A stretch of DNA of 64,000 bases from an uncultured Gemmatimonadaceae bacterium (GCA_963781585.1 CAWAGQ010000014.1:96001-160000), one strand, 5' to 3'; counted from the stretch's first letter, positions 1 through 64,000 are shown. Notes: a model not told the origin generated them from the letters alone. Program-made: numbers and translations.

Positions 1-1
1 G

Positions 2-1432
2 CTGGATGCGTCACAGGCGTCGCTGCTGGTGTATCGGCCCGAAAGCGCGCCGGTGTTTGCCCGGGATGCGGACCAGGCCGGCCGGGTCGTGGCCTCCCCG
101 GAGTCGCTGGCCAGCGACCTGCTGCCGGTTGCGCCGGCACCCGAAGCGGCCATCAGGACCGCGCCGCCAGCGTCGGTCCTGCGCGAGGCGCAGATCGGCG
201 CGGTCCATGTGTTTCGCACGCGCCGCGGCGTTCCGATCCTCGTCAGGCGGCGACCCGGCTCGCCGATCGTGCATGTGGGCATCTACAGTGCCGTCGGAAG
301 CGCGCGCGAATCGGACCAGCTGGCCGGGCTGGCGACCGTGAGCGCGCGCGCGACGGTCAAGGGGAGCGAGCAGCGATCGGCGGAGGCGATCGCCTACGCC
401 TCGGAGCTGCTGGGCGGCAGCATCGCGCCGAGCATCACCGCCGACGGCATGGGATGGACCTTCTCGGTGCCGGTCACTCGCACGGCCGACGCTGTGGCGC
501 TCTTTGCCGAGGTGGTGCTGCACCCCCGGCTGGCGGGAGAGGCGGTCGAGACCGAACGAACGATCGCGCTCGCCAATCTCGCCGAGTTGCGCGACGACAT
601 GTATCGCTATCCGGTGCGGCTTCTCAACGCCGCCGCATACGACGGTCATCCCTACGGCCGGGGACTGCTCGGCAGCGAGGAGACCTTGCGGGCGATTGGT
701 GAGGGCGATGTGCGTGCCTGGCACCAGTCGAGCGTGCTGACCGCTCCGGTGGTCATCGCCGCGGTTGGCGACGTTGACGAGCCCGGACTTGCCGGGATGC
801 TCGCGTCTGCGTTCGACGAGGTACAGATGGCGCCGTCGGTGCCCCTTGCGGCGCCGACGTGGCCGGCGGCGCCGCGTCAGGTGGCGGAACATCGCGATCG
901 GGCGCAGACCGCGCTGGCCCTGGCATTCCCGGCGCCCACGCGCCGCGATCCCGAGCGGTTTGCGGCGCTCCTGGTGGCGGGGATTGCCAGCGGTCTTGGC
1001 GGCCGCTTCTTCGAGGCGCTGCGCGAGCAACGGTCGCTGGCGTACACCGTGCATGCGGTGAGCATGGAGCGCGTGCAGTCGGGCGCGTTCGCGGCCTACA
1101 TCGCGACGTCACCGCAGCAGGAGGACGAGGCACGGGAGGGTCTGCTCGCGCAGTTCGCGCGGTTGCGGGAGGAGCCGGTGTCGGAGGAGGAGCTGACGCG
1201 AGCCAGGACCTACGCGTTAGGCAGTCACGCCATCGCCTTGCAGAGTGGCGGCGTGGTGCTCGGCGAGATGGTCGACAGCTGGCTGTTCGGAACGGGACTG
1301 AACGAACTGGAGGCATTCGAGCAGCGGCTGCGCGCGGTGACGGTGGACGGCGTGCTCGCCCTGGCGCAGCGCTACTTCGACCCGGAACGGCGTGTGGAAG
1401 GCGTGGTGCGAGGGGAAGGCCAGACACGATAG
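2..1432 (+). CDS. M16 (pitrilysin/insulinase) family zinc peptidase, C-terminal part; 5' end lies outside the window
   Basis: Frame open from base 2. M16 C-half patterns: GLATVSARATVKGS, GHPYGRGLLGSEE, GLGGRFFEALREQRSLAYTV, RAVTVDGVLALAQRYF. HxxEH motif not in view. Confidence 0.85.
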   Translation: MDASQASLLVYRPESAPVFARDADQAGRVVASPESLASDLLPVAPAPEAAIRTAPPASVLREAQIGAVHVFRTRRGVPILVRRRPGSPIVHVGIYSAVGSARESDQLAGLATVSARATVKGSEQRSAEAIAYASELLGGSIAPSITADGMGWTFSVPVTRTADAVALFAEVVLHPRLAGEAVETERTIALANLAELRDDMYRYPVRLLNAAAYDGHPYGRGLLGSEETLRAIGEGDVRAWHQSSVLTAPVVIAAVGDVDEPGLAGMLASAFDEVQMAPSVPLAAPTWPAAPRQVAEHRDRAQTALALAFPAPTRRDPERFAALLVAGIASGLGGRFFEALREQRSLAYTVHAVSMERVQSGAFAAYIATSPQQEDEAREGLLAQFARLREEPVSEEELTRARTYALGSHAIALQSGGVVLGEMVDSWLFGTGLNELEAFEQRLRAVTVDGVLALAQRYFDPERRVEGVVRGEGQTR

Positions 1433-1515
1433 CTGAAAGACCACAGGACACACCCGCGCGCTCGCGAGGCGTGGAGTACCACGGGTACCTGACGAGCGCC
1501 TTCGCGTGCCACCCT

Positions 1516-1571
1516 CCCATGACCTTTGGCCTTTGGCCTTTGGCCTATGACCCTTGGCCTTTGGCCTACTC
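1516..1571. repeat. Heptamer tandem array, (CCTTTGG)-like, about 8 units
   Basis: cccatga cctttgg cctttgg cctttgg cctatga cccttgg cctttgg cctactc; abuts the serpin stop codon between convergent genes. Confidence 0.9.
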
Positions 1572-2816
1572 CGGCACCTCCACCTTGCCCAGGAAGAGTA
1601 TGGTCCCCGTGAGTCGCTCGCGGATCGCAAAGACGAACGGACGGTTCACCCGAATGGCCTCGGGAAGCGAGGTGAGACCGATGCCCACGGTCGTTACCGC
1701 GGCTGCCTCGGTGCCGACTTCGTTCACATCGACGAACGTATTCTGCTTCACGTAGCTGATGTAGAGATGGTGTCCCGCGCTGGCCGACATGCGGGTGAAA
1801 TCCGCGCCGTCGGGCACAAAGGCCCGCTGCATCCCCAGCCGCTGGAGGGCGGGGTTCAGCGTGTCCTCCCAGGTCAGCGTGAACTTCGGGAGGTACAGGT
1901 CGGCGTCGTCATCGTACAGGTTCGCGGTCGCGGCAGCCCACGAGTCCGCGGAGAGCGCCGCGATCGCCTGATCGACCGAGACACCGGACAACGGCATCAG
2001 GATCGTCATCACGAACGCGTCGCCGCCGTACGGCAGCTCGACGACGGTGGCGTTCGCGGTCGTACCAAGGCGGAATCCGCCGGTCCGGTGCATGGTGGGA
2101 ACGCTCACCGACGGCCCGCTGGACGGGATGAACGGCTGGGGATGGGTCTCACTCTCCTTGAAGCCCTGGCGCCAGTCACCCTTGAAGTAGATCGCGTTCA
2201 TGAGGAGCATCACCAGGTCCGGTTCGATGTGCTCGATGACGCGAGGGATCCTCCCGCTGGTTGTGCGCCCTGCCCAGGCGTTCACCGTATCCACCGCCAG
2301 CGGCGAGGCGAAGTCCAGGCCCGCCACGTCGGCGTCGAAGTACTGTGCGGCGTCGCTCAGGAACGACGGTTCGACTGCGCCGCCGAAGGCGTCGTCGTAG
2401 AAGATCGCGTTGGCGATCCGGAAGTCGACGCGCCGGTCGAGGTTTCTCAGCAGCGCGATGAGGGACTGATACGACCGGTTCAGTTCGTCATGCGACTGGG
2501 TTCCGAAGCCCAGCGTCGTGCGCATCTCGTCGAACGTAGTCCCGGCGGCGCCGTCCATCGTCATGCCAAGCGCCATCGAGGCGCTGAGCGGGGACAGGAA
2601 GACGTTCTGTCCCGCGAACGACGGATTCTCTTCCCGGAGCAGGTTGAAGCCGAACACGTTCGAAGCGTCGATCATGGCCGCTTCGGTCGCCGACAGCGCA
2701 CGCGGGAGCGACGAGATCCTGGATGGCGTGGGGTCCGGAGCGGATGGGTCCGCGCATGCCGCGGCGGCCGTCACCAGTAACGGCAGCAGCAGGGCGGGAC
2801 GACGAAGCAAGGTCAT
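1566..2816 (-). CDS. Serpin (serine protease inhibitor), predicted lipoprotein
   Basis: NVFLSPLSASMALGM, NAIYFKGDW, hinge/RCL NEVGTEAAAVT, NRPFVFAIRE. Lipobox-like TAAAAC after ATG 2816, which has an AGAGAGG SD. Confidence 0.95.
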   Translation of the reverse strand: MTLLRRPALLLPLLVTAAAACADPSAPDPTPSRISSLPRALSATEAAMIDASNVFGFNLLREENPSFAGQNVFLSPLSASMALGMTMDGAAGTTFDEMRTTLGFGTQSHDELNRSYQSLIALLRNLDRRVDFRIANAIFYDDAFGGAVEPSFLSDAAQYFDADVAGLDFASPLAVDTVNAWAGRTTSGRIPRVIEHIEPDLVMLLMNAIYFKGDWRQGFKESETHPQPFIPSSGPSVSVPTMHRTGGFRLGTTANATVVELPYGGDAFVMTILMPLSGVSVDQAIAALSADSWAAATANLYDDDADLYLPKFTLTWEDTLNPALQRLGMQRAFVPDGADFTRMSASAGHHLYISYVKQNTFVDVNEVGTEAAAVTTVGIGLTSLPEAIRVNRPFVFAIRERLTGTILFLGKVEVPE

Positions 2817-2975
2817 GCAGGTGCCTCTCTGAGCGGGCGAAACCGACTTGTGCGCGACGCGCTGCTCACCGAGATGACACGTGCGGCGCCGGAATCCCCG
2901 ACTCCTGCGGGTTCCCACCGGTCCCGAAACCGAGGCCTGCGCGATGGCGCGACGCCTGCGGCCGTGTCCGCGCGC

Positions 2976-3731
2976 TCACACTCTTCGCGAGGCGGGAGGG
3001 TAGCCCAGCGCGGTGTTCAACCAGCGCACGAACGGCAGCATGAGGCGAAAGTCACGCTCCAGCCGGGCGGTGAGCTTCTGTTCCAGGACGTTTGCGTCGC
3101 TCAGAGGCGCCGAAACCGTGAACGAAACGTATCGAAGCCAGGGCTCGGCTGGGTGGCCGGGTGCGTATCCGCGCGGCAGGCGTGACAACATCCGTTCCTG
3201 TGTCAGCCCCTCGAACCGGCGCTGAAACGCCCTGCCGCGCAGCGTCTGCGCGAACTCCCTGGGCCGGGCCGCGATCGCGTCACGCAACCGGTTGAGCGAT
3301 GGACGGGGAGGCATCCAGACGCCGCCCGCGACGATCGAGTGTCCCGGTTCCAGATGAAAGTAGAACCCGGCGCCCGCACCGTGCGTCTCGCTCCCGACAC
3401 CATACCCCGCGTTCCGGTGGGTGAACCAGCATGCCGCATGCGTCTTGTACGGCGACTTGTCGGTTGAGAAGCGCACGTCCCGGTAGATCCGGAAGATCGA
3501 GCGCTTGGGGTCGCCGATGATTTCCGGTGCGAACGACGCCAGGCGAACATCGACCTCCTCCACCAGCAGCCGCATCGGCCCGAGGACATGGTCTTCGTAC
3601 TCCGCGCGGCGTTCCTGGAACCAGTCGCGGCGATTGTTGCGCTTGATGCCGCGGAGGAAACTCAACGCGTTGCGCTGGAAGCCCGGAAAGACGATCGGCG
3701 TCGGCATGTTCGGGAACCTAACGTCCGGCAT
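2976..3731 (-). CDS. DUF2461 (TIGR02453) family protein
   Basis: FLRGIKRNNRRDWF, FRIYRDVRFSTDKSPYKT, GFYFHLEPG, GGVWMP. Start is ATG 3731 or 3707. Confidence 0.9.
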   Translation of the reverse strand: MPDVRFPNMPTPIVFPGFQRNALSFLRGIKRNNRRDWFQERRAEYEDHVLGPMRLLVEEVDVRLASFAPEIIGDPKRSIFRIYRDVRFSTDKSPYKTHAACWFTHRNAGYGVGSETHGAGAGFYFHLEPGHSIVAGGVWMPPRPSLNRLRDAIAARPREFAQTLRGRAFQRRFEGLTQERMLSRLPRGYAPGHPAEPWLRYVSFTVSAPLSDANVLEQKLTARLERDFRLMLPFVRWLNTALGYPPASRRV

Positions 3732-3750
3732 GCGGCGCCCGGAACGGTGG

Positions 3751-5289
3751 TCACGGCTCGGCCAGGATCTTTCTGACACGGGCGAGCACGTCGGTTGCGG
3801 GTCGCAGCCGTCCGCCCGGCGCGCGCAGCCCGGTGACTGCGTCGTAGTCACCGGCTCCTTCCGCGACGAAACCAGCAACCCGTGGAAGGGTCGTCGCCCA
3901 CGCCAGCATGCCCCAGAGGGACGCGCCCTGGTTCCGCTCGCCGAACAGGCGGGGATAGGCGCCGGTTCCGAGCACCCAGGCCGGTTTCCGTACGTTCTCC
4001 AACCAACGGTCCGCGACGAGCATTCGCGACCGGATTGAGGCGCCGCCGTCGTAGGAGGGGTACAGCGCGATCGCGACGTCGTCGATCGTCGTGGTGGGAC
4101 TCGCGGCCCACGCGAACAGCTCGCTGTCGGCAGGGGTGAAGGCCGACGCCGACACCGCCACGCGGGTCGCCGGACGGGCGGCATGCACCAGGGTGGCGGC
4201 GTCCCGCATGTACTGGCGCCACCAGCGCGGCGACACGCTGCCTAACGCCGCCGATCCGGCGAGACAGGGATCGAGCGCCGGGAACACCACGTCGGGGTGG
4301 AGGCGCCGCACCACCCGATCGAGGGCGGCCAGCCGCGTGCGCTGGTACTCCTCCGGATCGACACGAAAGCGCTGGGCGTCACCCACGCCGTATCCGAGGG
4401 CGACGAGCAGACGCACCCCGGATCGCCGCCGGTCTTCCAGCGCCCGGGAGAGCGAGTCGAGGGCCGCGGTGGTGACGCCTCCAGTCGGCTGGATGACGAC
4501 ACTTACTGCCTGCGCACCGATCGAGTCGACCAGCGCGAGATCCGCGAGTACCGCCGGCCGCGGCGGAGGCCCGGACAGTTCAGGGAAGATTCGCACGCCG
4601 ATCATGAAATCGCCCCGTGGCCGCTCCTGCAGCCGGTCGCCCGCGAATGCCGCAAACGTGGTCACCGCATGCAGCGCGCCGGGATACTCGACAGCGAACA
4701 GCACCAGCGTCGCCGTCGCCCAGAGCGCCAGAGCTACGCGGAAGACCTTCCCGGATCGATAGGGGGTGGGATAGGAGGGGGATAGGACGGGGACCTGGAG
4801 CGCCAACGGGGACGTCAGCGCGCTACGACCCCACACGAACGCGATCACGCTCGCATGCGACACGGCGAACGCCATCACTGGGGCCGGAGGCTCCGGCATG
4901 TGGGTGGTCAGAAAGCGCGCCAGGGCGCCCACGAAGAGGATCACGTTGTAAGCCGCGATGGGGAATCCCAGGAACGGGGCCACCGTACCGCGCCCGAGCG
5001 CGTAGAGTGCCTGCAGTGCGCAGAGGCACGCCACCACCGGCCAGAGCCAGTCGATGATGTAGACTGCGCGGCCGTTCAGCACGGTGCTCGCGACCACGGC
5101 CACGACCACGCCGGGAACCACGAGCAGCGACGACAGCGCGGTCAGCCCGAGAAAGACCGGTGAGCCTCGCCGGTTGTTGAGGATTCGACCCGCCACGAAC
5201 AGGTCCCAGGCGAGCACCACCGCGTCAATCGCGTAGAAGGCATGCGTGGGCGACGTCACCAGCGCAGTCTGCGCGAGCACGATGCGCAA
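3751..5289 (-). CDS. Hypothetical membrane protein: about 6 N-terminal TM helices plus a C-terminal glycoside-hydrolase-like (beta/alpha) domain
   Basis: Hydrophobic N-terminal ~200 aa, then alternating beta/alpha pattern ending in DYDAVTGLRAPGGRLRPA. TTG start with GGGGAG SD. Confidence 0.6.
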   Translation of the reverse strand: MRIVLAQTALVTSPTHAFYAIDAVVLAWDLFVAGRILNNRRGSPVFLGLTALSSLLVVPGVVVAVVASTVLNGRAVYIIDWLWPVVACLCALQALYALGRGTVAPFLGFPIAAYNVILFVGALARFLTTHMPEPPAPVMAFAVSHASVIAFVWGRSALTSPLALQVPVLSPSYPTPYRSGKVFRVALALWATATLVLFAVEYPGALHAVTTFAAFAGDRLQERPRGDFMIGVRIFPELSGPPPRPAVLADLALVDSIGAQAVSVVIQPTGGVTTAALDSLSRALEDRRRSGVRLLVALGYGVGDAQRFRVDPEEYQRTRLAALDRVVRRLHPDVVFPALDPCLAGSAALGSVSPRWWRQYMRDAATLVHAARPATRVAVSASAFTPADSELFAWAASPTTTIDDVAIALYPSYDGGASIRSRMLVADRWLENVRKPAWVLGTGAYPRLFGERNQGASLWGMLAWATTLPRVAGFVAEGAGDYDAVTGLRAPGGRLRPATDVLARVRKILAEP

Positions 5290-5377
5290 CAGCTCCCCAT
5301 GGCTGCCGGAAAGAGCGGGGCTTCATGCCGGCGCGGGCGGGCGCCGGCACGATCTGCGCGGGCCGCGGACTCTGCCA

Positions 5378-5737
5378 TCAGCCGCGCTCTCGGCGCTCGC
5401 TGCGAACCGAGCGTGCTGTCAGTCGCCGCTGAAGCACGTCAAGGGCCCGCTGCGGATCATGATGCGAGCGGGCGAGCACGTCGAGCAGCGCCAGTTCGCG
5501 CTCCGGATTCGTGTGCAGCGACATGTGACAGCCGTCGAGTGGGAGGATGACGCTCAAGCCTCCGTCGGGGTGCTTCAGCACGACCGGCGGACCGGTTGCA
5601 CTGAGACCGGCTGCGCTTGCTGCCGACACCATCACGCCGCTGATCAACGATTGGTCCATCAGTTGCACGGACGGGACGCCGTGGAAGTCCGCCGTGAGGT
5701 GGACGATCGTGGAGCGTGCGCCCTCAGCGCCGGACAT
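5378..5737 (-). CDS. S-adenosylmethionine decarboxylase (SpeD/SpeH) proenzyme homolog with altered active site
   Basis: HLTADFHG..L.D, AASAAG, PDGGLSVILPLDGCHMSLHTNPE..ALLDV and terminal RG align with the class 1b AdoMetDC pattern; canonical ESH is GCH here. Confidence 0.75.
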   Translation of the reverse strand: MSGAEGARSTIVHLTADFHGVPSVQLMDQSLISGVMVSAASAAGLSATGPPVVLKHPDGGLSVILPLDGCHMSLHTNPERELALLDVLARSHHDPQRALDVLQRRLTARSVRSERRERG

Positions 5738-5863
5738 TGATCGAATGCGCGAGGAAAAGGCGACCAATCATTCCCACCGATCTCACCGCCACGTGTTTCA
5801 TCGGGGTGTACGTTGAGCGAACGACGCTGTCCTCGCCAGCCTTCTGACGTACCTTCCCTGCCC

Positions 5864-6394
5864 ATGCCTCTCATCGGCGTCCCCTGTCACCGTGCCGGAC
5901 GGCTCATTTATCGACGGATCTCGGGGGGCTCCCTGTGCGGCGCCCTGATGATGGTTTTCGCCGGCACAAACCGGGTTGTGGCACAGAACTCGGTTGCGCC
6001 GGTGGCAGAGGCGCGCCTGGATTTCATCGCGGGAAGGTCGACTGCCGCCCAGATGGGCGCAGCGCTCAGCCTCGGCAGCGGCTACGGGCGCGTGTTCTTC
6101 GCGGCGGGTCTCGGAGCAGCATGGAAGGACGGAACGCGGCAGGTAAGCAGCCGAGTCGACATCGGAGGCCGATTCCTCCTCGATCCACTCCAGGAGTCAC
6201 GATGGGGCCTCTATGGGACGGGTGGGCTCAGTGTGTTGAACGACGGCCACCGCCGCTGGCGAGGCTTGCTGGAGGTGGGTGTGGGGCTGGAGTTCCCGAG
6301 TCGGGGCCGGGGGGTCTGGGCGGCGGAGGTCGGTCTGGGTGGCGGACTACGGCTGGGACTCGCCTTGCGGCAGACCCGACGGGGGCGTCGCTAG
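5864..6394 (+). CDS. Hypothetical exported protein, probable small outer-membrane beta-barrel
   Basis: Signal-like segment ending VVA|Q, then Gly/aromatic amphipathic strands (RFLLDP, WGLYGTGG, WAAEVGLGGGLRLG). Start uncertain. Confidence 0.55.
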   Translation: MPLIGVPCHRAGRLIYRRISGGSLCGALMMVFAGTNRVVAQNSVAPVAEARLDFIAGRSTAAQMGAALSLGSGYGRVFFAAGLGAAWKDGTRQVSSRVDIGGRFLLDPLQESRWGLYGTGGLSVLNDGHRRWRGLLEVGVGLEFPSRGRGVWAAEVGLGGGLRLGLALRQTRRGRR

Positions 6395-6515
6395 TCCGAA
6401 CCTCCAAGTACCAGGCGCATTCCATGACGGGATTCGCCTGCCGCAGGGGACGTGTCGCAAAGGCGATGACCCTCTCGCCGGAGATCGCCGTCCGGTTTGT
6501 CGTGGACGGGGCCCT

Positions 6516-6548
6516 GAAACAAGAACGCCCCCCCGGGTGGGGGGGGCG
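6516..6548 (-). terminator. Intrinsic terminator of the 6559-6837 gene
   Basis: 9-bp stem CGCCCCCCC/GGGGGGGCG followed on the minus strand by TTCTTGTTTC. Confidence 0.7.
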
Positions 6549-6558
6549 CCGACACTCC

Positions 6559-6837
6559 CTACACTCCCGCTGCGCTCGCGACGGTGTTCGTGGTGGCGCG
6601 GGGTGGCTGAACGAACCGCTCACCCAGCAACCGCAGCTGGTTCAGTTCGCTGCCAGTGAGCTCATGGTACCTTTCGCCGAGATACTTCATGGTCTCGTCG
6701 AACCATTCCGACTGGTACTCCGGCTCGCAACCGATGACCCCGCATCGCATGATGTGCTGAAACATCTCGTCGCGGGCCTCTTCGAACGGCGTCGGCAGCG
6801 CGACCTCACGTGGACGACGATGTCTGTTCTTCCCCAT
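6559..6837 (-). CDS. Hypothetical protein (92 aa)
   Basis: Protein-like composition (PFEEARDEMFQHIMRCGV..WFDETMKYL), GGGAG SD and a downstream terminator. Confidence 0.75.
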   Translation of the reverse strand: MGKNRHRRPREVALPTPFEEARDEMFQHIMRCGVIGCEPEYQSEWFDETMKYLGERYHELTGSELNQLRLLGERFVQPPRATTNTVASAAGV

Positions 6838-6984
6838 TCTCCCGAATACGTGTGAAATGAATGTCGCGGAACCTCGTGGAAGCTTCCGTAATCTAGCTAC
6901 GCGCGAGCAATTCGTTTCGTTCCAGGCGCAGGAAGGAGTCTCGGCGCCAGGCCTCGCTGTCTTGAGGGTGGCTTTTTCGACGTT

Positions 6985-7836
6985 TCAGGCGGGACCCGGG
7001 TTGCCGATATGTGCCAGGATGGCGTCCACCAGCGCACCGGGATTCTCCTCGGCGATCAGACGGCCGACTCCGGGCACGACCTCGATCCGGGCGTTCGGCA
7101 TCTCTTCCGTGAGGCGGCGCACGACTCCCTCCTGGCACCACTGGTCGGCCGTTCCGTGCAGGATCAGGGTCGGGTGACGAATCTTCCCGAGCACGACGTC
7201 GCCGAGGTCATTTCCCTCGAGTGCGCTGGCAAGGGCGAGAAGGTGATTTACGCCCTCCCGGCCGAGGAACGGCGCCACGTAGCGGCCTACGAGTCTTGGT
7301 GAGAGCGACTCGGGGTTGGAGACGCCGCTTTCGAGCAGCACCCGGATGAGCGGCTCGGCCCCGAAAAGTCCGCGAACCAGGCGCACCAGGTGCAGGGCGG
7401 TCTCGCGCTGCATGAGCCGGATCTGCGCCCCCGGAAGCTCGTCCGCCCACATTGGACTTATCAGGACGAGTCGGCCGGCCTGCGCGGGGCTATCGAAAGC
7501 CAGCCGCAACGCGATCAGCGTGGACGTGTCGGAGGCGACGATTGTCGGCCTGGAGACGCCAAGCGTCTCGAGAGCCGCCGCGAGGTATCGCGATTGCGCC
7601 TGAATGCCGAAGTCCGCATCGAAAGGGCGATCCGACGCGCCGTAACCAAAGAGGTCGAACGCCAGTGCGGCGCACTGAGCGACGGCCAATTCAGGGCCAA
7701 CGTGTCTCCACAGGAAGGAATTCGTGCCGAAGCCATGAAGCAGAACGACCGCGTCCTCGCCATAGCCGTAGCGCTCCACCATCGCGGCACCCGGCCCCAC
7801 CGGCACTCGAAAGGAGTCGTAATCGGGAAGGCGCAT
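6985..7836 (-). CDS. Alpha/beta fold hydrolase, atypical catalytic residues
   Basis: VVLLHGFGTNS, FDLFGYGASD, PTLILHGTADQW. Nucleophile elbow ASDTS; His position reads GVGRL. Confidence 0.85.
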   Translation of the reverse strand: MRLPDYDSFRVPVGPGAAMVERYGYGEDAVVLLHGFGTNSFLWRHVGPELAVAQCAALAFDLFGYGASDRPFDADFGIQAQSRYLAAALETLGVSRPTIVASDTSTLIALRLAFDSPAQAGRLVLISPMWADELPGAQIRLMQRETALHLVRLVRGLFGAEPLIRVLLESGVSNPESLSPRLVGRYVAPFLGREGVNHLLALASALEGNDLGDVVLGKIRHPTLILHGTADQWCQEGVVRRLTEEMPNARIEVVPGVGRLIAEENPGALVDAILAHIGNPGPA

Positions 7837-8106
7837 ATTGGCGCGCGAAAGAGGACTGGTTGACCGGACCGGGTTCGGAAGCGACGTGGCGCGCCGGAAA
7901 TCAGCGGGCGGTGGCCGGTGCCGGCAAGCGGGTGTGCTGGACTCGCTGGGTGGTGCCTCTCTAACTTGCGCAGGAGTCGCGAGGGCAGCGGCCTGCGCGC
8001 CGGTTCGCGACGGCGGTCAGGTTTGCGCTGTGAAGACAGTGCTCCTGACGCCAGGCGTCCGGTTCTGGTCGCCCCGCGCGATAGCGCATCGCTGAGGCAG
8101 GGACGC

Positions 8107-8403
8107 ATGGCGGAGGAGACATACGACGAAGGCCGGGAACGCAATCTTGAGGCGCTGCTGCGGGCCTTCGCCGAGCGCGTCGGCGCGCTCGACCATGAGG
8201 GACAGTTGCTGGCGCATGCGGGAGAGCTGCTGAAGCTGATTGGCGACATTCGCAGTGAGCTCTTCCATTACGAAGTGCGGGTCACCTACGACACCCCGGA
8301 GATCGCCGAGAATCGGCGGATCGTATCCGAGGCCACGGACACCGACGAGAGCCGATGGGAAAAGACCGAATGGAGTCCCGACGAGGACGACGAGCGGAAG
8401 TGA
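8107..8403 (+). CDS. Hypothetical acidic protein (98 aa)
   Basis: ATG 8107; helical content (LIGDIRSELFHYEVRVTYDTPE); stop overlaps the next gene's GTG (GTGA). Confidence 0.7.
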   Translation: MAEETYDEGRERNLEALLRAFAERVGALDHEGQLLAHAGELLKLIGDIRSELFHYEVRVTYDTPEIAENRRIVSEATDTDESRWEKTEWSPDEDDERK

Positions 8404-9215
8404 AGTCGGGCGCAAAGCAGACGGCGCCGGGCGCGGGCGCGAAGCAGCGGAACGTGGTCCAGGAATCGTCGTCGCGCGGGAAGGGACCGTTCTACGTCGT
8501 GCTGGCGGTGATCGCGGTGGTGGCGGGGTCGCTGATCGCGTATCAGGCAAAGCGGCCTACCGCACGCGTGGTCACGATCGATCCGACGACGCCGTTGCCG
8601 GCGGCCCGTGGCTATTCGCTGGGGAGCGACAGCGCACCCGTACACGTGCTGGAGTTCGCCGATTTCGAGTGCCCGGCGTGCGAGCAGTTTGCCACGCTCA
8701 CCGAGCCCGACGTCCGAAAGCGGCTGATCGAGACCGGGCGCGTCCAGGTGCGGTTCCTGGACTATCCGCTCGACGTGCATCGCAATACGTGGGAGGCTTC
8801 GATGGCGGCGGCCTGCGCCAACGAGCAGGGGAAGTTCTGGGCCATGCACGACGCCCTGTTCAACAACCAGGACCGCTGGAACGGGGAGGCGACGAACCGA
8901 CCGAAGGGGGTGCTCAAAGGACTGGCGCAGTCGATCGGTCTGGATGTGCCCCGGTGGGAGTCCTGTTACGACACGCAAAAATTCAAGCTGGATATCGCGG
9001 CGAACCAGAAGGAGGGTGAGCGGCGGCTGGTGCAGTCCACCCCCACGTTCGTGATCGGCTCGAAGATGATTCCCGGGGCGCTCGGCTACGACACGTTCAA
9101 GGCATACGTCGACACGGCCCTGGCGTCGGGGGACACGGCTTCGGGCCTCCGCGCGCTGCCGGAGCGCGACACGGGTTTGCCGCCGCGAGCGCCGGTCAGC
9201 CCGAAGGGGTCGTGA
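8400..9215 (+). CDS. DsbA-family thioredoxin-fold oxidoreductase, membrane anchored
   Basis: TM helix, EFADFECPAC, DYPL, AACANEQGKFWAMHDALF, STPTF cis-Pro loop. Confidence 0.92.
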   Translation: MKSGAKQTAPGAGAKQRNVVQESSSRGKGPFYVVLAVIAVVAGSLIAYQAKRPTARVVTIDPTTPLPAARGYSLGSDSAPVHVLEFADFECPACEQFATLTEPDVRKRLIETGRVQVRFLDYPLDVHRNTWEASMAAACANEQGKFWAMHDALFNNQDRWNGEATNRPKGVLKGLAQSIGLDVPRWESCYDTQKFKLDIAANQKEGERRLVQSTPTFVIGSKMIPGALGYDTFKAYVDTALASGDTASGLRALPERDTGLPPRAPVSPKGS

Positions 9216-9300
9216 GAGGCGCGGCCGCCAGTCGGCAGAGCGGAGGGCGCGGGCCAGGGCGACGGGGAGCCATGTTCGCCCGTAGTCGTTAGGCGGCCCC

Positions 9301-9735
9301 ATGAGCAAGCGAATGGTCGTGGCCGCGCTGGCTCTGGGCGGCGTCTTCCTGGCTGCATACCTCGCGCTCTACAAGGTCGGCATCATCGGCCAGCTCGTGT
9401 GCAGCGTGGGCAAGTGCGAAACCGTGAACACCAGCCGGTGGTCCGTCCTGCTCGGGTATCCGGTGGCGGCCTGGGGCGTGGTCTATTACGTGGCGCTGTT
9501 CGCGGTTGCCATGGCCGGCGTGAGTGACCGGTTCGCGAGCGCCGCCTGGGTCCCGGTGGTGCTGCTGGGCCTTACCACGTGGGGGCTGCTCTTCTCGGTG
9601 TGGCTCACCTACCTGGAGCTGTTCGTCATTCACGCCATCTGCGTCTGGTGCGTGACGAGCGCACTCATCGTGAGTGCTGCCTTCGTCGCCAGTCTGCTGG
9701 ACTGGCGTGAACGCGCGAGTGAGACGGCGGGCTGA
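9301..9735 (+). CDS. Vitamin K epoxide reductase (VKOR) family protein
   Basis: CSVGKCETVNTSRWS and CVWC motifs, 4 TM helices; adjacent to DsbA. Confidence 0.93.
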   Translation: MSKRMVVAALALGGVFLAAYLALYKVGIIGQLVCSVGKCETVNTSRWSVLLGYPVAAWGVVYYVALFAVAMAGVSDRFASAAWVPVVLLGLTTWGLLFSVWLTYLELFVIHAICVWCVTSALIVSAAFVASLLDWRERASETAG

Positions 9736-9755
9736 CCACGGCCGGATCGCGGGAA

Positions 9756-10205
9756 TCAGGCCGGCAGATCCGGTGCGGGAATGGCCTGTTGTGGCGATTC
9801 GCGGCGGCGTGTGATCGCGTAGCGTCCACCCCCGAGTAGTACTAGGGCCACCGCCACGCACAGAAGGAGAAACTCGACTTCGATGCCCCATCCGCCACCA
9901 TCCGGCTTGACAGTGATGATGTTGGAGCGGAGCGAGAGGCTGATGGCGGTGAGCATGTCGGCAACCACGACCAGGGCGGCCAGGCGTGGCCACAGTCCCA
10001 GGACGAGAAGCACCGGTGCGACGATCTCGGCCAGGTAGGGGCCGTAGGCCAGAACACCGGGCAGCCCGGCCTCATTCAGAAGGCGGACAATCCATTCCAC
10101 GCCGTGTGTCAGCTTGAACAGGCCGTGGAAGATCAGCACGACCGCCAGCGCGATTCTGAGCAGCAGTTTGGCTGCATCGGCGCGAGTGTCCGGAGAGTTT
10201 TCCAT
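9756..10205 (-). CDS. DoxX family membrane protein
   Basis: LLLRIALAVVLIFHGLFKL, AEIVAPVLLVLG, GGWGIE, GGGRYAI. Confidence 0.9.
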   Translation of the reverse strand: MENSPDTRADAAKLLLRIALAVVLIFHGLFKLTHGVEWIVRLLNEAGLPGVLAYGPYLAEIVAPVLLVLGLWPRLAALVVVADMLTAISLSLRSNIITVKPDGGGWGIEVEFLLLCVAVALVLLGGGRYAITRRRESPQQAIPAPDLPA

Positions 10206-10294
10206 GTCGTCCACCAGATGAGAGTGCCGGTCCGGTGCGGCATGCTGGCGACGCCTCGCAACCGGCGCGGCGCGCGCCGCACCGGCGTCGCGGG

Positions 10295-12964
10295 TCACCG
10301 CGATCGTCCCGTTTCCGCCGCCTTCGGCGCGGCCTGGTCGAGTTCCGCGCGGATTGCCGCCGCGTTCCCGGACTGTCCCAGAGCGTCGTACTCCTCCACC
10401 AGATCCTTGCGCGCATATTCGAGCCAGGTGGCCGGAGGGCTGGACTGCACCGAGAGGTTGTCGTACCCCGCGCGACTCTCCGACAACGCATCCGCGTAGC
10501 GCTTCGCATGCACCAGGGTGCGACCGAGGCGGACGCGGGCGATGCCGATCAACTGATGACCGGGCGGAAGGACTTCGGTGTACCGTCGAAGGACGTCGCG
10601 AAAGACCTGCTCGGCGCGGCGGTAGTCTTTGCGCGCGTCGTACACGCCGGCCAGGTTCGACAGCGCGATGCCGATGTAGTAGTGCTTGTCGTGATAGACG
10701 GTCCGGTAGATGTCCGCCATGCGGCGAAAGTCAGCCTCGGCCTCGTCGAGGTTTCCGCGTTGCTGTGCCACGCGGCCCAGTTCATTGAGCGCCGAGGCGA
10801 CGCGCGGGTGCACGGTGCCGTACACTCGCTCCTGAATGGCAAGCGCTTCGCGGAGCATTCCCTGGGCTTCCGCCAATCGGCCCTGCGACACGATCGCGCG
10901 TCCCAGCAATGTGAGACTCGATGCGGTCTCCGGATGATCGTTGCCGTACCACTGCCTGACGATGACCACCGCTTCCCGGTCGTAGCGCTCGGCTTCCGCG
11001 AAGTGTCCTCTCTCGAACTCGATGGCGCCCAGGTTGAGCAGGTCGTCGGCGACGTTGGGATGGCCCGCGCCGTTCACCTGCCGGTCGATCCTCAACATGC
11101 GCCTGTTGAGCGAATCCGAGAGGTCGAGATGTCCGACGTAGAAATGCGAGTTTGCGAGTTCGGTGAGACTGCTCCGATAGTCGGGGCTCGTCTCACCGCC
11201 ATGCGCCGCGTTCAGGCGCACGGCCTCTTCGAGCACAGGAATGGCGGCGTTGTAGTCGCCGCGATCCTCGAGAACGCGGCCGAGCGCCGCGGTGGCCCGG
11301 GTGCGCACGGGGTGGTCCGCCGGAAGAGCGCGGCGGGCACGTTCCAGGGCGTCTCGGATGACGGTCTCGGCGGTGTCGTACTCCGCCTGGGCGTCTCGCA
11401 GGAGTCCGAGGGAAACCAGACTGGTGATGACGTCTTCACCGTCCGGACCGAACAGCGCACGTCGCCGATCGAGCGCCGTACGCAGGAGCGAGTCCGCCTG
11501 CGCGAGGTTGCCCAGCTGCTGGTAGATCCCACCGAGAGTCTGGTACAGCGCGGCCTGGACCGCGGGTTCGGCGCGGAGGCTCTGCGCCTCCTGCACGCCT
11601 CGATCGACCATGGTCACCACGCGCAGGCTCTCGGCCGGTCCCGCCGCTTCGTCTCCGCCCTGGAACAGGCTGAGCATGAAACTCTGGATGCGCTGAGTGC
11701 GCGCAGCCTGGGCGACGGCGGTGTTGCGGGCGGTGGCCAGCCGAACGGCATAGAAGGTCACCAGCGCCACGACCGTCAGGAACACGGCGGTCGCGCCCGC
11801 CAGCGGACGCCAGTTGCGCCGGACGAACTTGTTCACCCGATACCGCATCGAGTCCGGGCGGGCCTCGAGCGGTTCTCCCCTGAGGTAGTGATCGATGTCG
11901 CGGATGAAGGCCTCGACCGTCCGGTACCGTCGCTGGGGATCCTTGTGCATCGCGGTCAGACAGAGCACGTCGAGGTCGGCCCAGGCGCTCCCGCTCACCG
12001 CGGGGAAGCGCTGGCCGCGCAAGGTCGTCATCCGCTTCGCCGCCGCCGAGGGCTTCTCCGGATCCCGTTCCACGAGGATCGTTTCGGCTTCCGCCGGGGA
12101 GCGGTTCGACAGATCGAACGGGAGCCGTCCGACGAGCAACTCGTACAGGATCACGCCCAGCGAATAGACGTCCGTGTAGATGCCCACCGGCTCACCGCGA
12201 ATCTGCTCGGGAGCCGCATACGCGGGAGTCATCAGCCGGACCGCGGTGCGGGTCTGGTCCACCGGCGCCTCGGCGCTGGCAAGATGCTTGGCGATGCCGA
12301 AGTCGAGCAGTCGGATGGAGCCGTCCTGCCTGACGAGCACGTTCGATGGCTTGAGGTCGCGGTGGATGATCAGATGGCGGTGCGCGTGCTGCACGGCTTC
12401 GCCGACCGCACGCACCAGCGCCAGACGTGAGGCGACGGAGAGTGCGCGTGACTCGCAATACTCCGTGAGCGGCTCGCCCTGGACGTACTCCATGACAAAC
12501 CACGGCGTGCCGTCGGGCAGCGTGTCGGCATCGTAGAGTCGCGCGATCGAAGGATGATTCAGCTGGGCCAGCAAGCGCTGCTCGACACCGAATCGCTCCC
12601 GCCGGGCCGGCGAGAGCCAGGCGTCCCGGAGGATCTTGATCGCGACCAGCCGGTGGAGGTCAGCGCGCTCGGCGAGGTACACCACCCCCATGCCGCCTTC
12701 GCCCAGGACACCGCGCAGGCGATAGGGGCCGAAGTCCTCCGCCTGGAGTGACGGCGGCAGCGCGCCGCCCAGCATCTCGTGCGCCAGCTGGGCCACATCG
12801 CGGTCGATCAGCGAAGCGCCACGCGCGTCCTCCTGGAGGAGCGCCAGCACGTCGGCCACCACACCGGTGTCATCGCCGCACTGACCTTCCAGGAACGCGC
12901 GTTGCGCCGGCTCCGGCAGGTCGACCGCATCATGAAAGAGCGCCTGAATCCGCTCCCAACGCAC
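10295..12964 (-). CDS. Hanks-type Ser/Thr protein kinase with TM helix and extracytoplasmic TPR repeats
   Basis: LGEGGMGVVY, VAIK, HRDLKPSN, LLDFGIAK, TPAYAAPEQ, DVYSLG; TM helix; repeated HP..A..L.NL TPR units. True start may be 12973 (ATA). Confidence 0.95.
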   Translation of the reverse strand: MRWERIQALFHDAVDLPEPAQRAFLEGQCGDDTGVVADVLALLQEDARGASLIDRDVAQLAHEMLGGALPPSLQAEDFGPYRLRGVLGEGGMGVVYLAERADLHRLVAIKILRDAWLSPARRERFGVEQRLLAQLNHPSIARLYDADTLPDGTPWFVMEYVQGEPLTEYCESRALSVASRLALVRAVGEAVQHAHRHLIIHRDLKPSNVLVRQDGSIRLLDFGIAKHLASAEAPVDQTRTAVRLMTPAYAAPEQIRGEPVGIYTDVYSLGVILYELLVGRLPFDLSNRSPAEAETILVERDPEKPSAAAKRMTTLRGQRFPAVSGSAWADLDVLCLTAMHKDPQRRYRTVEAFIRDIDHYLRGEPLEARPDSMRYRVNKFVRRNWRPLAGATAVFLTVVALVTFYAVRLATARNTAVAQAARTQRIQSFMLSLFQGGDEAAGPAESLRVVTMVDRGVQEAQSLRAEPAVQAALYQTLGGIYQQLGNLAQADSLLRTALDRRRALFGPDGEDVITSLVSLGLLRDAQAEYDTAETVIRDALERARRALPADHPVRTRATAALGRVLEDRGDYNAAIPVLEEAVRLNAAHGGETSPDYRSSLTELANSHFYVGHLDLSDSLNRRMLRIDRQVNGAGHPNVADDLLNLGAIEFERGHFAEAERYDREAVVIVRQWYGNDHPETASSLTLLGRAIVSQGRLAEAQGMLREALAIQERVYGTVHPRVASALNELGRVAQQRGNLDEAEADFRRMADIYRTVYHDKHYYIGIALSNLAGVYDARKDYRRAEQVFRDVLRRYTEVLPPGHQLIGIARVRLGRTLVHAKRYADALSESRAGYDNLSVQSSPPATWLEYARKDLVEEYDALGQSGNAAAIRAELDQAAPKAAETGRSR

Positions 12965-13008
12965 CGAATCTATGGTCGCCTCCCGAGCCGCGCGCCCGAC
13001 ATCACAAG

Positions 13009-13569
13009 CTAGCGGCTGCGATGCAGCTCATTCGCCAACCATGCCCTCGCCGCACGCCAGTCGCGGAGGACGGTGGCCTCCGACACCTGCAGATACTCTG
13101 CAGTTTCGGCGACGTCGAGGCCGCCAAAGAAGCGGCATTCGACCATCGCGGCCTGCCGCGGACTCATCCGTCCCAGATCTTCCAGCGCTGCGTCGAGGGA
13201 CAGCAGTTCGTCCGACGAGGTGACCGCCTCGCCAAGGGAATCATCGAACGTGACGACAGCCAGCGCCGACCCTCCCCGTTTCGCCGCGTGACGCCGGCGT
13301 GCCGCCTCGATCAGCACCTGGCGCATCGCCCGCGCGGCGATCCGTTTGAAATGCAGACGCGAGGTGCCCGCCAGGTGCGGAGAGTTCGCCAGCTTGAGCC
13401 AGGCCTCGTTGACGAGAGCGGTCGGACTGAGTGTCGCGTTGGGGTCGTCCCGCCGAACGGTGGCCGCAAGGCGCCGCAGCTCCTCGTACGCGGTGTTGAA
13501 CAGGTGGTCGAGCGCCCGTCGGTCCTCCGACAACGCCTCCATCCGCTCGTTTTCCCCTCCCTGGGTCAT
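13009..13569 (-). CDS. ECF sigma factor of the kinase-associated type (TIGR02999-like)
   Basis: YEELRRLA, TLSPTALVNEAWLKL, AARAMRQVLIEAARRR.A.KRGG, VECRFFGGL, VSEATVLRDWRAARAWL. Confidence 0.93.
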   Translation of the reverse strand: MTQGGENERMEALSEDRRALDHLFNTAYEELRRLAATVRRDDPNATLSPTALVNEAWLKLANSPHLAGTSRLHFKRIAARAMRQVLIEAARRRHAAKRGGSALAVVTFDDSLGEAVTSSDELLSLDAALEDLGRMSPRQAAMVECRFFGGLDVAETAEYLQVSEATVLRDWRAARAWLANELHRSR

Positions 13570-13846
13570 GGGCTGGTCGATGAGCCTATTGAGGTTGTGC
13601 TGGCGCAGCGAATTCGTCCCGGCGACAATACTCCGCGCTTCCACGCGCTCTGCGGTGGCGGTCGCTCTCCAGCCCGGCGTGGCGCCGGCAGCGGAAGGGA
13701 TCTGCCACTGGTGAAGGGTAAGCGTACCACGCCGGGACGGTCGGTGGCAATCAGTACCGTGGTGCGCGTTGCCGCCAAGCCGGAGTCGACAGCGAGCCGG
13801 CCTGGCCGCGTCGCCTTCGGAGGGGGAAGTGACTGGTCGTCGGCGG

Positions 13847-14509
13847 TCAGTAGTGCGGCGGCAACTGGGACGTGAGCGCCATTCCATGCACGACCGCGGC
13901 CATGTGCATGAGCACGTGTGAGACGATTGCGGCCAGTGGACTCCCCGTGAGCAGGTAGGCGAGCGTGATGAGCGTGTTGCCGATTACCGGCTGAACAAGT
14001 TGCGGTCCGCGAAACTCCGCAAAGCCTGCATGATACATGGCGGTGACGATCGCGCTGCCCAGCAAGGCCACCAGCCCCCATCGCCATCGTGCGCCGGGCC
14101 GCTGGAGTTCCTCCGTCGGCCTCGAGCCGTAGAGACTCAGCACGGGAATCACGGACAGGAGCAACGTATCGACCACGCCGTATACCACCCCGTACCAGGT
14201 GAGCGCCCCTGCGAGCGCCAGGCCGTGCGGTGAGGCACTCCCCGGTTGCGAGAAGACCTGGCGAATGAGGACGACGCCCAGCGCGATGCCGGCCACGACA
14301 CCCAGACGCCACAGGCGGGCGAGCTGGATGCGCGGACTGATCCGTTCAGTCCGTGCATACAGGATCACGAGGCCGCTGACCGCCAGCGTGTGTGGAACGA
14401 GGAACAGCGGGCGCGAGAAATGAAGCGTGCTGGAAAATACGAACGAAGTGGCGAAGCCCAGGGCGCCGGCGAGCAGCGTCCACCGCCAGCCTCTTGCACT
14501 TTGTGTCAC
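13847..14509 (-). CDS. Hypothetical multi-pass membrane protein (possibly CPBP/Abi-like)
   Basis: About 7 hydrophobic segments; His-rich C-terminus (MYHAG, SHVLMHMAAVVHG). Confidence 0.65.
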   Translation of the reverse strand: MTQSARGWRWTLLAGALGFATSFVFSSTLHFSRPLFLVPHTLAVSGLVILYARTERISPRIQLARLWRLGVVAGIALGVVLIRQVFSQPGSASPHGLALAGALTWYGVVYGVVDTLLLSVIPVLSLYGSRPTEELQRPGARWRWGLVALLGSAIVTAMYHAGFAEFRGPQLVQPVIGNTLITLAYLLTGSPLAAIVSHVLMHMAAVVHGMALTSQLPPHY

Positions 14510-14510
14510 G

Positions 14511-15035
14511 TCACAACCACCGGCGCACGCGGGCGCGATAGGCGTCGTAGTCCGCCGGGAAAGCGGCGGCCAGGTAGCGTTCCTCGCGCGTGATGATGGC
14601 GCGATCGATGATGAGCAGCACGATTGGCAGCAGCATCAGAGGCCACCAGGAGTCGAGCAGCAGGGTCAGGCCGAGGTAGAGCGCGGTGAGTGAGACGTAC
14701 ATCGGATTTCGCGTCAGGCGATACGGGCCGCTGGTCACCAGCGTCGAGGCAGGGCGATTCGGCACGATGGTGGTGCGTGCGCGGTAGAACGTGGCCATCG
14801 CGGAAAACGCGAGCAGACCCGAGACGACAATGAGGGCGAGGCCGGCGGCGTCGACCAGCCGCAGCAACGCCGCGTGAGCGGAGCTGGCGAGGGGCAGGGG
14901 ATGCGCTCTCTGTACGAAATACGCCACGAGGAAGGCGATGGCGAAGACAAAAGGCGGCGGAATGTGCACTCCGGCATGAGGTGGGGACGCTGGCGGGGGT
15001 AGCTCGATACGGCCGAGCGCGGGGCGCGACATCAC
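14511..15035 (-). CDS. Isoprenylcysteine carboxyl methyltransferase (ICMT/PEMT) family protein
   Basis: LVTSGPYRLTRNPMY, REERYL, YDAYRARVRRWL. Confidence 0.92.
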   Translation of the reverse strand: MMSRPALGRIELPPPASPPHAGVHIPPPFVFAIAFLVAYFVQRAHPLPLASSAHAALLRLVDAAGLALIVVSGLLAFSAMATFYRARTTIVPNRPASTLVTSGPYRLTRNPMYVSLTALYLGLTLLLDSWWPLMLLPIVLLIIDRAIITREERYLAAAFPADYDAYRARVRRWL

Positions 15036-15119
15036 GTTTCTCCCCGCGCGGCGGCGCGCTGACCAGGTATACTACCGTATGTGATGGTGGAGACCTCGAT
15101 TCGCGCAGGGAGGCTGGCC

Positions 15120-15347
15120 ATGGCAATCAGGAAATCAGCACGTAAGGCCGTGAAGAAGGCTGAGGGGCGAGCCAGGCAGGCGGGGAAGAAGGCGCAGACG
15201 ATGGCCCGCACCGTCGCCGATCGGGTGACCGGGCGCGCCCGGAAGCGGAAGAAGGCCAAGGTGGCGGCAACCATGGTAGGTGTCGCGGCAGCCGTGGCGG
15301 CCGGGATGGCTGCGGTAGTGACGCGCCGGAAGAAGAAACACCGGTAG
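15120..15347 (+). CDS. Small Lys/Arg-rich protein with one C-terminal hydrophobic helix
   Basis: GGGAGG SD before ATG 15120; MAIRKSARKAVKKA...VGVAAAVAAGMAAVV.RRKKKHR. Confidence 0.6.
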   Translation: MAIRKSARKAVKKAEGRARQAGKKAQTMARTVADRVTGRARKRKKAKVAATMVGVAAAVAAGMAAVVTRRKKKHR

Positions 15348-15354
15348 CGGCGGG

Positions 15355-15741
15355 TCACTCGGCGCTGCTGGTGTGATCGGCGTCGGGGCCCGGGAGCCTG
15401 ACGAGCGGACGTTCCATGCCGTCCTCGATCGAGGCCGCCGAGCGAGACCGGCGCCGGCGGACCCTGGTGGGAACGAGCTCCTGGCCGAGTACCACCAGCA
15501 CCCTGGTGGCGACGACGCTGGCGAGGGGCTCCGGAATTCCCATGACCCGCACGTAGGTGTCGATCGCCCGGTCGTAGGTGAGGTCTTCCGCCAGGGCGTC
15601 GACGAACATCAGGGCATTCTCCACGTGCGCGTCGATGATCCGCTCCTCGGCCCGCGCCTTCGCCAGTCGCAGGCGTCGCTCCGCGGAGTCGTCGAGGTGC
15701 CGGCGAAAGATCGAGTCGGGGAAGAATCGGCGGAGGAACAT
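15355..15741 (-). CDS. Hypothetical protein (128 aa)
   Basis: Coherent helical ORF (RRLRLAKARAEERIIDAHVENALMFV) downstream of acs on the same strand. Confidence 0.7.
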   Translation of the reverse strand: MFLRRFFPDSIFRRHLDDSAERRLRLAKARAEERIIDAHVENALMFVDALAEDLTYDRAIDTYVRVMGIPEPLASVVATRVLVVLGQELVPTRVRRRRSRSAASIEDGMERPLVRLPGPDADHTSSAE

Positions 15742-15820
15742 CGGCTCGCAGGCGCGGCTCAGCCCCGCATTCGCGGGGCGGGCCGCCCCTGCCAGGGGCG
15801 GACGCGTTGTCGTGCGGTCG

Positions 15821-17785
<1,965 letters not shown>

Positions 17786-17797
17786 CGGCTGAGGAAA

Positions 17798-17834
17798 GGT
17801 CGAGGGTCGAAGGCCAGAGGCCAGAGGCCAAAGG
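17798..17834. repeat. Heptamer tandem array (GGCCAGA/GGTCGAR; reverse complement of the CCTTTGG type), 5 units
   Basis: ggtcgag ggtcgaa ggccaga ggccaga ggccaaa gg, 12 nt upstream of the acs ATG. Confidence 0.75.
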
Positions 17835-17951
17835 CGGATTCTGTGTCGCCGGTGGGCGATGTGCAACAGTCGGCGACCCCGGGTGACACCGGCACCGGGC
17901 GCCCCCCGTAGATTTCGGGGACACCGGATTGAACCGCCCGCCGGAGGAACT

Positions 17952-18218
17952 GTGGACCAGAACAGCGCAATCGTTGCCTTTGCCGGCATCGTCTGTGGCT
18001 CGATTCTCATCGGCACCGTCATCGCCACCATCGGCCGAGCGGTGGTGGCCCACCGGCGTGCGGGCGCGCTGCCGGACACGACCGTGGCGCGCCTGGATGA
18101 GCGTCTGCTCCACATCGAGCAGGCCGTGGACGCGATCGCCGTCGAAGTCGAGCGTGTCGCCGAAGCCCAGCGCTTCACCACCAAACTCCTCTCCTCCCGC
18201 GAGGCCCAACGCACCTAA
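17952..18218 (+). CDS. Small membrane protein with C-terminal coiled coil
   Basis: GGAGG SD plus GTG; TM helix then [30 protein letters not shown]. Confidence 0.8.
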
Positions 18219-18230
18219 CGCCTCGCCACC

Positions 18231-18503
18231 ATGGTGGTCCTGATGCTGTTGGTCGCGCTCATCACGCTGATCGTCGTCCCGGTGGTCATCGTGAGCGTGC
18301 TGCGTCTGGTGACCGGAGCCGTCGGCATGCGGCGCCGGGCGTCGCCACCGATACCGGACGCAGTCGATGACCGCCTGTCGCGCATCGAGGAAGCAATCGA
18401 CGCCATGGCGATCCAGATCGACCGGATCGCGCAACAACAGCTTCTGGCCTCCGGTCGGCAGCTGCCCGCCGGACGAGGCGATCCGCCTGACGAGAGCCAT
18501 TGA
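18231..18503 (+). CDS. Paralog of the preceding small membrane/coiled-coil protein
   Basis: TM helix then DDRLSRIEEAIDAMAIQIDRIAQQQ. Confidence 0.75.
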   Translation: MVVLMLLVALITLIVVPVVIVSVLRLVTGAVGMRRRASPPIPDAVDDRLSRIEEAIDAMAIQIDRIAQQQLLASGRQLPAGRGDPPDESH

Positions 18504-18605
18504 TCAGGCATCGGATCGGATCCGTCCGATGCCGGCACCGGTCGCCGTCCTTCCCCCGTGTTTCCCGGTCGCGCGTCTGGCGGTCGCGGCCTCGCCGGGT
18601 GGCGA

Positions 18606-19289
18606 CTACGCGGGCGCGGTCTTCCGCAGCAGCACGTGGTCCCAGACCAGGCCGGCCAGCGCGCCGCCGATCAGCGGCCCGACCCAGTAGACGATGTGCC
18701 CTTCCCAGCTCCCGCTGGCCACGGCCGGGCCGAATGAACGGGCGGGGTTCATCGACGCGCCGGTGAGCGGTCCGATCGCCATGATGTCGGCGGCGATCGT
18801 CAATCCGATGGCCATCCCGCCCAGCTTTGGCGCCTCCGGGTCCACCGCGGTGCCGAAGACCACGAACACGAGGAAGAACGTCGCGACGGCCTCGAGCACG
18901 ATGGCCTGCGTCATGGTCACGTCGAGCGCGACGAACTGGGTCCCGCCCCGGACGGCGGCGAAGGTCTCGTGGGGAACGACGCCCTTGAGCGTGAGGGCGG
19001 CGCACACGGCGCCGGCCAGTTGGGCGACGAGGTGCAGCAGCGCCATGGGCAGGGAGATGCGCCGCGCGACGAGGATCCCGAATGTCACCGCCGGATTGAG
19101 GTGTCCGCCCGAGACGTTCATGGTGGCCGACACCATGAGGGCGAGAATGAGACCGTGGGCGAGGGCCACGGTGACCAGTCCGGCCTGGGTGTCGGGTCGG
19201 TGGCTCATCATGATGGCGCCGCCGCCGACGAAGACGAGCGCGTACGTGCCGACGAATTCGGCGACGAAGTGCCGCGCGGTGTTGTTCAT
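18606..19289 (-). CDS. Aquaporin / MIP family channel
   Basis: AEFVGT, SGGHLNPAVT, GASMNPARSFGPA, YWVGPLIGG. Confidence 0.96.
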   Translation of the reverse strand: MNNTARHFVAEFVGTYALVFVGGGAIMMSHRPDTQAGLVTVALAHGLILALMVSATMNVSGGHLNPAVTFGILVARRISLPMALLHLVAQLAGAVCAALTLKGVVPHETFAAVRGGTQFVALDVTMTQAIVLEAVATFFLVFVVFGTAVDPEAPKLGGMAIGLTIAADIMAIGPLTGASMNPARSFGPAVASGSWEGHIVYWVGPLIGGALAGLVWDHVLLRKTAPA

Positions 19290-19412
19290 GGCGACCGCCC
19301 CGTGGTCAGAGGGTGAACCGGCGGCGCGAAGTTAGGACGCCCGGGCCCCGGTGACAAGGTTGTCGAGACCGGCGGCCCCGGCTTGTCGCGATCGGCGTGC
19401 CGGGCGCGCGGA

Positions 19413-20648
19413 TCAGTTGCGGCGCAGCACCAGGGCCGCGTTCACGCCGCCGAAGCCGAACGAGTTGGTGATGGCGTGCTCGGGGGCGGCTGCGCGGCCC
19501 ACGCCTGGCACGTAATCCAGGTCGCACTGGTCATCGGGTACCACCAGGTTCACGGTGGGCGGCAGCCACTCGCGCTGGAGACTGAGCGCGCAGATGGCGG
19601 TCTCGATGGCCCCCGACGCGCCTAACGCGTGGCCGTAGTATCCCTTGGTGCCGCTCACCGGCACCCGATACGCGTCGTCGCCGAGCACGCGCTTGATGGC
19701 CAGTGTTTCGGTGGTGTCGTTGAGCGGGGTCGAGCTGCCGTGGGCGTTGACGTAGTCCACGTCGTGCGCCGCCAGGTGCGCGTCATCGAGAGCGAGGCGC
19801 ATGGCGCGGGCGGCCTGCGACCCGTCCGGCCGCGGTGCCGTCATGTGGTGCGCGTCGTTGGTCACGCCGTAGCCGAGGATCTCGGCATAGACCGGCGCGC
19901 CTCGGGCGAGGGCACGGGTGCGCTCCTCGAGAATCAAAACCGCCGCACCTTCTCCCATCACGAACCCGTCGCGGTCGCGGTCGAAGGGCCGGGATGCGGT
20001 GGTCGGATCGTCGTTGCGGGTGGACATCGCCCGGATCAGGGAAAAGGCGCCGTAACAGAGCGGGGAAAGCGGCGCCTCCGCACCGCCCGCGATCATCACG
20101 TCGGCATATCCGTCGCGGACCTGCCGGAACGCGTCGCCGATCGCAATCGTGCCCGACGCGCAACTCATCGCGTTTGTGGAATTGGGTCCGCGCACGTCGA
20201 ACTCGATCGCGATGTTGCAGCTGGCCGCTCCGCCGAACACGGCCAGCGCCAGCATCGCGTCCACACCGCGCAGACCGTGGCAGACGTAGGCCGAGTACTG
20301 CGACTCGGCATAGGCCACACCGCCTAACGCCGATCCCATCATCGACCCGATGCGGTCCCGGTCCTCGACCGCAAGGTCGAGCTGCGCGTCGTCGAGCGCC
20401 ATCCGCGAGGCGGCAACCGAAAACTGCGCGAACCGCTCCAATCGCCTGGCGCGCTTCGCGTCCAGATGGTCCGCGGCGTTGAAATCGTTCACCTGCGCGG
20501 CATTCCGGCTGCGAAACACCGACGCGTCAAAACGCGTGACCGGGGCCACCGCCGACCGCTGGCTCCGCAGTCCCTGCCACAGCCCCTCCCGGCCAAGACC
20601 GATCGGGGTGATGGCGCCGATACCGGTCACAACGACTCGTCGATGCAT
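19413..20648 (-). CDS. fabF: Beta-ketoacyl-ACP synthase II (FabF-like) / type II PKS-like ketosynthase
   Basis: RRVVVTGIG, catalytic [46 protein letters not shown]. Confidence 0.85.
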
Positions 20649-20753
20649 GGGCACGCGGGTTACCGGATAGGGTCAGGTGGATGTCGCGCGTCTGGCTCGG
20701 CGGATCGAGGTCGGAACCGGCGCGCCGATACGCCGCGCGGGAAGCCAGAGGCG

Positions 20754-21335
20754 TCAGGCGGCAGAAGACGGAGGGGCGGCCGTGCCTCTCGATTCCCGAT
20801 TACCGACTTCGGACTCCGCGACGCGAGCCAGACCGGCAAGGGTCCGGCTCGCGATTCCGTGTATGAATATGGGGCCGATCACCGCCGTTGCGGCAACCAC
20901 GCCGATGAACGGCCACCGCGGTCCGTCCCACACGTGCTCCAGACGCACATGGGTCCCGCCGTCAACGGCCTCGAACGACCAGTCAACATCCATCCCCGCG
21001 GTCAGACCGCCGACATGATGGAACCGGATCCGGCGCGTCCGGGCGTCGACGCTCATCCGGGACAGCCACCAGGTGGGCCAGTTGACCAGGCCGAAGGGCC
21101 GGTTGGCGGACATCGCCACCAGACCGCCCCCGTCCTCAGACCGCTCGCGAAATCGCACCCACCGGTAGTGCTCCAGCAATGCCGGCCACTGATCCACCTG
21201 GCGCGCGATGTCGAAGACCACCCCGACGGGCGCGTGCACCAGTTGTTCGTCCACTATCTGCATCGCGCGCCCGACCGGCATGGGGCCGAGCGCGGACGAG
21301 CTCGGTACGCCCGAACGATCACTGCGGCTGGACAC
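20754..21335 (-). CDS. SRPBCC/START family protein (polyketide cyclase/aromatase-like)
   Basis: VHAPVGVVFDIARQVDQWPALLEHYR, WWLSRM, IRFHHVGG...MDVDWSF, GTHVRLEH. Confidence 0.85.
   Translation of the reverse strand: MSSRSDRSGVPSSSALGPMPVGRAMQIVDEQLVHAPVGVVFDIARQVDQWPALLEHYRWVRFRERSEDGGGLVAMSANRPFGLVNWPTWWLSRMSVDARTRRIRFHHVGGLTAGMDVDWSFEAVDGGTHVRLEHVWDGPRWPFIGVVAATAVIGPIFIHGIASRTLAGLARVAESEVGNRESRGTAAPPSSAA
20787..20817. repeat. Degenerate heptamer array (TCCCGAY-like, 4 units) inside the SRPBCC C-terminal tail
   Basis: tctcgat tcccgat taccgac ttcggac tcc; encodes ESEVGNRESR. Confidence 0.5.
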
Positions 21336-22023
21336 TACTCCCCCTCCACGTTGCCGTGAGCCGGTACCCGAAGTGGCGCCGGATCACGGGGTCAACCCCG
21401 GTCGCACCGCGCACCAACGCGCGGAGTTCCCGGGAAGTATAGCCACGCAGAATCGACACGACACCGTCGTGCCGACTCACCGGATGGAACCCGAGCACCC
21501 ATGAGAACGACCAGAGGGCCGCGACCGCGACCCAGCTCCGGCGGAGGTCCGCGACGATCACACGTCGTTTCGCCACGCGGTGCATCTCGGTGAGGAGCCT
21601 CGAGGCGTCAGCGTCCATGAAGTGATGCAGCAGCTGCGAACAGCAGACGATGTCAATGGACCGATCGGCGAAGGGAAGCCACAGGGCATCAGCGCACACC
21701 GGATCGGCCGGCCACGCGCGCGCGGCCGTGACGAGTTCGGCCTGGTCGTCGAGCCCGACCACGTGAACGGTCACCCCAAGTCGCGCAGCGATGCGGGCGA
21801 ATCGGGCGGGGATGTCGCCGGTGCCGGTGCCGACATCGAGGAGAGTGAGTTCAGCGGGGAGGTGCGCCAGCAGCGGCCTGAGCTCCGCGAGAACAGCGCG
21901 CGAGCCGCCGAACAGACGGTTCGCGAGCGCGATGTCCCGGTGCGAACGACGCCTGACGCGGAGGTCGATCCGGGGGTCGTCGAGATACTCCACGCCGCGC
22001 CGCCTTGCCGGCGTGAGGGACAT
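21319..22023 (-). CDS. SAM-dependent methyltransferase
   Basis: LLDVGTGTGD motif I, DALWLPFADRSIDIV, LHHF, HDGVVSILRGYT; TGATG overlap with the upstream gene. Confidence 0.92.
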   Translation of the reverse strand: MSLTPARRRGVEYLDDPRIDLRVRRRSHRDIALANRLFGGSRAVLAELRPLLAHLPAELTLLDVGTGTGDIPARFARIAARLGVTVHVVGLDDQAELVTAARAWPADPVCADALWLPFADRSIDIVCCSQLLHHFMDADASRLLTEMHRVAKRRVIVADLRRSWVAVAALWSFSWVLGFHPVSRHDGVVSILRGYTSRELRALVRGATGVDPVIRRHFGYRLTATWRGSSVQPQ

Positions 22024-22502
22024 CAACGCTCCAGTTCGGCGTACCCACCGCGGTAGTGAAGGAGCGGGCGGACATCCCGCGCCACCGCGTGTTCGACCGC
22101 GGCAATATGGAGTTGATGATCTCCCCCATCATGCTCCCGGATCAGCGTGCACTCGAGCCAGGCGAGCACGTCGTCGAGGATCACGGGGCCCCGGTTGCTC
22201 CGGGAAAAGCCGATCCCGTCGAATCGCTTGGTGCCCTCGAATTCGGCGAACCTCCGCGACAGGAGCTCCTGCGGGGCGGCCAGGATGTTCACCACCACGG
22301 CGAGGCCCGGCGCGAGGAGCGGGTGCATGTCCGCGCGGCGGTCGACGCACAGGGCCACCAGCGGTGGTGACAGGCTGAGCGAGCAAAACGACGACACCGT
22401 CATTCCGTGATCATTTCCGGCGCCGTCGCGGGCCGTGAGCACCGTGACGCCGGTCGCGAAGCGACCGAGGACCGAGCGGAAGGTATCGGGGTCGAGGCTC
22501 AT
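22023..22502 (-). CDS. Flavin reductase family protein (HpaC/RutF-like)
   Basis: FRSVLGRFATGVTVLT, GMTVSSFCSLSLSPPLV, GGDH, PLLHYRGGY. Confidence 0.95.
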   Translation of the reverse strand: MSLDPDTFRSVLGRFATGVTVLTARDGAGNDHGMTVSSFCSLSLSPPLVALCVDRRADMHPLLAPGLAVVVNILAAPQELLSRRFAEFEGTKRFDGIGFSRSNRGPVILDDVLAWLECTLIREHDGGDHQLHIAAVEHAVARDVRPLLHYRGGYAELER

Positions 22503-23803
22503 CGGGAGTGGGGAACAGCCTGGGAGGAGTCGAGACCTGCGCGGTCCGGCCGCGGATGGGTGAAACCAGCCGTTATCAAGTGCCACATGTACCCTGGCCG
22601 CAAGACCTCCCGCGCCGGCACGAAGTCCCCGGTGACGCCGACCAGGAGATCGGCCAGGTCCGCGCGCGCAGCGAGCGAGCGGGCCGCGTGGTTGATCAGC
22701 AGAGGGAAGGCGACGGCGACGCCCACGGCACGCTCTACCTTCCACTTTCCGCCGAACTCACGGCGACGCGCCATCTCGTAGGCGCGGAGGGCGTCCTGTG
22801 CGCGGCGCGGGACCTGAGCGCGGACGGCCTCGCGGGCGTGCGAGGCCAGGATCTCCCCACCGCGCAGCGCCGCGTAGATCCCCTCGCCGGTGAACGGGTC
22901 GAAGAAGTCGGCCGCGTCGCCGACGAGGACAACCCCCGGCGCCCAGGCCCGCCTGGCCCGCCAGTTGAACGTCCCGACTGCGCGCACAGTGGTTACGCGC
23001 GTTGCTCTGCTCAGGCGTTGGGCGATGCCGGGAGCGCGCGCAAGTCGACGCGCGAGAAACCCGGCGGCGTCGCCCGCCATGCCCGGCGATTCGTGTGCCC
23101 CCACCACCAGCGCCACGTTCGTCACCCCCAAGCCGACATCTGCCAGTCCGACGTAGCCGCCCGCGAAGACATGCATCTCCCCGCAGTCGCCCACGCCGTC
23201 CACTCCGCAATAGTGCGTCACCAGCGCCACCCGCGTCGGCCACCGGCCGTGGCCGCCGAGGTGCGCGCGCCGCGCCACCACCGACCGCAGACCGTCGGCA
23301 CCCACCACCAGGGGCGCCCGCATCGTGCGCGTCCCGCCGGCCGCATCGCGCACCACGACGCCCGTGATGCCCGCGCGACCACCTCCCGGTGCGAATTCGA
23401 GGTCCACGACACGGACCTGTTCGCGCAGCCGCGCGCCCGCTGCCTCCGCGGCCCGCACGAGCAGCGCGTCGAGCGCCAGCCGGCGGATGCCGAGGCCCGT
23501 GTCACGAAATCCCGCGAATCCATGGGACGCCGCAAACTGGCCGTGCACTTCGACACCGTTGGGTGCGCGCACGCGCATGCCGGTCAGATGCGAGGCGCCC
23601 AGCCGCTCGACCTCCGCCAGCACACCCATCGCGTCGAGCAGGCGCGATGCCTGTGGACTGAGGTACTCGGCGCAAGGCTTGTCGCGGGGGAAGCGGGCCC
23701 GATCCAGCAGCAGCACATCTACCCCCGCCCGCGCCAGAAAAAACGCCGTGGCCGAACCAGCCGGCCCGGCTCCCACGACGATCACTTCCGCGTCATCCGC
23801 CAT
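22499..23803 (-). CDS. NAD(P)/FAD-dependent oxidoreductase (geranylgeranyl reductase-like)
   Basis: VIVVGAGPAGS, FPRDKPCAEYLSP, VGADGLRSVV, LVGDAADFFDPFTGEGIYAAL. Confidence 0.93.
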   Translation of the reverse strand: MADDAEVIVVGAGPAGSATAFFLARAGVDVLLLDRARFPRDKPCAEYLSPQASRLLDAMGVLAEVERLGASHLTGMRVRAPNGVEVHGQFAASHGFAGFRDTGLGIRRLALDALLVRAAEAAGARLREQVRVVDLEFAPGGGRAGITGVVVRDAAGGTRTMRAPLVVGADGLRSVVARRAHLGGHGRWPTRVALVTHYCGVDGVGDCGEMHVFAGGYVGLADVGLGVTNVALVVGAHESPGMAGDAAGFLARRLARAPGIAQRLSRATRVTTVRAVGTFNWRARRAWAPGVVLVGDAADFFDPFTGEGIYAALRGGEILASHAREAVRAQVPRRAQDALRAYEMARRREFGGKWKVERAVGVAVAFPLLINHAARSLAARADLADLLVGVTGDFVPAREVLRPGYMWHLITAGFTHPRPDRAGLDSSQAVPHSR

Positions 23804-23809
23804 CGGCTG

Positions 23810-24586
23810 TCATGAAAGGGCAGAGGTGACCAAGGCGCCAAGGATCACGCTCGTGAGGTTCACGGCATCGTTGGTGTACCCCCGGAGACCGCCTCGGACT
23901 TCCGTTCGCGTCGCGCAGTTGTGCACGCGGCGCTCGGTCATCCGGCCACACGCGTTGCACCAGCGACGTTCCTGAAGAGTGGCACCGAGCAGGGAGTCCG
24001 CGACAAGCCCGGCGATGCCGCCAGCGACCGTCGCGACAAACGGCACGCGCCAGCGAAGGCCGACCGCCAGTAGCGCGACTGCCGTCGCCCCAATCACGCC
24101 CGCGAGCGTACCAACGGCTGTAATTCCTCCCGACGCCCCATGTGGGAGCGTCCGTCCATTGAGGATATGCCGCGGCGTCCCCCCGCGCACCGTACCGACC
24201 TCGGTGCTCCAGGTGTCCGCGGTGGCTGCTCCGATGGCTCCGACGCCGATTGCCCTCCAGACCATGGCAGGCGCGAGTGACCATCCCAGCGCGGCCAGGG
24301 CGAATACTGCGCCGTTTGCGCCGACCTGCCAGGCATCGCGAGCCGCGCCCTTGTCCACCATGCCGTTGAGGAGTGCACGCCTGGCGTCGTCACGCCACGC
24401 GGAAAGGACCGTGGATGAGATAAAGAAGAACAGGAGCAACGCCACCCAGTCCACTCCTCCGAGCAGGCAGCACGTGCCCACGACCGCGGCTGCCGCCGCA
24501 CCGCCGGCGCTGAGCGCGCGGACGCGGTGAGCCGTCACGGCAAGTAGTGCCGCGACCAGCAGGGCGAAGGCGGTGCGGAAAAGCAA
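23810..24586 (-). CDS. DUF92 (TMEM19-like) membrane protein
   Basis: RDAWQVGANG, AATADTWSTEVG, GASGGITAVGT, DSLLGATLQ, NDAVN. Start uncertain (TTG 24586 or 24655). Confidence 0.92.
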   Translation of the reverse strand: MLFRTAFALLVAALLAVTAHRVRALSAGGAAAAAVVGTCCLLGGVDWVALLLFFFISSTVLSAWRDDARRALLNGMVDKGAARDAWQVGANGAVFALAALGWSLAPAMVWRAIGVGAIGAATADTWSTEVGTVRGGTPRHILNGRTLPHGASGGITAVGTLAGVIGATAVALLAVGLRWRVPFVATVAGGIAGLVADSLLGATLQERRWCNACGRMTERRVHNCATRTEVRGGLRGYTNDAVNLTSVILGALVTSALS

Positions 24587-24759
24587 GGTGGAATGCGCGG
24601 AGGTGGACGGGTGCTCGGGGAGGCGAAGTTGGACGCTGGTGGAAGGTTCCGGCAAGGCGCGTTCGGGGTCGGACGCGTCGTCGCGGAGCGGATATTGGCC
24701 GTAGATGCTTGAATGGTCGAATCGCGGCCGTTAGCTTCGCACGCACGAGTCCGCTCCCA

Positions 24760-25389
24760 ATGGATGCCACCGTTGACGCTCTGCTCCCGCTGTCGTTCCT
24801 CGAGGCTGTTCGCGACGTCGACACACCGGTCGAGGACTTCGAGGCCGAACTGGTGGGCGAGTTGCGGAACAAGCGCCTTGGATTGAGCGACACGGTCTAC
24901 AAGCAGATTCGGCGATATTCCGACGCTGTAAGGCGCAATCAGCGCACGGCGCACGATGAAGCGGTGGCTCTGGCGAAGCTGGTGGGCCGCCGCCCCGATG
25001 CCGAAGCGGTGTTCCGGGCGGCGGGACGTTTTCTGGCACGGGAAGCGTATCGAACTGTGTCACCGGTGGTGCGACGCTTCATGCTGATGGTGCCGGCGCT
25101 CCTTGCGCGGCCGATCGCGCTGCGCCATACGAAGCGCCTGTCCCGTCGCTATTTCAACGGTGGGGTATCGCGCGTGGGTTCGTCCGTCTATCTCGAGGTC
25201 AGGCAGTCGGTGACGTTGGAATCGGCGCCGCGCTCGGTTGGCTGCGCGTACTACGAAGCGGGCCTCAAGGAGCTGCTTCGCCTGCTGGTGAACAGTGTGG
25301 GAGGAGTGGAGCACGTGCGTTGTGCGGCCCGCGGCGAAGGTGCCTGCGCGTGGCGAGCCGACTGGCGACCGGCAAAGGGATCGGACTGA
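24760..25389 (+). CDS. Hypothetical protein with C-terminal V4R-like domain
   Basis: GCAYYEAGLKELL...VEHVRCAARGEGACAW matches the V4R Cys/His spacing. Confidence 0.65.
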   Translation: MDATVDALLPLSFLEAVRDVDTPVEDFEAELVGELRNKRLGLSDTVYKQIRRYSDAVRRNQRTAHDEAVALAKLVGRRPDAEAVFRAAGRFLAREAYRTVSPVVRRFMLMVPALLARPIALRHTKRLSRRYFNGGVSRVGSSVYLEVRQSVTLESAPRSVGCAYYEAGLKELLRLLVNSVGGVEHVRCAARGEGACAWRADWRPAKGSD

Positions 25390-25393
25390 CGCG

Positions 25394-26572
25394 ATGCTCT
25401 CGACATCGACGCTTCCCTCGTTGCAGCAGTTCCTGGCCGAAGCCGGTGTGGACGGCTGGCTGCTGTACGATTTCCGCGGAGTGAATCCGATTGCCAGTTC
25501 GCTGTTGGGCGTGAGCGGGCACATCACCCGGCGCTTCTTCGTGTGGGTGCCGGCAACCGGCGTGCCGGTTGCCCTGACGCACGCGATTGAGCAGGGCGTG
25601 TGGCGCGACTGGCCGCGCGAGTGGCGCAAGGAGCGCTACAGCGCATGGTGGGTGCTCGAGGAGCACCTCAAGCAGCTGGTGGCGGGCAAGACGGTGATGA
25701 TGGAGTACTCGGCCGGAGATGCCGTACCGTACCTCGATCGCATTCCCGCGGGCGTGATCGAGATGGTGCGGGCCGCGGGCGCAACCATCGTCTCGTCAGG
25801 CAACCTGGTGACCGGGCTGTATGCGGTGTGGACGCCCGCCGAGCTTGCGTCGCACCGGCGGGCGGCTGAAGTCGTGGCCGCGATCGCGCAGGACGCGATA
25901 CGGTTCGCGGGCGAGCAGGCGAGGTCGGGCCGCGCGGCCGCCGAGCACGAAGTGCAGCGGCGCATCATGGAAGCATTCGACCACGCCGGTCTGGTGTTCG
26001 ATCACGGACCCAACGTCTCGGTCGGCGCCAATGCCGCCAACCCGCATTACGAGCCGTCGGCGGAGCAGTCGCAGCTCATCACCAGCGGGAACGTCCTGCT
26101 GATCGATCTCTGGGCGAAGGAACCGGATGGGGTGTACGCGGACCAGACCTGGATGGCGGTGATCGGCGCACCCGGTGAAAGGGTGGTGGAACTGTGGGGC
26201 GTGGTGCGCGACGCGCGAGATGCGGCGCTGACAATGCTGCGCCAGCGGATCGGCGCGGGGACAACGGTCCGGGGGGCGGACGTGGATGACGCGGCCCGGG
26301 CGGTCGTGGACAGCCGCGGATTCGGTGAGTTCTTCACCCATCGCACCGGGCATTCGATCGATCCCCACGACCTGCACGGATCCGGTCCGAATCTGGACAA
26401 CCTGGAAACCCGCGAGGAGCGGCTGCTGATCCCGGGCGTGGGATTCTCCGTCGAGCCGGGCGTCTACATCCCGGGCCAGGTAGGCGTTCGCAGCGAAGTG
26501 AATGCCTTTTTCGGGGACGGAGAGCTGATTGTCACGCCGGAGAGATATCAGGCCGACCTGCTGGTCGTGTAG
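25394..26572 (+). CDS. M24 family (Xaa-Pro) aminopeptidase
   Basis: NAANPHY, LLIDLW, YADQTW, FTHRTGHSI, FSVEPGVY, GVRSE metal-ligand motifs. Confidence 0.93.
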   Translation: MLSTSTLPSLQQFLAEAGVDGWLLYDFRGVNPIASSLLGVSGHITRRFFVWVPATGVPVALTHAIEQGVWRDWPREWRKERYSAWWVLEEHLKQLVAGKTVMMEYSAGDAVPYLDRIPAGVIEMVRAAGATIVSSGNLVTGLYAVWTPAELASHRRAAEVVAAIAQDAIRFAGEQARSGRAAAEHEVQRRIMEAFDHAGLVFDHGPNVSVGANAANPHYEPSAEQSQLITSGNVLLIDLWAKEPDGVYADQTWMAVIGAPGERVVELWGVVRDARDAALTMLRQRIGAGTTVRGADVDDAARAVVDSRGFGEFFTHRTGHSIDPHDLHGSGPNLDNLETREERLLIPGVGFSVEPGVYIPGQVGVRSEVNAFFGDGELIVTPERYQADLLVV

Positions 26573-27919
26573 GTGACGGCTTCACCAGGATTGGCGACGT
26601 CGCTGCGCCGCGAGCTCGGGCTGTTCTCGGCGGCGATGATGGTCGTGGGCGGGATCATCGGCAGCGGCATCTTCTTCACGCCGGCCGAGGTGGCGAAGGC
26701 GTTGCCGGCGGGGCCGTGGGTGCTGGGTGTGTGGGGGCTGGGGGGGGTGGTGGCGCTGGCCGGGGCGTTCACGTACGCCGAGCTCGGGGCGATGATGCCT
26801 AACGCCGGCGGCGGATACTTCTACATCCGGCAGGCATTCGGCGCGCTTCCCGCATTTCTGTGCGGCTGGATGACGATCCTGAGTGTCGCCACCGGCTCGC
26901 TGGCGGCGGTGGCGATGGGGTTCGCCGGGTACGCGGCGCGATACGCGGACCTGACCCCGGTCGGCGGTCAGATCGGGCTGGCGGCGCTCACGATCGTGGT
27001 CCTGGGAGCGACCAACTATGCGGGCATCCGGCCTGGCGCCGTTGTTCAGAATCTGCTCACGGTGGCCAAGATCGTGGCGCTGGGTGGATTGATCGTGACC
27101 GGGTTCGTGCTCTGGGCGCATGTCGGCGCACCGTTGCCGGTGGCCGATGCGCCGGCGCCCCGAGGGTCGCTGGTCGCTGGTCTGGCGGCGGCATTCGTGG
27201 CGGTGCTGTTCACGATCGGTGGATGGCAGCAGCTCAACATGGTCGGCGGGGAAATCCGCGATCCGGAGCGGACCGTACCGCGGGCGCTCTTCCTGGGCGT
27301 GATGATCGTGATCGTGATCTATCTGGGCGCGAACGCCGTCTATCTGCACGTGCTGGGTCGCGACGGGCAGGCTGCGAGCACCGCGGTCGCGGCGGACACC
27401 GCCGCACGACTCATCGGGCCGGTTGGCGGCAGTCTGATTTCCCTCGGCGCGATGCTGTCCATCCTCGGCTTCGTGAACGTCGCGATCATGGGCAACACTC
27501 GCATCCCCTACGCGATGGCGCGTGACGGGTTGTTCGTGCAGGCCGCGGGGCGACTCCACCGCCGGTTCGCCACGCCGCACATTTCGATCGTCATCATCGT
27601 CGTGTGGACGCTGGTGCTGCTTTTCGGGACCCGTGGCAACCTGGGCGCGCTCCTCTCGGGCGTTGTCTTCGCAGACTGGATTTCCTTTGGTCTGGCGGGG
27701 GCGAGCGTGTTCGTTCTTCGGCGGACGATGCCAACGGCGCCGCGTCCGTATCGGGCATGGGGCTATCCGTTCGTGCCCGGACTGTTCGTCCTGTCGGCGA
27801 TGATCGGCGTGACCAGCGCGTATGTGGCGTCACCGCGCACGTCGCTGCTGGGTACGGGGCTCCTGGTGGCCGGTGTGGCCGCGTATCTCCTGTGGTGGCG
27901 TCGCCCTCGAGCGGCGTAA
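26573..27919 (+). CDS. APC family amino acid permease
   Basis: GGIIGSGIF, YAELGAMMPNAGGGY, GGEIRDPERTVPRA, 12 TM helices. Confidence 0.93.
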   Translation: MTASPGLATSLRRELGLFSAAMMVVGGIIGSGIFFTPAEVAKALPAGPWVLGVWGLGGVVALAGAFTYAELGAMMPNAGGGYFYIRQAFGALPAFLCGWMTILSVATGSLAAVAMGFAGYAARYADLTPVGGQIGLAALTIVVLGATNYAGIRPGAVVQNLLTVAKIVALGGLIVTGFVLWAHVGAPLPVADAPAPRGSLVAGLAAAFVAVLFTIGGWQQLNMVGGEIRDPERTVPRALFLGVMIVIVIYLGANAVYLHVLGRDGQAASTAVAADTAARLIGPVGGSLISLGAMLSILGFVNVAIMGNTRIPYAMARDGLFVQAAGRLHRRFATPHISIVIIVVWTLVLLFGTRGNLGALLSGVVFADWISFGLAGASVFVLRRTMPTAPRPYRAWGYPFVPGLFVLSAMIGVTSAYVASPRTSLLGTGLLVAGVAAYLLWWRRPRAA

Positions 27920-28003
27920 GCCTGTCCGGGTATGCTTGCGCGCGCGCCCCTGAGGTGCGTAGCGTTGGCGTCAGAAGCTCAATCGAGCGAGAGGAAACGG
28001 TAG

Positions 28004-28234
28004 ATGCCGACTTATCTGTACGAGACCGTACCTGCCGCAGGCGAGGCCGCGCGGCGTTTCGAGCTGCGGCAGCATATCGACGAGCCCGCGCTCGGGACGG
28101 ATCCGGAAACGGGCGAGCCGGTGCGACGCGTGATTTCCGGCGGCTTGGGCATTGTCACGCGGGGCGGGGACGCGATCCCGGAATCCGGTCCGGGCTGTGG
28201 TCCGGATACCTGCAGCTGCGGCCGGTTTTCGTAA
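28004..28234 (+). CDS. FmdB-like zinc-ribbon protein (variant lacking the ribbon CxxC pairs)
   Basis: MPTYLYE...RRFELRQ...P.TGEPVRRVISGG; C-terminal CGPDTCSC; GAGGA SD. Confidence 0.75.
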   Translation: MPTYLYETVPAAGEAARRFELRQHIDEPALGTDPETGEPVRRVISGGLGIVTRGGDAIPESGPGCGPDTCSCGRFS

Positions 28235-28354
28235 GGGGAGCCAGCGGGCGTCTTCGCGAGAGCGACCCCTGAAGGCGGGTTGCTGCATGCGGGAGGACCA
28301 GGTCGGGAGGTGCTGCAGGGCCCGCGTACCGCAGCGCAGCGCGGCGCTACGATT

Positions 28355-28627
28355 CTATGCCAGCCACTGCCTGATGCGATACATCTCCTCGCTCACTGTG
28401 CGCTGGGCGGCGAGGGCCTGCTCCATCTGCTCGAGCAGCTCGTCGGGAGGGACCTCGTAATCCTCCCCTTCGGTGATGGCGGTGTGTGACGTCCATTCGC
28501 GAACGCGCACCAGGCCGTCGTGGGGGCGGCCGATGAGCAACAGACGTTCGGGCTGCCCCTTGCCCGATCCGACGGCGACGGTGAGGAATTCGCCCTCCCC
28601 CAGGGGGCCGGGGCGCGGGTCGGTCAT
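28355..28627 (-). CDS. Hypothetical protein (90 aa)
   Basis: ATG overlaps the ctaB stop (ATGA); ERLLLIGRPHDGLVRVREW...YRIRQWLA. Confidence 0.7.
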   Translation of the reverse strand: MTDPRPGPLGEGEFLTVAVGSGKGQPERLLLIGRPHDGLVRVREWTSHTAITEGEDYEVPPDELLEQMEQALAAQRTVSEEMYRIRQWLA

Positions 28628-29547
28628 CGATGAAGCAGGCTGGACGCCGCGGACCACAGGCCGGACCGTCGATCGAGCACCATGACCACGAAGAGCAGGG
28701 CGAGGTAGAGCAGGGAATACTTGTAGAGCGCCCAGGCGTACCGGGTCCACGGCTGTCGGGTGCGAACCCGCCAGACCCCGACCAGCAGGATGCTGCCTAA
28801 CGTGATGGCGCCAAGCAGGTAGACGGGTCCGAACGCGCCGAAGGTCACCGGAATGATTGTGAGCGCGACCAGAATGAGACTGTACCAGACCATCTGGTCC
28901 ATCGTCTCGCGCTCCCCCCAGACGACCGGGGCCATCGGCACGCCGGCGCGCCCGTAGTCTGCCTGCTTGAGGAGCGCCAGCGCCCAGAAATGGGGCGGGG
29001 TCCAGTAGAACACGATCAGAAAGAGGTACAGTGCCGTGAGGTCGATCGAGCCTGTGACCGCCGCCCAGCCAACCAGCGGCGGAAACGCTCCCGCGGCGCC
29101 GCCGAGCACGATGTTTTGCGGTGTGGCGCGCTTGAGCCACCGGGTGTAGACGAACACGTAGAAGTAGAAGCCGCCCAGCGCCAGGCCCGCCGTGAGCACG
29201 TTGACGAACTGCGCCAGGAGCCAGGTGGCGGCCACCGCCAGCGCGATGCCGAATGCCAGTACCGAAAGCGGCGACAGGCGGCCGCTGGGGATGGGACGCA
29301 GTCTGGTTCGCGCCATCTTGTCGTCGATATCGCGATCGAGATACATGTTGACCGCGTTGGCGCCACCGGCCATCAGGTAGCCGCCGACCATGACCAGCAG
29401 GACCTGCAGCAGGCCTGGTGTCCCGGCGACGTACATCGGCGCCACGGTAGTGACCAGCAGCAGCGAAATGATGCGCGGCTTGGTGAGCGAAACGAAGTCG
29501 CGCACCGCGCCAGTTCTCTGCGCTTCCCCGACTGCGATGCCGCTCAC
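28624..29547 (-). CDS. ctaB: Protoheme IX farnesyltransferase (heme o synthase)
   Basis: LTKPRIISLLL, NMYLDRDIDDKMARTRLRPIPSG, YTRWLKR, WTPPHFWALA. Confidence 0.96.
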   Translation of the reverse strand: MSGIAVGEAQRTGAVRDFVSLTKPRIISLLLVTTVAPMYVAGTPGLLQVLLVMVGGYLMAGGANAVNMYLDRDIDDKMARTRLRPIPSGRLSPLSVLAFGIALAVAATWLLAQFVNVLTAGLALGGFYFYVFVYTRWLKRATPQNIVLGGAAGAFPPLVGWAAVTGSIDLTALYLFLIVFYWTPPHFWALALLKQADYGRAGVPMAPVVWGERETMDQMVWYSLILVALTIIPVTFGAFGPVYLLGAITLGSILLVGVWRVRTRQPWTRYAWALYKYSLLYLALLFVVMVLDRRSGLWSAASSLLHR

Positions 29548-30569
29548 GCGCGCGCCTCCGCCCGGGTGGCCACGACGGCGGCGCTCTCGCGATGCTCCAC
29601 CCGGCGGCCATGGGCCAGTTGGTGCGCGACGTACCCGAAGGCAAAGACCACGATCCAGAGGAGCGTGCCAACGCCCTCGTGAAGGGAGCGCCAGACCGGA
29701 GGAAGATGGAATTCCACCATGGTCGCCGCCACCGCGATCTGCAAGAAGATCACGGTGAGCACGATTCGCGCGAACGCCGCCAGCCTTCGTTCCCGACGCT
29801 GGGTGAACACCACCCCGGCCCAGCCGACGAGCAGAAAGAGCGAATACGCAACGATGCGGTGCACGAATTGGAGATACTGTGCCGTGTCGGTCGGGAGCAG
29901 CCCGCCGCGGCAGAGTGGGAAGCCCAGGCAGGCGACGTTGGCGCCCGGGATGTTTGCCGTGAGGGCTCCGAGCGCGACGGCCAGGAACCCGAGGGCGGCG
30001 GCCACAGTCGCCACGCGGGCGCTCGCCGGCGAGGCGGTCCACTCTGCGCTCCGGTGGTCCACGTGGCGTTCAAATGGTGATGGAGTTGTCGCAGTGCGCA
30101 CGTAAGATGGTATTTGGGGGGGGCCCCCCGCGCGAACCACCGCCACCACCAACACGGCCAACAAACTCATCGCCAGCGCCAGATGCGTCACGATCACGAG
30201 CTTGTTTGCCAACGCCATCCATACGGTGATGGCTCCGAAAATCGCGGTCGTCAGCACCAACCCACCCGCCAGTAACGCGGGCCGGAATACACCCCCACGA
30301 CCACCCACCCACGCTTCACCGCGCCGCCGCCACGTCGCCAGCACGAGCCCGACGATTGCCGCCGTCAGCGTTGCCGCGAGATAACGATGCGAAACCTCGA
30401 TCACCAGCGCCGGCTGCGAAAATGGTGGAATCCAGTGCCCCTGGCACTTGGGCCAGCTGTCGCCGCAGCCCAGCCCCGACCCGGTGATACGCACGACCGC
30501 GCCGAACACGGTGTGCGCAAAGCCCAGCCCCAAGGCGATCCACGCGATACCACGAACCCGCCCCATCAC
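29544..30569 (-). CDS. ctaA: Heme A synthase (CtaA/COX15)
   Basis: GAVVRITGSGLGCGDSWPKC, IEVSHR, VTHL, ACLGFPLC, QFVHR, SLHE. Confidence 0.93.
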   Translation of the reverse strand: MMGRVRGIAWIALGLGFAHTVFGAVVRITGSGLGCGDSWPKCQGHWIPPFSQPALVIEVSHRYLAATLTAAIVGLVLATWRRRGEAWVGGRGGVFRPALLAGGLVLTTAIFGAITVWMALANKLVIVTHLALAMSLLAVLVVAVVRAGGPPQIPSYVRTATTPSPFERHVDHRSAEWTASPASARVATVAAALGFLAVALGALTANIPGANVACLGFPLCRGGLLPTDTAQYLQFVHRIVAYSLFLLVGWAGVVFTQRRERRLAAFARIVLTVIFLQIAVAATMVEFHLPPVWRSLHEGVGTLLWIVVFAFGYVAHQLAHGRRVEHRESAAVVATRAEARA

Positions 30570-30579
30570 TGCCCTTCGC

Positions 30580-30825
30580 TCACGTCAACGTGGACATGCC
30601 GGCGCCGGACACGCGGCCGCCCAGCGCGTGCCAGGTCGCGAGCAGCACCGCCAGGAGCCCTAGCGCAGGGATGACCACCCAGGCGATCTCCTTCCATCTC
30701 GCGGACGGCGCGCGCGACCGCCCCGGCGCCCGGCCCGCGACGACGTCGCGGACAACGAAAAGCTGCGCGGTGACACAGACGACCGCAGCCAGCCAGAACA
30801 GGGCGTTGAGAGAGCTTCGCAGCAC
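30580..30825 (-). CDS. Small 2-TM protein resembling the cytochrome c oxidase subunit II membrane anchor
   Basis: Two TM helices; WKEIAWVVIPA resembles CoxB LEIIWTVIP; directly upstream of ctaA. Confidence 0.6.
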   Translation of the reverse strand: MLRSSLNALFWLAAVVCVTAQLFVVRDVVAGRAPGRSRAPSARWKEIAWVVIPALGLLAVLLATWHALGGRVSGAGMSTLT

Positions 30826-30980
30826 CGGTGGTCAAGTCGGGAGATTGAGTCGCGCGACGGCCTCGAAAGCTGTACCGGCGCCGGATGGCTTTCAACCGCG
30901 CCGCAACACCGGAGCGGGCGTTGCCGTTCACGGCCCAGTTGCACTCGCGGGTGCGCGCGTGGCGTGGTAGCATTGCGCCC

Positions 30981-32345
30981 ATGTCGGCCCCAGCAGCGCC
31001 TGCACCAGGCCACACTCTTCCGCGCCGCATCGGACTGTGGAGCGCCACCGCGGTCGTCATCGGCTCGACGATCGGATCGGGTATCTTCCGATCGCCCGCG
31101 GGCATCGCCGACCGGATTCCCGGTCCCCTGCCGCTCCTCACCATCTGGGTGCTTGGAGGCGCCTTCGCGCTTTGTGGGGCGCTCGCCCTCTCTGAGATTG
31201 CCAGCGAGATTCCGGCCACCGGCGGATTCTACGCCTTTCTTCGCGACGGCTGGGGGCGGCAATACGCCTTCCTGTTCGGCTGGAGTCAGCTGACGATCAT
31301 CCGCGCCGCATCCATCGGCGCCATCGCCATCACGTTCGCCGAGTACTTCCTCCGCGTCCTCGGCTACAACCCGTCGGTGCCGCCCATCGATCAGTACGCC
31401 CACTACGTGGCGGCCGGGGCAATCGCGCTCACCGCGGCGTTCAATATCGTGGGAGTGCGGTGGGGAGCCGGGGTGAATTCTCTTACCACGCTGGCGAAGT
31501 TCGGCGGACTCTGTTTCATCATTCTGCTGGCGCTGGCGGTCGGCCTGCCGCGCACGGGCGGACACTTTACGCCCCTGGTTCCCGCCGGGAGTGTTCGAGC
31601 GGGGGCCTTTGGTCTGGCCCTGGTGTCGGTGCTCTGGGCGTACGACGGGTGGGGCGATGTGAGCTACGTGGCGGGAGAAGTGACGAATCCGCAGCGGAAC
31701 CTCCCGCGCGCGATCATTGGGGGCACGCTCGCGGTGCTGGCTGTCTATCTTCTCGCGAACGTGGGATACATGGCCGTCCTTCCCGTGGACCAGATCCGCA
31801 CCTCGAAACTCGTCGCCGCCGACGTGGCGGAACAGCTCATCGGGCGTTCCGGCGCGGTATTCGTGGGTGTCACGGTGATGGTGTCGACTTTTGGCACGCT
31901 GAGCGCCACCCTGCTGACGAGCCCCCGCATCCTCTTTGCCATGGCTGAGGACAGGATGCTGTTTCAGTCGATTGCCAAGGTGCATCCCCGGTATCAGACA
32001 CCATACGTCTCGATCATGCTGGTGGCGATCCTGGGCGTGCTGTTCGTGCTGCTCCGCAGCTTCGAGCAGCTGGCGGATGCGTTCGTGATCGCGATGATCC
32101 CGTTCTACGCCCTCGGTATTGCGGCGGTGTACCGTCTGCGCAGACGCCCGGGCTACGCTCCCGCGTTCCGCACCCCCGGCTACCCGGTTGTTCCCGCGCT
32201 GTTCATTCTGTCGACCGCGTACCTGCTCATCAACGCGTTGATAACCCCAAGCAGTCGAGTGAGCACGCTCGTCATCTTCGCGGTCATCCTGGCCGGCCTT
32301 CCGGTGTATCGGCTCACGGTGGGGCGGCCGGCAACCGGCCGGTAG
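30981..32345 (+). CDS. APC family amino acid permease
   Basis: GSTIGSGIFRSP, WAYDGW, AGEVTNPQRNLPRA, SPRILFAMAED. Confidence 0.93.
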   Translation: MSAPAAPAPGHTLPRRIGLWSATAVVIGSTIGSGIFRSPAGIADRIPGPLPLLTIWVLGGAFALCGALALSEIASEIPATGGFYAFLRDGWGRQYAFLFGWSQLTIIRAASIGAIAITFAEYFLRVLGYNPSVPPIDQYAHYVAAGAIALTAAFNIVGVRWGAGVNSLTTLAKFGGLCFIILLALAVGLPRTGGHFTPLVPAGSVRAGAFGLALVSVLWAYDGWGDVSYVAGEVTNPQRNLPRAIIGGTLAVLAVYLLANVGYMAVLPVDQIRTSKLVAADVAEQLIGRSGAVFVGVTVMVSTFGTLSATLLTSPRILFAMAEDRMLFQSIAKVHPRYQTPYVSIMLVAILGVLFVLLRSFEQLADAFVIAMIPFYALGIAAVYRLRRRPGYAPAFRTPGYPVVPALFILSTAYLLINALITPSSRVSTLVIFAVILAGLPVYRLTVGRPATGR

Positions 32346-32358
32346 GTCGGCCGGGCGC

Positions 32359-32428
32359 CAGCTATCAGCGTTCAGCTATCAGCGCTCTGCCGTCGGCCTT
32401 CTGCTATCAGCCGATCGCTGAACACTGA
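32359..32428. repeat. Heptamer tandem array (CAGCTAT-like), about 8 units plus 2 inverted-type units
   Basis: cagctat cagcgtt cagctat cagcgct ctgccgt cggcctt ctgctat cagccga, then tcgctga acactga; starts 14 nt after the permease stop. Confidence 0.75.
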
Positions 32429-32668
32429 ATGTCGATCGCTGCAGTCTTTTCGTGACGCAGCCGCGACGCGACCACGAAGGCACGGTGCCGCGAGGATATC
32501 ATGGTTGGCTCCGGCACCCCTTGCCGTGTGAGCATGTCACGCGCGACTCGCTGTGTTCCCAGGCCAGCGTCGCCAAGGACGGACCTCCATGGCTGTCGCG
32601 TGTTGACGCGGACGATTGACCTGGAATCAACGCTCACGCCTGCCACTCACCTTCACCGGAATCTGCGT

Positions 32669-35600
32669 ATGACCCTGAGCCGTATCGTAACCATGAGCGT
32701 CGTCGCGGCGTCGCTCCTGCTTTCACTCGCTCCTTCGAGCGCGGAGGCGCAAGGGATCACCACGGGTGCCATCGGCGGCCTCGTTACCGCCGAAGACGGG
32801 AGCCCATTGGGCGGCGTGACCATCGCTGCCACCAACGTCCGAACCGGATTCACGGCCGGTGTGCTGTCGCGTGACGACGGGCGCTACTTCCTGCAGGGGC
32901 TCGAGGTGGGGATGTATCAGGTGCAGGCGCGCCGCATCGGGTTCGAATCGCAGAAGCGGGACAGTCAGTACGTGTCGTTGAGCCAGGTGCTGAAACTCGA
33001 CTTCAGGCTCACCGCGCGCCCGACGCAACTGTCGGGCGTTCGCATCCTGGCGGCGACCACCACCGAGACGTTCACGCCCACCAACACGGGCATCAAGGCG
33101 ACGGTCACCGACAGCACCATCCAGCGGATGGCGACGATTTCGCGCAACCTCGCGGACTTCAGTCGCATCGCGCCCCAGGTGTCGGCGTCCGGTCCCGGAT
33201 ACTCTGCCGGCGGCATGTCGAATCGCATGAACAATGTGCAGATCGACGGCGCCACCGAGCGCGACGTCTTCGGCCTCGGCGCGACCGGCCAGCCCGGCGC
33301 CGAAGTCAACGCCCGCTCCATTTCCCTGGAGGCAGTAAAGGAGGTGCAGGTGCTGCTTGCCCCGTACGACGTGCGGCAGGGGAATTTTGGCGGACTGCTG
33401 CTGAATGCGGTAACCAGGAGCGGTTCCAACGATCTGCACGGCACGGCCTACTATTTCTACCGCAATCAGAACTACGGCGCGAACGTGCCGGTGCTCCGGG
33501 CTACGCCATTCGATCACACCCAGTACGGGTTTTCCCTGGGCGGTCCGATCGTGAAGGACAAGCTGCACTTCTTCATGGCGCCGGAGTTCCAGACCGAGCA
33601 CTCGCCGCTGTCGGGGCCGTACCAGGGTCAGCCGTCGAGCATCACGCCGAAATTCAATTTCAGCGATGCCGACCTACAGAGCTTTCAGCAGCTGATGACG
33701 GCAAAGGGATCGAACTTCCCGGGCACCGCCGACGCGGTACAGGTACCCAATCCGCTCCGGAACTTCTTCGGCCGTCTCGATTGGCGCATCAACGACACCC
33801 ACCGCGCGGTGATCCGGTACAACTGGGACAATGGCGAGAATCCGGATCGGGCGCAGAACTTCCGCACCTCGACCACGGCCGTTCTCTCCTCGAACCTGCA
33901 CGACTTCAAGACGTTCAAGTCCGCGCCGGTGGTGCAGCTGTTCTCGAATTTCAGGAACGGCACGTTCAACGAGATGTTCCTGGGTCTGAACGTCGCGGAG
34001 AACCGCCGAACGCCATTGACGACCTTTCCGATGGTCACCATCAACACGGTGAACTTCGCCGATGGCTCGGGCACCGGAAAGTTCATCGGCGGCGCCGATC
34101 AGTTCTCGCAGGGGAACGAGCTGGATCAGAAGACGATCGAGTTCACCGACAACTACACGCTGCCGAGGGGATCGCACACGCTGGTTTTCGGAACGCGCAA
34201 CGAATACGTGAAGATCCGGAACCTGTTCACGCAGAGCTCGTTCGGCGTGTGGTCGTTCAAGAACCTCGACAGCCTCGCTGCCGGCAACGCCAACTCGTTC
34301 CGAAAGGCGATCATTCTCTCGCAAGGCGGGAATGTCGATTTCGACGCGCTGCAGAGCGCCTGGTACGCCCAGGATCAGTGGCAGGTGAGTCCGCGATTCG
34401 CGGTGACATTGGGCGCGCGGTTCGATATCTCGACCTTCCTCAAGGACGTCGCCTACAACGCGGCGATCGACCGCGCCTATGGGCGTCGCACCGACGACAT
34501 CCCCAGGCACGCGGTGCAGTTCTCGCCGCGCTTCGGGTTCAACTGGGACCTGACCGGCGATCAGCGGAACCAGATTCGCGGCGGGGTGGGCCTGTTCGTG
34601 GGAACGCCGCCTTACGTCTGGCTGGAAAACGTGTACGTCAACTCGGGCAACATCATCACGTTCCTCAACTGCAACACGTCGGGGAGTACCGCGCCGGCGC
34701 CCGCGTTCACGCTCGACGTCTCTTCCATCAGCTCGTGCGCCAATGGCCAGGGGACCAAGCCGATCGGCGACGTGAACTTCCTCGACCAGAACCTCAAGTT
34801 CCCGCAGCCAATGCGCGCCGCGCTGGGCTACGACCGCCAGCTCCCCCACGATCTCGTCTTCTCGCTGGAGGGGCTGTACTCGAAAACATTGAACCAGTTC
34901 TTCTTCGTGAACCGGAACCTCACCGCGAGCACGGGCACCGATCCGCACGGCCGGGTGCTGTACGCGGACTCGATCCGGGCCACCAACGGCGTGTCGTTCG
35001 CGTCGGTACCGGCGGCGGTCAAGACCAACGGCGGCACGGCTCGCTTCTCCACCGCCATCGACGTCATCAACCAGAGCCACGACTACGCGTGGAACCTCAC
35101 CACCAGCATTCGCAAGCGGTACTCCAATCACTGGGAGGCGTACGCGGCGTACACGTACGGCCGGGCGATGGATGCCCAGAGCTTCACGTCCAGCACCCAC
35201 ATCTCCAACTACCGGCTCGGCCGGACCTACTCCGGTGACCAGCTCGATCCGAACGAGACCATTTCGCTGTTCGATCAACGGCACAAGGTGGTCGCCAGCG
35301 GTTCGTACAGCTGGGAGTGGAAGCAGGGGTGGGGCACCGACTTCTCGCTGTTCTACCAGGGCGTGTCGGGCGCGCCGCACGACTATGTGTACAACTCGGT
35401 CTCGTCAGGCAGCGGCGATCTGAACGGCGACGGGCAGCAGGGGAACGACCTGATCTACGTGCCCAATGACGCGCACGACGTCAGCGAGATCCGGTTCAAG
35501 GACATCACCGGGACCGTGAACGGGGTGCCCAATACCGTGATCACCTCGGCCACGGCCCAGGCCGATGCGTTCGAGGGGTTCATCAGGAACTCCCCGTGCC

Positions 35601-35983
35601 TGAGCGCCCACCGGGGCACCATCCTGCCGCGCAACAGCTGTCGCCAGCCGTTCTACCACTCGCTCGACATGGCGATCCGGCAGAACATCCCGTCCCTCAA
35701 CGGGCAGCGCGTCTCGGTGCAGCTCGACATCTTCAACGTGCTCGATGCCCTCGACGTGGCGTTCCATGGCACCGACAAGCTGCGTGGCTGGGGGCAGCAG
35801 AAGGTGACCGAGGCCACCACCAACTCGAACGCGCCGATCCTCAATCACGTGGGCATGTCGTCGAGCGATCCGAAGTCGGCGGTGCCCATCTTCCAGTTCA
35901 ACACCAGGCAGAACGAGTACATCGTCGGCAACTTCGGGTCGAACTACTACCGGATGCAGGTGTCGGTCCGCTACAGCTTCTAG
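32669..35983 (+). CDS. TonB-dependent outer-membrane receptor (Oar-like, N-terminal carboxypeptidase-regulatory-like domain)
   Basis: Signal peptide ending AEA|Q, NNVQIDGA, PYDVRQGNFGG..LNAVTRSGSN, FSPRFGFNWD, C-terminal VRYSF. Confidence 0.93.
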   Translation: MTLSRIVTMSVVAASLLLSLAPSSAEAQGITTGAIGGLVTAEDGSPLGGVTIAATNVRTGFTAGVLSRDDGRYFLQGLEVGMYQVQARRIGFESQKRDSQYVSLSQVLKLDFRLTARPTQLSGVRILAATTTETFTPTNTGIKATVTDSTIQRMATISRNLADFSRIAPQVSASGPGYSAGGMSNRMNNVQIDGATERDVFGLGATGQPGAEVNARSISLEAVKEVQVLLAPYDVRQGNFGGLLLNAVTRSGSNDLHGTAYYFYRNQNYGANVPVLRATPFDHTQYGFSLGGPIVKDKLHFFMAPEFQTEHSPLSGPYQGQPSSITPKFNFSDADLQSFQQLMTAKGSNFPGTADAVQVPNPLRNFFGRLDWRINDTHRAVIRYNWDNGENPDRAQNFRTSTTAVLSSNLHDFKTFKSAPVVQLFSNFRNGTFNEMFLGLNVAENRRTPLTTFPMVTINTVNFADGSGTGKFIGGADQFSQGNELDQKTIEFTDNYTLPRGSHTLVFGTRNEYVKIRNLFTQSSFGVWSFKNLDSLAAGNANSFRKAIILSQGGNVDFDALQSAWYAQDQWQVSPRFAVTLGARFDISTFLKDVAYNAAIDRAYGRRTDDIPRHAVQFSPRFGFNWDLTGDQRNQIRGGVGLFVGTPPYVWLENVYVNSGNIITFLNCNTSGSTAPAPAFTLDVSSISSCANGQGTKPIGDVNFLDQNLKFPQPMRAALGYDRQLPHDLVFSLEGLYSKTLNQFFFVNRNLTASTGTDPHGRVLYADSIRATNGVSFASVPAAVKTNGGTARFSTAIDVINQSHDYAWNLTTSIRKRYSNHWEAYAAYTYGRAMDAQSFTSSTHISNYRLGRTYSGDQLDPNETISLFDQRHKVVASGSYSWEWKQGWGTDFSLFYQGVSGAPHDYVYNSVSSGSGDLNGDGQQGNDLIYVPNDAHDVSEIRFKDITGTVNGVPNTVITSATAQADAFEGFIRNSPCLSAHRGTILPRNSCRQPFYHSLDMAIRQNIPSLNGQRVSVQLDIFNVLDALDVAFHGTDKLRGWGQQKVTEATTNSNAPILNHVGMSSSDPKSAVPIFQFNTRQNEYIVGNFGSNYYRMQVSVRYSF

Positions 35984-36011
35984 CCGGCGAAGCGCCAGGT
36001 CGGATTGGCAG

Positions 36012-36048
36012 GAGGCCCCGGGCGAACGTCCCGGGGCCTCTCTGTTTT
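36012..36048 (+). terminator. Intrinsic terminator after the TonB receptor
   Basis: GAGGCCCCGGG-cgaacgt-CCCGGGGCCTC followed by TCTGTTTT. Confidence 0.85.
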
Positions 36049-36140
36049 CGCGACGACGGTCGACGATGCGCCGACTCCGGGTGATGGACGAGTCGTGCGG
36101 CGTGCCCGGGCGTCGTGTTTCAGTCCGCTCGTGACCGCGC

Positions 36141-37028
36141 CTAGAAGATCTTCAGGTTGATGTATTTCCTGGGATTCTTCCGGATATCGGCCGCCAGCGA
36201 ATCGAGTTGGCCCAGCAGGTGCCGCAGGTCGGTGTACGCGCCCGGATCGCGGAGCAGCAGGGCCAGCGTCCCGTTCCCGGAGTCGGCCCTCGCCAGAAGC
36301 GCGTTCGCCCGATCGGTGGTGGTCTGCATCCGGGCCGTGAGGTCGGCCAGATTGCGAGACGCCTCGCGGAGCGAGCGCACGGTGGAGTCGACCTGGGTCG
36401 AATCCACGGCGGCCACGCGACTTCGCACGGTCGCGATCGTGGTCTGCAACTCGTTTGATTGCATTCGGATCAGGTCGGTCAGTTGAGCCACCAGGCGATT
36501 CGACGTCTCGAGGACGCGGCGCACGTCCTGCAGGCCTCCCGAATCGACGAACTGGGTGCGGGCGGTGAGCGCGATGGCCGACAGGGCCATGCTCAGGGTG
36601 TCGGCGCGCTGAGTGAGCGCCTGCAGACTGGCCTGGGCCGTCGCGGTAGGCAGCGTGTCGCGCGGCGCGTAGAACGGGACGTTAGGCACGGGCGGTGGGG
36701 GCTGGAGGTTGACGGCCATGTCCCCGAAGAACCCGTTGGTCATGATCTGCGCGCTGCTGCCCCGCGGAATGTGGAACCGCTTGTTGATGCGGAGCGTCAG
36801 CAGCACCGTTCCGGCGGGGTCGAGCGCCACGTCATCGATGGAGCCGACGGTCACGCCCACCAGCCAGACCGGCTGCCCCACCTTGAGCCCCTGGCCCCAC
36901 GAGAAGCGCGCGTAGAGCGGGTACCCGGACGAGAGCCCACCGCGCACCAGCCAGATCGAGCCGACGGCGAAGATGATGACCGCCACGGTGGTGAAGATGC
37001 CCACGAGGACTTCGTCGCGCCGTTTCAT
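36141..37028 (-). CDS. mlaD: MlaD/MCE family protein
   Basis: MKRRDEVLVG, GLKVGQPVWLVGVTVGSI, helical tail, DIRKNPRKYINLKIF. Confidence 0.88.
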   Translation of the reverse strand: MKRRDEVLVGIFTTVAVIIFAVGSIWLVRGGLSSGYPLYARFSWGQGLKVGQPVWLVGVTVGSIDDVALDPAGTVLLTLRINKRFHIPRGSSAQIMTNGFFGDMAVNLQPPPPVPNVPFYAPRDTLPTATAQASLQALTQRADTLSMALSAIALTARTQFVDSGGLQDVRRVLETSNRLVAQLTDLIRMQSNELQTTIATVRSRVAAVDSTQVDSTVRSLREASRNLADLTARMQTTTDRANALLARADSGNGTLALLLRDPGAYTDLRHLLGQLDSLAADIRKNPRKYINLKIF

Positions 37029-37876
37029 CCCTGGAGTTGGGGTGCGAGGAGAACCGCGATGAACGCGTCGAGAACCAGAATCGCGACCGACGTGATCACG
37101 ACCGCCCGGGCGGTCGACCGACCGACGCCCTCGGCGCCCACATCCGCCATGAAGCCTTCGTACGAGCAGAGATAGGCGATGGCGAATCCGAAGATCGTCG
37201 CCTTCAGCAGCGAGTAGAAAATCTGGAACATGTTGAAGGACAGCCGCAATCCTTGCGAGAAGTCCTGCCAACTCACGTCGGTGGCGAAAACCGAGGTGAA
37301 GAACGCGATCCCGATCCCCACGAAGTTGGCGAACACCACCAGCAGGGGAAGCATCAGGGTACCGGCGATCAGCCGCGGCACGATCAGGTAGGCGATCGGG
37401 TCGTAGGCCAGCGTCTCGAGGGCGTCGATCTGCTCGGTCACGCGCATCGTCCCGATCTCGGCGGTCATCCGGGCGCCCACCCGGCCGGTGAGCACCAGCG
37501 AGGTGAGCAGCGGCCCCATCTCCAGGATGATCGTCTGCCGCGAGATGAGTCCCACCACCGAGAGCTGCACGCCGGTGAACAGCTGATACCGCGACTGCAG
37601 GGCGATCACCGAGCCGATGAACGCCGACACGATCCCGATCAGCGGGAACGAGTCCACCCCGATGGCCCGCATCTGATGCATCAGCTGCGGGAGAAAGGTG
37701 CGCGGCTCGGTGAACAGGGATCGCGTGGCGCTGACCAGGAACAGCACGCGCGCTCCGATCCCGCCCAGGATGTTCGGTCCCAGCCGGGACATCCGCCGGA
37801 AGAAGCGGAGCCCGGCACGCTGCACCACCGGGAACTCGCGGGTCTCCCGGTGCGAGCCGAACAGCGGTGCGGTCAC
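37025..37876 (-). CDS. mlaE: MlaE family ABC transporter permease
   Basis: EMGPLLTSLVLTGRVGARMTAEIGTMRVTEQIDALE, GAEGVGRST. Confidence 0.93.
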   Translation of the reverse strand: MTAPLFGSHRETREFPVVQRAGLRFFRRMSRLGPNILGGIGARVLFLVSATRSLFTEPRTFLPQLMHQMRAIGVDSFPLIGIVSAFIGSVIALQSRYQLFTGVQLSVVGLISRQTIILEMGPLLTSLVLTGRVGARMTAEIGTMRVTEQIDALETLAYDPIAYLIVPRLIAGTLMLPLLVVFANFVGIGIAFFTSVFATDVSWQDFSQGLRLSFNMFQIFYSLLKATIFGFAIAYLCSYEGFMADVGAEGVGRSTARAVVITSVAILVLDAFIAVLLAPQLQG

Positions 37877-38967
37877 GTGCGCACGCGCCAGAGCAGGAGC
37901 AGGCCGCCGGCGCCGAACACCGCGTTAGGCATCCAGGCCGCCAGGTTCGGGGTCAGCAGCTCGCCGGTGCCTCCGAGCGCCTTGGTCAACTGGATGAACA
38001 CGAGGAAGGCCACCGTGATGGCCAGACTCACGCCCACCCCGAACGCCGCCCCCCCGTGCTGGCTGGAGGTCGCCAGCGGCGCCCCGAACAGCGCGATGAT
38101 CAGGCAGGTGACGGGGATGGCGATCTTCAGCGCCCGCTCGACCTTCAGCTCGCGCACGTCGCTGCCCGATCGCTCGAGCGCCGTGATATACCGCCCCAGC
38201 TCCTGATAGCGCATGTCCTCCGGCAACTTCGGCGACGCCAGCAACTCGGCCGGTGACTCGGACAGGTGACGGTCGCGCAACGAGTCGAACGTCACCGCGA
38301 AATCCTGATCGCCCGCCAGAACGTGCAGCGTGCCATTGTACACGGTCCAGCCGGTCGCCGGCCGCCACACCCCGCGCGGCGCCGACGCGATCCAGGTGGG
38401 ATAGCTCGGATCGCCCTCCCGTCCCTTGCGCTCGATCTCCACCCCCTCGCCGGTAGAGGTCGGAACCATCAGCGCCGTCATCTTGTACACCCGCCCGCGC
38501 TCGGCGGCGAACGCGAAATTGGACCGCGACGTGCTGTTGGTGTACTGCGGCTCCTGCAGCAGCTCGTTGCGGCGCCGGTTGCCTAACGGGGCAACTTCGC
38601 TCAGCCCGAGCGTCAGACCCCCTGCCGCCAGCGCCAGCAGGTAGATCGGCAGCGACAGGCGGTAGAAGCTGATCCCCGACGCCTTGGCCGCCGTGATCTC
38701 CGAGTGCCGGGCCAGTGTCCCGATCGAGAACACCGCCGCGAACAACGTGGCCGCCGGCAACACCATGAACATGTTCTGCGGAATCCAGTACACATAGCTG
38801 AGCGCGATCGCCGCCGGCGCCAGATTCCGGTTCAGGTACTTGTCCAGACTGTCCGTCAGATCGATGATCGTCAGCAGCACCGGAAAGCCCAGCGCCGTGG
38901 CGATGAAGATCTTCGTGAACTCGGCGGAGACATACCGGTCGAGCGGATGAAAGAGCCGACGCAGCAC
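37873..38967 (-). CDS. lptG: LptF/LptG family LPS export permease (LptG position)
   Basis: LDRYV, LARHSEITAAKASGISFYRL, KIAIPVTCLIIALFGAPL, AAWMPN. Confidence 0.85.
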   Translation of the reverse strand: MLRRLFHPLDRYVSAEFTKIFIATALGFPVLLTIIDLTDSLDKYLNRNLAPAAIALSYVYWIPQNMFMVLPAATLFAAVFSIGTLARHSEITAAKASGISFYRLSLPIYLLALAAGGLTLGLSEVAPLGNRRRNELLQEPQYTNSTSRSNFAFAAERGRVYKMTALMVPTSTGEGVEIERKGREGDPSYPTWIASAPRGVWRPATGWTVYNGTLHVLAGDQDFAVTFDSLRDRHLSESPAELLASPKLPEDMRYQELGRYITALERSGSDVRELKVERALKIAIPVTCLIIALFGAPLATSSQHGGAAFGVGVSLAITVAFLVFIQLTKALGGTGELLTPNLAAWMPNAVFGAGGLLLLWRVRT

Positions 38968-38970
38968 GGG

Positions 38971-40677
38971 CTACGCTCCCGCCTCGTCGTCGCCCCGCAA
39001 CAGCAGACGGTGCCCCAGCCCGCGAACGATCTCGAGCATCTCGTGCAGGTCGCCTCCCCGCGCGGTCGCCGTCTCCCGGCCCATCCGCGCCAGCAGCAGA
39101 ACCCCCACGCCGGTCAACAGGATGTTCGCGCTCCACATCGCCCAGAACGGCGTCAACAGGTCCTTGTCCGACAGCGACTCCCCGGCGATCAGGCCCACGT
39201 AATAGAGGGCGAAGACGACCAGACTCACGCCGATCACCAGCCCGACGCCCCCCCGCGGAAACCGCAGGGCGATCGGTGCACCCACCAGCACGAAGACCAG
39301 GCACGCGACCGAGATCGCGATCTTCTTGTGCACCTCGACCGCGTACTGATTCGCTTCGCGGGCACTGTCGATCATCCGCGCGCGGGAGGTCTCGATGGCG
39401 GCGGCCAGGACGTACGCGGACCCGCCAGGCGGTTCACTGGGGACCGGCATCACCTCGGACGCCTGCACCACCGCCTGGGGCTGAGGTACGGCCCGGGGAG
39501 GAGGCACGGCGGTCGCGGAGTCGGACCGCGCCTTCGTGGAATCACGTCGGGTCGTGTCCTGCGCTTCCGACGCCGCCCCCTGCGCGTCCCCGGTCGTCCG
39601 CGTCCCCGTCCGATCCTCGGCTGCCGAGGCGCTCCGCACCAACGCAAGGTGTGCCGGGAGCCGGATGCGGCGGACGGCGCGCATGGCGTCGCAGTAGACG
39701 CGACCCAGCGAAAGATGCGTGGAGCGTGGCGCCGGCGTGCCGGGGAAGGACGGCGGCGACGCGGCAGCCGACATCGGCAGGGTGGCCGGCAGCCCCGTGA
39801 GGGCCGACTTCAACGCCGCATCGAGCGCTCCGCGCAGGCTCGCCTGGGCAGCGTCCCTGTCGTGTTCGCTCCGCGAGACCTCGTTCTGGAGCTCGCAGAT
39901 CGACATCTCGCGATCGCTCTTGTACGAGTCCGCCGACGTCAGGTCGAACTGATTCGCGACTCCGGCCACCCGGATGAAGTCCGTGCCGAAATGCAGCCGC
40001 TCGAGCTGCATCGGGTCCTGCTTGAGCACCGAGAACATGTAGCCGTGACGCAGGGTGAGCAGCAGGTCATCGCCGTTGGTCGCGAACGCCATGTCGCCGC
40101 TGTCGGCCACGATGGTGCGTCGGCGCAGCGGATCGCTGAGGTCATAGATCGTGACTTCGCGCAGCTGACCGCTCGCGGGATTGATGTGATTGGCGCGCAG
40201 GAAAATCCGCTGCGGCGACACCTCGTTGAGAATCTGCTCGCGCAACGCGAAGGTGGGCTTCTTCCGCGCAATGTCCCCCTGCAGCGTCCGCAGCCGGTGG
40301 TTGGCTCTGGGCAGCACGCTGTCATTGAACGCCACCATACCCACCGAGAACAGGCCCGCGGCCAACAGTACGGGGACGAGCAACCGAACCATGCTCACGC
40401 CGTTCGCCTTGAGGGCGGTAATCTCGTTTTCCGCCGCCAGCCTGCTGAAGGCGTACAGCGTGGCGACCAGCACCGACATGGGAAGCGTCATCGCCACAGT
40501 GAAGGGCACCGACAACACAAAGAACTGGCCGATGACGCTCGAGGGGAGCCCCTTGCCAACGAGGTCCCCGAAGTGCTTCGCGATGTAGTTGATCAGCAGG
40601 AGCCACGTGAGCGCGGAGAGCGAAAAGGTCAGCGGCGCCAGATGCTCTCGCAACACGTACCGGTGGATTATCTTCAC
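38971..40677 (-). CDS. lptF: LptF/LptG family LPS export permease (LptF position) with a long periplasmic insertion
   Basis: KIIHRYVLRE, LAAENEITALKANGVS, VEVHKKIAISVAC, AMWSAN. Confidence 0.85.
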   Translation of the reverse strand: MKIIHRYVLREHLAPLTFSLSALTWLLLINYIAKHFGDLVGKGLPSSVIGQFFVLSVPFTVAMTLPMSVLVATLYAFSRLAAENEITALKANGVSMVRLLVPVLLAAGLFSVGMVAFNDSVLPRANHRLRTLQGDIARKKPTFALREQILNEVSPQRIFLRANHINPASGQLREVTIYDLSDPLRRRTIVADSGDMAFATNGDDLLLTLRHGYMFSVLKQDPMQLERLHFGTDFIRVAGVANQFDLTSADSYKSDREMSICELQNEVSRSEHDRDAAQASLRGALDAALKSALTGLPATLPMSAAASPPSFPGTPAPRSTHLSLGRVYCDAMRAVRRIRLPAHLALVRSASAAEDRTGTRTTGDAQGAASEAQDTTRRDSTKARSDSATAVPPPRAVPQPQAVVQASEVMPVPSEPPGGSAYVLAAAIETSRARMIDSAREANQYAVEVHKKIAISVACLVFVLVGAPIALRFPRGGVGLVIGVSLVVFALYYVGLIAGESLSDKDLLTPFWAMWSANILLTGVGVLLLARMGRETATARGGDLHEMLEIVRGLGHRLLLRGDDEAGA

Positions 40678-40886
40678 GCTCGCGGTTGTCTCGCTGTGCG
40701 CTGGGGGAACTGGCGACGATCGGTGTCGTAGGAGGGGGGCACGTCGAGCCGTCCTGACGAGGCACGTATCCCCGGGAGTACCAGTTCCCCGGTTCGAAGG
40801 TCCGTGGAATATAAGGATTTGCCAGCGGCTCGGGTTCCCACCGGGCCCGCCGTCACCCGTCGCTGATACCCGTCCGCCGCCTTCCG

Positions 40887-43800
40887 GTGCGCGTCGCCCG
40901 GTTCGTCTCGGCCGCCCTGGCCGGTCTGTTCCTCCCCGCCGCTGCGCTGGGAGCGCAGCCCCCGCGGCGCGACAGCCTGCGGACCCGCCAAGCCGACACG
41001 ACCGCCACCCGGATTCCGAAGCCGGATACCACGAGTGCCGGAAGTCCGTCCGCAGGCGTGAGCGCGGCCTCCCAGCAGGACTCCGCGTTCTCGATGAAGC
41101 TCCTCGGTCGGCTGGAATTCCGGGGAGAGCGCACCAAGGACTACCTCTGCCTGTCCAACCAGGTCTTCAGCACATCGCTGCGCTGTCGCACGCACCTCAC
41201 TCCGGAGCTCGACTTCCAGTTCTCGCTCCTTTCCGCCGGAGCGGTCACCGACCGGGTGCACGTCGACGTCGACTACGACTCGCAGCGCGAGTTCGACGGC
41301 TCGAACAACATCTCCATCGCCTACAAGGGAAAGTCGGGCGAATTCCTGCAGGATGTCGAAGTGGGAAACGTCACCTTTGCGCCGCCCCCGTCGCGGTTCA
41401 TCACGTCCGGCATTCCCAGTGGCAACTACGGCGTGCTGGCCTCCGGCCAGGCGGGGAGCATGCGAATCAGCGCGATCGCCGCGCAGCAGAAGGGCAACGT
41501 GGTGCAGAACCAGGTATTCACCATCGGTGAGCGAATCGGCCAGCCGGTGGACCGGGACATCGAGGACTATCAGGTGGAGCCACGACGCTTCTTCTTCTCG
41601 GTCGACCCGGCGCTGTTCGGCTCGCGGTATCCGGGCATCGATATTCTCGACCCGAACCAGATGCGCTCTCTGGCCGCGTCGCTCCCCGACTCGCTGCGCC
41701 CGTCGCGGCTGTTTCTCTACCGGCTGCTGATCGGGGGCCAGCCGCCGAACCCGAACGGGCCCCGGTTCACGCTGCTGGACGACCCCGATTCGCGTCCGGG
41801 CCAGGTCTACGAACTCCTGCGGGAAGGGACCGACTACTACGTTGATCCATCGCTGCTCTGGTTCGCCCTGGTGCAACCGCTTGCGCTGCAGAACGAGCGC
41901 CTGGTGGTCGCGTATACGCTGCGCATCGGCGGGCGCGATACCACGATCGCGCGGCTGGGCGGCACCCCCGACCTGGCGTACACACCCAACCAGGCGCAGT
42001 ACGCGCATCTCGTCTGGGATCCACGCGTGTCGCCGGGCGACGCGGCGTTTCGTCGTGAGATCCGGTCGGTGTACCGGTTGGGCGGCGACGATGTGCGCCG
42101 CGAGACGGTGTCGCTGCGGATGACGGCCGGAACGGGCGCCGACCAGGAGAAGCCGCCCGGGGTGGCCACGACGTATCTGCAGATCTTTGGTCTGGCCCAG
42201 CGGACGAACTCGGCCGCGTTCGATGCCGGAAACCGCCTGTGGCCCCGGCCGCAGGATCCCAACGACCTGGTCAGCCCCACCGCCGACGCCGGTCGCATCC
42301 TGCACGACCTCTTCATCGTGTTCCCGTCGCTCGAGCCGTTTTCGGCCGGCGCGCTGGCTGCGCACCCGACCCTGGTGCCTAACGATACACTGTATCGCAC
42401 GCCTGACGAGTACCTCTATTCGCCGCAGCACCCGCAGTCGGTGTACCGGCTGCGGGTGGCCTATGAGGCGCGCGGCATCGCCGGGCCGGGCGCGGTCTCG
42501 CTCGGCTCCGGCCAGCTGCGCCCGGGCAGTGAGCGCCTCAGCCTCGACGGACGCACGCTGATTCGCGGCATCGACTACGACATCGACTACGATCTCGGCC
42601 GGGTGCAGCTGCTTACCGCCGATACCCTGAATCCGCGTCCGCAGCGCCTGGTGGTGCGGTACGAGGAGAATCCCCTGTTCACCAGCGTCCCCACGTCCAT
42701 CCTGGGGCTCTCCAGCCAGTGGACGCTTCCCTGGGGGAACGTCGCCTTCACGGCGCTTTCGCAGAGTCAGCGCACGACGTTCACGCGCCCCCCGCTGGGG
42801 TACGAGCCGCAGGGGTCGCTGATGGCCGGACTGACCGCGTCCCTGGGCTGGGGCCTGGGCGGCGTGTCGCGCAGTCTGGCCCACTGGCTGCCGCACGCCG
42901 ACAGCGCCGCGGCTTCGCGTCTGGACGTGCAGGCGGAGCTGGCGGTAAGCCAACCACGTCAGTCGGGATCGCAACAGGCATACCTCGCGTCGTTCGAGGG
43001 AGAAGGAGGGATCAACATCAACCTCCTCGCCAGCGGGTGGCTCTACAGCAGCCAGCCGGCGCTCGGCAGCCGGCTGGCCGCTCGCCTGGGCGCATCGACG
43101 TTCGATACGCTGCGCGCGGCGACCATGGCCTTTCAGAACTTCGGGACGGACGCCGATGGCGCCCCCGTCTCGTTTTCCCTGCCGCAGATCGATCCGCGCG
43201 TCGCCCTGGCCGGCGCGACCTTTCCCGGCCTCGAGCAGATTCTGTGGCTGACGCTGTATCCGCTGACGACCGGCGGGCTCTATGACGAGCAGACCGGCAC
43301 CTATCGATGGCAGGTCGGGCGTTCAGTCGCCGGACGCCGATGGCGCTCGGTGCGAACCCCGCTGGCGCCCGGCGGAAACGGCGTGGACCTCACCCAGGGC
43401 GAGCAGCTCGTCTTCTGGACGCTGGTCGACACGACATCCGCGCGCCTGCAGGAGAATCCGGTTCTGATCTTCGACTTCGGCGACGTTTCGGAGAACAGCG
43501 TCTTCTTCGCGCCGGAATCGCTGCACGTATCGGGCGGGGCACTCCGTGATTCCACCTACAGCGGGAAGACGCTGCAGGGATTCGATGTCCTCAACAGCGA
43601 GCGTGACCCGTTCTCGCGGGCCTTCAGCGCGCAAGTCAACGACCTGGGTCTTCCGGGCGATGTCGTGGATCGCCTGGTGGTCGCGGAAGGCGCGTCGGTG
43701 AGCACTGCGGTGAACGTGCCGGTCTGCCAGTTCGGGAGCGCCCGGATCCGGCGGCTGGGTGATGCGCGGGCCGACTGCACGGCACACAACAGCCGGCTCG

Positions 43801-46800
43801 ACGAGGAGGACATCGACCAGGATAATGTGCTGAACTTCACCTCCGCGCAGCGCGAACAGGAACGCGTGCGGCGGTACATCATCGACCTCGGCGATCCGCG
43901 TTCGTACAACCGGGTGGGCACCTGCGGTGTGACGGTGAACGATGTCAACAGCAGTCATCCCGCCGGGTCGCGGCTGTGCTGGGTCCAGGTCAGGGTGCCG
44001 TTCAACGCCCCGGATGATTCGACGAACGGCGGGCCGCTGCTGCGCCGGGTGCGGGCCCTCCGCCTCACCGTGGTGTCCGGTGCGGCCGTGCCCGATGATC
44101 GCTTCACGCTGGTGCCGGTGACGCAGTTGCGAGTGACCGGAGTGGCGTCCTGGCTGAAGCGCGCGGCGCGGCCGCTGCGCGGGCTGGGCGGGGAAGTGAC
44201 GGCGTCACCTGGTGGCTACGTGATCGCGACAACCATCGGGACGCAGGACCGGGACTCCACCAGCGGCTTGATCTACGATCCGCCGCCCGGTGTGAGTGAC
44301 CAACCAGAACAGCAGCAGACGCTGATCGGTCTCGGCGGTGTGCCCATCAACGAGACGTCGCTCCGGTTGCTGGCCGGCGATGTGCCGCGATACGGGCGCG
44401 CGGAGGCGTACACGCGTTTTCCGGAGGGACAGCGCAGTGTGATGACGTATCGCGAACTGCGTCTCTGGGCGCGGGGACGCGGGCGCGGGTGGGGCATGAA
44501 CGGTGACCTGGAGTTCTTTGTCAAAATGGGTCGCGACGCAAGCAACTTCTATCTGTACCGCACCCCGATCAGTTCCGGGGCCGCTCGCTCGGCATGGGAG
44601 CCGGAGATTCACGTCGCCTTCTCGCGCTTCTACTCGCTGCGCGCACAACTCGAGAACGTCTACGCGAGGGGAGGAAACGAGTGGCCCGGGTGCAGTGCAG
44701 TGGATTCGGCATTGATCGCCGCGTCAGGTCTTCCCGCGGCCGGTGCAGGGACACGACTGGCGGCCTGCGACGGCGGATACATGGTGTATACCGTGAACGC
44801 CGCCGTGACGCCGCCGAATCTGAACGCGGTTCAGGAGATGGCCGTCGGACTGGTGCGGGTCGACTCGCTGCGCGGCGCCGATCCTCCCATGGCGGGCGAC
44901 ACGCTCGAGCTCTGGGTGGACGACATCCGACTGGGCGATGCGGTGCAGTCCACCGGCTACGCGGGACGGCTTGCGGCGACGTTCGTCGCCGGCGACGCGG
45001 GATCGCTGCGGCTCTCGATGACCCGCCACGACCCGAATTTCCGCCAGCTCGGGGAAGCGCCAAGCTTCTCCACCGGCGACGACTTCGAACTCTCCGGGAC
45101 GGTGCGGCTCGACCGCGCGCTGCCCGCGCGGCTGGGCCTCGCGATACCGCTCACCTTCACGCACACGGCGCAGGCATCCAGTCCCGTGTTCCTGTCCAAC
45201 TCGGACGTGCGAGGGTCGGGCATTGCGGGCCTTCGCTCTCCGCGCGGCGCGGTGACGGCGGTCTCGCTCAGCATGCGACGGTCGACGCCGATGACGGGAA
45301 CCTGGATCGCGCCGCTGGTGAACAACCTCGGACTGACCGTGACATGGAATGGCGCCGAGCGCCGCAGTGAGTTCCAGCGCGGCACCACCCAGGATACGCA
45401 CGTGGGTCTCGACTACTTCTTCCTCCGCGGCCAGCCGGCGACGTCGGACACGACGGAGCAGGGCGGATCCAGGATGACTCCGACGGCGGTTCGCCTGTCC
45501 TCCGACTTCGAGCGCGCCAGCCAGAACGTGAGTGCGTTCGCGCAGCCGGCGTTCACGCCTGACGACCCGGCTGGGCGCGTGGCCCTGGCCCAGCGCCTCC
45601 TGCGCAACGGGGCGTCGGTGGAGTTTCATCCGGCGAGGGATATCACCGCGCGCTGGGACGCCACGTCACTGCACGATCTGCGCAACTACGGTGATGTCAC
45701 GCCCGATGCGGCCCTTGCCGGCGACGCACGGTCGACCTTCGTGGGCCTCGACCTCGGTCTGGAGCGGCAGCGGGATCTGCTCGCCGATGTCCTGTATGCT
45801 CCGGGGGTGGCGGGATGGGTGCGCCCGCGAGTGGAGCTCTCCTCGAGCTACTCGATGTTGCGCGATCCGAATGCTCCGGTGCTGGTCGACGCCTCAACAG
45901 GGTCGTCGGGTCTGGCCAATCGCTTCGGGAACACCCAGCGCGCGCGCGCGTCCGCCACGGTGGACCTGCGCCGCGGGTTTGCAGCGCGTGTCCCCGAGGG
46001 ATCGATCGCCTCGGGGCTGCTGCGGGTCCTCGGCCCAATCGATCTCAGCGTGAGTCGGGACCAGTTCAGCGCCTACGATGCGGCCACGATCGGACCGTCA
46101 TTTGGATATCAGTTCGGACTGGGGAGCGTCGCCGATTTCCGCTCGGTGGCCGGCACGCTGGCGGGGAGCGCCGGCGGCGGTACGACGCTGGCGGCGTCGA
46201 ACACGCTGACCTTTCCGTTCGGCGCAACGCTTTCCCAGCAGATACAGCGCACCGACACCAGACATTGGGGTCGCCAACTGGACGAGCGCCAGATGCTGAT
46301 CGACGGGACGCAGGTGGTGTTCCCCGATGTGAGCCTGCGGTGGAGCGGGCGCCCGCTCTGGCTGGGCGCGCTGTTCTCGAACATCGCGGTGACGGCTCGG
46401 GCGGCACAGACGCGGCAGCGCTTCCTGGCGCCGTCCACCATCGCGGGGGCGCCGGATGAGGTCCGCGCGAGTCGCGTGCGGTCGTATCCCGTCACGGCCA
46501 GTATCACCACGGCCCCCGGCAAGGTGTCGCTGTCCGCGGCGTTTTCCCGCGTCACGCGTCTGGATTCCCTCCCGGGGAGCGCGGCGGAGTCGAGGACCTC
46601 GGACTTCAGCGCCGACCTCGCAAAGGAGTTCGGGTTGCCGGCCTCGTGGAACGCGGGGCGAGGGCTCCGGGCCCGTGTGTCCTTCCAGCGGGCGGAGACG
46701 CAGAGCTACGTTTCCAACGTGGTGGCGGTTGGCGCGCGCAGCCGATTGAGCGACAACGGGCGACACGCGTTCACGCTCAGCGCCGGCACCGATCTTTCGG

Positions 46801-46913
46801 AGAACCTGTCGATCAGCGTGCAGGGGTCGCAGGTGCTGTCATTCGACCGGAACTTCAACCGGCGATTTGCCCAGACGGTCCTGTCGGCCGTTCTGAACAT
46901 CCGGTTCTTCTAG
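40887..46913 (+). CDS. sprA: Giant outer-membrane protein, SprA/Sov (T9SS translocon)-like
   Basis: 2008 aa; signal peptide ending LGA|Q; VDVDYDSQREFDGSNNI.I.Y.G...E.LQ.VEVGNV, GIDYDIDYDLGRV, LDEEDID, ELWVDDIRL motifs recalled from the SprA family; beta-rich C-terminus ending in F. Confidence 0.75.
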   Translation: MRVARFVSAALAGLFLPAAALGAQPPRRDSLRTRQADTTATRIPKPDTTSAGSPSAGVSAASQQDSAFSMKLLGRLEFRGERTKDYLCLSNQVFSTSLRCRTHLTPELDFQFSLLSAGAVTDRVHVDVDYDSQREFDGSNNISIAYKGKSGEFLQDVEVGNVTFAPPPSRFITSGIPSGNYGVLASGQAGSMRISAIAAQQKGNVVQNQVFTIGERIGQPVDRDIEDYQVEPRRFFFSVDPALFGSRYPGIDILDPNQMRSLAASLPDSLRPSRLFLYRLLIGGQPPNPNGPRFTLLDDPDSRPGQVYELLREGTDYYVDPSLLWFALVQPLALQNERLVVAYTLRIGGRDTTIARLGGTPDLAYTPNQAQYAHLVWDPRVSPGDAAFRREIRSVYRLGGDDVRRETVSLRMTAGTGADQEKPPGVATTYLQIFGLAQRTNSAAFDAGNRLWPRPQDPNDLVSPTADAGRILHDLFIVFPSLEPFSAGALAAHPTLVPNDTLYRTPDEYLYSPQHPQSVYRLRVAYEARGIAGPGAVSLGSGQLRPGSERLSLDGRTLIRGIDYDIDYDLGRVQLLTADTLNPRPQRLVVRYEENPLFTSVPTSILGLSSQWTLPWGNVAFTALSQSQRTTFTRPPLGYEPQGSLMAGLTASLGWGLGGVSRSLAHWLPHADSAAASRLDVQAELAVSQPRQSGSQQAYLASFEGEGGININLLASGWLYSSQPALGSRLAARLGASTFDTLRAATMAFQNFGTDADGAPVSFSLPQIDPRVALAGATFPGLEQILWLTLYPLTTGGLYDEQTGTYRWQVGRSVAGRRWRSVRTPLAPGGNGVDLTQGEQLVFWTLVDTTSARLQENPVLIFDFGDVSENSVFFAPESLHVSGGALRDSTYSGKTLQGFDVLNSERDPFSRAFSAQVNDLGLPGDVVDRLVVAEGASVSTAVNVPVCQFGSARIRRLGDARADCTAHNSRLDEEDIDQDNVLNFTSAQREQERVRRYIIDLGDPRSYNRVGTCGVTVNDVNSSHPAGSRLCWVQVRVPFNAPDDSTNGGPLLRRVRALRLTVVSGAAVPDDRFTLVPVTQLRVTGVASWLKRAARPLRGLGGEVTASPGGYVIATTIGTQDRDSTSGLIYDPPPGVSDQPEQQQTLIGLGGVPINETSLRLLAGDVPRYGRAEAYTRFPEGQRSVMTYRELRLWARGRGRGWGMNGDLEFFVKMGRDASNFYLYRTPISSGAARSAWEPEIHVAFSRFYSLRAQLENVYARGGNEWPGCSAVDSALIAASGLPAAGAGTRLAACDGGYMVYTVNAAVTPPNLNAVQEMAVGLVRVDSLRGADPPMAGDTLELWVDDIRLGDAVQSTGYAGRLAATFVAGDAGSLRLSMTRHDPNFRQLGEAPSFSTGDDFELSGTVRLDRALPARLGLAIPLTFTHTAQASSPVFLSNSDVRGSGIAGLRSPRGAVTAVSLSMRRSTPMTGTWIAPLVNNLGLTVTWNGAERRSEFQRGTTQDTHVGLDYFFLRGQPATSDTTEQGGSRMTPTAVRLSSDFERASQNVSAFAQPAFTPDDPAGRVALAQRLLRNGASVEFHPARDITARWDATSLHDLRNYGDVTPDAALAGDARSTFVGLDLGLERQRDLLADVLYAPGVAGWVRPRVELSSSYSMLRDPNAPVLVDASTGSSGLANRFGNTQRARASATVDLRRGFAARVPEGSIASGLLRVLGPIDLSVSRDQFSAYDAATIGPSFGYQFGLGSVADFRSVAGTLAGSAGGGTTLAASNTLTFPFGATLSQQIQRTDTRHWGRQLDERQMLIDGTQVVFPDVSLRWSGRPLWLGALFSNIAVTARAAQTRQRFLAPSTIAGAPDEVRASRVRSYPVTASITTAPGKVSLSAAFSRVTRLDSLPGSAAESRTSDFSADLAKEFGLPASWNAGRGLRARVSFQRAETQSYVSNVVAVGARSRLSDNGRHAFTLSAGTDLSENLSISVQGSQVLSFDRNFNRRFAQTVLSAVLNIRFF

Positions 46914-46926
46914 CTGGAGCATTGAG

Positions 46927-47835
46927 GTGAGAATGTTCGCGATGCTCTGCGCGCTGTTCGCGCTCAGCGGATGTCACCGCGGGAGCGACGTGCGCGGCAC
47001 ACCGTTCGATGGGGAGAAGGCCCTGGGCTATGTCCGGACCTTCATGGACTTCGGACCCCGGGTGCCCGGGACCGACGCCGCGCGGCGCGCCGGCGACTGG
47101 ATCACGGACGAGATGCGGCAGCGCGCGGACACGGTGGTCGAGCAGCGTTGGACGCACGTGACCGCGAAGGGAGACTCGCTTCCCCTGCGCAACATCCTCG
47201 CGCGCTACCGGCCGGCCGCGTCGGCCCGGATCCTCTACGTCACCCACTGGGATTCCCGGCCGGTATCCGACGAATCTCCCGACCCCGCCAAGCGCAAACT
47301 GCCAGTTCCGGGCGCCAACGATGGTGGATCGGGCGTGGGGCTCTTTCTGGCGTTAGGCGACGCTCTGAAGTCCGCACCGCCGTCGGTGGGTGTGGATCTG
47401 CTGTTCGTGGACGGAGAGGACTACGGCCAGTTCGGTCCCCCCGACGTCGACGTGCTCATGGGATCGGAGTACTTCGCGCACCATCTGCCGTCGCCCGAGT
47501 ACCAGATCCTGTTCGGTGTGTTGTGGGACATGATCGGCGACTCCGACCTGCAGATCTATCAGGAGCAGATCTCCGCCGAGAAGGCACCCGAGGTCGTGAC
47601 GCGTGTCTGGGAAACCGCGGCCGACCTCGGGTACTCCAGCTACTTCCGGCCGCAGGCGCGCTACAGCATTACCGACGATCACGTGCCGCTGCTCGACGCC
47701 GGATTGCGGGTCATCGATGTCATCGACTTCGACTACCTGCCGTATCACCACACGCCCGAAGACACGATCGACAAGCTCTCGGCCCATTCGCTCAAGGTGG
47801 TGGGCGACGTGGCCTGGCGCGTGCTGCAGCAGTAG
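46927..47835 (+). CDS. M28 family zinc lipoprotein, glutaminyl-cyclase-like
   Basis: Lipobox LSGC; FGPRVPGT, HWDSRP, GANDGGSG, DGEDYG, DMIGD, DDH, HHT.ED. Confidence 0.88.
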   Translation: MRMFAMLCALFALSGCHRGSDVRGTPFDGEKALGYVRTFMDFGPRVPGTDAARRAGDWITDEMRQRADTVVEQRWTHVTAKGDSLPLRNILARYRPAASARILYVTHWDSRPVSDESPDPAKRKLPVPGANDGGSGVGLFLALGDALKSAPPSVGVDLLFVDGEDYGQFGPPDVDVLMGSEYFAHHLPSPEYQILFGVLWDMIGDSDLQIYQEQISAEKAPEVVTRVWETAADLGYSSYFRPQARYSITDDHVPLLDAGLRVIDVIDFDYLPYHHTPEDTIDKLSAHSLKVVGDVAWRVLQQ

Positions 47836-47981
47836 CCTGGCCGCGCTCCCGGGTCGCGCGCCGGCGGCGTGACGGGCTGGTCTGCGTCCGGGAGCGGCGG
47901 GCCGTGTCTCAGGCATTCCCGCGCACCGCCCTGCGTTCACATGATCACGGTCAGGGCCGACCGCCGATGTAGTATCGGCCC

Positions 47982-48542
47982 ATGGTGAGCGCGTCCGAGC
48001 GTCGTGCGCTGATTCTGGTGACCACCGTGCTGTGTCTGGGCGTCGTCGCCCGGATCGGCCGTGCGCGCGGTGCGCATCCCGAGCCGACGGCGTCGGAGCA
48101 ACGCGCGCTCGACATCCAGATCGCACGCGTGGAGAGCGCCAGGGCGGTCCGGCAGGGTGGAGCGCGCGGCCCGCGCCCCACGCGGGCCGCTGTGGCCGTG
48201 CCGAGGGACCGGGTTGTCGCCCGCGACACCGTCCGGACCCAGGCTCATGACCCGCCGCGCCCGCTCCTGGACGTCGACCGGGCTTCCGCGAGCGAAATGG
48301 AGCGCCTTCCATATGTAGGGCAGGTGCTCGCCGACCGCATCGTTGCCGACCGGACGGCCTGCGGTCCCTTCGGCTCGCTGGAGGAGCTGAAGCGGGTGCG
48401 AGGCATCGGCGATGCGATGGCAGCGCGCCTCGCTCCGCTCGTGACGTTTTCGGCCCCGCCACGTCCTAGGGGTGCGGCGCCGGCACCCACGTGTCCGGGC
48501 GCCGTCAAACGCGCCGCGCCTCGCGGGCGTGGACGGCCCTGA
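47982..48542 (+). CDS. comEA: ComEA-family helix-hairpin-helix DNA-binding protein
   Basis: N-terminal TM; LDVDRASASEMERLPYVGQVLADRIV, GPFGSLEELKRVRGIG. Confidence 0.85.
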   Translation: MVSASERRALILVTTVLCLGVVARIGRARGAHPEPTASEQRALDIQIARVESARAVRQGGARGPRPTRAAVAVPRDRVVARDTVRTQAHDPPRPLLDVDRASASEMERLPYVGQVLADRIVADRTACGPFGSLEELKRVRGIGDAMAARLAPLVTFSAPPRPRGAAPAPTCPGAVKRAAPRGRGRP

Positions 48543-48624
48543 CGGCGCTTGTCCATGCACGATGGGCGCGGCGTCTGCCTTTCGGCTCGGCTGCGTCGGA
48601 ACCTCTTCATTTTCGCACGATCGC

Positions 48625-50451
48625 ATGACGACTCCAGTCGCCGCGCTTCCCGAGCGCATCACGGAGCTGCTGCTCAGCGAAGGGTTCATCACGCGCGAGC
48701 ACCTCGATCGGGCACAGCGCGACGCGAAAAACAACGGGTCCACCGTCACCTACGCGCTGATCAAGACCGGCGCGCTGGATGAGGTCGAACTCACCAAGAT
48801 CATCGCGAGAACCTACCGCATGCCCGCGGTGGACCTCGCGAAGTTCGAGGTCGACGGCCGCATTCTCAAGCTGGTGCCGGCGGAACTGGCCACCAAGCAC
48901 CTGATCCTGCCGCTCAAACGCGACGGGCGCACGCTCACGGTGGCCATCGCCGACCCGACGAATCTGGAGATTCTCGACGACCTCAAGTTCATCACGCGTT
49001 ACGACATCTTCCCCGTGCTGGCCGGGGAATACACCCTGCGCGAAGTCATCGAACGCGGGTACGACACCGGCGATGTGGCGATGCAGTCGCTGCTCGACGA
49101 TATCGCGGGCCTCGAAGGCGACGTCGAGGTCGTGGCGGAGGAAGAGGAGGACCTTTCCACCGCGGCGCTGGCTGCGGCGGTCGACGACGCCCCGGTCGTC
49201 AAGCTCATCAACGCGATTCTCACCGACGCGGTGAAGCGCGGGGCGAGCGACATCCATTTCGAGAGCTTCGAGCACGAGCTGCGCGTACGCTACCGCATCG
49301 ACGGCGCGCTGCAGGAGGTGATGAAGCCGCCGTTCAAGCTGAAAGCGGCGCTCATCTCGCGCTTCAAGATCATGTCGCAGCTCAACATCGCCGAGCGGCG
49401 CGTGCCCCAGGACGGGCGCATCAAGTTGAAGATCGGCAACAAGGTCATCGACTATCGCGTGTCCACCCTCCCCACCTTGTTCGGCGAGAAGGTCGTGCTC
49501 CGGATTCTCGACAAGGGGAACCTGACGCTCGAACTGGAGAAGTTCGGGATGGAGCCCAGCGCCGAGCGGTCGCTCATGGAAGCGATCATGAATCCGTACG
49601 GCATGGTGCTGGTGACCGGTCCAACCGGTTCAGGCAAGACGACCACGCTGTACTCGGCGCTGTCGAAGATCAACACGATGGACGTGAACATCATGACGGC
49701 CGAGGATCCCGTCGAGTACAACCTGTTCGGGATCAATCAGGTGCAGGTGCGCACCGAAATCGGAATGAGCTTCGCGGCCGCGCTGCGGGCGTTCCTTCGT
49801 CAGGATCCGAACATCATCATGGTGGGAGAGATCCGCGACCTGGAAACGGGTGGCATCGCGATCAAGGCCGCGCTCACCGGGCACCTGGTGCTGTCCACGC
49901 TGCACACCAACTCCGCGGCCGAGACGGTCACCCGTCTGCTGGACATGGGGCTGGAGCCGTACAACGTGGCGAGTGCGCTCAATCTGGTGGCCGCGCAGCG
50001 GCTGGTGCGCCGTATCTGTTCGCGCTGCAAGGAGAAGTACGTGCCGGAGGAGGAGGAGCTGGCGGGCGCGAAGGTGACGCGCGACACCACCATGGGCGAC
50101 CTGCGGCTCACCGCCGACGAACTGGAGATGGCCGTCGCGCGCGCGACACCGGAGGCGGAGACGCTTCTCAGGAATGTGACGCTCAACACCCCAATCGGCG
50201 AACTGCCCTTCTTCAGGGGTCGCGGATGCGAGGACTGCTCGGGCAGCGGCCTCAAGGGACGACAGGGCCTGTACGAGGTGCTCGCCATGTCTCCGCAGAT
50301 CCGCAAGCTGATTCTGCAGAACGCGAGCGGCGCCGAGTTGCGGGATGCGGCGATCGCGAATGGCATGCTGACCTTGCGGATGGACGGATGGCTAAAGGTC
50401 CTGAAGGGCATCACCACCCTGGAGCAGGTGATCCGCGAAACCAGTGCCTGA
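48625..50451 (+). CDS. pilB: Type IV pilus assembly ATPase
   Basis: ASDIHFE, AERRVPQDGR, GPTGSGKTTT, AFLRQDPNIIMVGEIRD, CxxC pairs. Confidence 0.93.
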   Translation: MTTPVAALPERITELLLSEGFITREHLDRAQRDAKNNGSTVTYALIKTGALDEVELTKIIARTYRMPAVDLAKFEVDGRILKLVPAELATKHLILPLKRDGRTLTVAIADPTNLEILDDLKFITRYDIFPVLAGEYTLREVIERGYDTGDVAMQSLLDDIAGLEGDVEVVAEEEEDLSTAALAAAVDDAPVVKLINAILTDAVKRGASDIHFESFEHELRVRYRIDGALQEVMKPPFKLKAALISRFKIMSQLNIAERRVPQDGRIKLKIGNKVIDYRVSTLPTLFGEKVVLRILDKGNLTLELEKFGMEPSAERSLMEAIMNPYGMVLVTGPTGSGKTTTLYSALSKINTMDVNIMTAEDPVEYNLFGINQVQVRTEIGMSFAAALRAFLRQDPNIIMVGEIRDLETGGIAIKAALTGHLVLSTLHTNSAAETVTRLLDMGLEPYNVASALNLVAAQRLVRRICSRCKEKYVPEEEELAGAKVTRDTTMGDLRLTADELEMAVARATPEAETLLRNVTLNTPIGELPFFRGRGCEDCSGSGLKGRQGLYEVLAMSPQIRKLILQNASGAELRDAAIANGMLTLRMDGWLKVLKGITTLEQVIRETSA

Positions 50452-50489
50452 TCGACGATTCGGGTCGCGTGCGGACCGGAACGTCGCTG

Positions 50490-50505
50490 CGTGATTTCTC
50501 TCACA
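50490..50505. promoter_or_regulatory. CRP/FNR-family-like box upstream of pilT
   Basis: CGTGA-tttctc-TCACA versus consensus TGTGA-N6-TCACA (one mismatch). Confidence 0.35.
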
Positions 50506-50729
50506 TTCGTGGCGACCGGGTGCCACGAGTTCAGCGTGACTCTTCGCGCGTGTTGCCAGTCTCGTAAGTGTCCGACGGCGCGCGGGCTACCCGCTGGACG
50601 CGCCATCTGTCCGTCTCTCGAACCGGCTCCACCCATGGCGGCGACCGCCCAGTTGTGTCGTTCGGTCTCCTCCGGCGTTGCGCGTCTCTCGCGCCCTGCC
50701 GCGCCGCCTCGCGCCTAACGCCGACCGCC

Positions 50730-51887
50730 ATGTCCGACACCACGACGACCGCGAACACCATCAACCTGCGCATGCTGCTCGATGAGATGATCGAGCGCGA
50801 CGCGTCCGACCTGCATCTCACGGCAGGCGAACGGCCCAAGCTGCGCGTCGACGGCGACATCGTGAACTCGGGCGTCGAAACGCTGCTCAGCCCGAAGGAC
50901 ACGCTCCAGCTGGCCTACTCGGTGCTGACCGAAAACCAGAAGAAGCGGTTCGAGATGGAAGACGAGCTGGATTTCTCGTTCGGCATTCAGAATCTGGCCC
51001 GGTTCCGTGGAAACTGCTTCAAGCAGCGCGGCTGCGTCTCGGTCGCCATTCGCCAGATTCCATTCAGCATCCGCACGTTCCAGGACCTTGGACTGTCGGC
51101 GGTCGTCGCCCGGATGGCCGAAAAACCCCGTGGTCTGGTTCTGGTCACCGGCCCCACCGGTTCGGGCAAGTCCACCACGCTCGCGGCCATGATCGACAAG
51201 GTCAATCGTGAGCGGAAGGGACACATCATCACGGTCGAAGACCCGATCGAGTTCATCCACCGGCACCAGGGCTGCATCGTCAACCAGCGCGAGGTGGGAA
51301 GCGACACGCACAGCTTCGCCAACGCGCTCAAGTACGCGCTGCGCGAGGACCCCGACGTCATTCTCATCGGCGAAATGCGGGACCTCGAGACCATCGCCGC
51401 CGCGCTCACCATCGCCGAGACCGGACATCTCGTCTTCGCCACGCTCCACACCAACTCGGCCGCCGAAGCGATCAACCGCATCATCGACGTCTTCCCCAGC
51501 CATCAGCAATCGCAGGTGCGCGCCCAGCTCGCCTTCGTGCTCGAGGGGATCATCACCCAGACCCTGCTCCCCCGGGCCCGGGGACGCGGCCGCGTCATGG
51601 CCGCCGAAATCCTCGTCATCACGCCGGCCATCCGCGCCCTGATCCGCGACGACAAGGTCCACCAGATCTACTCGCTGATGCAGTCGGGAAAGAAATTCGG
51701 GATGCAGACGCTCAACGATGCGCTCTATCAGCTCTACGTGGCGCGCGAAGTCGAGGAAGAGGAATGTCTGCGCGTCACGAGCGATCAGAACGAATTCCTC
51801 CGCCTGATCGGCCGACAGCCCGCCGGCGACGACGGGAAGGCCGACCGCAATGGCCGCCTCACCCCCATCAGCGCGGGACGCCGATGA
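50730..51887 (+). CDS. pilT: Type IV pilus retraction ATPase
   Basis: ASDLHL, GPTGSGKSTT, ALREDPDVILIGEMRD, AETGHLVFATLHTNS, AIRALIRD, GMQT. Confidence 0.96.
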   Translation: MSDTTTTANTINLRMLLDEMIERDASDLHLTAGERPKLRVDGDIVNSGVETLLSPKDTLQLAYSVLTENQKKRFEMEDELDFSFGIQNLARFRGNCFKQRGCVSVAIRQIPFSIRTFQDLGLSAVVARMAEKPRGLVLVTGPTGSGKSTTLAAMIDKVNRERKGHIITVEDPIEFIHRHQGCIVNQREVGSDTHSFANALKYALREDPDVILIGEMRDLETIAAALTIAETGHLVFATLHTNSAAEAINRIIDVFPSHQQSQVRAQLAFVLEGIITQTLLPRARGRGRVMAAEILVITPAIRALIRDDKVHQIYSLMQSGKKFGMQTLNDALYQLYVAREVEEEECLRVTSDQNEFLRLIGRQPAGDDGKADRNGRLTPISAGRR

Positions 51888-52000
51888 CGGCCAGCGCGTC
51901 GGCCGCGGCATCCCGTACGCCGGCGGGCGGTGCGTCGCGGCCCGACTGCCCCGAGTCCATTGCAACTGCCACCGCCTTTCTAACCACGGAATAGCATCGA

Positions 52001-53194
52001 ATGCCAGCCTTCACCTACACCGCCCGTACCTCCAACGGCGAGCTGCGCACCGCAACGATCGACGCCCCGTCGCGCGAGGACGTCGTCGCCCAGCTCCGCC
52101 GCCAGCGGATGAGCATCGTCAAGGTCGACGAGGACGCGAAGCCGAAGAAGCGCAAGGGCTCCATCAAGATGCGCGATGTGGTCATCTTCACGCGCCAGTT
52201 CTCGACGATGATCAACGCCGGTCTGCCGCTCGTGCAGGCCCTTGACATCCTCGCCAAGCAGTCGGAGAACAAGGTCCTCGCCGCGGTCACCCGCGACCTG
52301 GTCTTCGACGTCGAGTCCGGTCACACGGTGGCCGACGCGCTGGCCAAGCACCCGAACGCGTTCAGCGACCTGTACGTGAACATGGTCGCGGCCGGTGAGG
52401 CCGGCGGTATCCTCGACACCATTCTCCTCCGACTGGCGACGTTCATGGAAAAGAACGACGCCCTGGTCCGGAAAGTGAAGGGGGCGATGATCTACCCGGG
52501 CGTCATCATGAGCGTAGCGGTCATCGCCATCACCGTCCTGCTCATCTTCGTGATTCCGGTGTTCGAGGGAATGTTCAGCAGCGTCGGCCTCGCGCTCCCG
52601 CTGCCGACCCGGGTGGTCATCGGCATGTCGCGGTTCCTCAAGGGATACTGGTTCGTCGTGGCCGGGGTCATCGCGGGCACCGTCTGGCTGCTGCGTCGCT
52701 ACTACCGCACGTCGAACGGCAAGCTGGCCATCGACCGGATGCTGCTGCGGATGCCGGTGTTGGGCGACGTGCTCCGCAAGAGCGCCGTCTCCCGGTTCAC
52801 GCGCACGCTTGGCACCCTGATCAGTTCCGGCGTGAGCATCCTGGACGGTCTCGAGATCACCGCCAAGACGGCCGGCAATCGCGTCATTCAGGACGCGATC
52901 ATGTCGTCCCGGGCGAGCATCGCCGGCGGCGACACCATCGCCGCACCCCTCCAGAAGTCCGCCGTCTTTCCGCCGATGGTCATTTCGATGATCGCCGTCG
53001 GTGAGCAGACGGGCGGTCTGGACGAGATGCTCACCAAGATCGCCGACTTCTATGACGAAGAGGTAGACGCCGCGGTGAGCGGCCTGCTCGCGCTGCTGGA
53101 ACCGTTGATGATCGTCTTCCTCGGCGTGGTGGTGGGCGGCATGGTGGTCGCCATGTATCTGCCGATCTTCGACATGATCAACGCGGTGCAGTAG
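52001..53194 (+). CDS. pilC: Type IV pilus inner-membrane platform protein (GspF family)
   Basis: FTRQFSTMINAGLPL, AGEAGGILD, GEQTGGLDEML, EPLMIVFLG, MYLPIF. Confidence 0.95.
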   Translation: MPAFTYTARTSNGELRTATIDAPSREDVVAQLRRQRMSIVKVDEDAKPKKRKGSIKMRDVVIFTRQFSTMINAGLPLVQALDILAKQSENKVLAAVTRDLVFDVESGHTVADALAKHPNAFSDLYVNMVAAGEAGGILDTILLRLATFMEKNDALVRKVKGAMIYPGVIMSVAVIAITVLLIFVIPVFEGMFSSVGLALPLPTRVVIGMSRFLKGYWFVVAGVIAGTVWLLRRYYRTSNGKLAIDRMLLRMPVLGDVLRKSAVSRFTRTLGTLISSGVSILDGLEITAKTAGNRVIQDAIMSSRASIAGGDTIAAPLQKSAVFPPMVISMIAVGEQTGGLDEMLTKIADFYDEEVDAAVSGLLALLEPLMIVFLGVVVGGMVVAMYLPIFDMINAVQ

Positions 53195-53307
53195 ACCGGC
53201 GCGACACGCGCCAGGTCGGTCAGCGGACTCCGGGTTGCTCCCGGTCCGCGAGAAAGGTCAGAACACGCACGGTTGCGCCGCTGCCTCCACCGGGCAGCGG
53301 CGCAGTG

Positions 53308-53902
53308 CTATTGTGGAAGTCCTCCCATGGTACGGATCACCCGCCATTCGGCGGGCGTGACCGGGGTGACCGACAACCGGCCGATCCGCAGGAGCGCCAT
53401 CTGGGCAAGCTCCCGCCGCTTCCGGATCTCGGGGAGCGACACGGCGCGTGGAAAGCGCTCCGCCGCCCGGATGTCCACCACGAACCAGATCGGCGCCGAT
53501 GGATCGGACCGCGGGTCGAAGTTCTCGTGCTTCGGGTCGAGAGCCGACGGATCCGGGATGGCCCTCGCGCACCACGTCGCACGTCCCGACGATTGCCGGC
53601 GGCGTCGCCATCGAGTGATAGAACAGCACACCGTCCCCGCGCTTCATGCCGTCCCGGAGAACGTTGCGCGCGGTGAAGTTGCGCACGCCGTCCCAGTGGG
53701 TGGTCCGGCCCGGGCCCGCCTCGAGATCGTCGAACGAGAACACCATGGGTTCCGACTTGACCAGCCAGTAGCGGCGTTCACCGGGCGACCGCGCTGCCAG
53801 TGCGGCTGCCCAGGTTCCCGAAGCCTCGGGCGCCGCGCTGCGCGTACCGCTCGGTTTCCCGCGTCTCGCCGCGCCTGATCCGCGCCCTTTCCTCACGCCC
53901 AT
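53308..53902 (-). pseudogene. EVE domain protein split by one extra base near 53555 (pseudogene or sequencing error)
   Basis: N-half (YWLVKSEP, WDGVRNFTARN, VLFYHS) and C-half (PDPSALDP..FDPRS, RLSVTPV) lie in different frames joined at GGC CAT CCC GGA TCC. Confidence 0.85.
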
Positions 53903-53939
53903 GCGCCCGCCCTCCTCGTCGCCATGGTCGCTGCCGTCG

Positions 53940-55106
53940 TCAACTGGAGTAGTACGCCGCGTTCTCGTCGATGTAGCCTTTGGTGAGATCGCACCCGTAG
54001 GCCGTCGCCGTCGCCGCGCCGACGCCTAACGCGACCTCGATGTCCACGGTCTCGCTGCCGAGCGCCGTCCGGACCGCGCTGTCGTCGAATTCGAGGCGCG
54101 CGCCGCCGCGGACCACCGGGAACCCGTTGATCCGGACGTCGGTCTGCCCGGGCACCACCACGCACTCGAAGCACTTGCCCACCGCCATCAGGATCCGTCC
54201 CACATTGGGGTCGGCGCCGTGCACCATCGTCTTCACGAGGGGCGAGTTCACCAGGGACTTGGCGACGCGTCGGGCGTCGTCGTCGCTGGCCGCCCCGCGC
54301 ACCGTCGCGCGCAGCAGGTGCGTTGCCCCCTCTCCATCCCGCGCGAGCACTTCGGCCATCCGCACGGAGCCGGCGATCAGGGCGTCCAGAAACGCTCCTG
54401 CGTCCACCGGCCCGGCCATGCCATTGGCCATGACCGCGCAGGTATCCGACGTGCTCGTATCGCTGTCGACCGAGAGCATGTTGAACGACACCCGTACCGC
54501 GCTGCGAAGCATGGTGTCGAGCGGCGACGCCTCGAGCGCGGCGTCGGTGAAGATGTAGACGAGCATGGTGGCCATGTTGGGCTCGACCATGCCGGAGCCC
54601 TTCGCCACCCACGAGATGGTCGCATCGCCCACTCCCAGCGACAGCGCCTTGGGACGGCTGTCGGTGGTCATGATGCCTTCTGCGCCGACCAATGGGTCGT
54701 CGCGCAATTCCCCCGCCATGCCGCGGATCCCGCGCTCGACGGTCTCGATCGGGAGGGGCACGCCGATCACGCCGGTCGAGCTCACCAGCACCCGGTCGGC
54801 GCTGGTCCCGATTTCGGCAGCGGCCGCGCGCGCCATCCGGCGGGCGTGCTCCAGCCCGGTGGTTCCGGTGGCGACGTTGCTGTACCTGCTGTTGGCGACA
54901 ATGCCGCGCAAGCGACCGCCGCGGATCGTAGTGCGACCGAGCACGATGGGTGCGCCTGGAAAGTGATTGCGCGTAAAGACCGCCGCCGCGGTCGCGTCCA
55001 CGTTGCTGACGAAGAGAGCCAGATCCTTCGCGGCGGGCTTGAGTCCGCAATTGCGGCTCGCGCACCGGAAGCCACCGGGGAATCGAGGCGTGTCGTGAAA
55101 GGACAT
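53940..55106 (-). CDS. argJ: Ornithine acetyltransferase / N-acetylglutamate synthase
   Basis: VFTRN, SSTGVIG, IMTTD, AKGSGMVEPNMATML, DSDTSTSD, RDGEGAT, GCDLT.GYI..NA.Y. Confidence 0.95.
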   Translation of the reverse strand: MSFHDTPRFPGGFRCASRNCGLKPAAKDLALFVSNVDATAAAVFTRNHFPGAPIVLGRTTIRGGRLRGIVANSRYSNVATGTTGLEHARRMARAAAAEIGTSADRVLVSSTGVIGVPLPIETVERGIRGMAGELRDDPLVGAEGIMTTDSRPKALSLGVGDATISWVAKGSGMVEPNMATMLVYIFTDAALEASPLDTMLRSAVRVSFNMLSVDSDTSTSDTCAVMANGMAGPVDAGAFLDALIAGSVRMAEVLARDGEGATHLLRATVRGAASDDDARRVAKSLVNSPLVKTMVHGADPNVGRILMAVGKCFECVVVPGQTDVRINGFPVVRGGARLEFDDSAVRTALGSETVDIEVALGVGAATATAYGCDLTKGYIDENAAYYSS

Positions 55107-55299
55107 GCGCGAAATTACCGTCCCTGGTGCCGGCCCCGCCATCCGCCGAACGCCTGGCGCCGCATCAGATGCTCCCGCCGGGCAAGGTGTCCGCTGTCCG
55201 GCGGGGCGACCCAGGCATGTCCCGGAGGCGGCAAAGACAGTTTGCACGACCGATGAATGGCGTGCGGCCGGGCAGCCGCCGTACGTTGCTTTCCAGAAA

Positions 55300-55490
55300 G
55301 TGCGCCCGCGACGAAGCGTCTGGTGGTCGGGGATAGAGTCGGGGGGAGAGGCGCTTCGTTGCGGGGCGCGCGGCGCAATGGGCACGGGATGCGCGATGAC
55401 GACTGACGTCTGGCTCAGCCGGTCTGCAGTCAGTCGCGCAGCCCGTGCCCAAAGCGTTTTCGCGCCTCGCGGTTTCAGCGGCGCGCAACA
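55300..55490 (+). ncRNA. Candidate structured RNA (consecutive long hairpins), unassigned
   Basis: Inverted repeats 55300-55321/55349-55371 and 55379-55400/55429-55451, plus a short one at 55460-55486, in an intergenic region with no credible ORF. Confidence 0.3.
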
Positions 55491-55506
55491 GGACGGCCGT
55501 AACGAC

Positions 55507-55552
55507 GAGACAACAACACGCCCATCCATCCGGATGGGCGTGTTGTTGTCTC
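55507..55552. terminator. Perfect 21-bp hairpin, probable bidirectional terminator
   Basis: GAGACAACAACACGCCCATCC-atcc-GGATGGGCGTGTTGTTGTCTC; U-rich 3' arm on both strands. Confidence 0.75.
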
Positions 55553-55665
55553 ACAGGGCGCGGAACGGCGGTAATCCGGTTCGGGACACACGCGCGCCCG
55601 TTGCGCCTGGGGCCGGATCCCGGCCGCGCCGGCAGGTGATTCGACCTTTCCGATCAGGCCGCGTG

Positions 55666-56289
55666 CTAGCCGGTGGTGCCGCCGACCGTCTGCTGCAGTT
55701 GCCTGGCCCGGTCGAGGTGGGCGGAAATCGTCGCCCGCGAGTTCTGCAGCAACTGCTTCAGGTCTGCATTCGCCGCCGACGGGATCAGGTTCTGATCGAG
55801 CTCATCGAGTTGCTTCTGCAGAGACTGGACCTCGTGACCCAGATAGGTGTTGTCGAAGTCCGAACCGGACTGCCCCTTGAGCGAGCTGAGCGTCTGGTCG
55901 GCATCGCTCTGCCACGCCATGCTCTTGTCGTTAGGCATGCCGGTGATCGATGCGCTCTGGGCGAGGTTCTGCGCGTCCTTGTTCAGGTTGGCGTCGTCGC
56001 TGACCATCGTCCTGGCGAACTCCTTGACGCCGGCGCTCTTCGCCTTGGTCCTGGCAAGCGCGCTGACCGCGCTGTCGGCGGTATTGGCCGTGTAGAACAC
56101 CTGGAGGATGTCCGCATCGGCCATCGCGGGCGTGGCGGGCAGGGCGGTGGCGGGAGCGGTATCGACACCGGCCATGGTATCGACCGCCATCTGGTCCTGC
56201 CGCGACTTGCAGGCCGCGAGCGCCAGCGCCAGCAAGGCCAGCGCGGCGAGCCGCGGCGCCTTGAGGGTATCCGGGAGCGTGGAGAACAT
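55666..56289 (-). CDS. DUF4142 family lipoprotein
   Basis: Strong SD; lipobox LAAC; VKEFARTMVSD, GSDFDNTYL, LIPSAANADLKQLL, HLDRARQL. Confidence 0.88.
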   Translation of the reverse strand: MFSTLPDTLKAPRLAALALLALALAACKSRQDQMAVDTMAGVDTAPATALPATPAMADADILQVFYTANTADSAVSALARTKAKSAGVKEFARTMVSDDANLNKDAQNLAQSASITGMPNDKSMAWQSDADQTLSSLKGQSGSDFDNTYLGHEVQSLQKQLDELDQNLIPSAANADLKQLLQNSRATISAHLDRARQLQQTVGGTTG

Positions 56290-56654
56290 GAGACCTCTCC
56301 TCCTTGTCGGTTTGAATGGTGATCGGCGCCGGAAGCCTAACGAACACCGGTCGATCGCCGAGCGTCGCGTCGATGGCGCCACTGGCGCGACCATAGCGGC
56401 TCCGATGGCCTCCGATGATGGGGGTGCGTCTACCGTCCTGCTGTCCGAACGCGCGCATGATCGCCGGGTGCGTCGGTACGCGCGGCCGGGTCCGGCAGCG
56501 GCCGCATTGTTGCCCCGGGCCGCGATGCACTGTGGCCCGATCGCGCACCGTTTGTCTGTGATCCATCCGACGCTGCCGCGCCGCGCGACCGGCCTCGGCT
56601 GCAGACGTTGGGTCGGGCCCAACACCCGGCTTCGGCGCGGTTCGCGACGTCCAG

Positions 56655-57533
56655 TCACTGCATCAGGCGGAGCTGTGGCGCCGTGTAGTCCGGCGAGCTC
56701 GCGGGCAGGAAGAACGGAGAGGACGAGTAGTGCCGCAGGAGGTCGCACGCGTCGTCGTACAGGGCCACGGCCCCTCGGAGCGCCGAGTCGCGCCAACCCC
56801 CACACCGCAACGCGACGACGTCGATCCCCGCGCGCACGCCGGCGGCCACGTCGTAAGGCGTGTCCCCCAGCAACACGATCGAATCGGTGTCGCATCCGGT
56901 ACGGCCAACGGCCGCGTGCACCACATCATCCTGCCGGTGGGCGTCCACGTCGGTCCCCGACACCACGTCGTCCAGAAGGTCCGCCACCGACGTGACACGC
57001 GCGAGCCCCTCCGCCTCCTCCTGCAGTGCGTTGGTGGCGGCAATGAGTCGCAGCCCATCGCGCTTCATCCGCTGGAGCAGTGCCCGCGTCCCGACGAACG
57101 GCAGCAATCGCGGCAGATACCAGGTGCGGAACACCTGAGACCGACGTTCGAGAATACGTTCGAGCGCGTCGGTGCTCGCGGGCGCGCCAATCGCATGGTG
57201 CACCACACGCTCCGGCGTCATTCCCACCAGCGGTCGCAGCAGATCCAGGGCGACCTCGTGACCGAAGTCGTGCAGCGCAACGAGCCACGCCAGCGCCTGC
57301 GCTTCGTTGCTGTCCAGCAGCGTGCCGTCCAGGTCGAGAATGGCGGCCCGGCGTCGCCGCATCCGCCGTGGACGTTCGACCTGCTCCGTCTCGCTCACGT
57401 GCGGCGGTGCGTCGGCCAGCCGTGGCAATACCGGTGTCTGACCGGTCAGTTGTTCGTGGGCGAAGACAGCGCTGTACGACGTCACCCCTGAAGGCGCCTT
57501 GGGGTGGGGCGTGTTCCGGTAGGTCGATCTCAT
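56655..57533 (-). CDS. HAD family hydrolase (phosphatase-like)
   Basis: ILDLDGTLLDSN, ATN, GDTPYDVAAG, LRCGGW. Start uncertain (57533 or 57362). Confidence 0.88.
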   Translation of the reverse strand: MRSTYRNTPHPKAPSGVTSYSAVFAHEQLTGQTPVLPRLADAPPHVSETEQVERPRRMRRRRAAILDLDGTLLDSNEAQALAWLVALHDFGHEVALDLLRPLVGMTPERVVHHAIGAPASTDALERILERRSQVFRTWYLPRLLPFVGTRALLQRMKRDGLRLIAATNALQEEAEGLARVTSVADLLDDVVSGTDVDAHRQDDVVHAAVGRTGCDTDSIVLLGDTPYDVAAGVRAGIDVVALRCGGWRDSALRGAVALYDDACDLLRHYSSSPFFLPASSPDYTAPQLRLMQ

Positions 57534-57765
57534 CGGTTCCCCCAACCAAATGCACATGGCGGTTGGGCGGCCGCGGCCGGGGCCAGACGCTCCGGCGTCC
57601 TCGCGCATCCGCCACACCGGCCTCGCCAGAACGTGGCAGCGGGATCGGTGGTGCCACAGAATGCGACACCGATGCATGCGGCAACATTCCGCTTCGGTAA
57701 AGACTTGGTATTGGCCTAACGGAGGGTGCGCTCGCGGCGGGTGCGTTCAGCGGGCGCGGAGCGCC

Positions 57766-58401
57766 TCAGCTGGTGCGGACGATCCCTCTTTTCAGCGCGA
57801 TGGAGGCGGCATGGGCGCGATCGCGCGCGCCAAACTTCGCCAGGATCGCCTTCACATGCGCTTTGACGGTGCCTTCGGTGATGTGAAGGTGACTCGCGAT
57901 TTCCTGGTTGGACCGGCCGGCGACCACCAGCTGCAGCGTGTCCAGTTGTCGTGGTGTGAGCGATGGCTTGGCCATGTGCTCGGCAAGCTTTGCCGCAATC
58001 CGCCCGGGAATTCGCTTCTCGCCGGAATGCACAGCGACGATCGTATCGACCAGCTCGCCAAGCCCTACGTCCTTCAGCAGATAGCTCGCCGCCCCCGCCT
58101 TCAGCCCGCGGTAGATGTCTTCCTCGGTATCATAGGTTGTCAGCAGGATGATTCGCGCATCGGCGTCGAGCTGACGCAGCGCCACGATGGTCTCCACGCC
58201 GTCCATCGGCGACATTCTCATGTCCACGAGAGACACGTCGGGGCGGGCCTGGCCGTACAATTCAAGAGCGCGCATCCCGCTTTCGGCGCTGCCCACAACG
58301 TCGATCCGCGGGTTGCGGCCGAGCAGCTCCGCGAGCCCCTGCCGCACCAGCTCGTGGTCGTCTACGATGAGAACGCGCGTACGTGCCGAGAGCGCTTCCA
58401 A
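57766..58401 (-). CDS. NarL/LuxR family response regulator
   Basis: VLIVDDHELVRQG, DMRM, YLLKD, LTPRQ...GRSNQEIA..LHITEGTVKAHV. Start uncertain. Confidence 0.93.
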   Translation of the reverse strand: MEALSARTRVLIVDDHELVRQGLAELLGRNPRIDVVGSAESGMRALELYGQARPDVSLVDMRMSPMDGVETIVALRQLDADARIILLTTYDTEEDIYRGLKAGAASYLLKDVGLGELVDTIVAVHSGEKRIPGRIAAKLAEHMAKPSLTPRQLDTLQLVVAGRSNQEIASHLHITEGTVKAHVKAILAKFGARDRAHAASIALKRGIVRTS

Positions 58402-58626
58402 TGGGCCCTGCCGAACAAGGAGTGTGGAAAGGTGCAAGACCACTTCATACCGCGCAAGGGACACCCTCCCTTCTCCCACATGAGGGATGGCGGTGTATGC
58501 CTAACGTAGCCGCATCCGTGTTCTCCGGACGGCCCATTGTGCGAGGCGGCCGCGACCGGCGAAAGTTCGACAAGGCGGCGGATTCGCCGACGCCGGGATG
58601 GTGGTGGACAGGCGACAGGTCGGAGC

Positions 58627-60398
58627 ATGGCGGTGTCAACGCAAAGGCGCGCACGAAGGGGCAGTCAGCAGCGGATCGAGCCACTTGATCGCGCCGGCGT
58701 TGTGAACGACCCCAGGAGTCCAACCCCCGTCTATCAACCCCTGCGCAGCCAGCACGTCGATGTGTTGCTCGACCGGGCCGGCGCGCTTCTCACGCACTCG
58801 CTGGATCTCTCAGAGGCGCTCCATCGCCTGGGCGATCTGCTCGTGCCACACTTTGCCGACTGGTGCAGCATCGCGCTCCTGGATGAGCAGCAGGACGCGT
58901 GGAAACTCGCGCTGACCCGACACGTTCCCCCGATTCCCGCGAACGCGAGCGATCGGATGGAGCGCCTGTTCGGCGAGTGGAAAAACACCGGGAGCGCCAC
59001 GCAGCGCATCCTTGCGCGGGGCGAACCGGTGGTGGTCCCGATGGTGACCGAAGCCTGGCTCGAGGCAAATGTCCCGACCGGCGACATGCTCGAAATTGCC
59101 CGAGCGTTGCCCGTCCGGTCCATTCTATATATGCCGCTGGAGATCGACGGCGGACTGCTTGGGTCACTCCTGCTGCTGGTGGCGGACGCCGATCGCGTGC
59201 CATACGGCCAGGAGGACCTGCGCACCGCCCGGCGTCTGGCCACCTTCGTCGCGGCCGTGCTGCGTAACGCCAAGCTCTGGCACGCGCTGCGTGGGGAACT
59301 CGCCGAACGACACCGCATGGAACGGAACCTCGAGGCGAACACCGGCGGGATGCGCACGCTCTCGGCGGGGCTGGGGCACGACCTCGGCAATCTGCTCCAG
59401 CCACTCCGGTTGCGTCTGGACTCGCTCGGCGCGATGGATCTTCCGCGACTGGCGGTCGCCGATCTGAGTGCCATTGGGCGCGTGCTGGAGCACCTGCAGC
59501 GTCTGACGAACGGTCTCCGCATGTTGGCCGGCAATCCTCGGCTGGAGCCGGACGCCAATGAGGCCGCGTTGCTTGGCGACTGGTGGCGCGACATGGAAGC
59601 GGTCCTCAAGGACGCCCTGCCGGCTGGCATCGTCCTCACGTGTGACTTGCCCCCACGGCTGCCGCCCATTCGCCTGTCCGGTCCCACCCTCACCCACATC
59701 GTCTTTCACCTCGTGCAGAGCGCCGGCCAGGCATTGCGCGGGCAGAGCGGCGGTACGGTGCGAATCTGGGCGGAACGCGTGGCACGGCCTCCGATGATTC
59801 GAGTGGGGGTCGAGGACAATGCCAGCACCGTGGACGAGGACCAGCGCCGCGAGCTGCGCGAGTTCACCCGGCCTTCGGGCGCCGCCGCCGCACCGGGGAG
59901 TCAGGGTCTTTCGCTGGTGCGCGCACTCGTCGAGCGGGCGGGGGGGAGATCGCGATCGGCGAGAAGGCCGCGCCGGGAACCGCGTTCGTGTTCACGATTC
60001 CCATCGCCGATCGGACGAGCGGCCCGCGCCGGACGAGCACCCTTGCGCGTGTATCACGGGTGACGCTGGCCGATTCGCGGACGTCGCGGCTCGTGGTCAG
60101 GGCGTTGCGCGGTTGCGGGTTCTACGTGGACGAAACCGGCGGACGGCTGCACGGCGAACCGCTCGTCTGGGTGACCGACCTTCCGTCGGCCAGCGGACTC
60201 GACGCAATGCTGGAATTCGTGCTCAGCGCGCCCCACCGCGTCGTCGTGCTCGTGAATGCACACAGCGTCCGGAGTCCACATCCTCGGGTGCACGTGCTGC
60301 CGTCCGACCCCGTCGAGTCGGAGCTGCGGAAGCTCCTGGCGGAGGTGCTCTCGCCGTCGCCGGGGTCCGGTTCGACAGGAACGTCCGCAACCGGTTAG
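58627..60398 (+). pseudogene. GAF-sensor histidine-kinase-like gene, frameshifted in a G7 run at 59940-59946
   Basis: GAF entry VPHFADWCSI; H-box GHDLGNLLQP; one added G gives GGEIAIGEKAAPGTAFVFTIP and joins ORF 59988-60398. Confidence 0.8.
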
Positions 60399-60583
60399 TT
60401 GTTGGCGACAGGACCGGTCGTCAGCGGCGGCCGCCTGATCGCTGTCGAATGGAACGTTCGCGCGCGGGGTAAACCCGCGGCAGCCCGCTCCTGGCCGAAG
60501 CAACCAGCCCCGCGAGGATTCTCCATGAGCGACGCGCGTGCCAGCCAGGCGAACGGCGATCGTCATACTTGCGTATAGCGAGG

Positions 60584-61006
60584 ATGAGCGCACACGACGA
60601 CTCTTCACCCTCGCGGGATCCGAAGGGAACCACTCCGCGACGAATCCTGGTCGTCGATGACGATCGCGATTCGGCCGAGACGATGGCGGCCCTGCTGCGC
60701 CATGACGGGCATGTGGTGCGGATCGCGCGAAGCGCGGGGGATGCGCTCGATCTCGCCCTGGAATCGACGCCCGACGTCGTGCTGCTCGACATCGGCCTTC
60801 CCGGGGTGAGCGGGTACGAAGTGGCCCGAACGCTGCGCGCGCGGCCGGGCGGCAGGGAGCTCAGAATCGCGGCGATTTCAGGGTACGGTCAGACCGAGGA
60901 TCGGCGGCGCGCAAACGAAGCCGGATGCGACGTCTACTTCACCAAGCCGGTGGCGATGGGCGCTCTTCGCGCCTACCTCTCGGGTCTCCCGCTCAGGTCT
61001 TTGTAG
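60584..61006 (+). CDS. Single-domain response regulator (receiver)
   Basis: ILVVDDD, PDVVLLDIGLPG, ISGYG, FTKPV. Confidence 0.92.
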   Translation: MSAHDDSSPSRDPKGTTPRRILVVDDDRDSAETMAALLRHDGHVVRIARSAGDALDLALESTPDVVLLDIGLPGVSGYEVARTLRARPGGRELRIAAISGYGQTEDRRRANEAGCDVYFTKPVAMGALRAYLSGLPLRSL

Positions 61007-62429
61007 CGGGGTCGCGCCGGTGGGCGCCGCGTTCGGCTGCGGCAGTGGCCAGATCCCGCAGGAATCCCCTCGCCCACTGGTGCACGTCACTGGTGCGCAC
61101 GCGTTGGCGCAGGGCACGCATGCGGCGCTGTCGCTCCTGCACGGACATGCGAAGGGCCCCATGGAGTGCGTCGGCCGTCGCGTGCACGTCATAGGGGTTC
61201 ACCAGCACGGCTTCGGGCAGATCACGCGCGGCGCCAGCGAAGCGGCTCAGCACCAGCACGCCGTCCTCGTCGATCCGACTGGCCACGAACTCCTTCGATA
61301 CCAGGTTCATTCCGTCGCGAATCGGCGTCACGACCATAACGTCGGCCGATCCGTACAGCGCCACCACTTCCTCCAGGGCGAGCGAGGTATGGAGATAGTG
61401 GATGGGAACCCAGTGCGGTGTGGCGAACGTGCCGTGGATGCGGCCGATGAGTTGCTCGGTCTCCCCTTCGGAAATCCCGTACGCGGGGACCTGTGTCCGG
61501 GTTGGTACCGCGACCTGCAGAAACAGCACTCGTTCGTGCCACTGGGGATAGCGCTTCAGCAGGGAGTCGAACGCCAGCATGCGCCTGGGGATACCCTTGG
61601 TGTAGTCGAGGCGGTCGATGCCGAGGATGAGGTGCATGCGGTGGCGCCGGCGCAGCGCATCGATTGCACCGCTATCACGCGCCTTCCGGGCGATACGCTC
61701 CAGGCGCTGCACGTCCACACCCATCGGGTGCACGCCAAGCCGTATCGTGCGACCGTCGAATTGAACCTTGTCGCCGGCCAGCCGCTTCGCGCCCGGTAGG
61801 CTCTCCACGCAGGCCGCGAAGTTCTGGCGGTAGTCGTCGGTGTGAAAGCCAACCAGGTCGGCGCCCAGGATCCCACGCAGGATGTCCGGTCCGTGCGGCA
61901 GGATCTGGAACATGTCCGGACTCGGAAAGGGAATGTGGAGGAAGAACCCGATCGCCGACCGACGCCGGAACGCCCGGAGAAACTGGGGAACCAGGCACAG
62001 CTGGTAGTCATGAATCCAGTAGGGTTCGTTTGTTGCGCGCTTGCCTCGCGCGGCGCGCGCGAAGGCGTGGTTGGCTTCGGCGTATGCGTCCCAAGACTCG
62101 ATTGACAACGGGAGCGCGAACGGGAGCGAGTGAAACAGGGGCCACAGCACCTCGTTGGAATAACCTTCGTAGAACTGGCCGAACACGTCGCTCGGAATGC
62201 GAACCGGCGTGAGACGCCGGCGGTCGAGCATGCCGCGCACTTTCCGGACGTCAGTCGCGCTAAGTCCGGAGATGTCACCTGGCCAGCCGACCCAGCGAGC
62301 GAGGCGGCCCGACAGGGCGGTGCGGAGCCCGCCCGCAACTCCGCCCGGGCTCGGCGACACCGTGAGTTTGCCCTCTCGGTAGAGGACGACCACGGGGAGT
62401 CTGAGGGCGACGTTGATGATCTTGGCCAT
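60993..62429 (-). CDS. otsA: Trehalose-6-phosphate synthase (GT20)
   Basis: [55 protein letters not shown]. Confidence 0.95.
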
Positions 62430-62568
62430 TATGGACCGGTGTTGTGAGGCGGGCCTGGCGCTGAGACGGGCTGGAGCGGATTCCCCATAGAAACACGAGT
62501 CGCGCGGTGGTGGCAAGGCGGTGCCGCCTTCCCGGCGATCTTCCCTGAGATCACTCTTACGCCCTGCC

Positions 62569-63795
62569 ATGAACGACGTCACTACCGAGCTGGAATACGT
62601 CGCGCTGCTGTTTGGACTGCTGGTTCTCCCCAAAGTCCTGCAGCGTTTCAGATTGCCATCCGCCGTTACTACGCTTGTCGTGGGCGTAGCGCTCGGAACC
62701 GGACTCAAGCTGTTCACGCACGACGCCACCGTTCACCTCCTCGCCACGTTCGGCATCACAGCGCTCTTCCTGTTTGCCGGACTCGAGGTCGACACCGACA
62801 GCCTGCGCCGCGGCGCCCGCGTCCTGGTCGAGCACGTCGCGGTGAGCGTCATCAGTCTGGCGGCGTTCGCGTGGGCGGGGACGCGCATTCTCGGACTCGG
62901 CGTCCGGCCCGCGGTGCTCTTCGCGCTGGCGCTCCTCACACCGTCCACCGGGTTCATCCTCGACTCGCTCAAAGCCCTGGACGTGTCGGACGAGGAGCGC
63001 TTCTGGATCCGAACGAAAGCGATCGCCAGCGAGCTCGTGGCCCTCGGTATCCTGTTCGTCACGCTCCAGTCTACGTCGGCCGGCAGGCTGGGACTTTCGG
63101 CCCTGGCGCTGCTGGCGTTGGCGGCATTCCTGCCGGTCGTCTTCCGGTTCTTCGCGTCGCGGGTGCTCCCGTACGCCCCCGATTCGGAGTTCGCGTTCAT
63201 GCTGATGGTGGCGGTGGTCTGCGCATACGCGACGAAGCAGCTGGGGGTGTACTATCTCGTCGGAGCGTTCCTGGTGGGCATCGTGGCCAACCGCCTGCGC
63301 GAACGGCTTCCCCGGCTGGCGTCGGACAAGAATGTGCACGCGGTGGAGGTGTTCGCGTCGTTCTTCATCCCGTTCTACTTCTTCAACGCCGGTGTGAGCG
63401 TTCCGCGCGGCGCCCTCACCTGGGCATCCGTCGCGCTCGGACTGCTGCTGGCGTTCTTCTGCGTTCCGGTGCGGGTGGCGTTGGTCGTGGTTCAGCGCGG
63501 GCTCACGCTGGGCGAGGGCTGGAGGCAGAGCATTCGCGTCGGCATTCCGCTCATTCCGACGCTTGTGTTCACCCTGGTGCTGGCGCAGATCCTCGCGGAG
63601 CAGTATGCACTGCACGCGGCGCTCTATGGCGCGCTCATCGTGTACACGGTTGTCGGAACGGTCATCCCGACCTTCGCGTTTGGGGCGCCAGCGGCGGTGG
63701 TCGAGTTCGAGCAGCCGCCTGACGACATGGTTATTGGCCCTGGGAACGACGGATCGCGAACAGGTCATGGTTCGTCGCCGATAGCTGATAGCTGA
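62569..63795 (+). CDS. Cation:proton antiporter (CPA family)
   Basis: About 12 TM helices; LFLFAGLE, TPSTGFILDSL, LVGAFLVG, FFIPFYFFNAG. Confidence 0.85.
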   Translation: MNDVTTELEYVALLFGLLVLPKVLQRFRLPSAVTTLVVGVALGTGLKLFTHDATVHLLATFGITALFLFAGLEVDTDSLRRGARVLVEHVAVSVISLAAFAWAGTRILGLGVRPAVLFALALLTPSTGFILDSLKALDVSDEERFWIRTKAIASELVALGILFVTLQSTSAGRLGLSALALLALAAFLPVVFRFFASRVLPYAPDSEFAFMLMVAVVCAYATKQLGVYYLVGAFLVGIVANRLRERLPRLASDKNVHAVEVFASFFIPFYFFNAGVSVPRGALTWASVALGLLLAFFCVPVRVALVVVQRGLTLGEGWRQSIRVGIPLIPTLVFTLVLAQILAEQYALHAALYGALIVYTVVGTVIPTFAFGAPAAVVEFEQPPDDMVIGPGNDGSRTGHGSSPIADS

Positions 63796-63906
63796 CGACT
63801 GACCGTTGGCTGATAGCTGATGACGGATGCCTGATGACGGATGCCTGATGACGGATAGGCGAAGAGTGCCCGCATTACCTGATATCTGACCGCCGACAGC
63901 TGGAAC
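63778..63906. repeat. Heptamer/14-mer tandem array (CTGATAG; CTGATGACGGATGC about x3)
   Basis: ccgatag ctgatag ctgacga ctgaccg .. ctgatag ctgatga cggatgc ctgatga cggatgc ctgatga cggatag, with more degenerate units at 63878-63906; overlaps the antiporter stop. Confidence 0.85.
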
Positions 63907-64000
63907 CCCATGCTTCTTGCTCTTACCCGAGGAGTCCCCCGATCCATCAACCAATGCGAGCTGAGCCATCTCGAGCGTGCACCGATCGATTTGGCGCGTG

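Follow-up and report, generated by a model that had tools for sequence, protein, structure and literature searches.

The 8-mer GCCTAACG is in large excess throughout a soil Gemmatimonadota genome and matches an integron attC end

Introduction

The closest described systems are the uptake tags known as DUES, which comprise the DUS of Neisseriaceae and the USS of Pasteurellaceae. The published account describes DUES only for these two families, in hundreds to thousands of copies; it reports a frame bias that follows codon cost and locates roughly half of the copies, as well as most inverted pairs, in transcription terminators (10.1101/2025.10.24.684340). The receptors are ComP for the DUS of Neisseriaceae and, as a prediction, ComN/PpdA for the USS of Pasteurellaceae. 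HIP1 of cyanobacteria is a bare 8-mer that occurs about once per kilobase in genes and spacers; it is patchy among relatives and its function is unsettled. In known Chi sites the orientation is strongly coupled to that of replication, and their density is comparable to one per 4 kb. For integrons, the attC consensus is given as RYYYAAC for R'' and GTTRRRY for R' (PMC12901181), and the primer HS287 is described as directed at a conserved part of attC (PMC10963911).

The word described here, GCCTAACG (or CGTTAGGC on the opposite strand), resembles the Neisseria and Haemophilus tags in being short, non-palindromic and present on both strands in hundreds to thousands of copies (10.1101/2025.10.24.684340, PMC12616744). 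Like DUS and USS, it lies in genes in the cheapest frames, is conserved at the DNA level, is evenly spread and is missing from unrelated genomes. It differs from them in being 8 bp long without informative flanks, in being only 13% intergenic with hardly any terminator pairs, in having a host from a different phylum and in being equal to an integron attC end.

Results and discussion

Excess of the word

The window, i.e. the whole 64,000-nucleotide stretch that was analysed, belongs to the 5.7 Mb genome of a soil Gemmatimonadota bacterium (G000). An earlier note on this DNA had counted 19 copies in it; there are exactly 19 (13 as GCCTAACG and six as CGTTAGGC), each at the coordinate given there, and the four core-only copies of CCTAAC that it mentioned are found at 3717, 16623, 18214 and 19331. 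The expectation for the window is 0.92 copies (s.d. 1.09, maximum 5) from 100 dinucleotide-preserving shuffles, none of which reached 19. The exact copies are as follows, with gene positions taken from our own gene calls. G001 is a sister species of G000 (∼88% identity) that was used for site-by-site comparison; other G numbers denote further genomes.

1215..1222, minus strand: CGTTAGGC on the plus strand, intragenic; common to G001
4240..4247, plus strand: within gene 3751-5289 (minus strand); common to G001
9287..9294, minus strand: outside gene calls, between 9215 and 9301; common to G001
17395..17402, plus strand: acetyl-CoA synthetase gene; G001 reads GCCCGACG here
19620..19627, plus strand: fabF, coding A-L-G of the GHALG motif; common to G001
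20322..20329, plus strand: fabF, reading S-A-L-G; common to G001
26797..26804, plus strand: amino-acid transporter gene; common to G001
28795..28802, plus strand: heme o synthase gene; common to G001
36680..36687, minus strand: mlaD-like gene; one base different in G001
37923..37930, minus strand: lptG; G009 has the word at the same position
38581..38588, plus strand: lptG
42377..42384, plus strand: T9SS sprA; G005 has the word at the same position
47351..47358, minus strand: M28 peptidase gene; G001, G009, G005 and G024 all have the word there
50713..50720, plus strand: doubtful 5' end of pilT
54024..54031, plus strand: argJ
55929..55936, minus strand: DUF4142 gene; absent from G001
56335..56342, plus strand: outside gene calls; one-base deletion in G001
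57714..57721, plus strand: outside gene calls; one base different in G001
58499..58506, plus strand: outside gene calls; two bases different in G001

Five copies had been described as intergenic: those at 9287, 56335, 57714 and 58499 do lie outside the gene calls, and that at 50713 falls within the first 20 codons of pilT, whose assignment is doubtful. The ketosynthase GHALG motif was rightly said to contain the word, which FabF has at 19620.

GCCTAACG/CGTTAGGC is the top-ranked 8-mer of the G000 genome, with 1442 copies distributed over all 17 contigs (0.19–0.34 per kb). A genome-wide count against Markov nulls, as had been suggested, leaves the excess in place: 44.3 copies are expected from an order-2 model and 19.0 from an order-3 model with the word masked, placing the observed number ∼30- to 75-fold above chance. 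The flanks are nearly free of information (≤0.3 bit per flanking position), and GCCTAACG is thus a bare 8-mer. As the flanks of the copies are unrelated, the word is not a mobile repeat; a REP/MITE-type repeat was rejected because there is no conserved sequence beyond the core.

The possibility that there is no signal at all, with the word arising from composition, from codon usage or from copies of a repeat element, is negligible in our estimate. The pattern is partly codon-driven, as the neighbour word GCCTGACG is enriched 3.6-fold and conserved at 56 of its 80 copies; the dinucleotide, Markov and synonymous-codon nulls are nevertheless all exceeded by 20- to 75-fold, and CTAA is otherwise avoided. 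The window has 29 CTAA/TTAG tetramers versus 70.5 expected, and only six of them are outside CCTAAC, in agreement with the few reported before. The shuffle, Markov and synonymous nulls and the flank analysis rule out a by-product or repeat of this kind.

Reading frames and conservation

The three reading frames claimed for the word recur genome-wide: among the 1442 copies, 766 read xCG TTA GGC and 276 read xxG CCT AAC G, with xGC CTA ACG (67) and xxC GTT AGG C (35) as minor frames. The excess also survives the codon-preserving shuffle that had been called for, with 1151 genic copies (own gene calls), whereas 30 shuffles of synonymous codons within genes gave 51.5 on average. The word contains 768 of the 1415 TTA codons and 280 of the 5851 CCT codons of G000. 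Where it can be reached synonymously, it occupies 278 of 865 sites (32%) in the Pro-Asn frame and 768 of 4986 (15%) in the Leu-Gly frame; the corresponding values for the other two open frames are 67 of 2558 (2.6%) and 36 of 3313 (1.1%). The frame bias of the word tracks codon cost. Intergenic copies number 193 of 1442 (13%), and a further 105 are found at gene edges.

The alignment of G000 with G001 spans 427,080 columns at 88.5% identity and includes 85 common sites, 23 that are found in G000 only and 17 in G001 only. G001 thus keeps the word at 85 of 108 sites, whereas the figure is 42% for 8-mers in general and 36 of 78 for other NNCTAANN words. The synonymous shuffles, the site occupancy and this conservation agree that the DNA word, and not the protein, is under selection or drive, as had been supposed. 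In the 10 bases beside shared sites the divergence from G001 is 12.4%, the same as elsewhere.

Like HIP1, the word is a bare 8-mer in genes and spacers, and it too is read in various frames, kept in orthologues and unevenly distributed over related genomes. It could be the site of an orphan methyltransferase or of another modification or repair system, with a regular mark being needed or a repair bias recreating the word; such a mark may serve strand discrimination, replication or nucleoid functions, and the even spacing described below would suit a mark required at regular intervals. We consider this explanation unlikely, although deserving of some weight. HIP1 is palindromic and linked to methyltransferase sites, whereas the word is asymmetric. 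A very-short-patch signature is missing, as the C-to-T neighbours of the word are not depleted: TGTTAGGC lies at 8.9-fold, CGTTAGGT at 13.9-fold and the inner ones at 0.8- to 1.8-fold. Vsr does not track the word: it occurs in five of 41 relatives, namely word-rich G000 and four word-poor genomes, and was not found in G001, G009, G005 or G024. The divergence from G001 is 10.6–11.0% within 1 kb of sites and 11.8–12.1% beyond, which is not clearly lower.

Spacing, orientation and distribution among relatives

The copies are evenly spread along the genome. Spacings of ≤500 bp number 68, versus 174 (s.d. 12) under a reachable-site null, and those of ≤1 kb number 211 versus 327 (s.d. 14); the richest genome, G009, has 12 spacings of ≤200 bp versus 33 expected. 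Convergent pairs within 200 bp account for eight of 1425 spacings, and inverted pairs are rare. The copy density climbs with local GC, from 2.0–3.5 to 5.6–9.1 per 20 kb, and a 16-kb tRNA-Leu island contains eight copies. Two stretches of 38.7 and 38.4 kb, the longest in G000 without the word, hold core genes and are not islands; their genes run from alaS-recX-recA-ftsK through tol-pal and from arg genes through gidA-parA. For DUES, an enrichment in genome-maintenance genes has been reported.

Even spacing, genome-wide occurrence on both strands and conservation limited to 8 bp would also be expected if a nucleoid, segregation or condensation protein bound the word and needed a site every few kilobases. 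We regard this as improbable: the selection acting on any one site would be very small, and yet the word displaces preferred codons; sister genera and the congeneric G294 (66 copies) manage without the word and, in the 47–94 kb sampled per genome, show no replacement; and no candidate protein was found.

The two orientations are balanced in G000 (718 plus, 724 minus), and orientation tracks gene strand. The strand-skew test that had been proposed gave plus:minus ratios of 275:314 in GC-skew-positive windows and 226:208 in negative windows, i.e. replichore polarity is absent, which disfavours Chi or KOPS. The word shares with these the character of an over-represented 8-mer spaced a few kilobases apart, and a helicase-nuclease of the RecBCD or AddAB type that read it as a self mark or recombination hotspot would suit an evenly spaced word that occurs once per 4 kb in G000. 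Chi and KOPS, however, are replication-polarised and far less enriched, whereas the orientation of the word is not tied to replication direction (of 1023 cases, 540 have CGTTAGGC on the G-rich strand); the 30- to 75-fold excess and the swing in copy number within one family far exceed Chi. We give this reading very little credence.

Some genera of one order have up to 6360 copies (G009), and the 136 genomes that represent other families of the phylum all stay below 300. The word had been thought private to one lineage, which is not so: its occurrence differs from genus to genus in three families of the order, and the copy number ranges from 6 to 6360 between genera of one family. In genus g51, G294 has 66 copies versus 3479–4141 in three congeneric genomes. 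The same word tops the 8-mers in all four word-rich relatives sampled, and no replacement word was seen in 47–94 kb sampled from each of the word-poor G294, G003, G002 and G026. The pattern among these relatives is one of presence or absence, unlike the dialects of DUS. Word positions mostly differ from genus to genus, and the gains are therefore independent.

Uptake genes

The window contains the following genes, listed as context only.

47982..48542, plus strand: ComEA-like protein (HHH_3 helix-hairpin-helix), directly 5' of pilB
48562..53194, plus strand: pilB, pilT and pilC (type IV pilus ATPases and platform)

The rest of the G000 genome codes for ComEC, DprA and 17 prepilin-type genes; as in the hosts of DUS and USS, a type IV pilus, ComEA, ComEC and DprA are all present. 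The earlier note had counted comEA-pilB-pilT-pilC as support for uptake. The genes are there, but the comEA-pilB synteny is the same in word-rich relatives and in word-poor G002; because a word-poor relative has this arrangement too, the competence genes do not discriminate. Unlike DUS, the word is not tracked by a ComP-family pilin: a search of 41 relatives with ComP_DUS (PF16732) gave one genome over the cut-off, a word-poor one.

Match to integron attC sites

GCCTAACG is identical at 8/8 positions to the commonest attC R'' end in the cassette arrays of G027 and G025, which belong to the same order. GCCTAAC/GTTAGGC within the word match the R'' and R' consensus sequences as published (PMC12901181), and the word is the 3' end (CGTTAGSC) of the attC primer HS287 as reported (PMC10963911). 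The motif had been called undescribed; this is right as far as the genome-wide excess is concerned, whereas the sequence as such is that of the conserved integron attC end. The match to the R'' end of this order and to the 3' end of HS287 is new here, and this identity is not predicted by an uptake model.

The integron integrase, or another tyrosine recombinase related to it, could bind the word, with the bare copies being attG-like landing or titration sites or products of the integrase. The match itself speaks for this; cassette insertion at genomic attG sites has been described (cited in PMC12901181), and an integron integrase scores over the curated cut-off in G000 and 26 of 41 relatives, as well as nine of ten further word-rich genomes. 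We think it improbable all the same. The integrase does not track the word (eight of 14 word-rich versus 18 of 27 word-poor relatives), and G009 has integrase fragments only. The arrays of G027 and G025 have attC architecture (inverted boxes 50–150 nt apart, an imperfect hairpin, a position next to intI), whereas the bare G000 copies are single boxes in housekeeping genes, with no hairpin, array or adjacent integrase. A partner box or hairpin is missing at >99% of copies; the 1442 in G000 include ∼10 convergent box pairs, two of them clearly structured. The enrichment also ignores the degenerate consensus: GTCTAACG, which ranks second among the R'' forms, is not in excess (14 copies versus 18 expected), and only GTTAGGC (34-fold) and GTTAGGT (6-fold) are enriched among the 16 GTTRRRY words. 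The 11 indels of ≥250 bp between G000 and G001 have the 7-mer at only two of 22 boundaries, and thousands of recombination sites within essential genes would be expected to be harmful.

Proposed explanation

Our analysis leads us to favour, tentatively, a genome-wide DNA-level tag that is kept by drive or selection and is most likely of the uptake-sequence type. A sequence-specific reader would recognize the bare 8-bp duplex, with slight tolerance at the outer positions. Point mutation would create copies where coding permits, the main gains being [A/P/S/T]-Leu-Gly becoming xCG TTA GGC and Pro-Asn becoming CCT AAC; a per-site advantage would then retain them, with diminishing returns for close neighbours. 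In the mechanism that seems likeliest to us, the reader would be part of the uptake machinery and transformation-driven drive the force: a receptor for DNA at the cell surface, belonging to the type IV pilus/ComEA/ComEC route, would favour word-bearing fragments, as in DUS and USS, and word-bearing alleles would be over-transmitted by transformation (molecular drive), so that the word spreads evenly in resident DNA.

A further version of this tag, which we put forward as a long shot, is that some soil lineages have a reader, either a DNA receptor or one of another genome-wide kind, that is tuned to the conserved attC end because the word marks gene cassettes; such a reader would account for both the 8/8 attC identity and the genus-wise presence or absence. 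In a weaker form, attC ends and the genomic word may be served by one common host reader. If the reader is indeed tuned to attC, uptake would favour free cassette DNA ('cassette fishing'), and this bias would, as a side effect, also load the organism's genome with the word.

Abundance and form of the word

The word, a non-palindromic 8-mer containing GCCTAAC/GTTAGGC and counted on both strands, occurs 1442 times (718 plus and 724 minus) in G000, the Gemmatimonadaceae genome whose contig C14 contains the window at 96001-160000. This draft assembly comprises 5,715,271 bases in 17 contigs at 66-68% GC, with an estimated contamination of 7.2%, and the word is present at a density of 0.19-0.34 per kb on every contig. 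The earlier note had counted 19 exact copies in the window and placed all of them correctly, 13 on the plus strand and six on the minus strand; its counts of four core-only copies and six other CTAA/TTAG tetramers were likewise accurate. Dinucleotide-preserving shuffles of the window gave 0.92 expected copies, with a maximum of five in 100 shuffles, and CTAA itself is scarce there (29 versus 70.5 expected). Across G000 the word heads the 8-mers by a wide margin, with expectations of 44.3 copies under an order-2 Markov model and 19.0 under an order-3 model with the word masked. An order-6 model removes this distinction in G000, since the 7-mers within the word are just as rare elsewhere.

The word is a bare 8-mer. 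Its flanks in G000 are nearly uninformative (at most 0.3 bit at any position outside the 8-mer), the base 5' of the word avoiding G and A and the base 3' avoiding G; of 154 copies in the relative G009, 49 are followed by A and 56 by C. Comparison of the enrichment in G000 of the 24 one-base neighbours showed that variants at the outer positions are enriched (ACCTAACG 13.9-fold, GCCTAACA 8.9-fold, CCCTAACG 4.1-fold and GCCTAACC 4.3-fold), as are GCATAACG (5.7-fold) and GCCTGACG (3.6-fold), while variants at positions 2, 4, 6 and 7 stay at about onefold. The neighbour ACCTAACG is not kept between G000 and its congeneric sister species G001 (5/16), and the unit is therefore the exact word.

A second over-represented word, AGGCCAAA, has 331 copies in G000, 277 of them outside gene calls. 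It belongs to a heptamer repeated in tandem, (GGCCAAA)n, which forms 16 perfect arrays of 3-15 copies in this genome (sites include window 1525-1545, C8:183244-183348 and C5:172131-172228), and G001 likewise has an excess of AGGCCAAA (47 versus 1.9 expected).

Gene context

Our own heuristic called 4683 genes in G000, covering 87% of the DNA.

Position of the 1442 copies of the word in G000 relative to gene calls
xCG TTA GGC frame: 766 of 1442 copies
xxG CCT AAC G frame: 276 of 1442 copies
xGC CTA ACG frame: 67 of 1442 copies
xxC GTT AGG C frame: 35 of 1442 copies
Across a gene edge: 105 of 1442 copies
Intergenic: 193 of 1442 copies

The remaining two frames, which would hold TAA or TAG, are empty. 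Thirty within-gene synonymous-codon shuffles yielded 29.9 + 21.6 copies, compared with 347 + 804 observed. The word contains 768 of the 1415 TTA codons of G000 and 280 of its 5851 CCT codons. Where the protein permits the word, it occupies 278 of 865 Pro-Asn-[ADEGV] sites and 768 of 4986 [APST]-Leu-Gly sites, and in the frames dependent on CTA or on GTT+AGG it occupies 67 of 2558 and 36 of 3313, respectively. This uneven occupancy shows a pull at the DNA level held in check by codon cost. Genes for both tRNA-Leu(UAA) and tRNA-Leu(UAG) are present in G000.

Conservation and turnover

G001 is collinear with G000 and 88.5% identical to it; the alignment compared has 427,080 columns. Word sites fall into 85 that are common, 23 found in G000 only and 17 found in G001 only. 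Conservation in orthologues, raised in the earlier note, was thus borne out: 85 of 108 G000 sites are retained in G001, against 42% of all 8-mers. Among the comparison words, retention was 36/78 for other NNCTAANN words, 34/69 for GCCGAACG and 56/80 for the codon-favoured GCCTGACG. In the window, 13 of the 19 copies are common to both species. Bases within 10 positions of shared sites show average divergence (12.4%). Divergence is 10.6-11.0% within 1 kb of sites and 11.8-12.1% farther out, and we set this local drop aside as a small effect.

Most word positions are not common between genera. Across the mla-lpt-sprA-pil region (19 kb), 15 copies in G009 fall where G000 carries ordinary synonymous sequence, and only the copy at 47351 of the window is common to G000, G001, G009 and two further relatives, G005 and G024. 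As positions mostly differ between genera, the word has been gained repeatedly through point changes.

Distribution among relatives

The best Acs relatives of G000 are titled Gemmatimonadaceae or Gemmatimonadales MAGs, and its T9SS SprA, LptFG and MlaDE are consistent with this affiliation. Counts of the word in 41 relatives range from 6 to 6360, with at least 150 copies in 14 (G000, G001, G005, G009, G013, G014, G015, G016, G020, G023, G024, G036, G038 and G040). At least 300 copies are present in 18 of 401 genomes of the phylum: 13 of 94 in family f1 and 5 of 166 in f2, the latter all from genus g82. In families f4-f12 all 136 genomes stay below 300, the highest count being 70; rich members of f3 occur in the 41-relative sample only. 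Both genomes of g49, both of g50 and all six of g82 (181-1061 copies) are word-rich, compared with 0/16 of g39. Genus g51 is mixed, with three genomes (G241, G298 and G402) at 3479-4141 copies and one (G294) at 66. The rich or poor state thus goes mostly by genus. These tallies, in which absences from MAGs are weak evidence, include the unpublished genomes G008, G086, G204 and G125; all four are word-poor and no single-genome claim is based on them.

In each of the samples from G009, G241, G001 and G005, the word ranks first among 8-mers. We looked for a replacement word in 47-94 kb of each of four word-poor relatives (G294, G003, G002 and G026) and found nothing comparable. Individual loci of 12-22 kb from other lineages (L013, L026, L016, L079 and L065/L005) yielded different candidate words. 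A single locus of a Gemmatimonadales MAG has 23 copies of CAGCAACG (1.8 expected); single loci of other lineages have nine of GAGGTAGA (0.4 expected), eight of ACTCCTCA (0.24 expected) and ten of AGCCTGTC (0.4 expected), and GTAGAGCA was found in two loci.

Orientation, spacing and gaps

Replichore polarity, suggested as a check in the earlier note, is absent: plus:minus counts by GC-skew sign are 275:314 and 226:208. Orientation follows gene strand (Spearman -0.49 in G000) and not GC skew, as expected from frame usage, and neighbouring copies in G000 do not alternate in orientation. That the word is a Chi-like site seems to us very improbable.

Spacing between copies in G000 compared with 300 draws from reachable sites
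100 bp or less: 8 seen, 35.8 in the null
500 bp or less: 68 seen, 173.7 (sd 12) in the null
1 kb or less: 211 seen, 326.6 (sd 14) in the null

The copies are spaced more evenly than chance. In G009, with 154 copies in 122 kb, 12 spacings are of 200 bp or less, compared with 33 expected. Density in G000 climbs with local GC. We consider it improbable that the word is a nucleoid-type site.

The longest word-free stretches in G000 (C4:866742-905435 and C8:283862-322251) span 38.7 and 38.4 kb, whereas 0.07 gaps of such length are expected by chance. One runs from alaS, recX, recA and ftsK to lptD, tatC and tol-pal, and the other, with 62% GC, from arg genes through murB and gidA to parA; both are core housekeeping regions and not islands. 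The alaS-recA-ftsK region is also poor in G001 (two copies in about 17 kb) and is normal for the word in G009 and G241. Elsewhere, a 16-kb insertion relative to G001 (G000:C13:115577-131591), beside a tRNA-Leu(UAG) gene (C13:115596-115681), has eight exact copies and is denser than the genome average. A near-identical pair of PilA-like pilin genes (127 aa, 57-58% GC; G000:C5:319862-320245 and C8:324679-325062) lies in low-GC, word-poor stretches, which may be recently acquired DNA.

Identity with the end of integron attC sites

Dense same-strand clusters in word-poor genomes looked polar at first and proved to be integron cassette arrays. Their units are 500-650 bp long, each with a terminal attC site (the cassette recombination site) of about 96-135 nt. 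The site starts with GCCTAACG, has (T)GTTAGGC or (T)GTTAGAC at its other end and forms an imperfect hairpin (-31 kcal/mol in one example). The large chromosomal arrays (L111-L115) lie at G027:C95:1-30000, G027:C80:1-6000, G027:C43 and G025:C3:1-9000, and 24 kb of G027:C95 contain at least 24 cassettes. An integrase fragment (G027:C80:6537-7148) adjoins an array, and an integrase gene lies beside copies on G025:C26. A profile of the attC interior gave 60 hits in array loci, the preceding box being mostly GCCTAACG and then GTCTAACG. The consensus in the part of PMC12901181 consulted is RYYYAAC for box R'' and GTTRRRY for R'. The hyper-abundant word is thus the conserved attC end, matching it at 8/8 bases; we estimate the chance that a random 8-mer matches CGTTAGSC, the 3' end of the published attC primer HS287, or its complement at about 6 in 100,000, which remains low if a few dozen comparable words are allowed for.

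This identity invites the explanation that integrons act directly on the word. An integron integrase scores above the curated cut-off in 26/41 relatives, comprising 8/14 word-rich and 18/27 word-poor genomes, and was found in 9/10 further word-rich genomes; these counts indicate neither association nor exclusion, and the integrase does not explain the excess of the word. GTCTAACG is not enriched in G000, nor are 14 of the 16 GTTRRRY words, and the whole genome has about 10 box pairs, some close to the integrase at C7:185885-186829 and others dispersed. Searching G000 with an attC profile built from G027 and G025 gave only three weak hits. Bare words as cassette junctions were rejected, the 7-mer being at 2/22 indel boundaries between G000 and G001, as were cassette genes as a source of words, the 24-kb G027 array having no copies beyond its attC ends. 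A direct integron role is judged improbable.

Strand-lopsided counts in many f2 genomes (e.g. 62:6 in G152 and 3:42 in G331) probably mark additional cassette arrays. A two-gene element encoding a tyrosine recombinase (301 aa) and an IS91-family Y2 transposase (389 aa) occurs three times in identical form in G000 (C7:172353-174475, C7:182952-185074 and C13 near 309021-309851); two of these occurrences are beside attC-like sites near the integrase at C7:185885-186829. Literature searches for integron with Gemmatimonadetes and attC returned unrelated matches, and for GTTRRRY with 'uptake sequence' no match.

Uptake genes and candidate readers

The comEA-pilB-pilT-pilC genes that the earlier note had connected with the word are indeed in the window, with a ComEA-like HhH protein encoded directly upstream of pilB-pilT-pilC, but they are not special to word-rich genomes: word-poor G002 has a locus of the same arrangement, which removes ComEA as a discriminating gene. 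G000 also encodes ComEC, DprA and 17 prepilins. Three candidates for a reader, the proposed factor recognizing the word, were compared across the 41 relatives, and none proved to be it. The receptor family of neisserial uptake sequences (PF16732, ComP_DUS) passed its cut-off in one relative and did not track the word. The gene for an EVE (PUA-like) domain protein lies just after pilC (window 53258-53902, minus strand); such proteins occur in 28/41 relatives irrespective of word richness and in 0/8 of f3, which includes three word-rich genomes, and this candidate was also rejected. Very-short-patch repair fared no better, as neighbouring words are not depleted and Vsr, found in 5/41 relatives, does not track the word; a modification or repair word similar to HIP1 is, on the whole, rather unlikely. 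Searches for natural transformation and competence in Gemmatimonadota gave unrelated matches.

Interpretation

An uptake-type tag of self-DNA would give each site an advantage with diminishing returns, and the anatomy of the word, the DNA-level pull, the conservation and the even distribution fit such an advantage. Biased DNA uptake followed by recombination is the one mechanism of this type so far known. We prefer this uptake-type reading tentatively, at somewhat less than even confidence. Compared with the features of DUS and USS, the uptake sequences of Neisseriaceae and Pasteurellaceae, drawn from parts of 10.1101/2025.10.24.684340 and PMC12616744, the site is shorter and bare, has neither the terminator habit nor dialects, and has its largest gaps in genome-maintenance genes. 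The boldest reading, in which the reader would be tuned to attC ends and cassette DNA would be what it fishes for, is a long shot. Searches for the 8-mer in either orientation returned, among the matches listed, only primers or unrelated uses, and combining it with over-representation, uptake or attC gave nothing relevant among the matches listed.

The identity with the attC end connects two fields and, if not due to chance, is relevant to the movement of cassettes from cell to cell and to the strong conservation of attC ends. In word-rich genomes there are thousands of chromosomal sites matching the last eight bases of a standard cassette-PCR primer, although its remaining bases would be mismatched there. 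With a fixed word that goes from fewer than 10 to more than 6000 copies between sister genera, the case suits a search for the reader by comparative genomics, as does the occurrence of both states in one genus. Sequence-specific self-DNA tags have been described for only two proteobacterial families, according to the portion of 10.1101/2025.10.24.684340 consulted; an unrelated third example, from uncultured soil Gemmatimonadota, would broaden the biology of such tags.
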